Of a stretch of 45,839 nucleotides of DNA, positions 1 to 45,839 are shown piece after piece (within the stretch, counting starts at the first letter, position 1; the number at the start of each line of letters is the position of its first letter). Both the position numbers and the translations under genes were made by a program. The notes under the pieces are model-generated. The model had not been told where the DNA came from. It saw only the letters and a program-made list of their open reading frames with translations, and made no database searches. The stretch spans positions 1-45,839 of the forward strand of contig CAAFYT010000089.1 of NCBI GenBank assembly GCA_900767325.1. Direction: 5' to 3'. The stretch is from Kiritimatiellia bacterium (lineage in GTDB: Bacteria; Verrucomicrobiota; Kiritimatiellia; RFP12; UBA1067).

Positions 1-21
1 AGACGTGTGCTCTTCCGATCT
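1..21. other. Illumina TruSeq Read-2 adapter remnant (technical artefact, not genomic DNA)
   Basis: Bases 1-21, agacgtgtgctcttccgatct, equal the 3' part of the TruSeq Read-2 adapter/primer (...GTTCAGACGTGTGCTCTTCCGATCT). They sit exactly at the contig edge. Confidence 0.85.
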
Positions 22-636
22 TATGCCGTCAAGTGCGGGATGGACGCGACCTCGATCGTTCCGCCGAACTTCTTCAAGCCGGGTTCGGTCGACATGCTCA
101 TCGCCTATCTCAAGGAGGCGCTCAAGACGTCCGAGAAGCTGCCGTTCTACTACTACCACACCTCGATGTCGGGCGTGAACTTCGACATGCAGACCTTCCT
201 CGAGAAGGCCGACGGCGTGATCAAGAACCTCGCGGGCATCAAGTTCAACTACGCCGACCTCTACATGTTCCAGCGCTGCCTGCGTTCTGGCGGCGGCAAG
301 TTCGACATCACCTGGGGCATCGACGAGTGGTTCGCGGGCGCGGTCGCGCTCGGGGCGCAGTCGGCGATCGGCTCGACCTACAACTACGCGGCGGGAATCT
401 ACTACAAGATCTGGAACGCCGTGAAGAAGGGTGATCTCGCGCGCGTCGAGGCGGGCATGAAGAAGGTCTGCGACATCGTGGACATCCTCGTGCAGTACGG
501 CGGCGTCGCCGGCGGCAAGGTGATGTGCCAGATGTGGGGCGTGGACCTCGGGGACGTGCGGCTGCCGAACAAGTCGCTCTCGGCGGCGGACAAGAAGGAC
601 ATCATCAAGCGCATCAAGAAGATCGGCTACAAATAA
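22..636 (+). CDS. nanA: N-acetylneuraminate lyase (DapA/NanA class I aldolase family), 5'-truncated at the contig edge
   Basis: Frame-1 ORF open from the edge to TAA 634-636. The translation has GIKFNYADL (Schiff-base Lys context) and GSTYNY, typical of the C-terminal two-thirds of NanA-type lyases. The GTG at 7 in the ORF track lies inside the adapter. Confidence 0.8.
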   Translation, partial: YAVKCGMDATSIVPPNFFKPGSVDMLIAYLKEALKTSEKLPFYYYHTSMSGVNFDMQTFLEKADGVIKNLAGIKFNYADLYMFQRCLRSGGGKFDITWGIDEWFAGAVALGAQSAIGSTYNYAAGIYYKIWNAVKKGDLARVEAGMKKVCDIVDILVQYGGVAGGKVMCQMWGVDLGDVRLPNKSLSAADKKDIIKRIKKIGYK

Positions 637-645
637 GGGCTGAAG

Positions 646-2052
646 ATGAAGACGGAGAAGGAGTATTGGGCGAAGTGGGGCTCGCGGGTCAAGACCGAGC
701 TCCTCACCAACATCATGCCGTTCTGGATCAAGAACGGCTGGGACCGCCAGCACGGCGGCGTCTACACCTGCCTCGACCGCGACGGCTCGCTGATGGACAC
801 CACGAAGAGCGTGTGGTTCCAGGGGCGCTTCGGCTGGATGTGCGCTTCCGCCTACAACCACGTGAAGAAGGACGCGACATGGCTCAAGGCCTCGAAGAGC
901 TGCTGCGAGTTCCTCGAGAAGCACTGCTTCGACAAGGATGGCCGCGCCTACTTCGAGGTCACGGCGGAGGGCGTCGGGCTGCGGCGGCGGCGGTATCTCT
1001 TCTCCGAATGCTTCGCTGCGATCGCCTACGCGGAGTATGCGCTCGCGAGCGGCGAGACGGCGTGGGCGCGGAAGGCGGTCGCGCTCTTCAAGCGCATCCG
1101 CGCCTGGGCGACCCTCCCGGCGGCGGTCGCCTCCCTCGGCGCGATCAAGCGCGAGGTCCTGAAAGACGGGCGCATCTCCCTCGCCGAGGCGAAGCGGCTG
1201 ATCGGGGTCTTCGAGCCGCTGGCGAAGATCCACGGCGGCGAATACCGCGCGTTGCTGAAAACGCTCACCGCCGCCGCGGCCGACGGACGCATCACGCGGC
1301 GCGAGTCGGACGCGATCGCGGCGAAGCTCGATGAAATCGTCCGGCGCGACACGCCGGCGAAGTTCGAGAGCGCGCTCAAGACGCAGGGCCATTCGCTCAC
1401 GATGATCCTCATCAACGTCGCAAACGTGCTCAAGCAGGTGAGCGACGATCCTGTTTTGGACGAGCAGATCACGGAGTCCATCGAGATGCTGGTGAAGTAC
1501 TTCATCCATCCCGAATTCAAGGCGCTCCTCGAGACGGTCGGGCCGAAGGGCGAGTTCATCGACACGCTCGCGGGGCGCGTGATCAATCCCGGTCACTCGA
1601 TCGAGACGAGCTGGTTCCTGATGGACGTCGCCGTCGCGCGCAACGACAAGGCGCTCAAGGAGATCGCGCTCAAGATCCTCGATTGGTCGTGGGACTGGGG
1701 GTGGGACAAGACGTACGGCGGCATCATCTCGTTCAAGGACTGCCGCAACCTGCCGCCGCAGTGCTACGAGCAGGACATGAAGTTCTGGTGGCCGCAGTGC
1801 GAGGCGATCATCGCCACCGCCTACGCCTACAAGCTCACGGGCGCGAAGAAGTACCTCGCGCGCCACAAGCAGATCGTGGACTGGACGTGGCAGCACTTCA
1901 AGGACCGCAAGTTCCCCGAGTGGTACGGCTACCTCCACCGCGACGGCACGGTCGCGCAGCCGGCGAAGGGCAACATCTTCAAGGGGCCGTTCCACATTCC
2001 GCGCATGCTCGTGAAGAGTCTGGAGCTCGCGCAGGAGCTCGCGCGCGCCTGA
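646..2052 (+). CDS. N-acylglucosamine 2-epimerase (AGE / renin-binding-protein family) with an ~80-aa internal insertion
   Basis: ATG 9 nt after the nanA stop. AGE-like motifs are GWDRQHGGVYTCLDRDG, NPGHSIETSWF and FKGPFHIPR. It lies next to a sialate lyase, as in Bacteroides-type nanL/nanE. At 468 aa it is longer than the ~390-420 aa I expect. Confidence 0.8.
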   Translation: MKTEKEYWAKWGSRVKTELLTNIMPFWIKNGWDRQHGGVYTCLDRDGSLMDTTKSVWFQGRFGWMCASAYNHVKKDATWLKASKSCCEFLEKHCFDKDGRAYFEVTAEGVGLRRRRYLFSECFAAIAYAEYALASGETAWARKAVALFKRIRAWATLPAAVASLGAIKREVLKDGRISLAEAKRLIGVFEPLAKIHGGEYRALLKTLTAAAADGRITRRESDAIAAKLDEIVRRDTPAKFESALKTQGHSLTMILINVANVLKQVSDDPVLDEQITESIEMLVKYFIHPEFKALLETVGPKGEFIDTLAGRVINPGHSIETSWFLMDVAVARNDKALKEIALKILDWSWDWGWDKTYGGIISFKDCRNLPPQCYEQDMKFWWPQCEAIIATAYAYKLTGAKKYLARHKQIVDWTWQHFKDRKFPEWYGYLHRDGTVAQPAKGNIFKGPFHIPRMLVKSLELAQELARA

Positions 2053-2080
2053 AGCGGCGCGGCGCGTTCGGGGTTCGGGG

Positions 2081-2572
2081 ATGATCGTACTCGGAATCGA
2101 CACGTCGCTGCGCTCGACCGGTTACGGCGTCCTGTCGGTCGAGGGGAGCCGGATGCGCGCGCTCGAGTACGGGCGCATCGCGAACGCGGCGAAGAAGCCG
2201 CTCACGACGTGCCTCGGAACGATCCACGACACGGTCGCGGCGCTCATCGCCGCGCACCGGCCCGACGTCATCGCGATCGAGTCGGTGATCTACGGCAAGA
2301 ACGCGGGAACGATGCTTCTTCTCGGGGAGGCGCGCGGGGCGGTGCTGACGGCCGCCGTCGCCGCCGGGGTCGGCGTCTACGAATACGAACCGCGGCGCAT
2401 GAAGAAGGCGATCTGCGGAAACGGACTCGCCGAGAAGGAGCAGATCCAGCGCATGGTGAAGACGCTCCTCGCCCTGGACGAGGTTCCGCAGAACGACGCC
2501 GCCGACGCGCTCGGCCTCGCGATCTGCCATGTGCAGTCCCACTCGCGCCTTTCGATGGAGGAACCGATCTGA
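2081..2572 (+). CDS. ruvC: Holliday junction resolvase RuvC
   Basis: MIVLGIDTSLRSTGYGVL..., IESVIYGKN, QNDAADALGLAICH. These are the canonical RuvC acidic-residue motifs, and the 163-aa length fits. Confidence 0.95.
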   Translation: MIVLGIDTSLRSTGYGVLSVEGSRMRALEYGRIANAAKKPLTTCLGTIHDTVAALIAAHRPDVIAIESVIYGKNAGTMLLLGEARGAVLTAAVAAGVGVYEYEPRRMKKAICGNGLAEKEQIQRMVKTLLALDEVPQNDAADALGLAICHVQSHSRLSMEEPI

Positions 2573-3210
2573 AGACGGTCGCGGACTATCGGCGGGAGAT
2601 CGACGCGGTCGACGAGAGGCTCGTGGACGCGCTCAACGCGCGCTTCGCGCTGACGGACGCCGTCCGCGCCCTCAAGCGCGCGAACGGACTCGCGGCGCGG
2701 GACGAAGCGCGCGAGAGGGAGATCGTCGCAAAGGCGCTCGCGCACACGCCCGCAGCCGAGCGCGACACGGTCTTCGGCGTGTACGAGAAGATCTTCGGCG
2801 GATCGCGCGGCGTCATCGAGACGGTCGCGCGCGGCGTCTGCATCCGAAAGGGCCGCGTGCTCCTCTGCAAGGCGAAAGGCGCGAAGCCGACGTACCTGCC
2901 GGGGGGACACATCGAGTTCGGCGAGACGGGGGCCGAGGCGCTGGTGCGCGAGGTGAAGGAGGAGACGGGTTTCGCGGCGAAGGCGGGCAAGATGCTGGGC
3001 GCGGTCGAGAACAGCTTCCTGCAGCACGGCAAGCGGCATTGCGAGATCAACCTCGTCTACGCGTTCGAGCTGGAGGAGGGCGGAATGGATCCGGACGGTC
3101 TTTGCGCGCAGGAGGACTGGATCGAGTTCGTCTGGTGGCCGGTGGAGCGGATCGACGAGGCGGAGCTCCTGCCCGCGGACATGATCGGATACGTCAGATG
3201 CTGCATGTAG
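2569..3210 (+). CDS. Chorismate mutase (AroQ-like) / NUDIX hydrolase fusion protein; start codon uncertain
   Basis: The N-terminal part, KTVADYRREIDAVDERLVDALNARFALTDAVRALK...FGVYEKIF, has an AroQ helical pattern. The C-terminal part has the Nudix box GGHIEFGETGAEALVREVKEETG. There is no in-frame ATG/GTG/TTG between 2209 and 2623. CTG 2569 overlaps the ruvC TGA. GTG 2623 is the first canonical start option. Confidence 0.65.
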   Translation: MKTVADYRREIDAVDERLVDALNARFALTDAVRALKRANGLAARDEAREREIVAKALAHTPAAERDTVFGVYEKIFGGSRGVIETVARGVCIRKGRVLLCKAKGAKPTYLPGGHIEFGETGAEALVREVKEETGFAAKAGKMLGAVENSFLQHGKRHCEINLVYAFELEEGGMDPDGLCAQEDWIEFVWWPVERIDEAELLPADMIGYVRCCM

Positions 3211-3884
3211 TCGCCACGCCGATCGGAAATCTCGGGGACCTTGGCGCGCGGGCGCTGGAGGCGTTCAGGGGCGCGTCGCTGATCGCCTGCGAGGATACGC
3301 GGCGAACCTGGCAGCTGCTCACGCACTTCGGCGTGCCGCGTCCCGAAATGATCTCCTATCGCCAAGGCAACGAGGAGCGCGTCACCGCCCGGGTCGTCGA
3401 GGCGGTGAGACAGGGTCGGGAGGTCGTGCTGTGTTCGGACGGCGGATATCCGGGAATCTCGGACCCGGGGTATCGGCTCATCCGCACCTGCGCGAAGGAA
3501 GGCGTTCCGTACGAGGTGATTCCGGGGGCGAGCGCGGTCAACGTGGCCTTGCTCATGAGCGGACTTTCGACCTCGTCGTTCACCTTTCGCGGATTTCCCC
3601 CGCGCGGACCGGGGGCTCTTCGCAACTGGTTCGAGGAGGACCGCGACAAGGAGCATACGCTCATCTGCTACGAATCGCCGTTTCGGATCGCGGCGACATT
3701 GAAGGCGGCGTTGGAGGCGCTGGGCGATCGGGAAGCGGCGGTCTGCATCGAGCTGACAAAAGTCCACGAGCGCGTTTCGCGCGGATATCTCTCGGACTTG
3801 GCAAAGGAATACGAAAAGCTGAAGGTCAAGGGCGAAGTCGCCCTTGTCATCGCTGGGAACAATCCCAAGTTCTGCCGTGGATAA
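3198..3884 (+). CDS. rsmI: 16S rRNA (cytidine1402-2'-O)-methyltransferase RsmI
   Basis: MLHVVATPIGNLGDLGARALEAF...ACEDTRRT...SDGGYPGISDPG...IPGASA are tetrapyrrole-methylase-fold RsmI motifs. ATG 3198 overlaps the upstream stop by 13 nt. Confidence 0.9.
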   Translation: MLHVVATPIGNLGDLGARALEAFRGASLIACEDTRRTWQLLTHFGVPRPEMISYRQGNEERVTARVVEAVRQGREVVLCSDGGYPGISDPGYRLIRTCAKEGVPYEVIPGASAVNVALLMSGLSTSSFTFRGFPPRGPGALRNWFEEDRDKEHTLICYESPFRIAATLKAALEALGDREAAVCIELTKVHERVSRGYLSDLAKEYEKLKVKGEVALVIAGNNPKFCRG

Positions 3885-4731
3885 GTGCGAGCTTTGTCCA
3901 AGAAAATGTGGAAAACGCCCAGGTTTCTGTGGTGCTGGAGACTGTGCGCGGGTCTTTAGATGGGGGCCGCATTTTGGGGAAGAGCCGCCTTTGACGGGCA
4001 AGAACGGGAGTGGGTGCGTGTTTTTCTCGCGGTGCACGATGAAGTGCCTGTATTGCCAGAACTCGCCGTGGAGTTGGCGAGGCGAGGGGGTTGACAAGAC
4101 GCGAGAGGAACTGACGGAGATATTCAGAGCCCTGGCGGTCAAGGATCGAGTCGAGAATTGGAACCTCGTTTCGCCGACGCCCTATCTGCCGTTTATCCGC
4201 GAGGCCGTTGCGCCGTTGATAAAAGAGGGCATAAAACTGCCGTTTGTGTGGAATTCAAGCGGATATGAGCGAGTTGAGACGCTGGAAGAGTATGCGGAGC
4301 TTTGCGATTGGGCGCTTTTTGACCTGCGGTATTCGCGTAATGAAACGGCGATGGAGGCGAGTGCGACGCCCGGGTATGTGGAGAGTGCGCGCGCGGCGGT
4401 GAAGTGGGCGGTTGAGCATACGAAGACGATTGTGAGGATTCTCGTGTTGCCGGGTCATGCGGACGAGGCAATCGAGAACCTGGCGTGGCTGGCGACGACG
4501 CTGTCGAACGAGGTCGCGGTGTCGGTGATGAGTCAGTTCACGCCGGCCTACAAGTCGCTTCGGACGCCTCCGTTCGATCGCCGGGTGACGGCCGGGGAAT
4601 ACGAGTCGGTCGTCGAGGCGGCGGCGGATTTCGGGTTCGGGAACGGATGGACGCAGGGGTTGGATTCGTCCGACGGGAAATTGGCGCTTCTCGGGGAGAA
4701 CATGACGGCGGAGCACGGCGTGGTGAGGTGA
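3844..4731 (+). CDS. Radical SAM protein, PflX-like (pyruvate formate-lyase activase-related)
   Basis: CELCPRKCGKRPGFCG N-terminal Cys cluster plus radical-SAM CTMKCLYC (CxxxCxxC). The start is either TTG 3844 or GTG 3877, and both overlap the rsmI end. Confidence 0.8.
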   Translation: MSSLGTIPSSAVDKCELCPRKCGKRPGFCGAGDCARVFRWGPHFGEEPPLTGKNGSGCVFFSRCTMKCLYCQNSPWSWRGEGVDKTREELTEIFRALAVKDRVENWNLVSPTPYLPFIREAVAPLIKEGIKLPFVWNSSGYERVETLEEYAELCDWALFDLRYSRNETAMEASATPGYVESARAAVKWAVEHTKTIVRILVLPGHADEAIENLAWLATTLSNEVAVSVMSQFTPAYKSLRTPPFDRRVTAGEYESVVEAAADFGFGNGWTQGLDSSDGKLALLGENMTAEHGVVR

Positions 4732-4739
4732 TTTTCCAC

Positions 4740-4769
4740 TTGCCAGTCGGTTCCGTTTTTTGATATAAT
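4740..4769 (+). promoter_or_regulatory. Sigma70-type promoter for the giant-gene block (-35 TTGCCA, 18-nt spacer, extended -10 TGaTATAAT)
   Basis: TTGCCA 4740-4745, TG 4761-4762, TATAAT 4764-4769, in an AT-rich island within GC-rich DNA. The ATG at 4779 is only 9 nt downstream, with no SD. Confidence 0.6.
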
Positions 4770-4778
4770 TCACAGAGA

Positions 4779-7604
4779 ATGCGGAAGGTATTCACAAGTG
4801 TGCTTTGCTGTCTTGTCGGCATGGTCGCGTTGACTTCGGTCGCGGCGATGCCGGGCGTGGCGCTCAATGCGATCGACTTCGCCAACGAGGATCTCTGGGG
4901 GAAGATGCCGCGCTATGGGCTTGACGAAGCCGGTCGGGAGGAGGATCCGGGCAAGTTCACGGGCATCTGCTACTGGTATTATGGGGGGGCGAACGGCAAC
5001 GGGAGCGTGATCACGGACTATTCGCTTCGCGCGGGCGAGATGGCGTACGACGGTTTCGGCGAGGGGAATCCGAAGCCGTTCTACATGCACGAGCGCGTGG
5101 TGAACGAGGGCTTTCTGGACGTCGGCTCGCTCGCGCCGCTCTGCCGCACGTTCAACGAGGCCTCGAGCAACGGCGTGTCGGCGGCGCAGTCGATTCCGGC
5201 GAAGAACGATCTCTTCGTCGATGCGCTGGTGAAGTTCGTGCCGCGGTTCGTCGAGGCCGGCGAGATTCCGGACGACGGGCTCGGGGGGAAGGCGAAGTTC
5301 ATGGTCTGCCTCGCGACGTCGGCGGCGGATCCGAGCCAGACGAATCTCGTCGTCACGGCGGGCTACTATGGGGCGGACGGCGCGCTGATTCCGCGAACCT
5401 ACGTCGCGGCGAACAAGGTGCAGTCGGGCCGGTGGTATCGTCTCACGGCGCGGGCGTTCAGGAACGCGGCGAGCAACGACGCGCAGAAGGAGCCGGCGTT
5501 CGCGCTCTTTCTCGACGGGGCGCTCGTGACGTGCGCCGAGGGCGCGTACGAGATCGGCGACGATGCGGCGAAGGTGCGCGATACGTTCGCCGGCAACGAG
5601 TACTACTCCAAGCGGGCGCTCTTCCCGCCGCTGCGCGCGTTCGAGCCGACGCCGAAGCTCTCGGGCTTCGCGATGAGGGGGTGCGCGGGGGTCGACGATT
5701 TCGGCGTGGTCACGAGCGGCAATCCGCTCTCGCGGAGCGTGAACGAGATCGAGATGACGGTGGCGATCGATCCGGAGAAGGTCGAGGGCGTGGTCTGCAC
5801 GATCGTCGGGGGCGCGAAATACGAGATGCCCGCGGGCGCGGGCGAGGTGACGTTCCCGGTCGGGCGCGGCGCGCGGGTCGAGATCGCGGCGTCGGCGCGC
5901 GAGGGCTACCGGCTCCACGAGGGGCTGACGATCCTCGGCAACGTGGGGGCTGTGGAGTCCGTCGAGGATCGCACGGTCACGCTGTCGGGCGAGTTCGACG
6001 ATGCCGCGCGCGTCGTGGCGAGGATCAATGCGGGAGACGCGTACTTCCTGGCCGGAGGAAAGGTCTTCGAGCGGATGGACGAGGCCATCGAAGCGGCGGC
6101 GCTGGCAGAGGACCGCACCCTCGCGCTGGGCAAGGACGTCACGCTCGATCCGACGACCGAGAACGGCCAGATGCGCGTCAAGGCCGGGTACGAGATCACG
6201 CTGGATCTGCGGGGGCGCGGGATTACGGGCGAACATTTCATGGACGAGTCGACGATCTACGACCAGGGGCGGCTGACGGTCGTCGACTCGGTCGGCGGCG
6301 GCTTCATCCACGCGCCGGGGACGGCGATCGAGGTCGTCAACACGAACGCGGCGCTGGTGGCCAACCACGAGTTCGCGGTGCTGACGCTCGGCAGCGAGGC
6401 GCTGGCGGACAAGGTCTTCACGGTGCGCGGGCGCGTACGGTGCGATCAGGGGGAGCTCGTGGTGAAGGGCGGAACGTACCTGACGCCGTGGGATCTGGAG
6501 CCGACCGACGAGTTCTATCTGGCGGACTACGTTCCCGATTCGCGCTACGCGATCGTCAGGGTCGGCTCGCCGGAGGTGATCGAGGGGCGCGACTGTCGCT
6601 ACTGGGGCGTCACGTACGACGGGAAGATGATGGTCCGCTTCAAGGTCGAGCACGGCGCGGTCTCGCCGGAGTGGACGACGGTCGAGAAGGGCTCCACGGT
6701 CGAGCGTCCGTTCGTCGAGGCGACGGGCTACACCATTGTCGACTGGGTCGACGAGGCGACGGGGCTGAGCTGGAACTTCGAGCTGGACACCGTCGAGAAG
6801 GACGTGACGATCGCCGCGCGGCAGGAGCTCGACGTCTATTCGATCGACTACGCGGGCGCGACGATCTCGCCGATGGCGCCCGATTCGTACACGCTCGAGA
6901 TGGAGCGCACGCTGGTTCCGCCGCCGTCCAAGGCGCGCGAGAACTACGTCTTTGCGGGCTGGCTTGCGGAAGGGAAGGGGAAGTACGTGGATTTCGTCGG
7001 CAAGGGCGCGGTCTACGTCGGCACGACGGAGCGCGTGATCGGCGATCTCAGGCTGGTCGCGCAGTGGACGCCGGCGGAGATCGTCTGGACGAACGCGGGG
7101 AGCGGGCTTTCGGAGTCGAACGGAACGTACGCGGGGAGCTGGTCGTTCACGATCCCGGCGAAAGGATCGATCGGCCCGGGCGACAGGATCGTCATCGACC
7201 GGATCTCGCTGTGCGTGGTCAATCCGCACCTCTACCCGAAGACGGCCGCGCGGCTGGCCGTGACCAATGCGGGGATGAAGGTCGTTTCGCGCGCGCGCAC
7301 ATACGGCCTCGACGAGGAGACGAAGGAGTACGCCGTCGCGCGCCGGCTTCCGAACGGGAGGGCCGCCGTCGACTACGAGTTCGACGATCTCGTCGTCGAG
7401 GCGGGCCGCATGAACTTCGCCTGCCTGGTGGATGGGGAGGCGAACCCCATGCGCGGCTTTCTGCGCTTCACGCTCATGCCCGGAGGGAACGACGCGGTGT
7501 TCGGCAACTGCACGCAGCCGGGGGGAGATCCGGAGTGCGCGCGCTATATGGAGTTCTGCCCGACCTACGAGGTGAGCGGACATCTGGAGGAGGGGGATAG
7601 ATGA
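4779..7604 (+). CDS. Secreted 941-aa protein: N-terminal LamG-like jelly-roll region plus two Listeria-Bacteroides (Flg_new) repeats
   Basis: Signal peptide MRKVFTSVLCCLVGMVALTSVAA. Flg_new-like units are GSTVERPFVEATGYTIVDWVDEATGLSWNFELDTVEKDVTIAA (~6640-6830) and ENYVFAGWLAEG...GDLRLVAQWTP (~6838-7075). The post-signal motif is shared with the next gene. Confidence 0.85.
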   Translation: MRKVFTSVLCCLVGMVALTSVAAMPGVALNAIDFANEDLWGKMPRYGLDEAGREEDPGKFTGICYWYYGGANGNGSVITDYSLRAGEMAYDGFGEGNPKPFYMHERVVNEGFLDVGSLAPLCRTFNEASSNGVSAAQSIPAKNDLFVDALVKFVPRFVEAGEIPDDGLGGKAKFMVCLATSAADPSQTNLVVTAGYYGADGALIPRTYVAANKVQSGRWYRLTARAFRNAASNDAQKEPAFALFLDGALVTCAEGAYEIGDDAAKVRDTFAGNEYYSKRALFPPLRAFEPTPKLSGFAMRGCAGVDDFGVVTSGNPLSRSVNEIEMTVAIDPEKVEGVVCTIVGGAKYEMPAGAGEVTFPVGRGARVEIAASAREGYRLHEGLTILGNVGAVESVEDRTVTLSGEFDDAARVVARINAGDAYFLAGGKVFERMDEAIEAAALAEDRTLALGKDVTLDPTTENGQMRVKAGYEITLDLRGRGITGEHFMDESTIYDQGRLTVVDSVGGGFIHAPGTAIEVVNTNAALVANHEFAVLTLGSEALADKVFTVRGRVRCDQGELVVKGGTYLTPWDLEPTDEFYLADYVPDSRYAIVRVGSPEVIEGRDCRYWGVTYDGKMMVRFKVEHGAVSPEWTTVEKGSTVERPFVEATGYTIVDWVDEATGLSWNFELDTVEKDVTIAARQELDVYSIDYAGATISPMAPDSYTLEMERTLVPPPSKARENYVFAGWLAEGKGKYVDFVGKGAVYVGTTERVIGDLRLVAQWTPAEIVWTNAGSGLSESNGTYAGSWSFTIPAKGSIGPGDRIVIDRISLCVVNPHLYPKTAARLAVTNAGMKVVSRARTYGLDEETKEYAVARRLPNGRAAVDYEFDDLVVEAGRMNFACLVDGEANPMRGFLRFTLMPGGNDAVFGNCTQPGGDPECARYMEFCPTYEVSGHLEEGDR

Positions 7605-10600
7605 ATAGGATCCTCGCCGCCCTTCTGATCGGATCGTGCGTCTCGACCGCTGCGGCGGCCTCGGCGCTCCTGCCGGGTTCGATCGACTTCAACTCCCATG
7701 CGCTGTGGGGCAAGGAGGTCTTCTTCGGGCTGGACGACAACGGCTCCACGACGGGCGCGACGCGGTGGTATACGGGCGAGGAAACGCCGGCGGCGAGCAT
7801 CGTGAAGTACAGCGGGCTTGCCGCAGGCTGCCTCAAGACGGTCGCGGGCAGCGAGGTGCATCGGACGATTGCGGCGCTGTCGCGCGACGAGGAGCGCGGG
7901 CCGAAGCCGACGGGCGGCGTGGTCATTCCGCAGGACGGACTCTACATCGACACGCGGATCTCGATGACGGTCGGTACGCGCGTCATCGTCGACGCCACGC
8001 CGCTCGACAGCGAGAAGATCAGCTGCTTCCTGAGGACCGTCGAGGCGGAGGGCTCGACCGAATTCGTGATCCACGCGGGTTCCGCCGCGGGCGCGACGGA
8101 CTACGTCACGGATGCGAACGTGCTGCCGAACGTGGAGTTCCAGCTGACGTTCCGGGCGGTGCCGACGCCAGAGGGCGAGATCGTCTTCGAGGTGTTCGCG
8201 GATGGCGCGAAGGTCACGAGCGGCGAGACGGAGGCGTTTCCGAGCTTGCAGAAGGCGGCGGATTCGGACTATGCGCTCCGGCTCTATTCGCTTGGCGTGA
8301 GCGGCGTGGCGCGGGTGGACAAGATCAATTTCTCGAAGGTCGATCCGCGCGGCGACCCCGACTACGACAAGGACGACGTCTCGATGCTGCGCGAATCGGC
8401 GGAGATCACGGTTGCGAAGTATCCGCGGAACGGCGCGACGCTCTACGACTTCCCGATCCTGGTGCGCGTGACGGAGAGCGCGATCAAGGGCTTCCGCTAC
8501 GATCGCGCGGCTTCCAACGGCGGCGACATCCGCTTCACGGACGAGAACGGGCGCCTGATTCCGCACGAGATCGACGTGTGGGATCCGCTCGGCGAGTCGC
8601 TCATCTGGGTGAAGGTTCCCGTCTTCCGCTATGGCGCCAGGATCACGATGCACTGGGCGATCCAGAAGGGCACGGCGGCGCCGGTCGTGAACGCGAGCGA
8701 CGTGTGGTCGGACTACGCGGGCGTGTGGCACATGGGCACGCAGGCGCTGACGGTGTTCGGCGACTCCTCGGGCCATGGGCTCACGGCGCACGCGGCCGTT
8801 TCGCCCACGCAGGCGGCCTCGTCGAAGATCGGTCGGGCGGCCGAGATGGTCTGGGATCAGGGCGTGACCAACCTGACGGTCGAAGCGGCGTACAAGCGCT
8901 ATCTCGGCGAGAACGGAAACTTCACCTTCACCTCGTGGCACATCGCCCCGACGATCCCCGACAACCGCTTCGGCGCGTCCTCGGTCTTCGCGTTCGGCAC
9001 GCTCGAGAAGCTCGTCAACTCCCCGTCCGGATGGGGCGGCGGCAACCCGTGGGGCAAGGCGCACCTGACGTATCGCGCGGGCAACGGTGTGGATAGCTAC
9101 GTCGAGAACCGGTCGATCGCGGACGTGACGAAGAACTGGTTCCATTCCGCTTTCGTCAACGAGGGGGGCACCAACTACATCGCCTACCTGAACGCCGCGC
9201 CGCTCACCGGCTACGTCGGGCAGCGCAGCATCGTGCCGAACGACAATCCGCTGCGGTTGATGACCGAGGGCTTCTGCGCGGACGAGGTCCGCATCACGGG
9301 GAAGATCCGCAGCGCCGAGTGGATCAAGGCGGAGTACGAGCAGGCGCAGATCCGCAACTACCTGACCTACGGGAGCGGCAACGTCAAGGGAACGGACAAC
9401 TACTGGCTGGAGGAGCCGTACGTGGAGCCGAACGCCGTGACGACGGAAGACGTCGAGACGATGGAGTTCTTCGCGGGCGTTTCGCGCTATGGCACGCCGT
9501 TCCTGCAGTATTTCGACGCGGCGGGCAATCAGCTTTCGGAGCGGCCCACGACGGCGGGTGTCTACAAGGCGGTGGCGATCGTGAGCCCCGGCGTGCGCGA
9601 CGGGCTGCGCGTGGAGATGACGTTCGTGATCTTCGAGAAGCGGGCGTATCACGAGATCACGGGATTCGACCGGGTGATGCTCTTCAACTCCGACGATTCG
9701 GCGCAAAGCCCCGTGACGCTGCAGGGCTACTTCGATGTCGACGGCGCCACCAACCGCGTGTGGACTCACGAGGGCGAGGCCTGGACGGGGCAGGGGCGGT
9801 TCGTCCGGCCGGGAACGACGCACGTCTACCGCGAGCCCCTGACGCGGCGCGAGCTCTGGCGCTTCGAGCACGCGCGAATCGGCAACCTCTTCCGGAGCGA
9901 CGACGAGCTCGAGCCGGGGATGAACTTCCTGCCGTGGGGCGGTGCGGCGCGGCGCTTCGACGACTCGGAGATGCCGGCCAACGCGCAGCGCTACGCGGGT
10001 ACGCTGATCTTCCAGAACACGACGGATGCGCGGGCCACCTCGCCGCTTTACGCCGAGGGCGTCGGAACGGTGTACTTCGACGCGGTCAATGCGAACGGAG
10101 GCTATCGGAACGCGGTGAAAGTCCAGGTCTGCGGCGAAGATGCGGGAGGCGAGTGGGTCGATGTGCCGCTTGATGTCTTCGCCATCACCAATGGCGTTTG
10201 GTCGGAGTCGATGAGCACGAACCGGGCGATGGAGGCCGTGCTGGCGATGGAGAAGGCCGAAGGCACGACGAACTGGTTCTATCGCGTCCGCGCGACGGTC
10301 AACACCAACGAGGCGGTGCGCGTGAGGATCGTCCGCTCCGACTCGAACTGGAACGCCGACGACGAGGCGGATGGCGACGGGCTCGTCTCGATCGACAACA
10401 TCATCGTCTCGTATCCGGCGATGGGCATTGCGCTTGAGCAGTTCGGCGCGCCGGATGATCCGGGCAACCCCTACTTCCAGGGGTGGAGATCGCCGTTCGA
10501 CATCGCCTTCCCGGCGGTCGAGGACCTCGGCAAGATGCACGGGCAGGTGAAGGTCCGCTACATCACCAACAACACGAACCAGCTCGACAGCACGTTCGTC

Positions 10601-13600
10601 GGCGCGTTGACGATGAAGTACCGTTGGCGTTACCTGAATCAGGCGATCGGCGACTGGAGGGAACTGCCGCTCCACGTGAGCGCCGACGATCCGACGCGCT
10701 TCGTGACGGCGGATACGCTCGACGGCGATGGCCTGGGCGACATCGAGTACACCTTCGCGGCCACGGTCAATGCGCCGTTCTACGAGTATTGGGACTATTC
10801 AGGACTGCCGGGCTGGACATGGCCCGACAAGTACACGGAGCGGCGCGGCAATGTGCGGATCTCGGCGCTGGAGGACGGCGTCTACACGCCGAGCCACCTC
10901 TCGCCGGCTCTGGGAACGGACTACTTCATCCGCCTGCGTGCGGGGAAGAGCGATTACGAGGGCTTCCGGGTGCACATCCGCACGACTGATCCGGACGGCG
11001 TCACGAAAGACGAGGCCGTCTGGATGCGGCTCGCCGACGACCACATCTGGCGCGGGTTCTATCCCTCGCCCACGAATGGCGTCAACACGCTCCTCTACAA
11101 AATCGAGGCGATGAACCGCCAGCTCAACGCCGAGAGCGACTACCAGTGGTCGACCAACTGGTACCACGGCGCGAACAAGGTTTCGCTGCCGGTCAGCGAC
11201 GTGCTGGAGGAGGGCGAGACGTGGACGCGGATCCCGTGCGACGACATCGCCGGTTATCTGATGTTCCAATTCGAGGATGCGACGCATTCGCTCTCCGTCA
11301 TCCACGCGGACTACCAGAACTTCAACCTGTGGACGGATGCGAATCTGCCCGACGGAGACGCCTACGGGCACTTCATCGGCACGTCGGCGGATCTGACCAA
11401 GACCTCGGGCGTTGCGCGCACGGCCAGGCGGTACGACGATACGTTCGCGGGGCTGAAGGAGACGCAGTCCGAGAACGAGCTCTTCTGGGCGGAGCGCTTC
11501 AACGTGAACGACACGAACGGGATGTGGACGATCGAGAAGCCGTTCACGGGCAATGTCTCGACGCCGCGCGCCTGGACGGCCGGAAACGGCATGTGGGTCT
11601 GCGAGCGGTATCGTGAGTTTGGGGGGCCGACCAATTCGATCGCCTTGCAGATGAAGGGCGAGGGCTATGGCACGCTGATGTTCCCCCAGGGCTGCAATCC
11701 GTTCCCCAAGGGCATCGAGAGCTTCTCCTACTCGGCGCGCATCGCGCAGTCGTACGCGGACATCCGCTCGTTCAGCTACTACTCTGCCGACGGCGCGAGG
11801 GACATCGGCAACGGCACGTTCGTCGTGCCGTGCGCGATGACCGTCACGAACCGCCAGGGGTCGGTCGATTTCACGGGCGTCGGCGCGGTTTCGGCGCTGG
11901 CGCACTACCGCGTGGCGCAGGGCGGCTACGAGGCTCGGGTTGAGCGCATCCGCGCCAACAAGGTTCAGCTCGGGATCTACCGACGGCTGCCGGACGGCAC
12001 GGCGACGTTGCTCAAGCAGTCCGCGGAATTCGATTACCAGGGCACGGGATTCGCAGGCGGATTCGATTCGAGCGGGCAGATCGCCTTCGGCGCGCTCTTC
12101 ATCTCCTGCACGAACACGGCCTCGAGCGTCCGCATCACCGCCGGCATCCTGAGCAAGGGCAAGGCGATCAGCAACAGCAAGATGTTCGACGGCGTCAATT
12201 CCTACGCCAAGATCAGCTACGAGGATACGTCCGCGGGACGCTTCAAGAACGGCACGTATGGCGTCGGGTCGAAGGATTGCCCGGCGAAGTTCGTGCGGCC
12301 GATGTTCTCGCCCGCGCCGGTGAAGTGGACGGCTGACGAGACGACGGCGGAGACGCTCGCAATCGAGGAGCAGGTCTGCATCCGGACGGATTCCGATTAC
12401 GGGAACTGGGAGATCTTCAATCGTCTGGAGAAGTACGCGTATCAGGTTTCGCTCCGCACGTACTACGGTTTCGAGGCGCCGGTTCCCTATCAGTATCTCA
12501 TCGTTGAAACTTCGCCGCACACGAAGAACCAGTGGACGCCGATCGCCACGAACATCGTGAGCTCCTTCGCCTTCGAGAACTATGTGACGCCGGTGTTCGC
12601 GGCGGACGATACCGACATCCGCCTCACCACGGGCAGCGAATACGGCAGCTGCGACATCGTCATCGACAACGCGGTCGTTCGCCAGTGGCGCGGCGAGAAC
12701 TTCGACGACGGCGCGAACACGACCTACTTCTACGACATCGCGAACGGTGCGCCGACGAACTTCGTGTACACGACGGCGTGGATTTCGTCGCGGCACGAGG
12801 TTCTCCTCTCGCCGATGCGTACGACCGTCGACCAGATCGACGCGCATCGTCCCGCGGGCGTTCGCGCGCCGCTGATGGACGGGCGTTCGGGCCGCGGGCT
12901 GGGTCTCGGGTACTTCAGCGTGGCGTACCATGATGCGGATCCCCGTGCGCGATTGATTGTGCAGGCGTACACGAACGACGACGTGTCGGTGAACGTGCTC
13001 CGCACGATTTCGAAGTCGTTCGAGGGATGGACGGACATCGAGACCTTCAACTTCGCCGACATGACGGCAGACGAGCGCGCGAACGGCGTCATCTCGTGCT
13101 ACCTCGGGCAGCACGGCGTCAAGGGCGTGATGCGCGTGATCATCGACCCCGAGCTGGTGAAGGAGGCGCACGATCCGTCGTTCAACCCGGAGAACGACCC
13201 GGACTACGGCCGTGTGAGCATCGTGATGTCCAGCGCGAAGGACAATCCCGACCTGGACAAGGGCAGCTGGTGGGGCTGGAACCTGCGTACGACGAACGAT
13301 CCGATGAAGTGGCTGTTGGAGGACGGAACGCGCAACGACACGCGTGTGGAGGGGCTGGCCTTCGCGCTCAACAACTCGATTGCCGACGATGTGCGTTCGG
13401 ACGACATCTACGATCTGCACAAGCCGTTCCTGCAGACGCCGATCCTGACGACCAACTGCATCGGGGAGATTTCGTTCAAGGCGCGCAAGTACGATGTCAA
13501 CGATCCGTCGCCGACGGTCTCGATCTACGGCATGAAGGTCTACGATCCGACGGCAGAGGACGGCAAGTTCACCCTGCTGACCAATATCGTCGTCGATTGC

Positions 13601-16081
13601 GTCAGATACCAGCAGTTCTCCTGCCAGATGCCCATTTCGGAGGATTATTCGGCGGTTCGTCTGGCGGTGACGGGCGTCGAGGGCGTGGTGGGCGATGGCT
13701 CGGGGGATGCGGGAGGCCCGGTTCCGCCGTCTGGCCATGTGGAGCGCGTGCTGCTTGACGAGGTTATGGTATACGAAGCGATTCGCGCGCGTCTCGGGTT
13801 CTGCAACACAGGCGCGTTCCGCTTCCATCTCGATGACGATCGCCGCGTGCCGGATGTGCCGAGCCGGAACGAGCAGCCGTTGTGCGAGGAGTCGTGGGGA
13901 ATCCAGACCGAGCTTTATGCGGCGCAGCTTTCGGAGAAGATCGACCTGACGGATCCCGCTCATGCGCCGAAGGTGTATTTCAGCTGGTATGAGGGCACGG
14001 AGCCGTGGGGTTACGTGAACTGGGCGGGCAATCCGAACGCGAAGCGCGCCGAACTCGCGCGGGCGAGCGATTCGACGAACCTCGTGTTCCGGTCGGGCAT
14101 CATCTCTGCCCCGGCGGCCGTGGTGCCGGAGAGCCGCACGCCCGGAACGATCATCCAGTATTCGCTGGAGGTCGTCTACTACATGGAAGGGGAAGACATT
14201 CCGCTGACGAACGTGCTTTCGTCCGCGGATTGGGAGAAGCCCGAGTGGTACGAGCCGGTCGACTGCAATGCCGAGTACGGCCGGGACGGCGCCTTCGCCG
14301 CCTATAACATCTTGGATTCGGTCGCGCCGGGATGGGCGTGGATCAACGAGCTCAATATCTTTGGTAAGTACAATGAGGATAGCGAGAATTCCGACATCAA
14401 TAACCAGTATATCGAGATCGCGGCTCCGATGGAAGCCGATATGACCTCTTGGCAGTTGCGGCTCATGGTTCCGCAGACGGAGGATAACTCGGTCATCACC
14501 AACACCATTGCGGTCTTCGGGATGGACGACCTGCCCGGGAGAAAGAACGGCCTTCTCAACAACGCCTCGAACATGGTCTTTCACGTGGTGGCGTCCAAGG
14601 CCTCGAAGGCGACGCTGAAGCGCGAGGACGGCTCGCTCGACGGCATTTGGTATTTCCAGAACCCGGATGGCTCCGCGTTCTCGCCCGATGGCACGATTTT
14701 TGAGGCGCAGCCCTTCGGCGTCCAGCTCGTCCGACCAACGGGCATCGTGGAGCACGAGATCGTGGTCTTGGGAACGAATGTCTGGGGCTCGGCAGGGATT
14801 CTCGCTGATTTGTTCAATCCGACGAACGTCGCCAATTATCTCAATCGTCACATGCGGAACGCGAAGTTCGCCTATGTGGGGGATGATGACGGGGGCGAGA
14901 GGGCTTCGCTCAGCGTTTGGGATTCGCGTGGGGAGGCGTTCGATTTCTGGGATCGGACGATGATCAAGACCCCGGGTTCGATCAACACCTACGCGGATGG
15001 AACTCCGCAGATCATCGACCCCGTGCATCCCACGCCGATGGGGTCGTCGATCACCATCACCGCCAGTCTGGGCGGCGAAGGGCATCTCTACCAGACCTGT
15101 GGCGAGGCGGTCGATTCGAAGGCGACGCAGTTGCTCATCATTCCGAAGGGCTCGCTCTATGGAACGAACATCTTCTATCGCACGGACCGGTGGTACGAGA
15201 TGAAGTCGATCACCACGAATGGCGTCGAGGTTGCCTACGATTCCGATGGCGATCTGCTGTGGAAGGTGAACGTCGGAAGGGGAATGTCCAACAACTTCAC
15301 GGTCGTGGCGAGCGATATGATCCGAAAGGATCTGCAGGACTACGGCGTCACCGATGCGAATCGGTACAAACCGGCGATCATGGATTGGCTTTCGAAGGGG
15401 TGCGACATCTACGGCACCGCGTGGCCCGAGAGCGACGACGAGATCCACCTGGCCCAGATCATGAACCTCAAGGGCCAGATCGTGAAGCCGATGGACATCA
15501 CGATGATGTACTGGCTCGACATGTGTCCGACGATCGCCGAGCAGTATCTGATCGCCGGCTTCACCGGTTTCGTTCCCGAGCTGCCACGCCATCCGGCAGG
15601 CTACGACGAGCCGATCACCAATCGGCAATTGTCGGTCTATCTGGCGATTTCGAACGGCATGCATTGTCTCAAGGAAGCGCCGTATGTGATTCGCGGGCTC
15701 GAGATCGGGTCGAATTCCCACGATTACGCGACGAATACGATCCACTGGACGAACTGGACGAACGCCAACTTCAACATCAAGGGCATTCTGTGCAATCAGC
15801 TGACGAGACGGGATGATCCGAGCAACTGGGCGGCGTTGAGGGGATTCGTGTTCGACGCCCATTCGTTCTATCCCGCCGGGCACGAGAGGGAATTCCAGTG
15901 CGACATCGAGATCGGCGATCCCTTCGTGCCGTACAAGGGCAGCTACGTTCCCGAGTGGGCGGATTGGGTGAAGAAGTACCATGAACGGCCGAATTACTTC
16001 AACAAGTGGGATATCGACGAGGCGATGAGGGGCTTTTCGATCGAGGTGCTGAGGCCGGAGAACTTCTACGAAAACGAATAA
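7601..16081 (+). CDS. Giant 2826-aa secreted/lipoprotein-like protein: DUF2341 + LamG + multiple beta-sandwich modules + lamin-tail-like domain
   Basis: ATGA overlap with the upstream stop. Signal MNRILAALLIGSCVSTAAAASA (possible lipobox LIGSC). DUF2341-like YPRNGATLYDFPILVRV...DIRFTDENGRLIPHEIDVWD...LIWVKVP (~8400-8670). LamG-like DYAGVWHMG...EWIKAEYEQ (~8690-9360). LTD-like WAWINELNIFG...NQYIEIAAPMEADMTSWQLRL (~14331-14780). Confidence 0.9.
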   Translation: MNRILAALLIGSCVSTAAAASALLPGSIDFNSHALWGKEVFFGLDDNGSTTGATRWYTGEETPAASIVKYSGLAAGCLKTVAGSEVHRTIAALSRDEERGPKPTGGVVIPQDGLYIDTRISMTVGTRVIVDATPLDSEKISCFLRTVEAEGSTEFVIHAGSAAGATDYVTDANVLPNVEFQLTFRAVPTPEGEIVFEVFADGAKVTSGETEAFPSLQKAADSDYALRLYSLGVSGVARVDKINFSKVDPRGDPDYDKDDVSMLRESAEITVAKYPRNGATLYDFPILVRVTESAIKGFRYDRAASNGGDIRFTDENGRLIPHEIDVWDPLGESLIWVKVPVFRYGARITMHWAIQKGTAAPVVNASDVWSDYAGVWHMGTQALTVFGDSSGHGLTAHAAVSPTQAASSKIGRAAEMVWDQGVTNLTVEAAYKRYLGENGNFTFTSWHIAPTIPDNRFGASSVFAFGTLEKLVNSPSGWGGGNPWGKAHLTYRAGNGVDSYVENRSIADVTKNWFHSAFVNEGGTNYIAYLNAAPLTGYVGQRSIVPNDNPLRLMTEGFCADEVRITGKIRSAEWIKAEYEQAQIRNYLTYGSGNVKGTDNYWLEEPYVEPNAVTTEDVETMEFFAGVSRYGTPFLQYFDAAGNQLSERPTTAGVYKAVAIVSPGVRDGLRVEMTFVIFEKRAYHEITGFDRVMLFNSDDSAQSPVTLQGYFDVDGATNRVWTHEGEAWTGQGRFVRPGTTHVYREPLTRRELWRFEHARIGNLFRSDDELEPGMNFLPWGGAARRFDDSEMPANAQRYAGTLIFQNTTDARATSPLYAEGVGTVYFDAVNANGGYRNAVKVQVCGEDAGGEWVDVPLDVFAITNGVWSESMSTNRAMEAVLAMEKAEGTTNWFYRVRATVNTNEAVRVRIVRSDSNWNADDEADGDGLVSIDNIIVSYPAMGIALEQFGAPDDPGNPYFQGWRSPFDIAFPAVEDLGKMHGQVKVRYITNNTNQLDSTFVGALTMKYRWRYLNQAIGDWRELPLHVSADDPTRFVTADTLDGDGLGDIEYTFAATVNAPFYEYWDYSGLPGWTWPDKYTERRGNVRISALEDGVYTPSHLSPALGTDYFIRLRAGKSDYEGFRVHIRTTDPDGVTKDEAVWMRLADDHIWRGFYPSPTNGVNTLLYKIEAMNRQLNAESDYQWSTNWYHGANKVSLPVSDVLEEGETWTRIPCDDIAGYLMFQFEDATHSLSVIHADYQNFNLWTDANLPDGDAYGHFIGTSADLTKTSGVARTARRYDDTFAGLKETQSENELFWAERFNVNDTNGMWTIEKPFTGNVSTPRAWTAGNGMWVCERYREFGGPTNSIALQMKGEGYGTLMFPQGCNPFPKGIESFSYSARIAQSYADIRSFSYYSADGARDIGNGTFVVPCAMTVTNRQGSVDFTGVGAVSALAHYRVAQGGYEARVERIRANKVQLGIYRRLPDGTATLLKQSAEFDYQGTGFAGGFDSSGQIAFGALFISCTNTASSVRITAGILSKGKAISNSKMFDGVNSYAKISYEDTSAGRFKNGTYGVGSKDCPAKFVRPMFSPAPVKWTADETTAETLAIEEQVCIRTDSDYGNWEIFNRLEKYAYQVSLRTYYGFEAPVPYQYLIVETSPHTKNQWTPIATNIVSSFAFENYVTPVFAADDTDIRLTTGSEYGSCDIVIDNAVVRQWRGENFDDGANTTYFYDIANGAPTNFVYTTAWISSRHEVLLSPMRTTVDQIDAHRPAGVRAPLMDGRSGRGLGLGYFSVAYHDADPRARLIVQAYTNDDVSVNVLRTISKSFEGWTDIETFNFADMTADERANGVISCYLGQHGVKGVMRVIIDPELVKEAHDPSFNPENDPDYGRVSIVMSSAKDNPDLDKGSWWGWNLRTTNDPMKWLLEDGTRNDTRVEGLAFALNNSIADDVRSDDIYDLHKPFLQTPILTTNCIGEISFKARKYDVNDPSPTVSIYGMKVYDPTAEDGKFTLLTNIVVDCVRYQQFSCQMPISEDYSAVRLAVTGVEGVVGDGSGDAGGPVPPSGHVERVLLDEVMVYEAIRARLGFCNTGAFRFHLDDDRRVPDVPSRNEQPLCEESWGIQTELYAAQLSEKIDLTDPAHAPKVYFSWYEGTEPWGYVNWAGNPNAKRAELARASDSTNLVFRSGIISAPAAVVPESRTPGTIIQYSLEVVYYMEGEDIPLTNVLSSADWEKPEWYEPVDCNAEYGRDGAFAAYNILDSVAPGWAWINELNIFGKYNEDSENSDINNQYIEIAAPMEADMTSWQLRLMVPQTEDNSVITNTIAVFGMDDLPGRKNGLLNNASNMVFHVVASKASKATLKREDGSLDGIWYFQNPDGSAFSPDGTIFEAQPFGVQLVRPTGIVEHEIVVLGTNVWGSAGILADLFNPTNVANYLNRHMRNAKFAYVGDDDGGERASLSVWDSRGEAFDFWDRTMIKTPGSINTYADGTPQIIDPVHPTPMGSSITITASLGGEGHLYQTCGEAVDSKATQLLIIPKGSLYGTNIFYRTDRWYEMKSITTNGVEVAYDSDGDLLWKVNVGRGMSNNFTVVASDMIRKDLQDYGVTDANRYKPAIMDWLSKGCDIYGTAWPESDDEIHLAQIMNLKGQIVKPMDITMMYWLDMCPTIAEQYLIAGFTGFVPELPRHPAGYDEPITNRQLSVYLAISNGMHCLKEAPYVIRGLEIGSNSHDYATNTIHWTNWTNANFNIKGILCNQLTRRDDPSNWAALRGFVFDAHSFYPAGHEREFQCDIEIGDPFVPYKGSYVPEWADWVKKYHERPNYFNKWDIDEAMRGFSIEVLRPENFYENE

Positions 16082-16085
16082 GTGC

Positions 16086-16115
16086 TTGCATGGATATGTC
16101 AAAAAGTGCTAAAAT
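16086..16115 (+). promoter_or_regulatory. Sigma70-type promoter (-35 TTGCAT, 18-nt spacer, extended -10 TGcTAAAAT) just after the giant gene 2 stop
   Basis: TTGCAT 16086-16091, TG 16107-16108, TAAAAT 16110-16115. ATG 16123 lies 7 nt after the -10, with no SD. Confidence 0.55.
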
Positions 16116-16122
16116 ACGAACG

Positions 16123-16506
16123 ATGATGTTGAAGAGCTTGGCAGCGGCGATGCCATCCGTGGCGATGGTGTCGCTCGTTGGTTGCATCCTGATCGGGTGC
16201 AGTCGTGACGAGGGAGCGGCAACCGCCCCCGAAGACCCCACATCGCCGCGTAGTTATTTGAAGGACGAGGCCTTTATGAATACGGTCAAGGCGCAGAATG
16301 CCGAGCGGAAGAGCATTATGGCGAAGCGCGCCTCGGTGCAGCGCGAGTACGAGGCGGCCTGTGCGCAGGATCCGAATGGTGCGCGCGCCAAGGCGCTCAA
16401 GGAGGAGCTTGACCGTTGCGCGGCCGAATTCGAGGCGAACCGTCTCAAGACAACTGAAATTGTGCGCGAACGCCTGCGTCCGAAGGCAAACAACGAAACG
16501 AAGTGA
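16123..16506 (+). CDS. Small lipoprotein with a helical, coiled-coil-like body (hypothetical)
   Basis: MMLKSLAAAMPSVAMVSLVGC has the lipobox LVGC. The mature part is rich in K/E/A/R heptad-like sequence. In-frame ATGs at 16090 and 16096 are alternative starts, and the ORF is open from 16006. Confidence 0.65.
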   Translation: MMLKSLAAAMPSVAMVSLVGCILIGCSRDEGAATAPEDPTSPRSYLKDEAFMNTVKAQNAERKSIMAKRASVQREYEAACAQDPNGARAKALKEELDRCAAEFEANRLKTTEIVRERLRPKANNETK

Positions 16507-16529
16507 TTTCAAAGGAAACGAGGTCTACG

Positions 16530-19500
16530 ATGAAGAATAAAATTCTGTCCCTGATTGCTCTTGCGGCGATCTTCGCGTGTGGTTCGGCGATGGCCGTCGG
16601 CGATATCTACGATATCCGGGCCTGCAAGGATGCGATTGGCAGATGGAACGATTGTGCGGAAAGCGAGTTGCCGCTTTATACAATCGATAGTCCAATGGTC
16701 GTCGGCGACGATATGTATTTCAAGGTTCGCTTCATCCCGCGGGATCAAAGCGGTGCAACTTGGAATCTGACGTATACTGGGCCCTTCTCGCCGGAGATGG
16801 CCAAGGCGCTGACGCCGCTCCAGATGGGCATTTTCGTGGGCGGAACGAATCGGTTGGAGTTCGCAAGCTGCATCGAGACGCTGGAGAGCAGAGTCGGGCC
16901 CTACACGTGCCTCGATCTCGTTTTCACCTACAAGGTGCAGCCGGGCGACTTCGCCTTGCCGATCGTGACCGCGTCCATTGACGAGCGCGGCAATGTGGTG
17001 CCGACCTTCAATACCGATCCGAAGGGCACGGGCTATCGCGGCTATTACATCAACCCGGGTTCGTACCAGTGGAAGATCTACTATGGCGACACCAAGCAGG
17101 AGGCTGTGTGGGCGATCTCCAGCCAGAGTTTTTCGCCGGTGCCGATGCGCGACCTCTACCTGCGCAAGGCGGGCTATGTGGCGAAGACGGTGGACTTCGA
17201 CAAGGGCGATGACTACAAGAAGGGGGATGTCTGGCGCGAGGTGCATCAGGGCTCGGCGCTGACCGTGAACGCCGATCCCCGGATCGCGCTCACCAGCGTG
17301 CCGACCAATTCGGTGCGGATGTACGTCTGGTCCACGAACGAGAACGCGGTCGTGGTCTATCCGTCCAGCAAGGTGAAGGTCGAGAAGGTCACGATGAAGG
17401 ATCCCGTGACGCAGAAGGATGTCACCTACTCGGTCGGCGAAATCGTCATCGAGGGCGGGCAGCAAGAAGCCGAGTTCAAGATTTGGGGTGTCAGCAAGAC
17501 GGCGAACGGCGGCAATGCTGGTCTTGTGCTGAGCGCCTACAACCATTTCAACTACGAAAACCTTTCCGGTGATCTCATTCCAGATACGCTTACGATTCCG
17601 GTCAAGTGTATTGACGAACTACCGCCGACGGTCTCCGTTCGGTGCGACCGCGAGGTAGTTTACGCTGATGAGGACTACAAGGAAATGGCCGCGCAGTTCA
17701 CGATCACTGCATCGCAGGCGCTGCCTGTGGATGTGGATGTCGCGCTGAAGCCCATGTTTGCCGATGGCGAGGGGGGCGATGAGAAGTGGCCCGATTACAT
17801 GCGGTTCTCTACGACGGGTGCATTTCCATCCACGTCGCCGGATCCTTCGGCCTATCCGACGGTGAGAATTCCAGCGGGGCAGACCTCGGCCGATTTCACG
17901 ATCTGCCTGTTCGCGCTCAGGAGCGACGATCGCACGCGCGGCGTTGGGCACGGTATTGCGTTCAAGCCGATTATTTCCGACGCCCAAAAGGCGGCCGCGG
18001 GCATCCAACTTCTTGAGGACGCGCTCGTCACGGTGCAGCCAGCGCCTGCTCGGATTATCGTTCCGGCGGAAGGGGTTACGCTTACTCCGCAGCCAGTTCG
18101 CAACGATGATTACGCGCTGACGCTTCAGGTCAATGGAACATACGCCGATTTGAACGCTGGCACGACTGCTGGCTACAAGATTTATGTGCGCTATCCGAAT
18201 AAAACCTTCGCGGCGCTTGCGGGCGAGTATTACGTTGACTCCAGCGACTCCGAAGTCGAAGGCGGAATTCTCAAGTTGCTGGCGAAAGATCCAGCTGATG
18301 GCAAAATGGTGAAGACGGAGACATTGCCAGTGCTCAAGTTCCCGACGGCTGGCGATGATCAGACGGTCGAGATTTACGTTGTGCCACCGGTTAGCGGTTC
18401 TCTCGGTAAGAGCGCAACGCGGACCGTACTCGCCAATGTAAAAGATCTGCGCTCAATTGTTCTAACCACGACCGATGGAACGGAGAATGAGTATAACGAA
18501 GGCGCGACGGTCAACATCAAGATTAAATTGAGCGAGAATAGCTACGATAATCCGATCTACGCATTTTTAAGGCCCGTTGACTCTGCCTATGCAACCAATT
18601 CGCTCTATAGGAGCGTCAAGGGTGGCAGTTTTATGACCTGCGGTATGAATGGGTCTGATTCAATCTCGGGTATTCCGATTGCATCCCCGGAGACGGAAGT
18701 TACGGCGTCATTCATGTTCCTTGATGGTTACAGTCGCGATAACGGCGGTTTGAACGCTGGCTTTGAAGTCATACTCTCCGAGGAGCAGACCTCAACGAAT
18801 AAAGTCATCAAGGGTTTCAACTCGAATCAGCTCAATCTCACGGTCTACAACGTTGAGCCAGAGTTGACGCGTTTCGAGCTGAATGGCGTCAAGTATAACG
18901 ATGGAGATACGGCAACAACGAAGTATCCGCTTGGCCAGGATCAGGTTGTCAAGGCGATTGTCAAGGATGTTCAGTACGATCTGGACAACAACTTCACCTG
19001 CCGGTGGACTCCGTATTGCGATGACATTCCGCAGGAAGACGGCATCAAGACGATTGTCGGCAATCCGTCCAACTGCACCTATACCAACAACTTCCCGATC
19101 GCCGGACACTGGAAGATCGAGTTGGAGATCAAAGACAAGGATATGAGCGACTGGAAGGCGACGTCCTATGCGCTTTATCTCGATGTGGTCGATCAGCCGC
19201 AAGTTTCAATCTCGGCCCCGGAGACACTGGATGAGACGGCGAGAACGCAGAAGATTCTCGTTGGCCTCGGCGGTTATTACGATTCGTCCGCCGCCGGGGG
19301 CAAGCCGATGGATGTCATGATCCATGTGATCCCGCCGACTGGCGCAAACCCTGGCGAATTCAAGCTTGCCGAGGAGTATCGCAATACCGATCCGTTGCTC
19401 GGGCCGACGGAAGAGGGGTATTATATAATTCAGATCAAGGATACCAAGGAGCATGAGATACCGATCTCCTCCCTGGACGGTACGATGCTCAGCGAAGGTA

Positions 19501-22500
19501 GCGGCTTTAAGCTTGAGGCGTATGTGGTGACGAAGACCGTGAATCCGCGTACGGGCGTGCCGTGGTGCGACTATTACCTCCTCAATAGCACGAAGTCGTA
19601 TGTGCTGAATGTTGCGCCAAACAACAACGATGCCGACGGTAAGGCATTCTCACCGTTGGGCGACATCAACACGCCTTCTGGGCGCGTCGAGGTGGCGGCG
19701 AGCCGGGCGACGGAACGCAAGATCACATGGCGTTTCAGAAACGATGTTGAAGCTGATATGAAGGCCGGAGTCACGATTCACATTTCTGGCGGCGGCGGCG
19801 AGAACTACAATGAGGACGGATTCACGAACGGCGTGAAGACGGTGACGGAATCGGCCTCTGGAACGTATGTGCCGGACTTCAGCGGTCTGACGGGAGACCA
19901 GCAGGTCATGATCGAGATCGAGGATAAGGACGGCGGCAACATCAGCCAGACCTGGTATTTCACAATCATCGCCTCAAAGACGCTGAATACCTTTGCCGAC
20001 GGGCCTTCGGGCGGAACGGACAAGCAGCTTTCCGTCAAGTATCAGGGCGCAGCGGGCCTCGGCAAGGGCCACGTCTTCATTCCCGGCTACAGCGGAGTTC
20101 CGGGGGCCACGCAGTTCCGTCTCAGCTGGAACTGCGGGCGAAACAACATCATGTACGGGTATGCCTACGGTTACCGCGTGGGGGCGATCGACAACGGGCA
20201 GCTCAATGGCGGCAACGACATCCCGATCGATTCGAACGGCAACACCTGGACGACGGGTGACCCCTACTACCAGTATGACGACAAGACCCTCGACTCCTTC
20301 CTGTACGCCTGGCTGAAGCCGACTTCCGCCGAGGGTGGAGATTCGGAGGCCACGATCAACGTTACGCCGGAGTTCAGCGACGGCACGGTTTCCGCTGCCG
20401 AGATCAGGATGCCCGCGCAGGAGGCGAGCGGCGAGAAGGACGGGAGCGGTTATTTGCCGGTCACGGTTGAGGCGGTCTTCTCGAAGGAATACATCGCGTC
20501 GGATAACATCGGCGATATCAACGCAGACGGCATTCCCGATCTTTACATCGCCAACCCGTACTACGATTTCACGGTGGACTATTCGCTCTTCCGTGGCGAG
20601 GGGAGCGACATGGCGTCGTTCAAGAACATGAACGATGACGAGGACTTCCTCCCGATCGGCATCGGCGGCACGGCGATCTATCCGAATTTCAACGGCGCAA
20701 CGGAGTTTACCGCCTATCAGGAGATCCGTGGTTTGGGCGATGGGCTCAATAATGCTCCCGCGCTCGCCGGCATCACCGGCGCCAAGCCAGATCCCGATTT
20801 CACGGATCTTGAGCTCAAGAGTGCGCGCACGCTGGGCTATACTTCGGCGAAGGATGCGCTCGACCATGGCTGGTCGCCGGAGCGTCCGTCGAATCCGACC
20901 GTTGAGGATACGGATGAGGACGGCTTCCCGGATGGCTACGAATACTGGTTCTGGTATCGCGCGCATGTCGGCTATCTGGACAATGGCCAGATTCGTCGTA
21001 TCCAGGGCGAGAAGTACAATCCTCTGCATCCCGAAAAGGGCGATGTGATCACCTGGCAGGAGATCGAGAAGGTGTTCGATCCCATTACGGTGAACGCCGA
21101 GGCCGCCGACGACATCAACCTCGTCGATACCGATAACGATGGTCTGCCGGACATTCTCGAGTTCGCGCTGGGAACGAATCCGATCCACTGGGATACGGAT
21201 GGCGATGGTCTGCCGGACGGCTGGGAAGTGCTTCGTACCAATCTTGATCCGCTGAAGGCGGCAACAGACGATACGCACAAGGACGGCACCGTGAACCCCG
21301 ACCATGACTTCATGGCCTCGATGACGCTTTCGGGTCTTACGCGCATCACGTCGGTCGATGCCGCGGGGCGCGCCGTCCATTACGCGACCCCGATCGCCTA
21401 TTGGGACATCATGGAGGCGGTTCAGGTTACGGAAGAGCCGCTGGGTACGGGTTGGAAGGTGAGGATCGGCGAGAAGGACTACATCATCAAGAACGGCGAT
21501 CTGACGGAGTCGCAGGTGTATGTGAAGGTCGTGGACGGGGAAAAGGAGGAGTACTACCTCGCGAACGACTTCAAGCCCACGGAGGCCTTTGCCGTTTCGA
21601 TGGCTCCTGGCGTCGCGGTGCGTGGGCTCGGCGCGATTCTGGAGAAGGGAACCAAGCTTGATTCCGCTCCGGTGCAAGCGGAGTGGTACGAGAAGCGCTT
21701 CGTTGGGTTCGAGAACTCGGCGGGGGGAATGTCGCCGATCGGCGGAAACGACGCGGACTTCGAGCGTCGCGGCTACTCCGTCTGGCAGTATGGAAAGGAC
21801 GGCGGCTACGTGATGGCGGGCAACAAGGATGTTGCGGTCGGCACGGTGGTCGTTGAAGTGGCCGTTGCGGATATCAAGCTTCTCCATCACCACGTCTACC
21901 AGTGGCGCGGCTTCAAGTTGGCGACGGATCTTGCGGAGAAGTACGGTACGCTCGACGAGCGTTGGGACATGGGCACGGGTTTCGATCCGACCACGGCATG
22001 GAATGTGGATGATCATGGTTATGTGCATCATCGCTGGTGGATTACGCCTCCGTCCAAGCCGCTCAGCAGCTTTGTCCGCAAGATTGGCTACGGCGCAACG
22101 GGAATGGCGGCCGATACGGAGGCCTACACGACGCTTGACGAGTATCTGCTGATGAACTTCCGTCAGCATTGCGGGCAGGTTGCGGAAGCCGACCTCTGGG
22201 CTGATCTCCACGCCTCGCCGCAGAAGACCTATGCGTCGATCTGGGCGAAGAACACGACCTTCCCGAACAACCAGACATCGACGACAACCTCCACCACGAC
22301 CGTGACGGATGAGGAGGGTAACACGACGACCTCGACCACCGATTCGGCCTCGGTCTCCGGCTGGGGCGCCGACACGGATGGCGATGGCGTTCCGGACGGC
22401 TGGGAACTCTACGTCTCCTGCGGACCGTATTCGCTCGGCAATGTGCTGAACAACACCTTGGCCATTTCGCCGCTTTACAATGAAATCGCGAACAACAGGC

Positions 22501-25500
22501 CTATGGATGTCGACGAAGATCCGATCGCCGGGCCGACGAATCCGCCCGAAGGCGACGGACTTTCGTATGTGGCGGAGTTCCTGGGCACCGATTCGATGAT
22601 CGCCTATGCTGACGTGGATACGATCGCCACAACGCATCCGTCGGACGAGCATTGGCTCAACAAGTTCTGGCCGACCGATCCGTGGTCGACGGATACCGAT
22701 TGCGACGGCGTCGCGGATGGTGCCGAGAGCGCGGGCGTCCACAAGGTCTACTCCGGAATGACCTGCGAGTGGCCCGCTGATACGGGCACCTACCGCATCG
22801 AGGGCGCGGGTATGAACCCCTGCTCGTGGGATACCGATCAGGATGGTCTGCCCGATCCGTGGGAGCTGCAGTACATCGGCCAGTACATCCCGAGCACGTT
22901 CTATTGCACCGATGTCTACCAGTATCGCGGGTATCAGCTCATGTGCGCGATGTATGGCCTGGAGCCGTCGGCCGCGATATTCGTAAATCCGGCGGAGGAG
23001 CCGGGCTTCTTCGTGGGCGGCATGGATCCTTCGGTTCCTGACTCCTATTCGGAAACCGAGTATTCGCTGAGCGAGGAGATTCTTGCGCGTCGGCCGCTGA
23101 ACATCAACCGCGATTACGATTTCGACGGATTGCAGAACTGGCAGGAGTATCTGACCTGCACGATTCGCGCGTTCCGTTACGACGATGTGCTCTCGCCGTG
23201 GAAGGTTCCGCAGAAGGCCGATTTCGGTGCAACCGACGAGGAATTCCTCGACGCGCTCGTGACGGGCGCTCCGCTCAATCCTCTGACGGACGGCGGTTCC
23301 AACCCCAATCTGGTCTTCGGCGCGTTCGACAGCTATGCCGCCTACGGCTCGAAGTGCCGTCGTGGGTGGGACCTCTGCTACGACCACTACTACTTCTTCC
23401 CGGATGGCGTGAACCACATTCTTCGCAAGGACAGCAACAAGCTGTTCACGAAGAGCATCTACGGGCAGATCATCGCCGAGGCGGGTCTCTCCGACGAAAT
23501 CGACGAGGATGTGGGGCCGGTCGAATATGCGACGTGCGATCCGCGCGACCCCGATTCCGATGGCGATGGCATGGACGACTACTACGAGCTCTTCCACGGG
23601 CTTAATCCGCTCTACGGCGGGAAGACCGGCTTGGATCTCATCTCCATGCAGTGGGGCGCGGGAATCAGCGCCGAGAACAACTACTGGCAGCTGACCCGCC
23701 AAAATGAAGCGCGCGGCGACAGCAAGGAGAAGAAGGCCCGCGACTTCGCGATCTTCCCGTGGATGGCCGGCGATCCGGCGGCCGATCCCGATGGCGACGA
23801 CATCAGGAACGTCGATGAATCCATCAAGCCGAACATCGAGGCGAACCTGACCTGGCTCCATACCGATCCGACTCCGCTTTGGATGACGGATACGTCGTCG
23901 GCCCATTCGCTGGTCAACGGATACTATCGTCCGCCGGTTCTCTCGTTGCAGTGGGATGGCGAGATTCCGCGCCAGATCGACGGCCGGGATCTGCCGGATG
24001 TCTCGGCGGCGCCCTCGCATCGCTGGCTCCTGATCACGCCGTACAACTGGGCGTTCGAGGAGAACGACGGCTACGATTCCGACCATGATGGCTTGAGCGA
24101 CTATCACGAGGCCGCGGCCAAGGCCACGGCGACCACCGATCCTCAGGACGAGGACGATCCGCGCCGTCGTCAGGCGATGTACTTCACGGGCGACAGGAGC
24201 GCTCTGCAGGCGAAGGACGATCCGATCTTCGGAATCGGGAGCTCGGAGCTCTTCTTCCTCGAGTTCACCGTGGAGTGCTGGGTGCGGCCCGAGCGCGTGG
24301 GGGGCGCTCGGCAGACGATCCTCGAGCGCGTTGTCACGCATGGCGCCTCGAATCCGGGCGATCGGCGCTATTATCGGCGCAACTTCCAGCTCGGCATCGA
24401 CGAGACGGGGCACTACTATGCCGCCTACGACTCCAATGGCACGGGCGTCGATCGCGTGATCGCCACGAGCGAGCGCACGGCAACGGCCGACGCCTGGACG
24501 CACCTTGCGGCGACCTATGATGGCCGCAAGCTCGTGCTCTTCATCGACGGCGTTCCGTTCGCAACCACGGTCTCCGAGCTGCATCCGGCCATTTCCGGCG
24601 AATCGGCGTATACGACGCTGACATATGACAACACGGTCAGCATGCTCGACTGGGATTTCGACATCTGGAGCTATCTCCGTTCGATCACCACCGAGCACGC
24701 GATCATCGTCGGCGCTTCGGCGATCGAGCAGACGGGTTCGGAAGATTCGAAGATTTCGGCGCTTGCCCTTGATTCCAAGACCTCGTCGTGGGATGCCTAC
24801 GACAGCTTCTACCAGGGCTATCTGGACGAAGTCCGCATCTGGGACGGTGCGCGTAGCGAGGGAGAGATCAGGAGTGACTACAAGGCGCGCTACACCTTCG
24901 CCGATGTCGCCGCCAACCAGAAGGCGGTCTACAAGGCCTGGCTGGATGGTGCACGGCGCGATGTGACGAATCTCGACGTCAGCAACCAGCTGCCGCCGGA
25001 GCTTGCCTACCACTACACCTTTGACGGGCTCTTCAGCGCGCTCTCGCCGGAATTCATGGCGACGGAGCCGAATGGCTTCAACGCGACGATCGAGAACGGT
25101 GGCAAGGCACTCTGCGCCCGCCCGGAGGGCTACGTCTGCCAGTGGTGGGCGGATCTGCCGGTTCACTCGCTCGTCTATGGCAACTATGCCTATGTGCCGT
25201 GGATTCCGAACACGCTGGCACATCTGCCGCGCATCGACGGCACGGTTCTCGACTCGGTGTATTGGAGTGAGGATTTCGTCGGCTTCAAGTCGGCGGCGGA
25301 GATGAACTACGAGAAGTTCGACTTCCCGAAGACCCACGAGCTCTGTGGCAACTACGTGCCGGTCGTGACTGGTCTTGGCGAGCGCGAAACGCGCAATGCG
25401 ATCGTCTTGAACGGCGGCACGCCGCTCGACGAGCATGTTGTCTCGAAGCAGAATTTCGTGACGCGCGAGGAAAAGCTTTACACAACTGACCTCCTGCCGC

Positions 25501-28500
25501 TCGGTAACGCCTATGTGCGCTATTGCGAGGACATGTGGGATGGCGAAGGCCCCTCCACGGTCGGCGATCCCTCGGGCAAGGATGTTGACTTCGACTACCT
25601 GCCTGATTGGTGGGAGGCGCTGCAGCCCGGTTTTGTGGATCTGACGACCTATGATTGGGAAACGCCGATTACTCGCAATGGTCTGACCCGCACGGCGGGC
25701 GAGTGGTATCGCATCGATATCGCCGCGGGCGCCCATGAGACGGCGACAGGCGGAACCTTGGCGGATGAGACCTACAAGTCCGTCGCCGATGTCGATCACG
25801 ACGGCATGGCGGATTGGTGGGAGGATTTCTACGGCATCGATACGCACAACTCCACCGATGGATTTGCCGATGTTGATAACGACGGTCTTTCCAATTACGC
25901 CGAGTTCCTCGTGAGTGAGGTGTTTAACTACGCTGTCTTGAGCCCGACGAATCCGCGTTCGGATGGCTTTATTGTTGACTACTTCCGCAAGTTCGGCGAT
26001 CTCTATCTTGGCGAGGTCTTTACTGACCATGACCAAGTCAATGATGATTGGGAAGGGCGCTATCCCGAATTCGCCAATCGATCGCTCTACGATCCATCGC
26101 GTGATGAAGATCACGATGGTTGGTCGAATTATGCGGAGTACCGTGCGGGCACGGATCCTTCCAAGATCACGGCGATGGGTATTGAGGAGTACACGAAGAA
26201 CGAGTATCCCGTTCCCGTCATCGAGGCCAAGGTCGTCTACAACGGCAACGACATCAGTCTCGGCCAGGTCGTGTTCAAAGCCTGGAACGAGGAGAGCGAT
26301 CCGGATATGAACTCCGTCCCCGATGCGATCTGGACGTTCGGAAACGGCGAGGCCGTTGAGGGTGATCGTGTCTCGACGGGTGGGTCGTCCGAGAGCGGCA
26401 GTTCGCTGGTCGACTATGAGAAGTACATCGGCAAGAAGCCCTCGGGCGTGCAGCGTTATGTTTTGTCGGGCGGGGCGATTTCCGAGGGATCCGTCCGGAT
26501 CGCCTTCTGCAACCCGAACTTCTCGATCATTACATTCGTGGATGACGTTCCCGTGTCGATGGAGAATGGCTATCCTGATGATGCGGAATGGTTCTATAAC
26601 GTCTTCGACAAGGGCGGCAAGCTCGTGCACTCCGCGTTGTTCGGCGATGACGGCGAGGAAGATGAGATCGGCACGATCGACTATAAGACCGGCGTGATCA
26701 CCATTGACTTCGACACGTTCACGGGGCTGCACTTCGGCGATTACAGCAGCATCGCCAGCACGGCCTCAGGTTCGACCGAGACGGATGCCGAGAAGTACTA
26801 CGTCTACGACATCGAAACGTCCTATGTGCGCATTCAGTGGTCGGCGAAGTTGATTGGTTTGACGGTTAATAACACGTATTACCTCTCAGATTCCGATGTG
26901 GTGTCGGAGGCCGCTAAGAGCCATGGTCACATCCGCGAGGGCAAGAATACCTTTGTCTGCTATCTTGTCGGTGGTTCGGGCGCCTCGGGAGAATCCAGTG
27001 GTGAAGGCGAGGGCGCCAGCTCGATTACGCCCGGAACTCCGTTTGGCGTCGTGCGTGGCGTTGACGTGGGCTGGCAGGGCGCGAAATTCACGGTCGAGAT
27101 CGGCGAGACGTGCGGGATTTCGCCGCGCATCGCCCTTTGGGCCGATGTGAACGATCGTGACGAGAAGATCGACGGCGCCAACGACGTGCTCCTCAATGAC
27201 CGCACGCTGGCGCTCCTCAACGCCCAGTCGAGCAATTCGCTGGATCGCGCCTACTGGGCGCAGGTGGTCTCGAATCGCGTCGACGTCACGCCGCCGCAGA
27301 AGGACAAGGTCCGCGTGCGCGTCGTACGCTACGGGGTGGACGATATGTTCTACTATATGGTCGCCGGCCTGAATCCCGAGCCGCTGATCGACAAGATGTT
27401 CGATGCCAATGGGCGCGACTTCCTCTGCGAGGCCGACTTCCTGGGCGACGGGATCTTCGACCTTGACTGGGAGACGCTGAAGAGCGAGGTCGTCGACAAC
27501 TCGGCCGTCAAGGCCGCCAACCTCCCCGTCACGAACATGACGTATCTCGTCGTGATCGGAGACGGCGAGAAGGCGATTCATGGTTCGACAGATACGAACT
27601 CGGTCATTCGGGCGCTCGGCTCGGTGGTCACGCGTCGCTTCGAGAAGACGCAGTCGCGTCCGAAGGCGATCGGCGTAATCGGCGGTGGTGATGTCGTTGA
27701 TCGTGGCATCGTCTTCTCGGCGCGTCCGACGTTCGTTTGGTCCGTGCCGAACGAGGATGCCTGGGCGAAGCGCTTCGGCACGACGTATACTGCGTTCAAG
27801 ATTCGAGTGAAAGATGCGAAGACAGGTGAGTTGATCTACAACTCCGGTGTCGTTCGTGCGCCTGCACAGGAACCCGATGGAAGCTTCCGTTGGATGGCTC
27901 CGATTACGGTCGGCGCGCAGACGCCGCAGGGCAAGTTGTTCAAGAACGCCGCGAACTACACTTGGGATGTTGCGATGTACAACGCCAAGTTCAAGCCCTC
28001 CGCGAACGAGACCGATGTGTGGTCTTCTCCTGATGAGGGTCGTTTCTCGACGGATGTGAACATGCAGCAGGCGCTGAACGACCGTGGCTTCTCGTCCGTT
28101 GACGTGAGCGTGAAGTACGCGGGTCCGAAGGCCGTTCTGGAGAAGTGCGGCGATCTGACCGATCTCAGGGGCAAGGTTCGCGTTCAGGCGTTCACCACGG
28201 CCGATTTCAGCGGCGAGCCGCTTTCCGAGACGCAGGTCACGGACTTCGGTTCGCTGGTCAACCTCCTTGATCAGGATGTCAATGCAACGTTGATCGGCCT
28301 CCCGGCCGACGGCACCTATTACGTGCGCGCCTACATCGACATGAATGGCAACTTCAAGAAGGACGACTTCGAGTCGTGGGGCTATGCGAAGGATTCGGCG
28401 GCGCTTTCGACGACGGTCAGCCGGAAGCCGGCGCTCAGCATCTTCATTGAAGACGCCGATACGAACGGCAACTGGCATCCCGACGCCTGGGAGTACGCCT

Positions 28501-29087
28501 ACCTCGGCGAGTGGGAGGACGAGTGGGAGATCGTTCGCACGTCCTTGCCCGCCAAGGTCGAATCCGACGGCAAGATCACCATCAGCCCGGCGCTTGTGAA
28601 GCTCGTATCCAACGTGACACGCTTCTCCTCGGGCATGTCGGGCGCGACGCTCACGACCTTCTCGGAGCCGACGTTCGCCGGTCTCGTCCTCTCCGATCCC
28701 GATTCGGATAGCGTTGATGTCCTTGCGGCCGTCCGTCGGGCGGTCGACAAGGGTGTCGTGCCGACTTCGCTGATGGTCACCGACGTCGAGTTCGACGTCC
28801 CCGCCGGGAAGGTCGCGCTTTCGATCGATTGCGCGGTGGACTACATCAACGCTGATCTCGCAGAAATCGCCAAGCGCATCTATGTGCTGGACGAGTCCGA
28901 CGTGGTGCCGGTCACGGTCAAGGTCCTGAAGAAGACGACCTTGGCTCAAGCCGATTGGGACGTGGCCTGCGAGATTCCGAATGTCATGCTCGGCAAGGGC
29001 GTGGTGGAGTTGCAGGTCTCCGACAACGGCGCGCCGCTCGATCCGACGGGATGCTACAAGGTCGTCCTCGAAGAGGATGTGCGCTGA
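16530..29087 (+). CDS. Giant ~4185-aa surface protein: Ig/beta-sandwich N-terminal region, >=12 thrombospondin type-3-like Ca-binding repeats, one LamG domain
   Basis: ATG 16530 is preceded by aaaggaaacgagg. Signal MKNKILSLIALAAIFACGSAMA (SPase I AMA, or lipobox IFAC). TSP3-like motifs include DTDEDGFPDGYEYW, DTDNDGLPDILEF, DTDGDGLPDGWEV, DTDGDGVPDGWEL, DTDQDGLPDPWEL, DSDGDGMDDYYELFHGLNP, DSDHDGLSDYHE, DVDHDGMADWWE, DVDNDGLSNYAEF and DEDHDGWSNYAEYRAGTDP (~20900-26160). LamG: FTVECWVRPE...WTHLAATYDGRKLVLFIDG...GYLDEVRIWDGARS (~24240-24900). Confidence 0.9.
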   Translation: MKNKILSLIALAAIFACGSAMAVGDIYDIRACKDAIGRWNDCAESELPLYTIDSPMVVGDDMYFKVRFIPRDQSGATWNLTYTGPFSPEMAKALTPLQMGIFVGGTNRLEFASCIETLESRVGPYTCLDLVFTYKVQPGDFALPIVTASIDERGNVVPTFNTDPKGTGYRGYYINPGSYQWKIYYGDTKQEAVWAISSQSFSPVPMRDLYLRKAGYVAKTVDFDKGDDYKKGDVWREVHQGSALTVNADPRIALTSVPTNSVRMYVWSTNENAVVVYPSSKVKVEKVTMKDPVTQKDVTYSVGEIVIEGGQQEAEFKIWGVSKTANGGNAGLVLSAYNHFNYENLSGDLIPDTLTIPVKCIDELPPTVSVRCDREVVYADEDYKEMAAQFTITASQALPVDVDVALKPMFADGEGGDEKWPDYMRFSTTGAFPSTSPDPSAYPTVRIPAGQTSADFTICLFALRSDDRTRGVGHGIAFKPIISDAQKAAAGIQLLEDALVTVQPAPARIIVPAEGVTLTPQPVRNDDYALTLQVNGTYADLNAGTTAGYKIYVRYPNKTFAALAGEYYVDSSDSEVEGGILKLLAKDPADGKMVKTETLPVLKFPTAGDDQTVEIYVVPPVSGSLGKSATRTVLANVKDLRSIVLTTTDGTENEYNEGATVNIKIKLSENSYDNPIYAFLRPVDSAYATNSLYRSVKGGSFMTCGMNGSDSISGIPIASPETEVTASFMFLDGYSRDNGGLNAGFEVILSEEQTSTNKVIKGFNSNQLNLTVYNVEPELTRFELNGVKYNDGDTATTKYPLGQDQVVKAIVKDVQYDLDNNFTCRWTPYCDDIPQEDGIKTIVGNPSNCTYTNNFPIAGHWKIELEIKDKDMSDWKATSYALYLDVVDQPQVSISAPETLDETARTQKILVGLGGYYDSSAAGGKPMDVMIHVIPPTGANPGEFKLAEEYRNTDPLLGPTEEGYYIIQIKDTKEHEIPISSLDGTMLSEGSGFKLEAYVVTKTVNPRTGVPWCDYYLLNSTKSYVLNVAPNNNDADGKAFSPLGDINTPSGRVEVAASRATERKITWRFRNDVEADMKAGVTIHISGGGGENYNEDGFTNGVKTVTESASGTYVPDFSGLTGDQQVMIEIEDKDGGNISQTWYFTIIASKTLNTFADGPSGGTDKQLSVKYQGAAGLGKGHVFIPGYSGVPGATQFRLSWNCGRNNIMYGYAYGYRVGAIDNGQLNGGNDIPIDSNGNTWTTGDPYYQYDDKTLDSFLYAWLKPTSAEGGDSEATINVTPEFSDGTVSAAEIRMPAQEASGEKDGSGYLPVTVEAVFSKEYIASDNIGDINADGIPDLYIANPYYDFTVDYSLFRGEGSDMASFKNMNDDEDFLPIGIGGTAIYPNFNGATEFTAYQEIRGLGDGLNNAPALAGITGAKPDPDFTDLELKSARTLGYTSAKDALDHGWSPERPSNPTVEDTDEDGFPDGYEYWFWYRAHVGYLDNGQIRRIQGEKYNPLHPEKGDVITWQEIEKVFDPITVNAEAADDINLVDTDNDGLPDILEFALGTNPIHWDTDGDGLPDGWEVLRTNLDPLKAATDDTHKDGTVNPDHDFMASMTLSGLTRITSVDAAGRAVHYATPIAYWDIMEAVQVTEEPLGTGWKVRIGEKDYIIKNGDLTESQVYVKVVDGEKEEYYLANDFKPTEAFAVSMAPGVAVRGLGAILEKGTKLDSAPVQAEWYEKRFVGFENSAGGMSPIGGNDADFERRGYSVWQYGKDGGYVMAGNKDVAVGTVVVEVAVADIKLLHHHVYQWRGFKLATDLAEKYGTLDERWDMGTGFDPTTAWNVDDHGYVHHRWWITPPSKPLSSFVRKIGYGATGMAADTEAYTTLDEYLLMNFRQHCGQVAEADLWADLHASPQKTYASIWAKNTTFPNNQTSTTTSTTTVTDEEGNTTTSTTDSASVSGWGADTDGDGVPDGWELYVSCGPYSLGNVLNNTLAISPLYNEIANNRPMDVDEDPIAGPTNPPEGDGLSYVAEFLGTDSMIAYADVDTIATTHPSDEHWLNKFWPTDPWSTDTDCDGVADGAESAGVHKVYSGMTCEWPADTGTYRIEGAGMNPCSWDTDQDGLPDPWELQYIGQYIPSTFYCTDVYQYRGYQLMCAMYGLEPSAAIFVNPAEEPGFFVGGMDPSVPDSYSETEYSLSEEILARRPLNINRDYDFDGLQNWQEYLTCTIRAFRYDDVLSPWKVPQKADFGATDEEFLDALVTGAPLNPLTDGGSNPNLVFGAFDSYAAYGSKCRRGWDLCYDHYYFFPDGVNHILRKDSNKLFTKSIYGQIIAEAGLSDEIDEDVGPVEYATCDPRDPDSDGDGMDDYYELFHGLNPLYGGKTGLDLISMQWGAGISAENNYWQLTRQNEARGDSKEKKARDFAIFPWMAGDPAADPDGDDIRNVDESIKPNIEANLTWLHTDPTPLWMTDTSSAHSLVNGYYRPPVLSLQWDGEIPRQIDGRDLPDVSAAPSHRWLLITPYNWAFEENDGYDSDHDGLSDYHEAAAKATATTDPQDEDDPRRRQAMYFTGDRSALQAKDDPIFGIGSSELFFLEFTVECWVRPERVGGARQTILERVVTHGASNPGDRRYYRRNFQLGIDETGHYYAAYDSNGTGVDRVIATSERTATADAWTHLAATYDGRKLVLFIDGVPFATTVSELHPAISGESAYTTLTYDNTVSMLDWDFDIWSYLRSITTEHAIIVGASAIEQTGSEDSKISALALDSKTSSWDAYDSFYQGYLDEVRIWDGARSEGEIRSDYKARYTFADVAANQKAVYKAWLDGARRDVTNLDVSNQLPPELAYHYTFDGLFSALSPEFMATEPNGFNATIENGGKALCARPEGYVCQWWADLPVHSLVYGNYAYVPWIPNTLAHLPRIDGTVLDSVYWSEDFVGFKSAAEMNYEKFDFPKTHELCGNYVPVVTGLGERETRNAIVLNGGTPLDEHVVSKQNFVTREEKLYTTDLLPLGNAYVRYCEDMWDGEGPSTVGDPSGKDVDFDYLPDWWEALQPGFVDLTTYDWETPITRNGLTRTAGEWYRIDIAAGAHETATGGTLADETYKSVADVDHDGMADWWEDFYGIDTHNSTDGFADVDNDGLSNYAEFLVSEVFNYAVLSPTNPRSDGFIVDYFRKFGDLYLGEVFTDHDQVNDDWEGRYPEFANRSLYDPSRDEDHDGWSNYAEYRAGTDPSKITAMGIEEYTKNEYPVPVIEAKVVYNGNDISLGQVVFKAWNEESDPDMNSVPDAIWTFGNGEAVEGDRVSTGGSSESGSSLVDYEKYIGKKPSGVQRYVLSGGAISEGSVRIAFCNPNFSIITFVDDVPVSMENGYPDDAEWFYNVFDKGGKLVHSALFGDDGEEDEIGTIDYKTGVITIDFDTFTGLHFGDYSSIASTASGSTETDAEKYYVYDIETSYVRIQWSAKLIGLTVNNTYYLSDSDVVSEAAKSHGHIREGKNTFVCYLVGGSGASGESSGEGEGASSITPGTPFGVVRGVDVGWQGAKFTVEIGETCGISPRIALWADVNDRDEKIDGANDVLLNDRTLALLNAQSSNSLDRAYWAQVVSNRVDVTPPQKDKVRVRVVRYGVDDMFYYMVAGLNPEPLIDKMFDANGRDFLCEADFLGDGIFDLDWETLKSEVVDNSAVKAANLPVTNMTYLVVIGDGEKAIHGSTDTNSVIRALGSVVTRRFEKTQSRPKAIGVIGGGDVVDRGIVFSARPTFVWSVPNEDAWAKRFGTTYTAFKIRVKDAKTGELIYNSGVVRAPAQEPDGSFRWMAPITVGAQTPQGKLFKNAANYTWDVAMYNAKFKPSANETDVWSSPDEGRFSTDVNMQQALNDRGFSSVDVSVKYAGPKAVLEKCGDLTDLRGKVRVQAFTTADFSGEPLSETQVTDFGSLVNLLDQDVNATLIGLPADGTYYVRAYIDMNGNFKKDDFESWGYAKDSAALSTTVSRKPALSIFIEDADTNGNWHPDAWEYAYLGEWEDEWEIVRTSLPAKVESDGKITISPALVKLVSNVTRFSSGMSGATLTTFSEPTFAGLVLSDPDSDSVDVLAAVRRAVDKGVVPTSLMVTDVEFDVPAGKVALSIDCAVDYINADLAEIAKRIYVLDESDVVPVTVKVLKKTTLAQADWDVACEIPNVMLGKGVVELQVSDNGAPLDPTGCYKVVLEEDVR

Positions 29088-29115
29088 CAGGAACGGAAAG
29101 GGAAGTGATAGGCAG

Positions 29116-30258
29116 ATGAAAAAGCAGATCAGGAAGGTATTGGTCGTCAATTCGGGGAGCTCGTCGCTCAAATACCAGCTCTTCGACATGAAGACCGAAA
29201 CGCGCTTGGCCAAGGGGTTGGTGGAGCGCATCGGGGCCGGTGGCCCGAAGAACCACACCGAGGCGCTCAGGCAGGTCGTGCTCGACCTCGGTTCGCCGAA
29301 GGACATCGATGCCATCGGCCACCGCATTCTTCACGGTGGCGAGGTGTTCAGGGATTCGGCGCTGATGACCAAGGCGAACATGGCGAAGGCCAGGAAGCTC
29401 GTGAAGTTCGGCCCGCTCCACATGCCGGCGAATCTGGGCGGCATCGAAGCGTGCGAGGCGATTTTCAAGGGCGTGCCGAACGTGGGCGTGTTCGATACGG
29501 CTTTTCATATCGCCACCATGCCGGATTGCGCCGGTATGTACGCGATCGACCCGCGGTACTACAGGAAGTACGGCATCCGCAAGTACGGCTTCCACGGAAC
29601 GAGCCACAAGTTCATCGCCGCGACCGCTGCCAAGTACCTCAAGAAGCCCCTCTCGAAGGTCAATCTCGTGACCTGCCACCTCGGCAACGGCTCGTCGCTC
29701 GCGGCGATCAGGAACGGTGGCGTCGTCGATACGACCATGGGTCTGACGCCGCTCGCCGGCCTTGTGATGGGTACGCGCTGCGGCGATATCGACGCGGCGG
29801 CCGTCTTGTCGATCATGTCGACCGAGGTCGTTTCGCCGGCCGAGATGGATACGATCCTCAACAAGAAGTCGGGCCTGCAGGCGCTTTCCGGCGTGCCGGG
29901 AGGGGACTGCCGGGATATCTGCGCCAAGGCGGAGAAGGGCGACAAAGGCGCTGAACTTGCGCTGGAGATGCTGGCCTATCGCGTGGCGCTCTACATCGGC
30001 GCCTACAACACCGTGGTCGGTGGTGCGGATGCGATCATCATGACGGGCGGCATCGGCGAGAATTCGGCCGAGGTCCGCTTGCGCATCCTCTCCCGCCTCG
30101 GTGCGCTCGGCATCAAGCCGGACAAAGCCGTCAACGCCAAGACGCGCGGCGTGACGGCCGTGATCTCCGCCAAGGGGTCGCGCATACCGGTGATCGTCAT
30201 GCCGACGAACGAGGAACTTATGATTGCAAGGGATACTGTAAAGGTGCTGTCGAAATGA
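29116..30258 (+). CDS. ackA: Acetate kinase
   Basis: KVLVVNSGSSSLKYQLFDM, GHRILHGG, VFDTAFH, YGFHGTSH, CHLGNGSS and TGGIGENS are the full set of AckA motifs. The ATG follows ggaaagggaag, 28 nt after the giant gene 3 stop. Confidence 0.95.
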   Translation: MKKQIRKVLVVNSGSSSLKYQLFDMKTETRLAKGLVERIGAGGPKNHTEALRQVVLDLGSPKDIDAIGHRILHGGEVFRDSALMTKANMAKARKLVKFGPLHMPANLGGIEACEAIFKGVPNVGVFDTAFHIATMPDCAGMYAIDPRYYRKYGIRKYGFHGTSHKFIAATAAKYLKKPLSKVNLVTCHLGNGSSLAAIRNGGVVDTTMGLTPLAGLVMGTRCGDIDAAAVLSIMSTEVVSPAEMDTILNKKSGLQALSGVPGGDCRDICAKAEKGDKGAELALEMLAYRVALYIGAYNTVVGGADAIIMTGGIGENSAEVRLRILSRLGALGIKPDKAVNAKTRGVTAVISAKGSRIPVIVMPTNEELMIARDTVKVLSK

Positions 30259-31292
30259 ATGCGATTGAGAAAATCATCGAAAAGGCCTCCCAGCTGAACG
30301 GTTCGGTCGTTCTTCCCGAGGGGCAGGATCCGCGTGTTATCACGGCCGCCTGCGCTTGCGTCGACCGCAGGATCGCGACGCCGATCGTGCTGGGAACGGC
30401 GGAGGAGATCGCCGCGGCCGAGGCCAAGGCCAACTTGAAGCTCGCGGATCGCGGCATCAGGACGATCGACTACACGCAGGGCGATGCGGAGCTCGAGAAA
30501 GCTTATCTCGAGGCGTGGAACCTGAAGGAGTCGAAGAAGCCCGCCGAGAAACAGAAGCTCATCGATCTCGCCGCGGCCGAGAAGACGCTGCGCGGCAAGC
30601 GCATCTACTTCGGCGGCATGATGGTGAAGCTCGGCAGGGTCGATGGGCTCGTCGCCGGCTCCATCGCCTCGACGGGCGACATGTTGCGCGCGGCGTTCCA
30701 TACGCTCGGAACCCAGAAGGGCGTGAAGACCGCGTCCAGCTGCTTCATCATCGACCTGAAGACGCCGACGGAGTCCGACGATGGCGTGTTGGCGTTCGGC
30801 GATTGCGGCGTGATCCCCAATCCGACGGCGGAGCAGCTCGTGGACATCGGCCTTGCGACCGCGCAGAGCTACCGAGATCTGACGGGTCAGGAGCCGCGCG
30901 TCGCCTATTTGAGCTTCTCGACCAAGGGGTCGGCTGCCGGCGATCTGGTCGAAAAGGTCCAGAAGGCGGTCGAGCTCGCCCGGCCGAAATTCGCCGAGGC
31001 TGGAATCAAGATGGATGGCGAGATGCAGTTCGACGCCGCGATCGTTCCCTCGGTCGGTCGGCAGAAGAATCCGAACGGCGAGATCCAGGGGAATGCCAAT
31101 GTCTTCATCTTTCCCGATCTTCAGGCCGGCAACATCGCCTACAAGGTCGCGCAGCGTCTGGGCGGCGCGACGGCGATCGGGCCGAATCTTCAGGGGCTCG
31201 CCAAGGCGATGAACGACCTCTCCCGCGGTTGTTCGGCGGAGGATATCGTCGCCACGGTCTGCGTCACGCTTCTGCAATCGACCACGAAGTGA
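30255..31292 (+). CDS. pta: Phosphate acetyltransferase (short PTA_PTB form)
   Basis: VVLPEGQDPRVI, MVKLGRVDGLVAGS, FGDCGVIPNP, LSFSTKGS, IFPDLQAGNIAYK. ATGA overlap with the ackA stop. Confidence 0.95.
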   Translation: MNAIEKIIEKASQLNGSVVLPEGQDPRVITAACACVDRRIATPIVLGTAEEIAAAEAKANLKLADRGIRTIDYTQGDAELEKAYLEAWNLKESKKPAEKQKLIDLAAAEKTLRGKRIYFGGMMVKLGRVDGLVAGSIASTGDMLRAAFHTLGTQKGVKTASSCFIIDLKTPTESDDGVLAFGDCGVIPNPTAEQLVDIGLATAQSYRDLTGQEPRVAYLSFSTKGSAAGDLVEKVQKAVELARPKFAEAGIKMDGEMQFDAAIVPSVGRQKNPNGEIQGNANVFIFPDLQAGNIAYKVAQRLGGATAIGPNLQGLAKAMNDLSRGCSAEDIVATVCVTLLQSTTK

Positions 31293-31299
31293 GGATGGG

Positions 31300-32289
31300 A
31301 TGACGAAGGAACGGCAACTGAATCGGGCGCGCGAGGTCTTCGAGGTCGAGATCGAGGGGCTGAAACGCACCCGCGATTCGCTGGGCGAGTCCTTCACGTC
31401 GGCCATTCGGCTCCTCTTGGCGACCGTATCCTCCGGCGGTATCGTCGTGGTGACGGGCGTTGGCAAGAATCTGCATGTTGCGGAGAAGATGAGCGCGATC
31501 TTCGCCTCCACTGGAACGCGTTCGATCGTGCTTAATCCCGTCCAGGCGATGCATGGCGATCTGGGAATGGTCTCCGCCAACGATGTGCTGATCGCGTTGT
31601 CGTTCAGCGGCGAATCCGACGAGGTCCTTCGCCTCATACCGGCAATTCGCCGACACGGACTGAAGGTTGTTTCGCTCACGGGCAACGCGGCGTCGAATCT
31701 GGCTCGGCTTTCGGATATTCACATCGAGATCCCCTGCGGGAAGGAGGCGTGTCCGTTCGGCATGGCGCCGACCAACTCGGTCACGGCGACGCTGGCGATG
31801 GGCGACGCCCTCGCGATGGTCATGATCGATGCGCGCAAGTTTTCCATCACGGACTACGCCGCGAACCATCCGGCGGGAGCGATTGGACGCGCCCTGGTCC
31901 TCAAGGTGTCCGACATCATGCGTACGGGCAGCCGGCTTGCGCTCATTCCGCCGACCGCGACCGTGATGGATGCGGCGCTGGCGATGACGCAGTCCAAGGG
32001 CGGCAGCGCAGTCGTCGTCGACGGAGCGGGCAAGCTGCTCGGCATCTTCACCGATGGCGACTTCCGCCGCATTCTGACGAGCGCGCCGGAGGGCGCCGCG
32101 CTTCTGGCCTCGCCGATCGAGCGGCATATGACGAAGAAGCCGCAGTTCGTGCATGATGACGCCTATGCGGCCGAGCTTCTGAAGATCTTCGAACGGAAGC
32201 ACATCGACGATTTGCCGGTGTGCGATCGAACGGAGAAGGTGGTGGGGCTTGTGGATCTACAGGACCTGCCGAAGATGAAGGTACTCTGA
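31300..32289 (+). CDS. kpsF: Arabinose-5-phosphate isomerase, KpsF/GutQ family (SIS + tandem CBS)
   Basis: SIS motif VVVTGVGKNLHVAEKMSAIFASTG...ALSFSGES. The C-terminal part has two CBS-like units (...LLGIFTDGDFRR..., ...VVGLVDLQDL). Confidence 0.85.
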   Translation: MTKERQLNRAREVFEVEIEGLKRTRDSLGESFTSAIRLLLATVSSGGIVVVTGVGKNLHVAEKMSAIFASTGTRSIVLNPVQAMHGDLGMVSANDVLIALSFSGESDEVLRLIPAIRRHGLKVVSLTGNAASNLARLSDIHIEIPCGKEACPFGMAPTNSVTATLAMGDALAMVMIDARKFSITDYAANHPAGAIGRALVLKVSDIMRTGSRLALIPPTATVMDAALAMTQSKGGSAVVVDGAGKLLGIFTDGDFRRILTSAPEGAALLASPIERHMTKKPQFVHDDAYAAELLKIFERKHIDDLPVCDRTEKVVGLVDLQDLPKMKVL

Positions 32290-32310
32290 TTTCAGGAAAG
32301 GAATACGACT

Positions 32311-33033
32311 ATGAAGAAACTGATGATGGTGACGGCGATGATGGCGACGGCGACCGCCCTGGCGGCCGGCGGCATGAAGCACGGCGCCGTGCAGGCGGGT
32401 GCCGGAAACCTCGAGGGCCCTTCGACCGAGGGCAAGGACGCGAAGATCGTTATCGACGTCTACCCGAAGCTCAGCAAGCAGGCGCTTCTCTCGGCGCCCT
32501 CGATTGGCGAGGCCTCGACCATTGGTCGGTGCTGGACGGGGCGTCCGCGCCAGTGGATCGTCCTGGAGACGAAGTACACCACATTCGCCAAGTGCCTTGA
32601 ACAGCTGACGTTCACCTGGCATGTCGTTCTGGATACGAAGACGGCGACCAACAAGGATCGCGACGACCAGTCCCGGCTCGCCCCCTACTCGTACTTCACG
32701 ACGACGACGACCTACGCCAACATTCCCCGCGGATCGCACGCCGCGTCGGTTTGCCTGCATCCCTCCTATCTGGAACGTTTCGGCGAGCCGGTCGCGGTCG
32801 GAATCGTCATCTCCAACCAGAACGGCGACATCCTCGGCGGCGATACGGTCGCCATCGGAAAGGACGTCGCCACCTTCAAGGGCAAGAAGTTCTGGGAGGA
32901 CGAGAAAGTCATGAACGCGATCTATCGGGATGACATCCCCATGATTGAGCGTCGCCAGGGCCTGCAGGATCGCTCCAAGACGATCTGGGCGCTGATCAAC
33001 CCCAATGACTACGAGCTGGTGGTGCAGCAATGA
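32311..33033 (+). CDS. Secreted hypothetical protein in the Amuc_1102 position of the pilus-like cluster
   Basis: Signal peptide MKKLMMVTAMMATATALAAGG, RBS aggaaagga upstream. I recognise no motif. The assignment rests only on gene order relative to the PilM-like, Amuc_1100-like and secretin genes. There is no prepilin G/FTLIE motif. Confidence 0.7.
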   Translation: MKKLMMVTAMMATATALAAGGMKHGAVQAGAGNLEGPSTEGKDAKIVIDVYPKLSKQALLSAPSIGEASTIGRCWTGRPRQWIVLETKYTTFAKCLEQLTFTWHVVLDTKTATNKDRDDQSRLAPYSYFTTTTTYANIPRGSHAASVCLHPSYLERFGEPVAVGIVISNQNGDILGGDTVAIGKDVATFKGKKFWEDEKVMNAIYRDDIPMIERRQGLQDRSKTIWALINPNDYELVVQQ

Positions 33034-34649
33034 GCAAGAAATTCCTGACTCTGAACATCGGCGCCTCGACCGTCGAGCTGGCCGAATACGAAGCGGGCGC
33101 GAAGGGCGAGCTGATGCTCGTCAACTACGGTGTGGCGAAGTTGGCGGCGCCGTTGGATGGTGGCAACGCCGAGACCATCCTCTCCCCCGCGCTGATGGAG
33201 ATCGTCCGCGAAAAGGGCATCCGCCCCGGGAAGGTGGCGATCGCGGTCTCTGGGCAGATGGTGTTTCCGCGGTTCGCTGCGGTTCCGCTGGCGGGCGGCA
33301 ACGAGAAGTTCGAGCAGATGATCCGTTACGAGATCGAGCAGAACATCCCGTTCCCGATCGACGCCATGGTTTGTGACCATCAGGTTCTGGGTGAAACGGA
33401 GAACGGCGACAAGTCGGTCATGATCGTCGCCGCGAAGATTGATCAGGTCGAGGCGCTGACTTCGGCGATCTCGGCCGTTGGATTCGAGCCGGAGCTTGTG
33501 GATGTCTCGCCGATCGCCCTGACCAACGTGATGCGCTTCAACAGCGCCGATGGCGAAGAGTGCAAGGTGCTTTTGGATATCGGCGCGAAGACGACCTCCC
33601 TGGTGATCGTCGAGGGCGACAAGCTCTACAACCGTTCGATTCCGGTTGCGGGCAACACCATCACAAAGGAGATCGCCACGGCCCTCGGATGCACGATGGA
33701 AGAGGCCGAGGCGCTCAAGCTCGAGAAGGGCTATGTCTCGATGGGGGGCGTCTCCGAAGACGAGGACGAGGTCGCCGACGGGATTGCGAAGGCCGCGCGC
33801 GCCGTGCTGACCCGCCTGCACGCCGAGATCTCGCGGTCGATCAACTTCTACCGCGGGCAGCAGCACGGCGGCACGCCGACCCGGCTCTACCTGACGGGTG
33901 GCTCGGCCCTGCTGCCGCAGATCGACGACTTCTTCCGCGAATCCCTGCAGATCGAGGTCGAGTTCTTCAATCCCTTCGAACGCATCGCAATCGGCCCCAA
34001 GGTCGATTCGTCGGCGCTGGAGAAGATCGACGGCGCGGTCATCGCAACGACTGCCGGCCTCGCACTTCACCTAGCGAAGGCGGCGCGCTTCTCCATCAAC
34101 CTCCTGCCGCCGTCGATCATCCAGGCGAAGGCCGAGCGGGCTCGCGTGCCGTTCATCGCGATCGGCGGCGCGACGCTGGCTCTCGCCCTGGTTCTCGTGG
34201 GGATCGGCGTCAAGTTCGACGCCGCGGTGATCGACGCGAAGCGCGAGGGCATCGAGGGACAGGTCGCCGCGCTGGACAGGTGCGATAAGGCGATCAAGAC
34301 CGTCGAGGCGAAGTACAAGACGATCGAGGCCGAAGCCGAAGCGCTGCGCAAGCTATTGGCTGATCGCGCGGCCACGGTGCAGCGGGTGAATGCCGTACGC
34401 AACTCCATCCTCGCCGGCACGGGAATGTGGATCGAGCGGTGGGATGCGAACGGCGTGACCTTCCGCTACTGGTTCGACCGCATGAAGAAGAACAACGGCG
34501 GCAAGCCCGTTGGCGAGCTGGTCGCGGACAAGATCAAGCACAGTGGCGCGGTCGATGCGGATTCGAAGGTCGTGGTCAACAACATGATCGAACTCGGCAA
34601 GGACGATACCAAGGCACGGCAATTCTCGGTGGAGTTTAAATTCAAATGA
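33030..34649 (+). CDS. pilM: PilM-like actin-fold ATPase fused to a PilN-like TM/coiled-coil region (Amuc_1101-type)
   Basis: LNIGASTVELAEYE, VDVSPIALTN, LLDIGAKTTSLVIVEG...NRSIPVAGNTITKEIA and LYLTGGSALLP are PilM/FtsA-like. These are followed by INLLPP, the TM segment VPFIAIGGATLALALVLVGIGV, and a coiled coil. ATGA overlap with the upstream gene. Confidence 0.85.
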   Translation: MSKKFLTLNIGASTVELAEYEAGAKGELMLVNYGVAKLAAPLDGGNAETILSPALMEIVREKGIRPGKVAIAVSGQMVFPRFAAVPLAGGNEKFEQMIRYEIEQNIPFPIDAMVCDHQVLGETENGDKSVMIVAAKIDQVEALTSAISAVGFEPELVDVSPIALTNVMRFNSADGEECKVLLDIGAKTTSLVIVEGDKLYNRSIPVAGNTITKEIATALGCTMEEAEALKLEKGYVSMGGVSEDEDEVADGIAKAARAVLTRLHAEISRSINFYRGQQHGGTPTRLYLTGGSALLPQIDDFFRESLQIEVEFFNPFERIAIGPKVDSSALEKIDGAVIATTAGLALHLAKAARFSINLLPPSIIQAKAERARVPFIAIGGATLALALVLVGIGVKFDAAVIDAKREGIEGQVAALDRCDKAIKTVEAKYKTIEAEAEALRKLLADRAATVQRVNAVRNSILAGTGMWIERWDANGVTFRYWFDRMKKNNGGKPVGELVADKIKHSGAVDADSKVVVNNMIELGKDDTKARQFSVEFKFK

Positions 34650-35632
34650 ACAAGACAAAGACGACAGTGGCGATTACCGGGGGAGCGAGCGTCCTACTCG
34701 TTCTTCTGGCGGCAGGTTTCGTGTGGATATCGTATTCGACGAAGACCGTGGCCATCGAAGGCGATTACGAAGAGGGTACCGACGGCTACGAGACCGTACT
34801 CCTGAAGGCGGAGCAGCTCTCCCGCCGGAGCGTCTATCCCTGCAAGGAGAGCATCGAGACGATCGAGGCGAACATCGAGAAGCTGGATTCGTGGAAGGCC
34901 GAGGCGTTGGCGCTCGCCGCGCGCGGCGATTGGTCGCCCGATCCGACGGAAAGCGCGCCGCAGCTGAAGGCGCGCCTCCGCGACGAGGCGGGTCAGCTCA
35001 TGAAGCTCCCCGGTTCCGTCGGCGGCGTGCTGGTCAAGCCGGACTTCGCCTTCGGCGCGGCGTTCAAGGACTACATCACGGGCGGCAAGATGCCCGCCGA
35101 GGCTGACATCCCCGCGCTCCAGCGCAACTGGTACGACATCTCGATGATCGTGACGCTGCTGTCGCAGAGCGGCATCACCGAGCTGACGGATGTCGCGGTC
35201 AAGACCGCTGCGAACGAGCCGGAGACCAACGCGAAGCCTCAGCGCACGGCGAAATCCCGCAAGCCGGCGGCCGAGCCGCCGTCCTCTGCGGTGACCTATT
35301 CGTTCAGCTTCTCCACTCGTCCCGCCGGTTTCGTCAAGGCGATCAACGCGCTGACGACGGCCAATCGGTTCATCGTGATCGACGATTTCACAATCCAGCG
35401 GCAGGGCGATCCCATTCGCGAGGCGCTGGGCGGAGAGGACGACAAGCGCGCCGACCAGGGTTTGTCGCGCCGCGCGCGCGGACGGCGGAGGGGGTCTGAA
35501 CCCGAGCAGGAGGAAGGCGCCGTGACGGGCGGAATCGTCACCGATCCGCAGGCCGGCGCGCCGTTCAACGTCGTGTTGACGGTGACCACGCACGATTTCA
35601 AGTCCAAGCAGACGAAGGAGGAGGCGAAATGA
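34646..35632 (+). CDS. Amuc_1100-like (PilO-like) pilus-associated membrane protein
   Basis: N-terminal TM, coiled coil, P/A/E-rich linker, and a C-terminal core PAGFVKAINALTTANRFIVIDDFTIQRQ...FNVVLTVTTHDFKSKQTKEE. This parallels my recollection of Akkermansia Amuc_1100 (...VLKAMNAITGMQDYLFTVNSIRIRNE...VFVQVSLNLVHFNQPK...). ATGA overlap. Confidence 0.7.
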   Translation: MNKTKTTVAITGGASVLLVLLAAGFVWISYSTKTVAIEGDYEEGTDGYETVLLKAEQLSRRSVYPCKESIETIEANIEKLDSWKAEALALAARGDWSPDPTESAPQLKARLRDEAGQLMKLPGSVGGVLVKPDFAFGAAFKDYITGGKMPAEADIPALQRNWYDISMIVTLLSQSGITELTDVAVKTAANEPETNAKPQRTAKSRKPAAEPPSSAVTYSFSFSTRPAGFVKAINALTTANRFIVIDDFTIQRQGDPIREALGGEDDKRADQGLSRRARGRRRGSEPEQEEGAVTGGIVTDPQAGAPFNVVLTVTTHDFKSKQTKEEAK

Positions 35633-36741
35633 GCTCCAGTTCCGAGAAGAAGAACTTCTTCGCGACCCACTACGATTGGCTGATCGCCGGCGTTGGTGTG
35701 CTTGCGGCGCTGGCCGGACTCCTCGTGCTCGCCGTTTCGCTCGGCACGGATCCCGATGACGCGGCCGATGAGGCGAAGGCGAACGTCGCGCGGATGAAGC
35801 CCGCCAAGACCGGCGTGGAGGCGCTCGACTTGGCGGCGTACCAGTCGGCCGTCAAGGTGACGCGCAGTCCCGCGCTGATCAACGAGCTCCCCGAGAAGGG
35901 GGAGAATTTCCTTGCGAGTGAACGCCGCGTGATCTGCAAGGGCTGCAAGAAGGTCATTTCGGGGGATGTGAAGAAGACGCCCGAGTGCCCCTATTGCCAC
36001 GTTCCGCAGGAAGTCGAGCAGGTGCTGGTCGTCGATGCCGATGGCGACGGTCTTCCCGACGAATGGGAGAAGAAATACGGCCTCAACATGAACGACCCCT
36101 CCGACGCCAACGCCGATCCGGATGGCGATGGGTTCACGAATCTCGAGGAGTTCGCGGCGAAGACGAATCCGAAGGACCCGAAGGATCATCCGGACTACCT
36201 CGACTCCCTCGCCATCCAGCCGCCGCTGAAGCAGACGTTCATGCCGTTCGTCTTCACCAAGGCGACGCAGATTCCCGCCGGCTGGCGCTGCGAGTTCTAC
36301 GACGCCAAGACGCGCAACGACTACGGGCGACTGGGCCTGACGATGTCGGCGATGCTGGGCGAGGAGATCGGCGCAAGCGGCTTCGTTCTGAAGAGCTTCG
36401 AGAAGAAGGAGACGAAGGTTCCGATCGAAGGCGGCGAAGGCATGATGCGCACGAAGGACGTGTCGGAGGTCCTGTTGCAGCGCAAGCGTGACGGCAAGCA
36501 GATCCGGATGGTCTTCTCCGAGAGGAACAGCGAGGCACCGATGCCGGTCGACGTCCAGGCGACGCTTCTCTACGAGCGGGGCGCGGTCAAAACCTTCGAG
36601 GTCGTCAAGGGCTCCGAGGTCGATCTCAGCGGAAACAGGTATGTCGTGGTCGATATTGCGGAGACGAATCAGCGCATCAAGGTCACGCTGCGCAACCCGC
36701 TCACGGGCAAGCAACGCACCCTTGAAGCCCTTGAATCGTAA
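35629..36741 (+). CDS. Amuc_1099-position protein: N-terminal TM, CxxC...CxxC zinc ribbon, two TSP3 repeats, C-terminal beta-rich domain
   Basis: TM WLIAGVGVLAALAGLLVLAV. Zinc ribbon ICKGCKK...ECPYCH (35926-36003). TSP3 pair DADGDGLPDEWEKKYGLNMNDPSDANADPDGDGFTNLEEFAAKTNPKDP (36031-36180). ATGA overlap with the upstream gene. Confidence 0.7.
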   Translation: MSSSSEKKNFFATHYDWLIAGVGVLAALAGLLVLAVSLGTDPDDAADEAKANVARMKPAKTGVEALDLAAYQSAVKVTRSPALINELPEKGENFLASERRVICKGCKKVISGDVKKTPECPYCHVPQEVEQVLVVDADGDGLPDEWEKKYGLNMNDPSDANADPDGDGFTNLEEFAAKTNPKDPKDHPDYLDSLAIQPPLKQTFMPFVFTKATQIPAGWRCEFYDAKTRNDYGRLGLTMSAMLGEEIGASGFVLKSFEKKETKVPIEGGEGMMRTKDVSEVLLQRKRDGKQIRMVFSERNSEAPMPVDVQATLLYERGAVKTFEVVKGSEVDLSGNRYVVVDIAETNQRIKVTLRNPLTGKQRTLEALES

Positions 36742-36759
36742 ACGAATTTATTGTATAAT
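36731..36759 (+). promoter_or_regulatory. Sigma70-type promoter for the secretin gene (-35 TTGAAT, 17-nt spacer, -10 TATAAT)
   Basis: TTGAAT 36731-36736 overlaps the last codons of the upstream gene. TATAAT is at 36754-36759. Here a normal leader follows, with SD aaggagaagg 36771-36780 and ATG 36789. Confidence 0.6.
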
Positions 36760-36788
36760 GTAAAGGCAATAAGGAGAAGGCGGTCAGT

Positions 36789-39700
36789 ATGACGAATATC
36801 AATAAGTTTTTCGCCCTTGGTACGGTGGTATCGATGGCTGTCGCGTGCGGTGTTGTCTGTGCACAAGACGACTTGGATGGCTTGCTTCAGGAGCTTGAGG
36901 CCGAATCGGTCGCGAAACCGGTCGCAACGCCTCCGGCCGAACCGGCGTCTGCCGCCGTGGTCGCGCCCGTCGCCGAGCCGGCGCCTGCACCTGCTGCCGA
37001 GCCGGCGCCTGCTCCCGTTGCCGAGGTTGCGCCTGCCGCTGAGCCGGTTGCCGTTCCGACGCCTGTTGCTGAGGTCGCGCCCGTCGCCGAGCCGGCACCT
37101 GCCGCCGCGCCTGCTCCGGAGTCCGCCGTCGATGCCGAGTTGATTGCCAATCTCAGGGAGACCGAGAAGTTGCGTCGTCAGTCGCGTGACGCCCAGGCGA
37201 AGCGCGAGGTTGCGGATGCGCGAGTGTGCATGGGCAATGAGGAGTATAAGGACGCAATCAGCCATTACGGTCAGGCGCTGAAGCTCTTCAACGACAGCGA
37301 GGCCTCGAAAGAGCTTCGCAAGGAGTGCGAGCAGGGGATCGCTGAGGGACTCTACCGCGCGGCTTATCAGGAGCACGACCTCGGGCGCCTCGATCGCGCC
37401 AAGGATCTCATGGAGAAGGCGCTCAACCGCCGTCATCCGAAGGCGCGGAGCGTGCTGGAGCGCTGGAGCTCCGAGAGCGCGGAGGTCGTGAAGGCCAATG
37501 CGGGGGACGATTTCAAGCACGTCGTCAATGACGAGCAGTACAAGGCCGATCGCGAGCAGATCCGCAAGCATCTGCGCCGCAGCCGCCAGTACATGTCCGT
37601 TCGCGATCTCGACCATGCGCTTGAGGAGTGCGAGATCGTCTTGGCGTTCGATAGCTACAATCAGGATGCGATTCGCCTGCGCAAGGCGATCGAGCGGAAG
37701 CGCAACATCATTCTCGAGCAGGAGCACGAGCAGGCGCGCGACGGCATGATCGCGGACGTGGAGAAGGTGTGGCGGCCCGTGTACGCGGTGAACGCGACCC
37801 GGTTCAACGAGACGTCCGCCGGAACGGTCAAGACCCAGACGGGCGAGGATCCCGAGAAGACGCAGGAGCAGGAGATCGAGCGCCGCATGAAGGAAATGCG
37901 CTTGCCCTCGATTTCGTTCAAGCCCCCGGCGACGATCATCGAGGCGGTGGACTTCTTCCGCGGCGCGTCGAAGGATTTCGACCGTCCCGACATTCCGGAA
38001 GGCAAGCGCGGCTTCAACATCATGCTGAGAACGCCAAAGGGCGCGCTCCGTCAGCAGGCGCAGGACGAGGGCAGCGAGGGCTTCTCGGCCGGCGAAGACG
38101 ATTCCGCCGCGTCGAACGGCCTTGAGCCGATCTCCACGATCGTCGCGAGCGACATTTCGTTCTACGAGGCGCTGAAGCTCGTCTGCGAATCGGTCGGCTA
38201 CAAGTTCCTCATCCAGGGGCAGTTCGTGATGGTCATGCCGAAGAACATGTCCACCGACGAGATCCTGTCGCGCAAGTACGACGTCCCCGAAGCGTTCATC
38301 GAGCGCGTGACCGCGGCTTCCGACGAAGTCAAGCAGATGCGCAGTTCCTCTTCCGGCAGTTTCGGCAGCAGTTCGAGCGGCGATGCGGCGGAGGAAGGCC
38401 AGGAGCGGGATTGGAAGCTCTTCTTCTACAAGATGGGCGTAGAGTGGCCCGAGGGCGCCGAGATCACCCACATCAAGACCCTGGGCAAGCTCTACGTGCG
38501 CAACACGCGCGAGAACCTCGCCGTGTTCGAGAAGGTGCTGGAGGAACTGGGCATGCAGCCGCCGCTGATCGAGGTCGAGACGCGCTTCGTCGAGGTGATG
38601 CAGGAGGATCTCAACTCCCTGGGCTTCGAGTGGATCCTCAATAGCGACTATTCGCTGAACCTCGGCAATGCGCTGGGCAAGGCGCTCGGCGTGAGCAACG
38701 GAACGTGGGGCAGCGAGGGCGGTTCGCGCAGCATCACGCGCTCGGGTGCCGAAACCGGCACATCGACGGATTCGGTTATCACGAGGACTCAGGGCACGGG
38801 GTCTTCCACCACCATCAGCGGGGAGTCGTTCCAGGGCAACGAGAGCCGCTACAACCTGGGCAACAACTATAGCCGGAGCACCGTGTTCAACAATCGTCCG
38901 GGCAATTCGGACTACATGAACAACTATTGGATCCGCGACCGCGTGGGCGATGGGCGCAACATCGGCATCAATGCGTTCGGCGGCAGTTCCGACTATGCGA
39001 ACGGAAACCGCTACCTCTCCACGATGGGGAACCACATCACGGGCAGTGAGGTTCCGATCAACGACCAGTTCATGCGCGTGAACGCGTTCCTGGGCGAAGC
39101 CGATCTCTCGCTCATCCTCCACATGCTCTCGCAGCGCAGCGACACGGATCTGCTTTCCGCGCCGAAGGTGGTGACGAAGTCCGGCGAGAAGGCGGTCATG
39201 AAGGTCGTGGTCGAGTACCTGTATCCGACGGACTACAACGTGCAGCTGCAGTCGAGCTCGTCCAACAGCGGTGGCTACGGCGGTAATTCGCAGTCGGCGA
39301 TTTTGGCCGTCGTCGAGCCGCAGTCGTTTGCGATGCGCGAGGTGGGCGTGATTCTCGAGGTTCTGCCGACGTTCTTCGAGGCCAACGGCGGAACGATCGA
39401 CCTCGAGCTTTCGCCGAAGGTCGTGGATGAGCCGCAGTGGATGGATTACGGCGTCGAGCTGCCGTTTTCGGGCAACAGCTCCTCGCTCCAAAGCTTCCAG
39501 GGCATCGGCGAAATCTTCACCGGCCTTGCGGATGCGTTAGGCGCGATCGGCGCGACGCTTGACGACGTGACCAAGAACGCGATGGCGGTCTCGGCCACCG
39601 AATCGGCCACGGCGGCGCTGGACAACCTCACGGGCAGCTCCGGCAACAACGATCCCAGCAAGAACAAGTACAAGGCGCCGATGCGCCAGCCGTTCTTCCC

Positions 39701-39989
39701 CGTGCGTTCGATCGAGTCCAAGGTCTCGATTACGCCTGGTTCGACCGTGGTCATGGGCGGTCTCATCACCGAGCAGCGCAAGGCGATGGATGACAAGGTT
39801 CCCTTCCTCGGCGACCTGCCGTTCATCGGGCGGCTCTTCCGTAGCCATGCGGAGCAGACGGTGAAGAAGAACCTGCTCATTTTCGTGACGGCGCGTCTAA
39901 TCACGCCGTCGGGCCGCGAGGATCGCCGGAACAACATCGACTTGAGCGCCGAGCCGAATGTGACGCCGGCGCCCAAGGCGGAGTCGTAA
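36789..39989 (+). CDS. pilQ: Secretin (PilQ/GspD superfamily; Amuc_1098-type), 1066 aa with P/A-rich linker and TPR-like N-terminal region
   Basis: Signal peptide, then a P/A/V/E-rich tract and TPR-like helices (~37190-37720). N0-like ISFYEALKLVCESVGYKFLIQ. Secretin core IEVETRFVEVMQEDLNSLGFEW, LLSAPKVVTKSGEKAVMKV and the C-terminal signature VPFLGDLPFIGRLFRS...LLIFVTARLI. Confidence 0.9.
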   Translation: MTNINKFFALGTVVSMAVACGVVCAQDDLDGLLQELEAESVAKPVATPPAEPASAAVVAPVAEPAPAPAAEPAPAPVAEVAPAAEPVAVPTPVAEVAPVAEPAPAAAPAPESAVDAELIANLRETEKLRRQSRDAQAKREVADARVCMGNEEYKDAISHYGQALKLFNDSEASKELRKECEQGIAEGLYRAAYQEHDLGRLDRAKDLMEKALNRRHPKARSVLERWSSESAEVVKANAGDDFKHVVNDEQYKADREQIRKHLRRSRQYMSVRDLDHALEECEIVLAFDSYNQDAIRLRKAIERKRNIILEQEHEQARDGMIADVEKVWRPVYAVNATRFNETSAGTVKTQTGEDPEKTQEQEIERRMKEMRLPSISFKPPATIIEAVDFFRGASKDFDRPDIPEGKRGFNIMLRTPKGALRQQAQDEGSEGFSAGEDDSAASNGLEPISTIVASDISFYEALKLVCESVGYKFLIQGQFVMVMPKNMSTDEILSRKYDVPEAFIERVTAASDEVKQMRSSSSGSFGSSSSGDAAEEGQERDWKLFFYKMGVEWPEGAEITHIKTLGKLYVRNTRENLAVFEKVLEELGMQPPLIEVETRFVEVMQEDLNSLGFEWILNSDYSLNLGNALGKALGVSNGTWGSEGGSRSITRSGAETGTSTDSVITRTQGTGSSTTISGESFQGNESRYNLGNNYSRSTVFNNRPGNSDYMNNYWIRDRVGDGRNIGINAFGGSSDYANGNRYLSTMGNHITGSEVPINDQFMRVNAFLGEADLSLILHMLSQRSDTDLLSAPKVVTKSGEKAVMKVVVEYLYPTDYNVQLQSSSSNSGGYGGNSQSAILAVVEPQSFAMREVGVILEVLPTFFEANGGTIDLELSPKVVDEPQWMDYGVELPFSGNSSSLQSFQGIGEIFTGLADALGAIGATLDDVTKNAMAVSATESATAALDNLTGSSGNNDPSKNKYKAPMRQPFFPVRSIESKVSITPGSTVVMGGLITEQRKAMDDKVPFLGDLPFIGRLFRSHAEQTVKKNLLIFVTARLITPSGREDRRNNIDLSAEPNVTPAPKAES
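36915..37120 (+). repeat. Imperfect tandem/dispersed coding repeats encoding a Pro/Ala/Val/Glu-rich linker
   Basis: gccgagccggcgcctgc occurs at 36972-36988 and 36996-37012 (24-nt period). The 24-nt string ggtcgcgcccgtcgccgagccggc occurs at 36959-36982 and again at 37073-37096. Confidence 0.85.
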
Positions 39990-40076
39990 GAAGCATATCG
40001 CAACAGGAGCATTTGGCTACAAGGGGGGTCGTGTTGGATGCGCGGGCTCCCTTTCCAGTTTCGAAAGGAGAATCGG

Positions 40077-40460
40077 ATGAAAAAGGCGTTTGTGGTTGGT
40101 TTGGTGCTGTTCGCCGCCGTTTTCGCGCAGGCGAACGTGGCGCAGGTCAAGGTCGTCGGCAAGAATCCGCCGACCGGGTGCATGAGCGATTGGACGCCCC
40201 TCAAGCTCTCTCTCGCGGGCCCCGTGGCCTTGCCGCCCGGCTATTGGGATCTGAAGGGGCTTGACATCGGGGTGTGGTGCTGGTCCGAGAATGTGGATGG
40301 GTGCCAGATCGGCGTCGTCAATGCGGCCGATGTGATGCGGGGGTGTCAGATCGGCGTCGTCAATGTGACGCGCCAGGCCTATGGCGTGCAGATCGGCCTG
40401 GTGAATGTCATCGAGTCGAAGGATATTCCCTTTCTGCCGATTCTGAACTGGTATTTCTGA
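40077..40460 (+). CDS. Small secreted protein with three G-x-Q-I-G-[VL]-V-N repeats (resembles LA_2272-type surface repeat proteins)
   Basis: SD aaaggag, signal MKKAFVVGLVLFAAVFAQA. The repeats are GCQIGVVNAADVMR / GCQIGVVNVTRQAY / GVQIGLVNVIESKD. The upstream extension to 40038 lacks signal-peptide logic. Confidence 0.75.
   Translation: MKKAFVVGLVLFAAVFAQANVAQVKVVGKNPPTGCMSDWTPLKLSLAGPVALPPGYWDLKGLDIGVWCWSENVDGCQIGVVNAADVMRGCQIGVVNVTRQAYGVQIGLVNVIESKDIPFLPILNWYF
40296..40421 (+). repeat. 3 x 42-nt in-frame tandem repeat
   Basis: cagatcggcgtcgtcaatg occurs at 40305-40323 and 40347-40365 (perfect, 42-nt period). A degenerate third copy, cagatcggcctggtgaatg, is at 40389-40407. Confidence 0.9.
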
Positions 40461-40486
40461 TGGTCACGAGAAAGGAGATCGAGAAA

Positions 40487-41575
40487 ATGAAGAAGCTGTT
40501 GATGGTTTTGGTTGCGTCTCTGGCGTTGTCGGGTGCGGCGCAGGAACAGTTTTCCACCTCCGCGTCGGCGGCGGAAGCGCCGCAGAAAAAGGTGGCGATC
40601 TTCGTGCAGAACCGCACGCGCGTGCCGGGCATGGATGACGAGATCGACGGCATCCGCGATCGTCTGGCCGCTTCGTTGGCGTCCGTGGAGGGGTTGGTCG
40701 TCTGCGATTCTGCGCAGATCGCCGATTCCTTCCGCCGCTATAAGGTGACGACCGAGGAGGAGCGCCGGGGGCTGATCAGTGGCATCTTCAGCGGGGGGGG
40801 TGTTCCTAACGTGGCGCGGATGATCGGGTGCGATTACATCATCGCGGCCTCGGTCATCGGGGCGAGTTCGATGAAGCGCAACATGAGCGGGCGGCTCAAC
40901 ACCGTATTCACCCTTCGTATGACGACCAAGATCATGGATGCCGCGGGCGCGACGGTGGGCGGGCTTCCGAACTGGAGCAACACCTACCCCGTGATCGACG
41001 AGGGCGGCGACGATCCGATGAACTACTACAATATCTTGATCGACGGCTGGATCGAGGATGCGACCGAGCAGATCGCCGCGAGCGCCCCGAACTGGCGCAA
41101 ACCGGCCGCATCGGCCGGCGCGCTGGTGTCGTTCGATGTCAAGACGTCGATTGATTCGACGGTGGCGGAACTCGAGGCGCAGACGAAGGGCGTGAAGGGT
41201 GAGGATCTCGTCTCGCTGCGCAAGATCGTCGGGTGCGCGAGCGTCGAGCTGGATGGCGCCGTGATCGGATCCGCGCCGAACACGTTTCGCGCGACGCCGG
41301 GCCTGCACCAGATCAAGATCACGCGCGAATGGATGAAGCCCTATACGGCGACCGTCCTCATCGCCGAGGGAACAGTGCTCAACGTGGCGCTTGAGATGAA
41401 TGACGAAGGCCTGGCGAAGTGGGGCCGCGAGGAGTCCCTGCGGGCCGATCTCGCCCGTCGCTATGCCGAGGCCGCTGCGCTGCGCGGCATCAAGGTCAAT
41501 GTCGATACGTCGAAGTGGCGCGATGCCTCATTTGGCGGCGGAGTCGGGGGAAAGGTCATCCTCCAGAATGATTGA
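40487..41575 (+). CDS. Secreted PEGA-domain protein with a CsgG/LpoB-like N-terminal half
   Basis: SD aaaggag 40471-40477, signal MKKLLMVLVASLALSGAAQ. The N-terminal KKVAIFVQNRT...IRDRLAASL pattern resembles CsgG/LpoB-like periplasmic modules. The C-terminal VELDGAVIGSAPNTFRATPGLHQIKITREWMKPYTATVLIAEGTVLNVAL is PEGA-like. Confidence 0.7.
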   Translation: MKKLLMVLVASLALSGAAQEQFSTSASAAEAPQKKVAIFVQNRTRVPGMDDEIDGIRDRLAASLASVEGLVVCDSAQIADSFRRYKVTTEEERRGLISGIFSGGGVPNVARMIGCDYIIAASVIGASSMKRNMSGRLNTVFTLRMTTKIMDAAGATVGGLPNWSNTYPVIDEGGDDPMNYYNILIDGWIEDATEQIAASAPNWRKPAASAGALVSFDVKTSIDSTVAELEAQTKGVKGEDLVSLRKIVGCASVELDGAVIGSAPNTFRATPGLHQIKITREWMKPYTATVLIAEGTVLNVALEMNDEGLAKWGREESLRADLARRYAEAAALRGIKVNVDTSKWRDASFGGGVGGKVILQND

Positions 41576-42932
41576 TCCGTTGCGGTCAACTGCCCTTTTA
41601 GCGATTGCGGCGGCCGCGCTCCTATCGGGGTGCCTCTCGTATGATCGGGAAGCCGCCGCGGCGGTGAGTGCCCTCCAGTCCGGCTCCGACCAGACCGCTG
41701 TCAAGTGGGGGATCGAGCTCTCCGAGAGCGCCTTTTCCGAGCGTTTGGGCGAGGTCGAGGCGGGGCGCATCGAGCTTCTCGTCGGAAATGCGCCCGCCGC
41801 AGAGGTCTGGTTTCGGCACGCGATCGACGGCGCCATCGACCGGAGCGAATGCGAACCCCTGATCAAGCTGTGTAGCATCGCGCAGACCGCGCTGGCCTCG
41901 ACGGTGGCGGACGACAGGTCCATCGACTACACGCTCTCTCCCTACGAGATCAACCTGGCTCTCGAGTACGGCATCCTGGCGCAGCTCTTCAACGGCAGGC
42001 GCGAGGATGCGCGCGTCGATGCGCGGCTGTCTGCCTATGTCCAAGATAAGTTGACGAAAACCTACGGAGCCGACCTTGAGAAGCGGCAGTCGACGGACGA
42101 CCAGAAGACGAGCGACGAGACCTCGCGCATCATGACCGACCAGTCGAAGGTTTTGGACGCGATGATCGCGGCGACGCGAAACTCATGGGAGAATCCCGTT
42201 CTCTGGTGGCTGTCGGGCGTTCTATTCGAAGCGGATGGCGATCTGGATGGCGCGGTGCAGTCGTACCGGCGCGCGGCGGCGATTGCGGGGGGAAATCCGG
42301 TGTTCGCGGGCGATCTCAGGCGCGCGGATTCGGGGGGGCGCGCGCCCGACGGTTCCCATGCGCGGCTGGTGGTGATCGCGGAAGACGGCTTCGTGCCGCG
42401 GCGGGCGGCGCTCAAGATACCCCTGCGGATCTATGCCACGATGAGCATCGACATTCCGACCTATGCGAATGCGGCGCCATACCAGGTCAGGCCCGTCGTG
42501 ATCGATGGGCTGGGGGACGAGCGCGACGCCGTGTTTTCGCTCGACGTCCGCGCTTTGGCCGCGCGCGACCTGAAGGAGGATCTCCCCGGGATCATCGTGA
42601 GGAACATCACGCGTGCTGCGCTCAACGTGGGTGTTCAGGCCGCGGGGAAGAACACCGGCAACAGCTATGTGCGGTTGGGCGCCGAGCTCGTCAACCTCGT
42701 GCTGCTCGCGGTGCGTCAGGCCGATACGCGCAGCTGGGTCACCTTGCCAGATGCGCAATACGTGTGGCGCAAGGACGACGTCAAACCAGGCGAGCATCAC
42801 CTCGCGATTTCGGTCGGCTCCTGCACGGGCGAAGTCGACCTTGCGCTTCGCGCGGGCGAGACGGGGATTCTTTGGGTTTCCGCGTGTGGCGCGACGCTGC
42901 GCCACAAGTTCGCGATCATTTCCGGAAAATAA
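41568..42932 (+). CDS. Lipoprotein, COG3014-like (uncharacterised family often linked to YcfL/LpoB)
   Basis: MIDPLRSTALLAIAAAALLSGC has the lipobox LSGC. Helical, TPR-like N-terminal half and beta-rich C-terminal half. 8-nt overlap with the upstream gene. The family call is from memory of gene context. Confidence 0.6.
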   Translation: MIDPLRSTALLAIAAAALLSGCLSYDREAAAAVSALQSGSDQTAVKWGIELSESAFSERLGEVEAGRIELLVGNAPAAEVWFRHAIDGAIDRSECEPLIKLCSIAQTALASTVADDRSIDYTLSPYEINLALEYGILAQLFNGRREDARVDARLSAYVQDKLTKTYGADLEKRQSTDDQKTSDETSRIMTDQSKVLDAMIAATRNSWENPVLWWLSGVLFEADGDLDGAVQSYRRAAAIAGGNPVFAGDLRRADSGGRAPDGSHARLVVIAEDGFVPRRAALKIPLRIYATMSIDIPTYANAAPYQVRPVVIDGLGDERDAVFSLDVRALAARDLKEDLPGIIVRNITRAALNVGVQAAGKNTGNSYVRLGAELVNLVLLAVRQADTRSWVTLPDAQYVWRKDDVKPGEHHLAISVGSCTGEVDLALRAGETGILWVSACGATLRHKFAIISGK

Positions 42933-42948
42933 AGAAAGGAAACAAGGC

Positions 42949-43356
42949 ATGAAGGCGAAGATGGTTTGGGTCGCGGCGCTGGGGTTGCTCGGCGTGTGCG
43001 GGTGCGTGGATACGTCGGGCACGCGGGTCGTGGTCGATACGTCGTCCGGCGAGGCGCGGGTTCTGGAGAATTCGCAGGCCGTGGCGAATCGCGTGAAGGT
43101 GAGGAGCGTGACATATGGCGAGGTCAACTCCGACGGATTCCGCCGCGCGACGATCGTGTTGGAATCGCTGACGAAGAAACGCCTGAATCTGCAGGTCCGC
43201 GTCGTGTGGACGGATGAGGAGGGCACGGAGCTCGAATCCGCTTCCGCGCCCTATCGCACGGTGATCCTTGACGGTCTCGACACCTGCACCGTCACCGGCG
43301 TGGCGCCGAATGCGAAGGGTGTTGCCGCCAAGCTGAACGTGAAGCTTGAGGACTGA
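42949..43356 (+). CDS. YcfL-like (DUF1425) small periplasmic lipoprotein
   Basis: MKAKMVWVAALGLLGVCGC lipobox. A ~115-aa beta-rich body with LNLQVRVVWTDEEGTEL, typical of YcfL-family proteins. It sits directly upstream of an LpoB-like gene, as in E. coli ycfL-lpoB. Confidence 0.65.
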   Translation: MKAKMVWVAALGLLGVCGCVDTSGTRVVVDTSSGEARVLENSQAVANRVKVRSVTYGEVNSDGFRRATIVLESLTKKRLNLQVRVVWTDEEGTELESASAPYRTVILDGLDTCTVTGVAPNAKGVAAKLNVKLED

Positions 43357-43389
43357 CGAACAACCACAAGGAAAAAAGGAGGAAGAAAT

Positions 43390-44028
43390 ATGAAGATCGT
43401 CAAGGTTGCCGCGGCATGCGCGGCGGTTTGGGTTTCGGGGAGCGTGGTGTGTGGCTGCGCGACCGTGGCGAAGGAGACGTCGCTCGACCGTGCCCCCATG
43501 AGCGCGGCATTGGAGCCGCAGGACGTGCGCCGCACGGTCGAGAAGATGGTCGATTCGATGCTGTCCGACGCCGACTTCATCAAGGATGTCGGCGGGGACC
43601 GGCCCGTTCTCGACATCTCGGGCATCAAGAACAATTCGACGATGCACATCAACATGAACATGATCACCTCGTCGATCCGCACCAAGTTGCAGCGCTCGCG
43701 CCTCTTCAGGTTCGTTGACCACACGACGGCGGCGGACGATCTGCAGTTCATGAACGACCAGGCGCTCAACGGGCTGACCAATCAGCGCAAGGCGGTTCGG
43801 GCCGGACAGCAATCTGCCGCGCAGATGTATCTCTACGGCGAGCTCCTCGAGATGCGTCAGGAGGTGGACGATGCGAGCAGCAATCTGCTGCCCGTGACGT
43901 TCTCCTCGACGACCGATCGCTACTTCAAGTTCAACCTGAACCTGAAGGATCTGCGCTCGGGCGAGATCATCTGGAGCGATGAGCAGGAGATCCGCAAGTC
44001 GGAGCACAAGCCCATCCTCGGGCTGTGA
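43390..44028 (+). CDS. lpoB: Penicillin-binding protein activator LpoB-like lipoprotein
   Basis: SD aaaaaggagg, lipobox VVCGC. VRRTVEKMVDSMLSD..., ...PVLDISGIKNNSTMHINMNMITSSIRTKLQRSRLFRFV... and FKFNLNLKDLRSGEIIW match the LpoB/COG3417 pattern. 212 aa, like E. coli LpoB. Confidence 0.75.
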   Translation: MKIVKVAAACAAVWVSGSVVCGCATVAKETSLDRAPMSAALEPQDVRRTVEKMVDSMLSDADFIKDVGGDRPVLDISGIKNNSTMHINMNMITSSIRTKLQRSRLFRFVDHTTAADDLQFMNDQALNGLTNQRKAVRAGQQSAAQMYLYGELLEMRQEVDDASSNLLPVTFSSTTDRYFKFNLNLKDLRSGEIIWSDEQEIRKSEHKPILGL

Positions 44029-44032
44029 GATT

Positions 44033-44518
44033 CTAGATCGCAACGGAAACGCGCTCTGTTTCGGGGAGCGCCTTTTCCAGCGCATCGGGGGACATCGCGG
44101 CGCAGATGCCGCGATGTCCTGCGTTGATGTAGATCTTCGGCAGGTCGAAGATGGTCGATTCGATGTAGACCTTCATCCGCTTGCGCGTGCCGAAGGGCGA
44201 GGTTCCGCCGACATGGTAGCCGGAGTGCCGGTCGGCTGTTTCGGGGGTGCAGGTCTGCACCGTCTTGACGCCGCGGATGCGGGCGAGGCGCTTGGTCGAG
44301 ATTTCGCGGTCACCGTGCATCAGGCAGATGAAGGGCTTCTGGGATTCGTCCTCGAGAATGATGGTCTTGATGATGGCGTGGTGGTCGAGACCGAGTTCGC
44401 GGGCGCATTGGATGGTGCCGCCGTGAAGGGAGAAGTCGTAGGGCAGCAGTGTGAAGTCGATTGAAGCGGCTTTCAGCGTCCGGATGGCCTGCGTCATGGG
44501 GATTGTCGTCGGTTTCAT
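44033..44518 (-). CDS. ybaK: Cys-tRNA(Pro)/Cys-tRNA(Cys) deacylase YbaK
   Basis: 161 aa, TQAIRTLKAASIDFTLLPYD...IIKTIIL...FICLMHGDREISTKRLA...SGYHVGGTSPFG...VYIESTI. This is the YbaK/ProX editing-domain pattern. Confidence 0.9.
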   Translation of the reverse strand: MKPTTIPMTQAIRTLKAASIDFTLLPYDFSLHGGTIQCARELGLDHHAIIKTIILEDESQKPFICLMHGDREISTKRLARIRGVKTVQTCTPETADRHSGYHVGGTSPFGTRKRMKVYIESTIFDLPKIYINAGHRGICAAMSPDALEKALPETERVSVAI

Positions 44519-44525
44519 GGCGGAG

Positions 44526-44555
44526 ATTATAGCATAATTTCCTCTCCGCGGCTAA
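44526..44555 (-). promoter_or_regulatory. Promoter for ybaK (extended -10 TGcTATAAT on the minus strand; weak -35 TTAGCC)
   Basis: The minus strand reads ...aaattaTGcTATAATctccgccATG. TATAAT is the complement of 44526-44531. The ATG (44518-44516) follows after exactly 7 nt, with no SD. Confidence 0.55.
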
Positions 44556-44698
44556 GGCGAAAAAGAGAGTGTGTCCTTTGTAGGTTGGAGGTTGAAGATG
44601 GGAGGTTGAGATTTAGACAGGATTAACAAGATTGACAGGATTGAGGTTGGGGGTGGAGATGGGATTAAGCGAGGACAAAGGCACGGATTGCGGAAATG

Positions 44699-44707
44699 TG
44701 GTACAAT
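44699..44707 (+). promoter_or_regulatory. Possible extended -10 element (TGgTACAAT) for the hydrolase gene
   Basis: TG 44699-44700 and TACAAT 44702-44707. No convincing -35. SD aaggagga 44737-44744 and ATG 44752 lie downstream. Confidence 0.35.
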
Positions 44708-44751
44708 ATCAATTCATTGATTTCCGAGAGTCAACAAGGAGGAGAACTATC

Positions 44752-45651
44752 ATGAAAAAGATGTTTATGCTGGTGGTTGCGGGTGTGATGAACGCGAACG
44801 CAGGGGCGGCTGCCCTTGACAAGTCCTATATTGGAGTCGATCGGCCGGCGGAGGGCGAGGAGAGGATTTCGCGGAGCGAGGCGCTGGTGTTTCGCTCGGG
44901 AGCGGATCGCATCTATGGACAGATTCTCCGGCCGAACAAAGCGTTCGGAAAGGGGCGTCCGGTTGTCATCTTCTGCCACGGGTTCGCCGGGTTTACGCGG
45001 ATGGATGACGTTGCGCATGCGCTTTGCCGCGTCGGATGCGTTGTGCTCGTTCCGCATCATCGCGGCGCGTGGGGAAGCGAGGGCAAGTACACGATCGCCA
45101 ACATCATCGACGATGCGGTCAATCTCGTGGATTACGTCTCGTCGGACGACTTCAGCGCGAAATACGAGACGGATCCGAAGCTGGTCTTCCTCTGCGGCTA
45201 TTCAATGGGCGGGAATACCGTGCTCCATGCTGCGATTCGGCGTCCGCAGGTCTGCGGCGTGATTCTGCAGGCCCCCTGCGACATTGCTTTCTGCATACGC
45301 TCCGCAGTCAAGGCGGAGGCGTTCAAGTTCCTGTGCGACAATGGGCTCGATGTTCTGCGGACGGATGGCGCGGAGGTGCTTTATGGCGAAATCATGGCGG
45401 CGGCGGATCGTCTGAACTTCATGGCTGCTGCGGAGAAGATGAAGGATCGGAACGTGATGCTCGCTGTCGGGCGGTACGATCATGTGGTGCCGCGTGAGCC
45501 GATCGATGCGTTTTGGTCTGCGCTCAATGGGACTGCCTCAGTACGGGTGCGGAAGGACTATCCAACTTCGCATGGCTTCATGGGTGTTCGCATCGCCTTT
45601 GCGTCGGACATCGCCGACTTCATCTTGGCTGTTGAGGGTCGGTTGCGCTGA
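44752..45651 (+). CDS. Secreted alpha/beta hydrolase (dienelactone hydrolase / S9-like)
   Basis: Signal MKKMFMLVVAGVMNANAGAAA, oxyanion region VVIFCHGFAG, nucleophile elbow GYSMGG, and a C-terminal ...YPTSHGF with a candidate catalytic His. Confidence 0.8.
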   Translation: MKKMFMLVVAGVMNANAGAAALDKSYIGVDRPAEGEERISRSEALVFRSGADRIYGQILRPNKAFGKGRPVVIFCHGFAGFTRMDDVAHALCRVGCVVLVPHHRGAWGSEGKYTIANIIDDAVNLVDYVSSDDFSAKYETDPKLVFLCGYSMGGNTVLHAAIRRPQVCGVILQAPCDIAFCIRSAVKAEAFKFLCDNGLDVLRTDGAEVLYGEIMAAADRLNFMAAAEKMKDRNVMLAVGRYDHVVPREPIDAFWSALNGTASVRVRKDYPTSHGFMGVRIAFASDIADFILAVEGRLR

Positions 45652-45674
45652 CGGCGCGCCGCAGTTTTATATTT
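45648..45674 (+). terminator. Putative Rho-independent terminator after the hydrolase gene
   Basis: Stem ctg(a)cgg / ccgcag around the loop cgcg (45648-45664), followed by ttttatattt. The stem is short and has one bulge. Confidence 0.45.
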
Positions 45675-45746
45675 GAGCCCCCACGCGCGGGCGCTGGCGA
45701 TGGTGAAGCACAGTGAAGCGCTGGGGAAAGATTTTAAAATACCCCC

Positions 45747-45776
45747 TTGCGCGGGAGAGGGAGATTATGATATAAT
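45747..45776 (+). promoter_or_regulatory. Sigma70-type promoter pointing off the contig end (-35 TTGCGC, 18-nt spacer, extended -10 TGaTATAAT)
   Basis: TTGCGC 45747-45752, TG 45768-45769, TATAAT 45771-45776. The -10 block is identical to the one at 4761-4769. There is no ORF start in the remaining 63 nt. Confidence 0.55.
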
Positions 45777-45839
45777 ACGCGGCTGTTCGCCCCTGAGGGG
45801 GCGGGCGTCGATCTTTGAAAACGGATGCTTGAGAGAAAA

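Follow-up and report, generated by a model that had tools for sequence, protein, structure and literature searches.

Do the giant exported proteins that lie head to tail with genes of a type-IV-pilus-like apparatus in a Kiritimatiellia bacterium belong to that apparatus, or do they only lie next to it? The question arises from a sequence-only reading of the 45,839-nt contig CAAFYT010000089.1, the whole of which we call the window, in which the giants (here G1, G2 and G3) were proposed as cargo or tip adhesins of the apparatus. Here, we establish the identities of the parts, their packing and their conserved arrangement, and we favour, with a probability of about 0.5, a vertically inherited neighbourhood of gut and rumen Kiritimatiellia that joins two envelope modules mainly through conserved synteny and co-expression.

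In the gene map of the window, 16 + strand genes occupy 4779-39989 with inter-gene gaps of 47, -4, 41, 23, 28, -4, 7, 21, -4, -4, -4 and 47 nt, which agrees with the earlier description of a single-strand block with 4-nt overlaps and gaps of up to 47 nt. A terminator scan of the block found no terminator-like site in any + strand intergenic gap, again as claimed, and the tightly packed block is probably co-transcribed. Its co-directionality is not special, as the same strand extends beyond the block on both sides (genes from 646 to ~42900 are all on the + strand, with positive GC skew throughout). Of three promoter islands that had been proposed, our scan recovered two:

4740..4769, +, sigma-70-like promoter candidate 5' of G1 (TTGCCA-18-TATAAT, 11/12 matches, extended TG)
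36731..36759, +, promoter-like site overlapping the end of the p370 gene, 5' of the secretin gene (10/12 matches)

The third, at 16086, was not recovered, and the number of such sites does not exceed the expectation from shuffled sequence (1 site versus 2.8 expected, and 3 versus 3.2 expected).

A MUL2-type cluster at the 3' end of the block

The last five genes of the block encode the following proteins:

32311..33033, +, p240, positional homologue of Amuc_1102 (MUL2A) with a Sec signal peptide
33030..34649, +, fusion of PilM, a TM helix and a PilN-like region; Amuc_1101 (MUL2B) family (PilM_2 E 6e-41)
34646..35632, +, p328, Amuc_1100-like (PilO-like) bitopic protein
35629..36741, +, p370, Amuc_1099 family, at the PilP position, with a TM helix, CxxC...CxxC, two TSP3 repeats and a beta-rich C-terminal domain
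36789..39989, +, Amuc_1098-family secretin of 1066 aa; N-terminus rich in Pro and Ala, TPR matches weak (Secretin E 1.3e-29)

The set is truly homologous to the Amuc_1102-1098 (MUL2) locus of Akkermansia, as had been proposed, because NCBIfam assignments, the Amuc_1100-like fold and gene order agree. The order 1102-1101-1100-1099-1098 on one strand is that of Akkermansia. Three of the four matched Amuc families score below their equivalog cutoffs: the PilM-PilN fusion matches Amuc_1101_fam best by far (E 1.7e-116), yet its 390 bits are below the cutoff of 650; the secretin matches Amuc_1098_fam with E 7.4e-125 and 418 bits (cutoff 750), about four times its GspD and PilQ scores; and p328 matches Amuc_1100_fam with E 2.6e-8 and 33.6 bits (cutoff 180), besides a precomputed PF28028 match. 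The fourth, p370, exceeds the curated cutoff of 50 for Amuc_1099_fam with 89.4 bits. Search of the PDB by sequence alone (phmmer and family profile) found no Amuc_1100 for p328, whereas in the fold search Amuc_1100 structures took all of the first ten places among its PDB matches (E 2e-7 to 1.4e-6, TM to target 0.61-0.70), with PilO structures ranking next. No direct match to p240 was found in local Pfam, NCBIfam or PDB; orthologues that occupy the corresponding position (35-62% identity) have precomputed matches to PF28178 Amuc_1102.

Pfam scans of the main ORFs of the window detected no PilB/GspE, PilC/GspF or PilD family, Pfam scans of the window ORFs gave no N_methyl or peptidase A24 match, and the prepilin GF[TS]L[IVL]E-type motif occurs zero times in the six frames of the window, all in agreement with the reported lack of these components. 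The term "ATPase-less" thus suits the window only; pilMNOPQ-type operons normally carry no motor genes. Published work on the Akkermansia cluster describes PilO/PilN-like structure and a part in pilus biogenesis and in the acquisition of mucin (PMC5332112; PMC13174399; bioRxiv 10.64898/2025.12.30.696933), and the pilin and pseudopilin genes are encoded away from the MUL2 locus (PMC13174399; bioRxiv 10.64898/2025.12.30.696933). The statement that the substrate of such an apparatus is unknown is out of date, because Akkermansia MUL2 has been tied to mucin/glycan acquisition and attachment (PMC13174399; bioRxiv 10.64898/2025.12.30.696933).

The giant proteins and the genes that separate them from the cluster

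Upstream of the MUL2-type genes, the block contains:

4779..7604, +, G1, exported protein of 941 aa carrying a Flg_new repeat (Listeria-Bacteroides)
7601..16081, +, G2, 2826-aa exported protein with DUF2341 as its single Pfam domain
16123..16506, +, small coiled-coil lipoprotein between G2 and G3, 127 aa, lipobox LIGC
16530..29087, +, G3, exported protein of 4185 aa; contains a single Laminin_G_3 domain, TSP3-type Ca-binding motifs (12), an FG-GAP motif and, C-terminally, a string of beta-sandwich domains
24261..24581, +, Laminin_G_3 (concanavalin-A-like lectin) domain of G3 (E 6e-21)
29052..29084, +, extreme C-terminus of G3, CYKVVLEEDVR, the window variant of the terminal motif G-F-[FY]-[KR]-[VI]-x-[IVL]
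29116..30258, +, ackA, acetate kinase
30255..31292, +, pta, phosphate acetyltransferase
31300..32289, +, kpsF/kdsD-type arabinose-5-phosphate isomerase with SIS and CBS domains

G1-G3 total 7952 aa and each has an N-terminal hydrophobic signal-like segment, in line with the three signal-bearing giants of ~7950 aa described earlier. Searches of Pfam and NCBIfam with the whole proteins and with 500-aa segments found no autotransporter, RTX, PEP-CTERM, LPXTG or T9SS module, as expected from the reading that none ends in a recognised outer-membrane targeting module, and the C-termini are not hydrophobic. The description as a LamG/TSP3 array is true of G3 but not of G2 (DUF2341) or G1, in which Flg_new is the sole domain found; a motif search found the TSP3 motif in neither. 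With 12 copies of D.D.DG..[DN]..E in G3 and two in p370, the motif reported as common to both proteins is indeed shared. Likewise, the giants are tightly packed against the pilus genes, but with ackA, pta and kpsF standing between them.

The architecture of G3 is of the type seen in cell-surface adhesins or glycan binders, and its LamG domain has a weak PDB sequence match to the LamG region of pappalysin-2. In an AF2 model (pLDDT 70), the last 1000 aa are predicted to form strings of beta-sandwich domains, for which Foldseek returned generic Ig/FN3/MG matches only (TM <=0.11 normalised to query) and no PilY1-type beta-propeller. For the N-terminal 1000 aa, which are low in GC3, the database search gave one homologue. 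G1 resembles the start of G2 over its first ~86 aa and has a conserved C-terminal motif, CP[LT]YE[VI].G. G2 has six full-length orthologue representatives (42-52% identity).

Conservation of the neighbourhood and its meaning

The linkage between giants and pilus genes is conserved in related genomes, so that the absence of linkage named in the earlier reading as refuting its proposal is not observed. In all 55 related loci with enough DNA upstream, a G3 orthologue ends 0-215 nt 5' of ackA, its C-terminal ~1100-1600 aa (26-68% identity) being kept directly 5' of that gene, and the order G3-ackA-pta-kpsF-1102-1101-1100-1099-1098 is invariant in all loci covering it. G1, G2, the lipoprotein and G3 are colinear in four further contigs (L112-L115, of which L114 ends just after G2), with G1 orthologues (37-48% identity) directly 5' of G2 orthologues, and the triad G2-lipoprotein-G3 is colinear also in L117 and L118; a homologue of the lipoprotein, 120-143 aa long, is found at this position in L112, L113, L115, L117 and L118. 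The housekeeping genes (ackA, pta, kpsF, coaE, rho and uvrA) are equally conserved, and therefore conservation alone is no proof of function. Downstream of the secretin gene, coaE-rho-uvrA is found in 36/43 loci, a synteny just as strong, so that conserved adjacency takes in genes for which a part in the pilus is implausible. In 9/43 loci, and also in the window, where other genes replace coaE-rho, the junction of the secretin gene with coaE is broken or has an insertion. Thus, the linkage of giants and pilus genes is confounded by general synteny.

In the two-module reading that we prefer, one module would be G1, G2, the small coiled-coil lipoprotein and G3, very large Sec-exported proteins that may bind glycans or particles at the cell surface and be co-expressed with the machine. 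The other would be the alignment-plus-secretin subcomplex of a type-IV-pilus-like apparatus, comprising the PilM-PilN fusion, the PilO-like Amuc_1100, Amuc_1099 at the PilP position, the putative Amuc_1102 homologue and the secretin. Any motor and pilins that belong to it would be encoded outside the window. By analogy with Akkermansia, the machine may serve attachment to and acquisition of complex glycans. In our judgement, the arrangement reflects chiefly conserved synteny together with co-expression, export of the giants through the secretin being hypothetical; some dependence of the giants on the machine is possible, at clearly worse than even odds.

Several observations suggest a link between the giants and MUL2 beyond passive synteny. 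Besides the G3-ackA junction, which is unbroken in 55/55 loci whereas that of secretin and coaE is not, distances among G3 C-termini, corrected for housekeeping divergence, covary with those of the MUL2 proteins (correlation 0.61-0.75) more than with those of coaE (0.26) or rho (-0.16), although this covariation is confounded by shared surface exposure and non-independent taxa. The strand-like, GFFKV-type terminal motif lies within the last 16 aa in 39/45 dereplicated G3 orthologues, with column conservation of 0.78-0.89 versus a mean of 0.47, despite an overall identity of only ~30%. Furthermore, in another contig (L116), a prepilin-type gene (MKKAFTLIELL...) lies between G1-like and G2-like genes, a paralogous pair; large signal-peptide repeat proteins (Flg_new giants) are encoded directly 3' of the secretin in five lineages; and the secretin is the sole outer-membrane conduit in the window.

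All of these observations, together with the short gaps at the G3 junctions and the TSP3 repeats common to G3 and the Amuc_1099-like protein, would also favour a genuine client role of G1-G3 and the lipoprotein, which the MUL2-like machine would handle as a fibre-tip adhesin or as cargo through the Amuc_1098-type secretin. G3 would be Sec-exported and fold with Ca2+ in the periplasm, its C-terminal strand would dock on a pilin-like or periplasmic component (e.g. the Amuc_1102-like or Amuc_1099-like protein), and it would be displayed or pushed through the secretin in the manner of PilY1 and MshQ on type IV pili. A C-terminal strand of 6-10 residues holds PilC/PilY1 and MshQ on the tip (PMC13533445). 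However, the proposed PilY1-like logic is weakened by the generic beta-sandwich strings, with no propeller in the modelled last 1000 aa of G3, and by the lack of minor pilin or prepilin genes in the six-frame motif search of the window. The equally conserved ackA, pta and kpsF intervene, the GC3 of G3 (0.76) is below that of the pilus genes (0.84-0.86), and its ~450 kDa is far above the size of established secretin clients, all of which are, to our knowledge, far smaller. In the available part of PMC13174399, moreover, the neighbours of Akkermansiaceae MUL2 are given as housekeeping genes, not giants. Taken together, the cargo or tip-adhesin idea is plausible but clearly less likely than not, and the full client scheme seems to us rather unlikely.

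We hold it equally unlikely that the giants are functionally unrelated to the pilus locus, being Sec-exported and then passed to a conventional T2SS or a lipoprotein pathway with genes elsewhere, or remaining periplasmic. They would then be ordinary representatives of the giant envelope proteins of PVC bacteria, a very large family, placed by chance in a recombination-poor, leading-strand housekeeping neighbourhood beside the pilus locus. Such giants are indeed common (searched against 1.84 billion representatives, the N-terminal 1200 aa of G2 yield 4113 relatives at E<=1e-3, mostly of 2000-7000 aa), the 5' neighbours of the G2-lipoprotein-G3 triad vary (panD in L118; rSAM-G1 in the window and L115), and the co-directional window with its conserved housekeeping genes fits as well. 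In Proteobacteria, too, pilMNOPQ operons are flanked by conserved, unrelated aro genes. Against chance placement, no exception was found in 55 loci though G3 has diverged to ~30% identity, and the rate covariation, the conserved C-terminal motif and the prepilin gene inside the G1-like/G2-like pair speak in the same sense.

Comparison with known systems

Like giant non-fimbrial adhesins (T1SS RTX/BapA/SiiE type, autotransporters, T9SS cargo and PEP-CTERM proteins), the giants are large and have repetitive beta-sandwiches and Ca-binding repeats, but unlike them G1-G3 have N-terminal Sec-type signals and lack the C- or N-terminal modules that define those classes. PilC/PilY1 and MshQ resemble the giants in that they are large adhesin-type proteins, exported by Sec and Ca-binding, with genes linked to those of pilus assembly, and the strand-like terminal motif of G3 may correspond to the C-terminal strand on which PilY1 and MshQ rely (PMC13533445). 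In contrast, PilY1 and MshQ are ~1000-1200 aa and directly follow minor pilin genes (pilVWX or mshDOP), whereas G3 has 4185 aa and no adjacent pilins, and the C-terminal beta-propeller of PilY1 is replaced in the G3 model by beta-sandwich strings.

With type IVa pilMNOPQ operons, the cluster has in common PilM, a PilN-like segment, a PilO-like fold, a protein at the PilP position and a C-terminal secretin domain, as well as the lack of motor genes beside it and typical housekeeping neighbours. It differs in the fusion of PilM and PilN, in the extra Amuc_1102-like protein with a Sec signal at its head, in a PilP-position protein with a TM helix, a Cys4 motif and TSP3 repeats, in a secretin far below the PilQ and GspD equivalog cutoffs, and in having no prepilin genes detected nearby in the window.

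The closest counterpart is the Akkermansia muciniphila Amuc_1098-1102 locus (MUL2; "pili-like proteins"), with the same five families in identical order, p240 being the putative Amuc_1102 member, and likewise no ATPase or pilin gene in the cluster itself. According to the Fig. 2 legend of PMC13174399, coaE and rho neighbour MUL2 in Akkermansiaceae, as they do 3' of the cluster in relatives of the window, although in the window itself coaE-rho is absent after the secretin. Unlike Akkermansia MUL2, the window cluster is so diverged that a sequence-only PDB search misses Amuc_1100, and its host belongs to Kiritimatiellia, a lineage not mentioned in the synteny survey of PMC13174399. On its 5' side it also has ackA-pta-kpsF and a giant LamG/TSP3 protein linked to it without exception, none of which the Akkermansiaceae description mentions in its available part. 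The Kiritimatiellia MUL2-type locus with giants 5' is thus a variant of the Akkermansia-type system.

Gene map and identity of the pilus-type cluster

The three giant exported proteins of this locus (G1, G2 and G3) and the pilus-type genes form a contiguous + strand block (4779-39989) with gaps of -4 to 47 nt between genes, and a terminator scan found no terminator-like site in the + strand intergenic gaps.

Genes of the window (from the ORF listing and Pfam/NCBIfam)
646-4731, +, upstream genes: GlcNAc-2-epimerase-like protein, RuvC, TP_methylase protein and radical-SAM protein (rSAM)
4779-7604, +, G1, 941 aa, Flg_new repeat
7601-16081, +, G2, 2826 aa, DUF2341 as sole domain
16123-16506, +, coiled-coil lipoprotein, 127 aa
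16530-29087, +, G3, 4185 aa
29116-30258, +, ackA
downstream of ackA and before the pilus-type genes, +, pta and kpsF
32311-39989, +, p240 (putatively Amuc_1102-like), PilM-N fusion, p328 (Amuc_1100-like), p370 (Amuc_1099-like, in the PilP position) and a 1066-aa secretin

No prepilin-type motif was found in any frame of the window, and ATPase, platform and peptidase families gave no match in its Pfam/NCBIfam scans. The ORF map, the gap sizes and the absence of terminators, prepilins and motor families thus confirm the contiguous block described in the sequence-only reading. Its single-strandedness is also true, but not specific to the block, since the entire window is co-directional with a positive GC skew. 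Likewise, the gaps are as small as the proposed packing of giants against pilus genes implied, but three housekeeping genes (ackA, pta and kpsF) intervene. The term LamG/TSP3 array suits G3, which carries one Laminin_G_3 domain, one FG-GAP motif and twelve TSP3-type motifs (D.D.DG..[DN]..E, residues 1460 to 3203), but neither G1 (Flg_new) nor G2 (DUF2341 only). Promoter-like sites are not more frequent than in shuffled sequence, and the one at 16086 was not called by the scan. Finally, the cluster is ATPase-less within the window, but this is ordinary for pilMNOPQ-type operons, which normally lack motor genes.

The genes at 32311-39989 are homologous to the Amuc_1102-1098 cluster of Akkermansia, as had been proposed from the sequence. 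This identity follows from NCBIfam matches, the p328 fold and precomputed hits of orthologues. The PilM-N fusion matches Amuc_1101_fam (E 1.7e-116) and the secretin Amuc_1098_fam (E 7.4e-125), p370 scores over the family cutoff of Amuc_1099_fam, and p328 has a weak match to Amuc_1100_fam (E 2.6e-8). The ten best PDB matches of the p328 AlphaFold model (pLDDT 71.5) are Amuc_1100 crystal chains (E 2e-7 to 1.4e-6), with PilO next, and in related contigs p240 orthologues have precomputed hits to PF28178 (Amuc_1102) and p328 orthologues to PF28028 (Amuc_1100). PDB sequence searches with p328, the p328 family profile, p240, the p240 profile and p370 returned no Amuc structures, and the link comes from fold comparison and NCBIfam only. 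In the literature, this cluster is currently named MUL2 and described as type-IV-pilus-like, Amuc_1100 resembling PilO/PilN and Amuc_1102 an archaeal pilin. It is tied to mucin acquisition and attachment, and Akkermansia pilins and pseudopilins are encoded outside it, elsewhere in the genome (PMC5332112; PMC13174399; bioRxiv 10.64898/2025.12.30.696933). The window cluster is a new, divergent MUL2 member in Kiritimatiellia.

Two details of these proteins may be recorded here. Between its TM helix and TSP3 repeats, p370 has a CxxC...CxxC pair (CKGC...CPYC, residues ~102-122, window 35932-35994), which may form a zinc ribbon or a disulfide module facing the periplasm. A 24-nt tandem repeat of 2.7 copies (36972-37036) codes for the secretin's N-terminal Pro/Ala-rich stretch, which may vary in length there. 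A tandem-repeat scan of the window gave four short arrays, none relevant, and Rfam and tRNA scans of the window found nothing.

Conservation of the neighbourhood

In a search of genomes, the p328 family profile recovered 26 loci, all from gut or rumen Kiritimatiellia-type MAGs of the same clade; in metagenomes, the PilM-N family profile added 80 more at 50-77% identity, again in this clade only. Gene order is identical in all loci that span the region: a G3-like gene, then ackA, pta and kpsF, and then the families 1102, 1101, 1100, 1099 and 1098. The linkage predicted from the window is kept in these relatives, as a + strand G3 orthologue (26-68% identity) stops 0-215 nt upstream of ackA in each of the 55 loci that have 1.5 kb or more of DNA ahead of this gene. 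None of them breaks the G3-ackA junction, and the conservation of ackA, pta and kpsF is exactly that of G3. Full-length orthologues of G2 are 42-52% identical to it; in their contigs (L112-L115) rSAM, G1, G2, the small lipoprotein and G3 are colinear, and the G2-lipoprotein-G3 triad recurs in two more distant contigs (L117 and L118).

On the other side, coaE, rho and usually uvrA come after the secretin in 36 of 43 loci; 7 of the 43, and also the window, have a broken secretin-coaE junction, and two more have insertions there. The genes coaE and rho are also drawn as neighbours of Akkermansiaceae MUL2 (PMC13174399, Fig. 2 legend), where the description of the neighbours names no giant proteins. 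Thus, the pilus locus sits within a deeply conserved housekeeping neighbourhood, and conservation by itself is insufficient to show that G3 functions with the machine.

In place of coaE-rho(-uvrA), the window has, at 40038-42932, genes for a small protein with LA_2272 repeats, a protein with a PEGA domain and a TPR lipoprotein (lipobox LLSGC), homologues of which are absent from all related loci. The TPR lipoprotein, adjoining the secretin, is reminiscent of the pilotins PilF, PilW and Tgl. Upstream of rSAM-G1-G2-G3 in L115, a bacterial alpha-2-macroglobulin gene lies beside a PBP1C-type transglycosylase/transpeptidase gene (L115 1-7160), non-syntenic with the window, which has the epimerase, RuvC and methylase genes at that place.

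Variation among the giant proteins

Giants of the G2 type are very numerous, with 4113 representatives at E<=1e-3. G3 has a GC3 of 0.76, with an N-terminal block at 0.64, versus 0.84-0.86 in the pilus genes. Nowhere else in the gene block is GC3 as low as in the N-terminal 1000 aa of G3 (16530-19529; 0.64-0.76 versus 0.84-0.90 in neighbours), which have a single, partial homologue among 5.8 billion proteins; this suggests that this head is hypervariable or recently exchanged. In some relatives (L027-L031) G3 is split or its C-terminal module duplicated. A gene of its own (784-1545 aa) encodes the module, with another giant of 1929+ to 5007 aa upstream, in L027 (1-11586), L028 (1-14167), L029 (3-11296) and L031 (1-14491), and in L028 the module is duplicated within the upstream 5007-aa protein. 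Either the giant genes have a fluid structure or these assemblies are frameshifted.

The last 1000 aa of G3 are modelled (pLDDT 70) as a string of beta-sandwich domains, for which a fold search gave generic Ig/FN3/macroglobulin matches (the Gram-positive pilus adhesin PitA, Ig domains of PrgB, FN3 arrays and macroglobulin domains), none above a query-normalised TM of 0.11 and with no specific family. Weak matches to CglD and MtsD in the family scans were rejected, as they stem from TSP3 repeats only. The giant genes also contain shadow ORFs of up to 2252 aa (19974-26732, 10799-16102 and 4770-7583 on the - strand, 5432-7600 on the + strand), and G3 translated in the wrong frame gives 38% 'identity' to L001 across 1274 residues, a trap for gene callers.

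Possible relation between the giants and the MUL2-type machine

The unbroken G3-ackA junction is one of several hints of a real connection between giants and machine. Another is a motif, G-F-[FY]-[KR]-[VI]-x-[IVL], present in the last 16 residues of G3 in 39 of 45 dereplicated orthologues (L001-L111; window copy 29052-29084), whose overall identity is ~30%. This motif may be a docking or sorting strand; PilC/PilY1 and MshQ are anchored at pilus tips via a comparable terminal strand (PMC13533445). Its assignment as a T9SS C-terminal domain was rejected (no TIGR04183 hit, wrong lineage). G2 and G1 have conserved C-terminal motifs of their own in L112-L118: W.ID.R[LM][RK]P..VE.L about 10-25 residues before the end of G2 (window 16036-16078) and CP[LT]YE[VI].G close to the end of G1 (window 7560-7601).

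A third hint is rate covariation. In 13 dereplicated taxa, pairwise distances of the G3 C-terminal module, corrected for ackA/pta/kpsF divergence, correlate with those of MUL2 proteins at 0.61-0.75, versus 0.26 for coaE and -0.16 for rho (0.62-0.91 among the MUL2 proteins themselves), values that are no more than suggestive given shared surface exposure, few taxa and non-independence. Furthermore, a paralogous giant array in L116 (542-12329) contains a pilin-like gene: between a G1-like gene for 869 aa and a G2-like gene for 2746 aa lies a canonical prepilin-type gene for 310 aa (MKKAFTLIELL...; MKKAFTLIELLIVISIIG...), the three being packed with a 4-nt overlap and an 8-nt gap. In addition, five lineages encode a large signal-peptide protein (652 to >1480 aa) right after the secretin; the five copies are homologous, Flg_new is confirmed in L014, and in L014 and L043 the gene is inserted ahead of coaE.

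Large protein genes directly after the secretin gene
L014, 15429-19556
L043, 17361-19925
L046, 10487-12442
L049, 17172-21620
L098, 17169-21605

The most probable reading, at about 0.5, is a conserved, co-expressed envelope neighbourhood in which the giants are surface adhesin or glycan-binding proteins. That they are completely independent of the machine in function is rather unlikely, and about equally so that they are its clients or tip adhesins, a reading with some indirect support. Two results speak against a PilY1-like role: G1-G3 lack adjoining pilin genes, and no propeller is seen in the modelled last 1000 aa of G3. Our proposal that, in gut and rumen Kiritimatiellia, the giants are the missing extracellular part of the MUL2-type machine is tentative and, as a whole, improbable. 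G3 (about 450 kDa, Ca-binding, lectin-bearing) would act with G2, the small lipoprotein and G1, and would dock by beta-strand addition, as PilY1 and MshQ do, through its conserved GFFKV-type C-terminal strand to a pilin-like subunit, the Amuc_1102-like one or another. It could then be displayed through the Amuc_1098-type secretin, either as cargo or as a fibre tip that captures glycans. If true, G3 would far exceed in size every known client of secretin-based systems.

A literature search on secretion systems of Kiritimatiellota yielded nothing useful. In Akkermansia, the MUL2 cluster is the basis of much-studied host effects and mucin foraging, and G3, with its defined C-terminal motif, is a concrete candidate extracellular partner of such a machine. 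Should the association be one of synteny only, it would still widen the range known for MUL2-type loci and for their deeply conserved coaE-rho neighbourhood. A MUL2-type machine is now shown in Kiritimatiellia, and what is novel in this locus, and sets it apart from known MUL2, is the invariable presence of a co-evolving giant LamG/TSP3 protein, together with a conserved giant-small lipoprotein-giant triad, beside the cluster.

Follow-up and report, generated by a model that had tools for sequence, protein, structure and literature searches.

The stretch of DNA analysed here (the window, a 45.8-kb contig of 45,839 nucleotides from a gut Kiritimatiellia bacterium) carries five same-strand open reading frames, p1 to p5, at 32311-39989 (Table 1). 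An earlier note had read these frames, together with ATGA stop/start overlaps at 33030, 34646 and 35629 (the p1/p2, p2/p3 and p3/p4 junctions), and both readings proved exact to the base. The high GC content it had ascribed to the genome was also seen at the locus (~62%; 0.62-0.64 in the locus vs 0.58-0.67 across the window). Four-base overlaps as such are unremarkable in the window, occurring also between ackA and pta (30255-30258) and between the ORFs 4779-7604 and 7601-16081; conservation is what counts. The p2-to-p3 overlap was kept in 71 of 76 related loci and the p3-to-p4 overlap in 70 of 75 (~93%), whereas a 4-nt overlap of p1 with p2 was present in only 2 of 77. The proposal that the overlaps reflect co-translation thus finds support in conservation for p2-p3-p4 and none for p1-p2. 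In each of the 60 relatives examined, p4 and p5 were separated by more than 30 nt; the promoter-like sequence found there in the window is suggestive, the overall count of such sites being at chance level.

Table 1. Features of the five-gene locus and its upstream flank
Feature	Position	Strand	Length or placement	Assignment
ackA-pta-kdsD	28981-32289	+	directly upstream of p1, 21-nt gap	families by Pfam/NCBIfam
p1	32311-33033	+	240 aa	Sec-secreted beta-sandwich protein, Amuc_1102 (MUL2A)-like, without pilin-type N-terminal helix
p2	33030-34649	+	539 aa	PilM-PilN fusion, Amuc_1101-like
p3	34646-35632	+	328 aa	bitopic inner-membrane protein, Amuc_1100/PilO fold
p4	35629-36741	+	370 aa	bitopic Amuc_1099-family protein, PilP position
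possible internal promoter TTGAAT-17-TATAAT	36731-36759	+	AT-rich p4-p5 spacer	10/12 match
p5	36789-39989	+	1066 aa	outer-membrane secretin, Amuc_1098/PilQ type

The NCBIfam models for Amuc_1101, Amuc_1100, Amuc_1099 and Amuc_1098 matched genes 2-5 in that order. The equivalog cut-offs of these models are 650, 180, 50 and 750 bits, and that of the Amuc_1102 model is 55 bits; four of the five cut-offs were missed, and only the Amuc_1099 model was passed (by p4). The sequences have diverged too far to reach the others.

In the p2 product, the PilM domain (aa 1-347, actin-like and cytoplasmic) is followed by an INLLP motif, a single predicted internal TM helix (371-403) and, on the periplasmic side, a coiled coil with a small alpha/beta domain. 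p2 scored above the PilM family cut-off (TIGR01175 pilM, 162.9 bits, cut-off 133) and matched Pfam PilM_2 (6.4e-41), and PilM structures in the PDB were matched as well (3jc8_Ma, 4e-36; 2ych, 1e-30). A profile of the C-terminal part (A4) aligned with Myxococcus xanthus PilN (3jc8_Na, E 1.4e-6) from INLLP through the coiled coil. With 390.5 bits (E 1.7e-116, aa 2-470) against Amuc_1101_fam (NF045709), p2 is by sequence an Amuc_1101 homologue that lies outside the equivalog threshold. The fused cytoplasmic, membrane and periplasmic layout mimics GspL, and the locus could accordingly be read as a T2SS-like scaffold, with p2 to p5 as GspL, GspM, GspC and GspD, and with glycoside hydrolases or sulfatases exported by a short pseudopilus in place of an external pilus. 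The score above the PilM cut-off, the retained PilN INLLP motif and the lack of a GspL (T2SSL) match in Pfam all speak against this for p2.

p3 consists of an N-terminal TM helix (5-32), a coiled coil and a ferredoxin-like core. Its match to Amuc_1100_fam (NF038287) was significant and far below the equivalog cut-off (33.6 bits, E 2.6e-8, aa 19-253). In a Foldseek search of the PDB with the AF2 model (pLDDT 70, core 85-94), the top 10 matches were all Amuc_1100 chains (6LAD, 6KNY, 6LAF; E 2.1e-7 to 2.1e-6, prob 1.00, target TM 0.60-0.70), followed by PilO (3jc8_Oa, E 8e-3, prob 0.98; 2rjz_A, E 2e-2, prob 0.89). The resemblance to Amuc_1100 seen in the earlier note was recovered in both sequence and structure comparisons, the structural matches to Amuc_1100 ranking ahead of those to PilO. 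By sequence, p3 had no PilO match in Pfam, and its family profile (A1) did not reach the Amuc_1100 PDB sequences; its precomputed Pfam accession is PF28028. These structural neighbours also argue against the T2SS reading, as the sole T2SS assembly-platform match, the GspL protein EpsL (2w7v), was not significant (E 3.2).

p4 is predicted to have one N-terminal TM helix (15-42). It scored 89.4 bits (E 3.1e-25) against Amuc_1099_fam (NF042425), with aa 140-352 aligned to model positions 106-320 of 321. The N-terminal part left uncovered contains a CxxC...CxxC motif whose four cysteines (C103, C106, C120, C123) are invariant in 26 homologues; the protein also has two TSP3 calcium-binding repeats (Pfam TSP3_bac match) and a beta-rich C-terminal domain. 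PilP is a lipoprotein whose beta-sandwich domain binds the N0 domain of the secretin. Neither p4 nor its family profile showed sequence similarity to PilP or GspC, and p4 has no lipobox, being TM-anchored and not a lipoprotein. The missing PilP similarity and the TM anchor count against a type IVa pilus (T4aP) reading of the locus.

p5 has a signal peptide, a Pro/Ala-rich linker, an N-terminal TPR region (weak, sub-threshold matches to TPR_2/TPR_14) and a C-terminal secretin domain (PF00263, 1.3e-29, 103.4 bits, cut-off 27.5). It reached 417.9 bits (E 7.4e-125) against Amuc_1098_fam (NF042912), below the equivalog cut-off, and the same TPR-plus-secretin architecture is that of Amuc_1098 (PMC4960237). 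PDB secretins were matched over the C-domain only. Here the T2SS reading gains some ground: the score against TIGR02517 GspD (113 bits, cut-off 351) was slightly higher than that against PilQ (105 bits), and the best PDB match was a GspD. This near-equal scoring of the C-domain with GspD and PilQ likewise counts against a T4aP reading.

p1 carries a predicted Sec-type signal peptide. A direct search of NCBIfam returned nothing at E <= 0.01, so that the cut-off of the Amuc_1102 model (NF042424) was not reached, and there was no match among the local Pfam models searched (the precomputed Pfam accession is PF28178). The AF2 model (pLDDT 75, core near 90) had a single PDB match with E <1e-3 in Foldseek, the crystal structure of Amuc_1102 (7dsz_C; E 1.2e-7, prob 1.00, TM 0.52/0.63, 18% identity). 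The p1 family profile A2 did not reach the Amuc_1102 PDB sequence. It did reach distant members of the p1 family that pass NF042424 themselves (P0412, 61.7 bits; P0463, 58.0 bits; P0505, 55.4 bits). The identities that the earlier note had given to the five genes (secreted Amuc_1102-type protein, PilM-like protein, Amuc_1100-like protein, TM protein in the place of Amuc_1099, secretin) were all borne out by these comparisons, and so was their order: the five counterparts stand as Amuc_1102-1101-1100-1099-1098, and the Akkermansia order given in the note is confirmed in the literature (PMC5332112, PMC10688800, PMC13174399, bioRxiv 10.64898/2025.12.30.696933).

Several properties of p1 invite a reading with no filament at all, in which secretin, p2-p4 scaffold and p1 form a pilin-independent gate for "selfish" uptake of large glycans to the periplasm, p1 acting as a substrate-binding or plug element. 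Among the five, p1 shows the strongest conservation (50-67% identity across 80 loci vs 24-55% for p3), and it always stands first in the operon. Only 253 representatives of its very small, narrowly distributed family were found in 1.84 billion proteins, and without a pilin N-terminal helix p1 cannot be a canonical pilin. Reports on the Akkermansia locus (MUL2) link it to mucin acquisition and periplasmic glycan accumulation (PMC13174399, PMC12418764). Glycan binding by p1, however, is putative, the secondary Foldseek matches of its model being to GH3 accessory domains and weak (E > 1e-3). Moreover, we know of no PilM/N/O-type scaffold outside filament machines, and PilB and PilT genes adjoin the locus in one relative (L005, below). 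We consider such a gate very unlikely.

The closest relatives of the locus are in gut and rumen Kiritimatiellia MAGs. The order ackA-pta-kdsD-p1-p5 was invariant in 80 Kiritimatiellia-type genomes wherever the contig reaches (pta in 78/80, kdsD in 78/80, ackA in 69/80, the shortfalls lying at contig ends), and the three upstream genes are possibly co-transcribed with p1-p5. Also in the window are genes for a sialate-lyase-like protein and an N-acylglucosamine 2-epimerase, which count in favour of the pilus-like reading given below. GC-rich DNA gives many long spurious ORFs on both strands, and a run of five could in principle be chance or a decayed remnant rather than a functional unit. This was refuted by the family matches, the p1 and p3 folds and the synteny in 80 genomes: all five proteins have strong homologues (298 to more than 1600 database relatives), their domains are intact and their folds confident, and the synteny is free of frameshifts, which leaves such an explanation a negligible probability.

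The earlier note had found no class III (prepilin) signal in the five proteins; this extends to the window as a whole, where no such motif was present near the N-terminus of any ORF in six frames. No PilB-, PilC- or PilT-like gene was found among the window ORFs scanned with Pfam and NCBIfam. The statement that motor and pilin genes are lacking is thus right for this contig. As a peculiarity of the locus it does not stand, the same being normal for pilMNOPQ operons, which usually contain neither, and for the Akkermansia locus. In L005, a PilB gene (TIGR02538, 609 bits) and then a gene for a PilT-like ATPase directly follow the secretin gene. The PilB-type ATPase scores equally as PilB and GspE, which would suit a T2SS. 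T2SSs, to our knowledge, have no PilT-type retraction ATPase, and its presence after the secretin speaks for a T4aP over a T2SS. With this and the evidence from p2 and p3, we regard the T2SS-like scaffold as unlikely.

We therefore favour, with a probability of roughly three in four, the reading that p1-p5 make up the part of a type IVa-pilus-like machine that spans the envelope, without its motors, and are the Kiritimatiellia counterpart of Amuc_1102-1098. In this machine, p2 would join a PilM ATP-binding actin-like domain to a periplasmic segment like that of PilN, by way of INLLP and a single TM helix; p3, held in the inner membrane, would be its partner with a PilO fold. p4, in the place of PilP, probably connects the p2/p3 pair to the secretin, a role we infer from its position, and the TPR-bearing p5 would form the outer-membrane channel. 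p1 would be an exported beta-sandwich protein of the Amuc_1102 family. The p2-p3-p4 genes are probably coupled in translation, which would fit a 1:1:1 alignment complex, and the secretin gene, behind its spacer, may be transcribed from a promoter of its own. The genes for prepilins, prepilin peptidase, platform protein and PilB/PilT ATPases would have to lie elsewhere in the genome. A filament in the Kiritimatiellia host is putative and unproven, as the 45.8-kb contig has no pilin, PilC, PilD, PilB or PilT. In Akkermansia, MUL2 is reported to be important in acquiring mucin, with the pilin genes located in other parts of the genome (bioRxiv 10.64898/2025.12.30.696933; PMC13174399; PMC12418764). 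By analogy, the machine described here probably lets the cell attach to complex glycans of host or algal origin and take them up.

Few host-active proteins of the gut microbiota have been studied as much as Amuc_1100 and its neighbours; Amuc_1100 itself is known as "PAS" and is active on TLR2. The present results support the view that Amuc_1101, 1100, 1099 and 1098 are a PilM-N fusion, PilO, a PilP-position protein and PilQ. Seen in this way, the four would be an assembly scaffold and not pilus subunits, which bears on the description of Amuc_1100 as a "pili-like protein". A 2026 survey placed the locus mostly within Verrucomicrobiales (PMC13174399), and our literature search found no paper linking Amuc_1102-1098 to Kiritimatiellia. 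At least 80 species-level genomes of gut and rumen Kiritimatiellia are now seen to have a complete and invariantly syntenic counterpart, which indicates that the system arose before the two phyla separated. For structure-function work, these genomes also offer natural variants of Amuc_1100 and Amuc_1102 that have diverged very far. Going further, one could imagine that the machine is not a speciality of Akkermansiaceae or Verrucomicrobiales but an ancestral device of the PVC superphylum that captures large sulfated or sialylated glycans with the help of a pilus and imports them to the periplasm, kept intact in gut Kiritimatiellia, with p1 as the substrate-handling subunit and p3 possibly a host-active, TLR2-type ligand as well; we offer this as a tentative and rather doubtful extension.

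Among known systems, the T2SS resembles the locus in the topology of p2, which equals that of GspL (cytoplasmic actin-like domain, one TM helix, periplasmic domain), and in the correspondence of p3 to GspM and p5 to GspD. It differs in that p2 is by sequence PilM plus PilN and not GspL, p4 lacks the GspC HR/PDZ signature, and a PilT-type ATPase adjoins the locus in L005. The PilMNOPQ systems of Myxococcus xanthus (3JC8), Pseudomonas aeruginosa and Thermus thermophilus share with it the M-N-O-P-Q order, the PilM domain, the PilN segment, the PilO fold and the secretin domain, and their operon, as here, commonly lies apart from pilins and motors. Here, however, PilM and PilN are one polypeptide, the PilP position is taken by a TM-anchored Cys4/TSP3 protein that showed no sequence similarity to PilP, the secretin bears TPRs in place of AMIN domains, and the extra leading gene, p1, has no canonical counterpart. 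All five genes recur in Akkermansia muciniphila Amuc_1102-1098, likewise on one strand and in unchanged order, and both loci are without pilin or motor genes. The two differ in several respects: the host here is of Kiritimatiellia type and no verrucomicrobium, and we assign it to another phylum, Kiritimatiellota; divergence is very high, the Foldseek alignments showing 11-14% identity for p3 and 18% for p1; p2 is shorter than the Amuc_1101 model (539 aa vs 608 positions); and the flanks are ackA-pta-kdsD here vs dephospho-CoA kinase, rho and 3-dehydroquinate dehydratase in Akkermansiaceae (PMC13174399). The locus is a conserved, distant gene-for-gene member of this known system and not a new kind of system.

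The five genes under study, p1 to p5 (proposed counterparts of Amuc_1102, 1101, 1100, 1099 and 1098 of Akkermansia muciniphila, respectively), were recovered as open reading frames on one strand, and the coordinates proposed for them in the earlier note proved exact. GC content of the locus was 0.62–0.64. ATGA was read in the sequence at 33030, 34646 and 35629, with the stop codon and the next start codon sharing four bases at each position. A hydropathy scan together with the N-terminal sequences yielded the topology described earlier: a Sec-type signal peptide on p1 (MKKLMMVTAMMATATALA/AGG), one internal transmembrane (TM) helix in p2 (residues 371–403), one N-terminal TM helix apiece in p3 and p4, and a signal peptide on p5. 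The class III prepilin motif was absent from every ORF start in the window in a six-frame search.

Features of the window arranged by position
Feature	Coordinates	Strand	Description
941-aa protein			First of three large secreted proteins; Listeria-Bacteroides repeat
2826-aa protein			Second of three; DUF2341
4194-aa protein			Third of three; LamG and many TSP3 repeats
ackA, pta, kdsD	28981-32289	+	Immediately upstream of p1; kdsD, arabinose-5-phosphate isomerase (KDO/LPS pathway)
p1	32311-33033	+	ORF, 240 aa
p2	33030-34649	+	ORF, 539 aa
p3	34646-35632	+	ORF, 328 aa
p4	35629-36741	+	ORF, 370 aa
p5	36789-39989	+	ORF, 1066 aa
127-aa secreted protein	40077-40460		LA_2272-type surface repeat; downstream of secretin p5
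PEGA-domain secreted protein	within 40077-41575		Downstream of secretin p5

The NCBIfam models named for Amuc_1101, 1100, 1099 and 1098 matched p2 to p5 in that sequence, in agreement with an Akkermansia-type gene order; all four proteins were matched, and the Amuc_1099 model alone passed its cut-off. p2 scored 390.5 bits against Amuc_1101_fam (cut-off 650) and passed both the generic PilM model TIGR01175 (162.9, cut-off 133) and Pfam PilM_2. Its first 347 residues matched PilM in the PDB (M. xanthus, E = 4e-36; T. thermophilus, E = 1e-30), and profile A4, built on the C-terminal 190 residues, matched M. xanthus PilN (3jc8_Na, E = 1.4e-6) in an alignment that starts at the INLLP motif and takes in both the TM helix and the coiled coil. 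This pair of matches indicates that p2 is a PilM-PilN fusion. When the p2 C-terminus was aligned with the p3 family by hhalign, the TM helix alone aligned and PilN/PilO-type paralogy was not detectable.

p3 scored 33.6 bits (E = 2.6e-8) against Amuc_1100_fam, which has a cut-off of 180. Its AlphaFold2 model, built with 25 homologues, had a pLDDT of 70 (85–94 in the core) and combined a TM helix and a coiled coil with an alpha-beta-beta-alpha-beta-beta core. The structural comparison with Amuc_1100 suggested earlier gave a positive result: Amuc_1100 crystal structures took all of the first ten places in the Foldseek search of the PDB (6LAD, 6KNY and 6LAF; E = 2e-7 to 2e-6, target TM 0.60–0.70). 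PilO came next in the list (3jc8_Oa, E = 8e-3, then 2RJZ). An arginine-rich loop (residues 266–298, window 35441-35539; consensus GRRGRRGRRG) sits in a low-confidence insertion within the PilO-like core; its R275, R276, R278 and R282 are nearly invariant across the family. A second insertion, at residues 188–212, is disordered.

p4 passed Amuc_1099_fam with 89.4 bits (cut-off 50). Ahead of the C-terminal domain covered by that model come an invariant CxxC...CxxC motif and a pair of TSP3 calcium-binding repeats. Similarity of p4 to PilP or GspC was not detected by sequence, and the family profile gave calcium-loop matches only in the PDB. The CxxC-13-CxxC motif (residues 103–123, window 35935-36000), which lies upstream of the TSP3 repeats on the predicted periplasmic side and outside the NCBIfam alignment, could be zinc-ribbon-like or form two disulfides. 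p5 scored 417.9 bits against Amuc_1098_fam (cut-off 750), with TPRs near its N-terminus and a secretin domain at its C-terminus. Amuc_1098 (PilQ) has the same layout, and immunogold labelling placed it in the outer membrane (PMC4960237). The AT-rich p4-p5 spacer contains a TTGAAT-17-TATAAT match, a promoter-like feature that is suggestive only; overall counts from the promoter and terminator scans were at chance level.

p1 matched no NCBIfam model, and neither p1 nor p3 matched a local Pfam model even at E <= 10; precomputed Pfam accessions cover both (PF28178 for p1, PF28028 for p3). HMM searches of the PDB sequences with p1 and p3, run as single sequences and as family profiles, were empty; fold comparison alone linked them to PDB structures. 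The AlphaFold2 model of p1 (pLDDT 75, core near 90) had a single significant PDB match, the Amuc_1102 crystal structure 7DSZ (E = 1.2e-7, TM 0.63, 18% identity). In an independent check by sequence, the p1 family profile found only 253 relatives among 1.84 billion representative proteins, and several distant members of this set passed NF042424, 'Amuc_1102 family pilus-like protein' (cut-off 55 bits), with 61.7, 58.0 and 55.4 bits for P0412, P0463 and P0505. The lack of an N-terminal hydrophobic helix rules p1 out as a canonical pilin; on the best-supported reading it is an accessory subunit belonging to the Amuc_1102 family, lineage-specific and exported by Sec. A glycan gate built around p1 and working without a filament is less well supported.

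Kiritimatiellia belong to the phylum Kiritimatiellota of the PVC group, and the named close homologues came from Kiritimatiellae MAGs. A p1-family scan of GTDB species representatives supplied 80 loci, nearly all from gut or rumen MAGs (sheep, goat, yak, human, chicken) labelled Kiritimatiellae, Kiritimatiellia, 'Verrucomicrobia' or 'Lentisphaerae'. Among the GTDB representatives, several assemblies with a Kiritimatiellia-type locus (L016, L023, L030, L035, L036, L053, L066) carry titles of unrelated organisms (Lachnospira hominis, Gemmiger sp., Barnesiella intestinihominis, Azospirillum sp., Faecalibacterium, a Methanomethylophilaceae archaeon) and are probably mislabelled or contaminated bins. 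The order ackA-pta-kdsD-p1-p2-p3-p4-p5 was found on one strand in every locus as far as its contig reached, with no rearrangements; p1 and p2 were present in all 80, p3 in 77, p4 in 75 and p5 in 68. Identities ran at 24–55% for p3, the most divergent, and at 50–67% for p1, one of the best conserved.

The argument for co-translation drawn earlier from the ATGA overlaps held for part of the locus. The 4-nt overlap was kept at p2-p3 in 71 of 76 loci and at p3-p4 in 70 of 75, which supports translational coupling of p2-p3-p4; it was kept at p1-p2 in only 2/77, so that the case for p1 is weak. The p4-p5 gap exceeded 30 nt in all relatives compared. Such overlaps are common in the window generally (for example, at 7601-7604 and, by 4 nt, between ackA and pta). 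kdsD and p1 are separated by 21 nt, and because ackA-pta-kdsD stay linked to the locus in essentially all 80 genomes, the pilus-like genes may share a transcript with genes of central metabolism and LPS.

Further upstream, three large secreted proteins are encoded in a row (4779-29087), the first two genes overlapping by ATGA; 63 of the 80 relatives carry homologues of the third upstream of ackA. PEP-CTERM sorting signals on these proteins were considered and dropped, as neither these nor any other C-terminal sorting signal was seen. At 1-2052, a 5'-truncated DHDPS-family gene (best NCBIfam match N-acetylneuraminate lyase, far below cut-off) precedes an N-acylglucosamine 2-epimerase gene; the two resemble genes of sialic-acid catabolism, which would fit host-glycan foraging. 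Downstream of p5, the PEGA gene probably starts at an internal ATG near 40487 rather than at the GTG at 40274, and a frameshift at 40274-40460 was rejected on this basis. The genes at 40077-45651 gave no tblastn homologues (E <= 1e-5) in the 80 loci, whose sequence stops ~2.5 kb beyond the secretin. Neither the Rfam nor the tRNA scan of the window gave a hit.

On the best-supported reading, p2-p5 form the alignment scaffold that spans the envelope, together with the channel in the outer membrane, of a type IVa-pilus-like machine, in which p2 would supply PilM-N, p3 PilO, p4 the protein in the PilP position and p5 PilQ. A T2SS-like platform, suggested by the resemblance of the PilM-N fusion to GspL and by the equal score of p5 as GspD, is less well supported. 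A PilT-like gene in one related locus favours a pilus of T4a type over a T2SS. In that locus (L005; MAG UBA3761, contig DFGB01000032.1), the only one of the 80 with motor genes in its 10-kb flank, a 554-aa PilB/GspE-type ATPase (TIGR02538, 608.7 bits; GspE, 605.8 bits) directly follows the secretin, with the beginning of a PilT-like ATPase after it (18288-20582), indicating that the lineage has extension and retraction motors. The analysis demonstrates homology, fold, topology and synteny; by analogy with Akkermansia (PMC13174399, PMC12418764), p4 may act as PilP, p1 may have the accessory role proposed for it, and the locus may serve glycan attachment or uptake.

pilMNOPQ operons typically lie apart from pilins and motors (P. 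aeruginosa, T. thermophilus). In line with the absence of motor and pilin genes from the locus stated in the earlier note, the scanned ORFs of the window included no pilin gene and none like PilB, PilC or PilT; this absence is not unusual, given such operons and an Akkermansia locus that also lacks them. A literature search found no published mention of an Amuc_1102-1098-type system in Kiritimatiellota. The gene families are already modelled (NCBIfam Amuc_* models, PF28028 and PF28178) and a specialist would not find the locus surprising; some value lies in extending the system to Kiritimatiellota and in the natural variants of the sequences. The order given for Akkermansia in the earlier note is documented as an Amuc_1098-1099-1100-1101-1102 cluster (PMC5332112, PMC10688800); within it, the names MUL2A and MUL2B belong to Amuc_1102 and Amuc_1101, the second a PilM (PMC13174399). 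The cluster is now named the MUL2 locus and described as 'important for mucin acquisition', with Amuc_1100 as PilO/PilN-like and the pilin genes of importance in colonisation at other sites in the genome (Amuc_1523-24, 1583, 0394, 0745; bioRxiv 10.64898/2025.12.30.696933). Like MUL2, the Kiritimatiellia locus is without pilin and motor genes, and it is a new, very divergent member of this known system.
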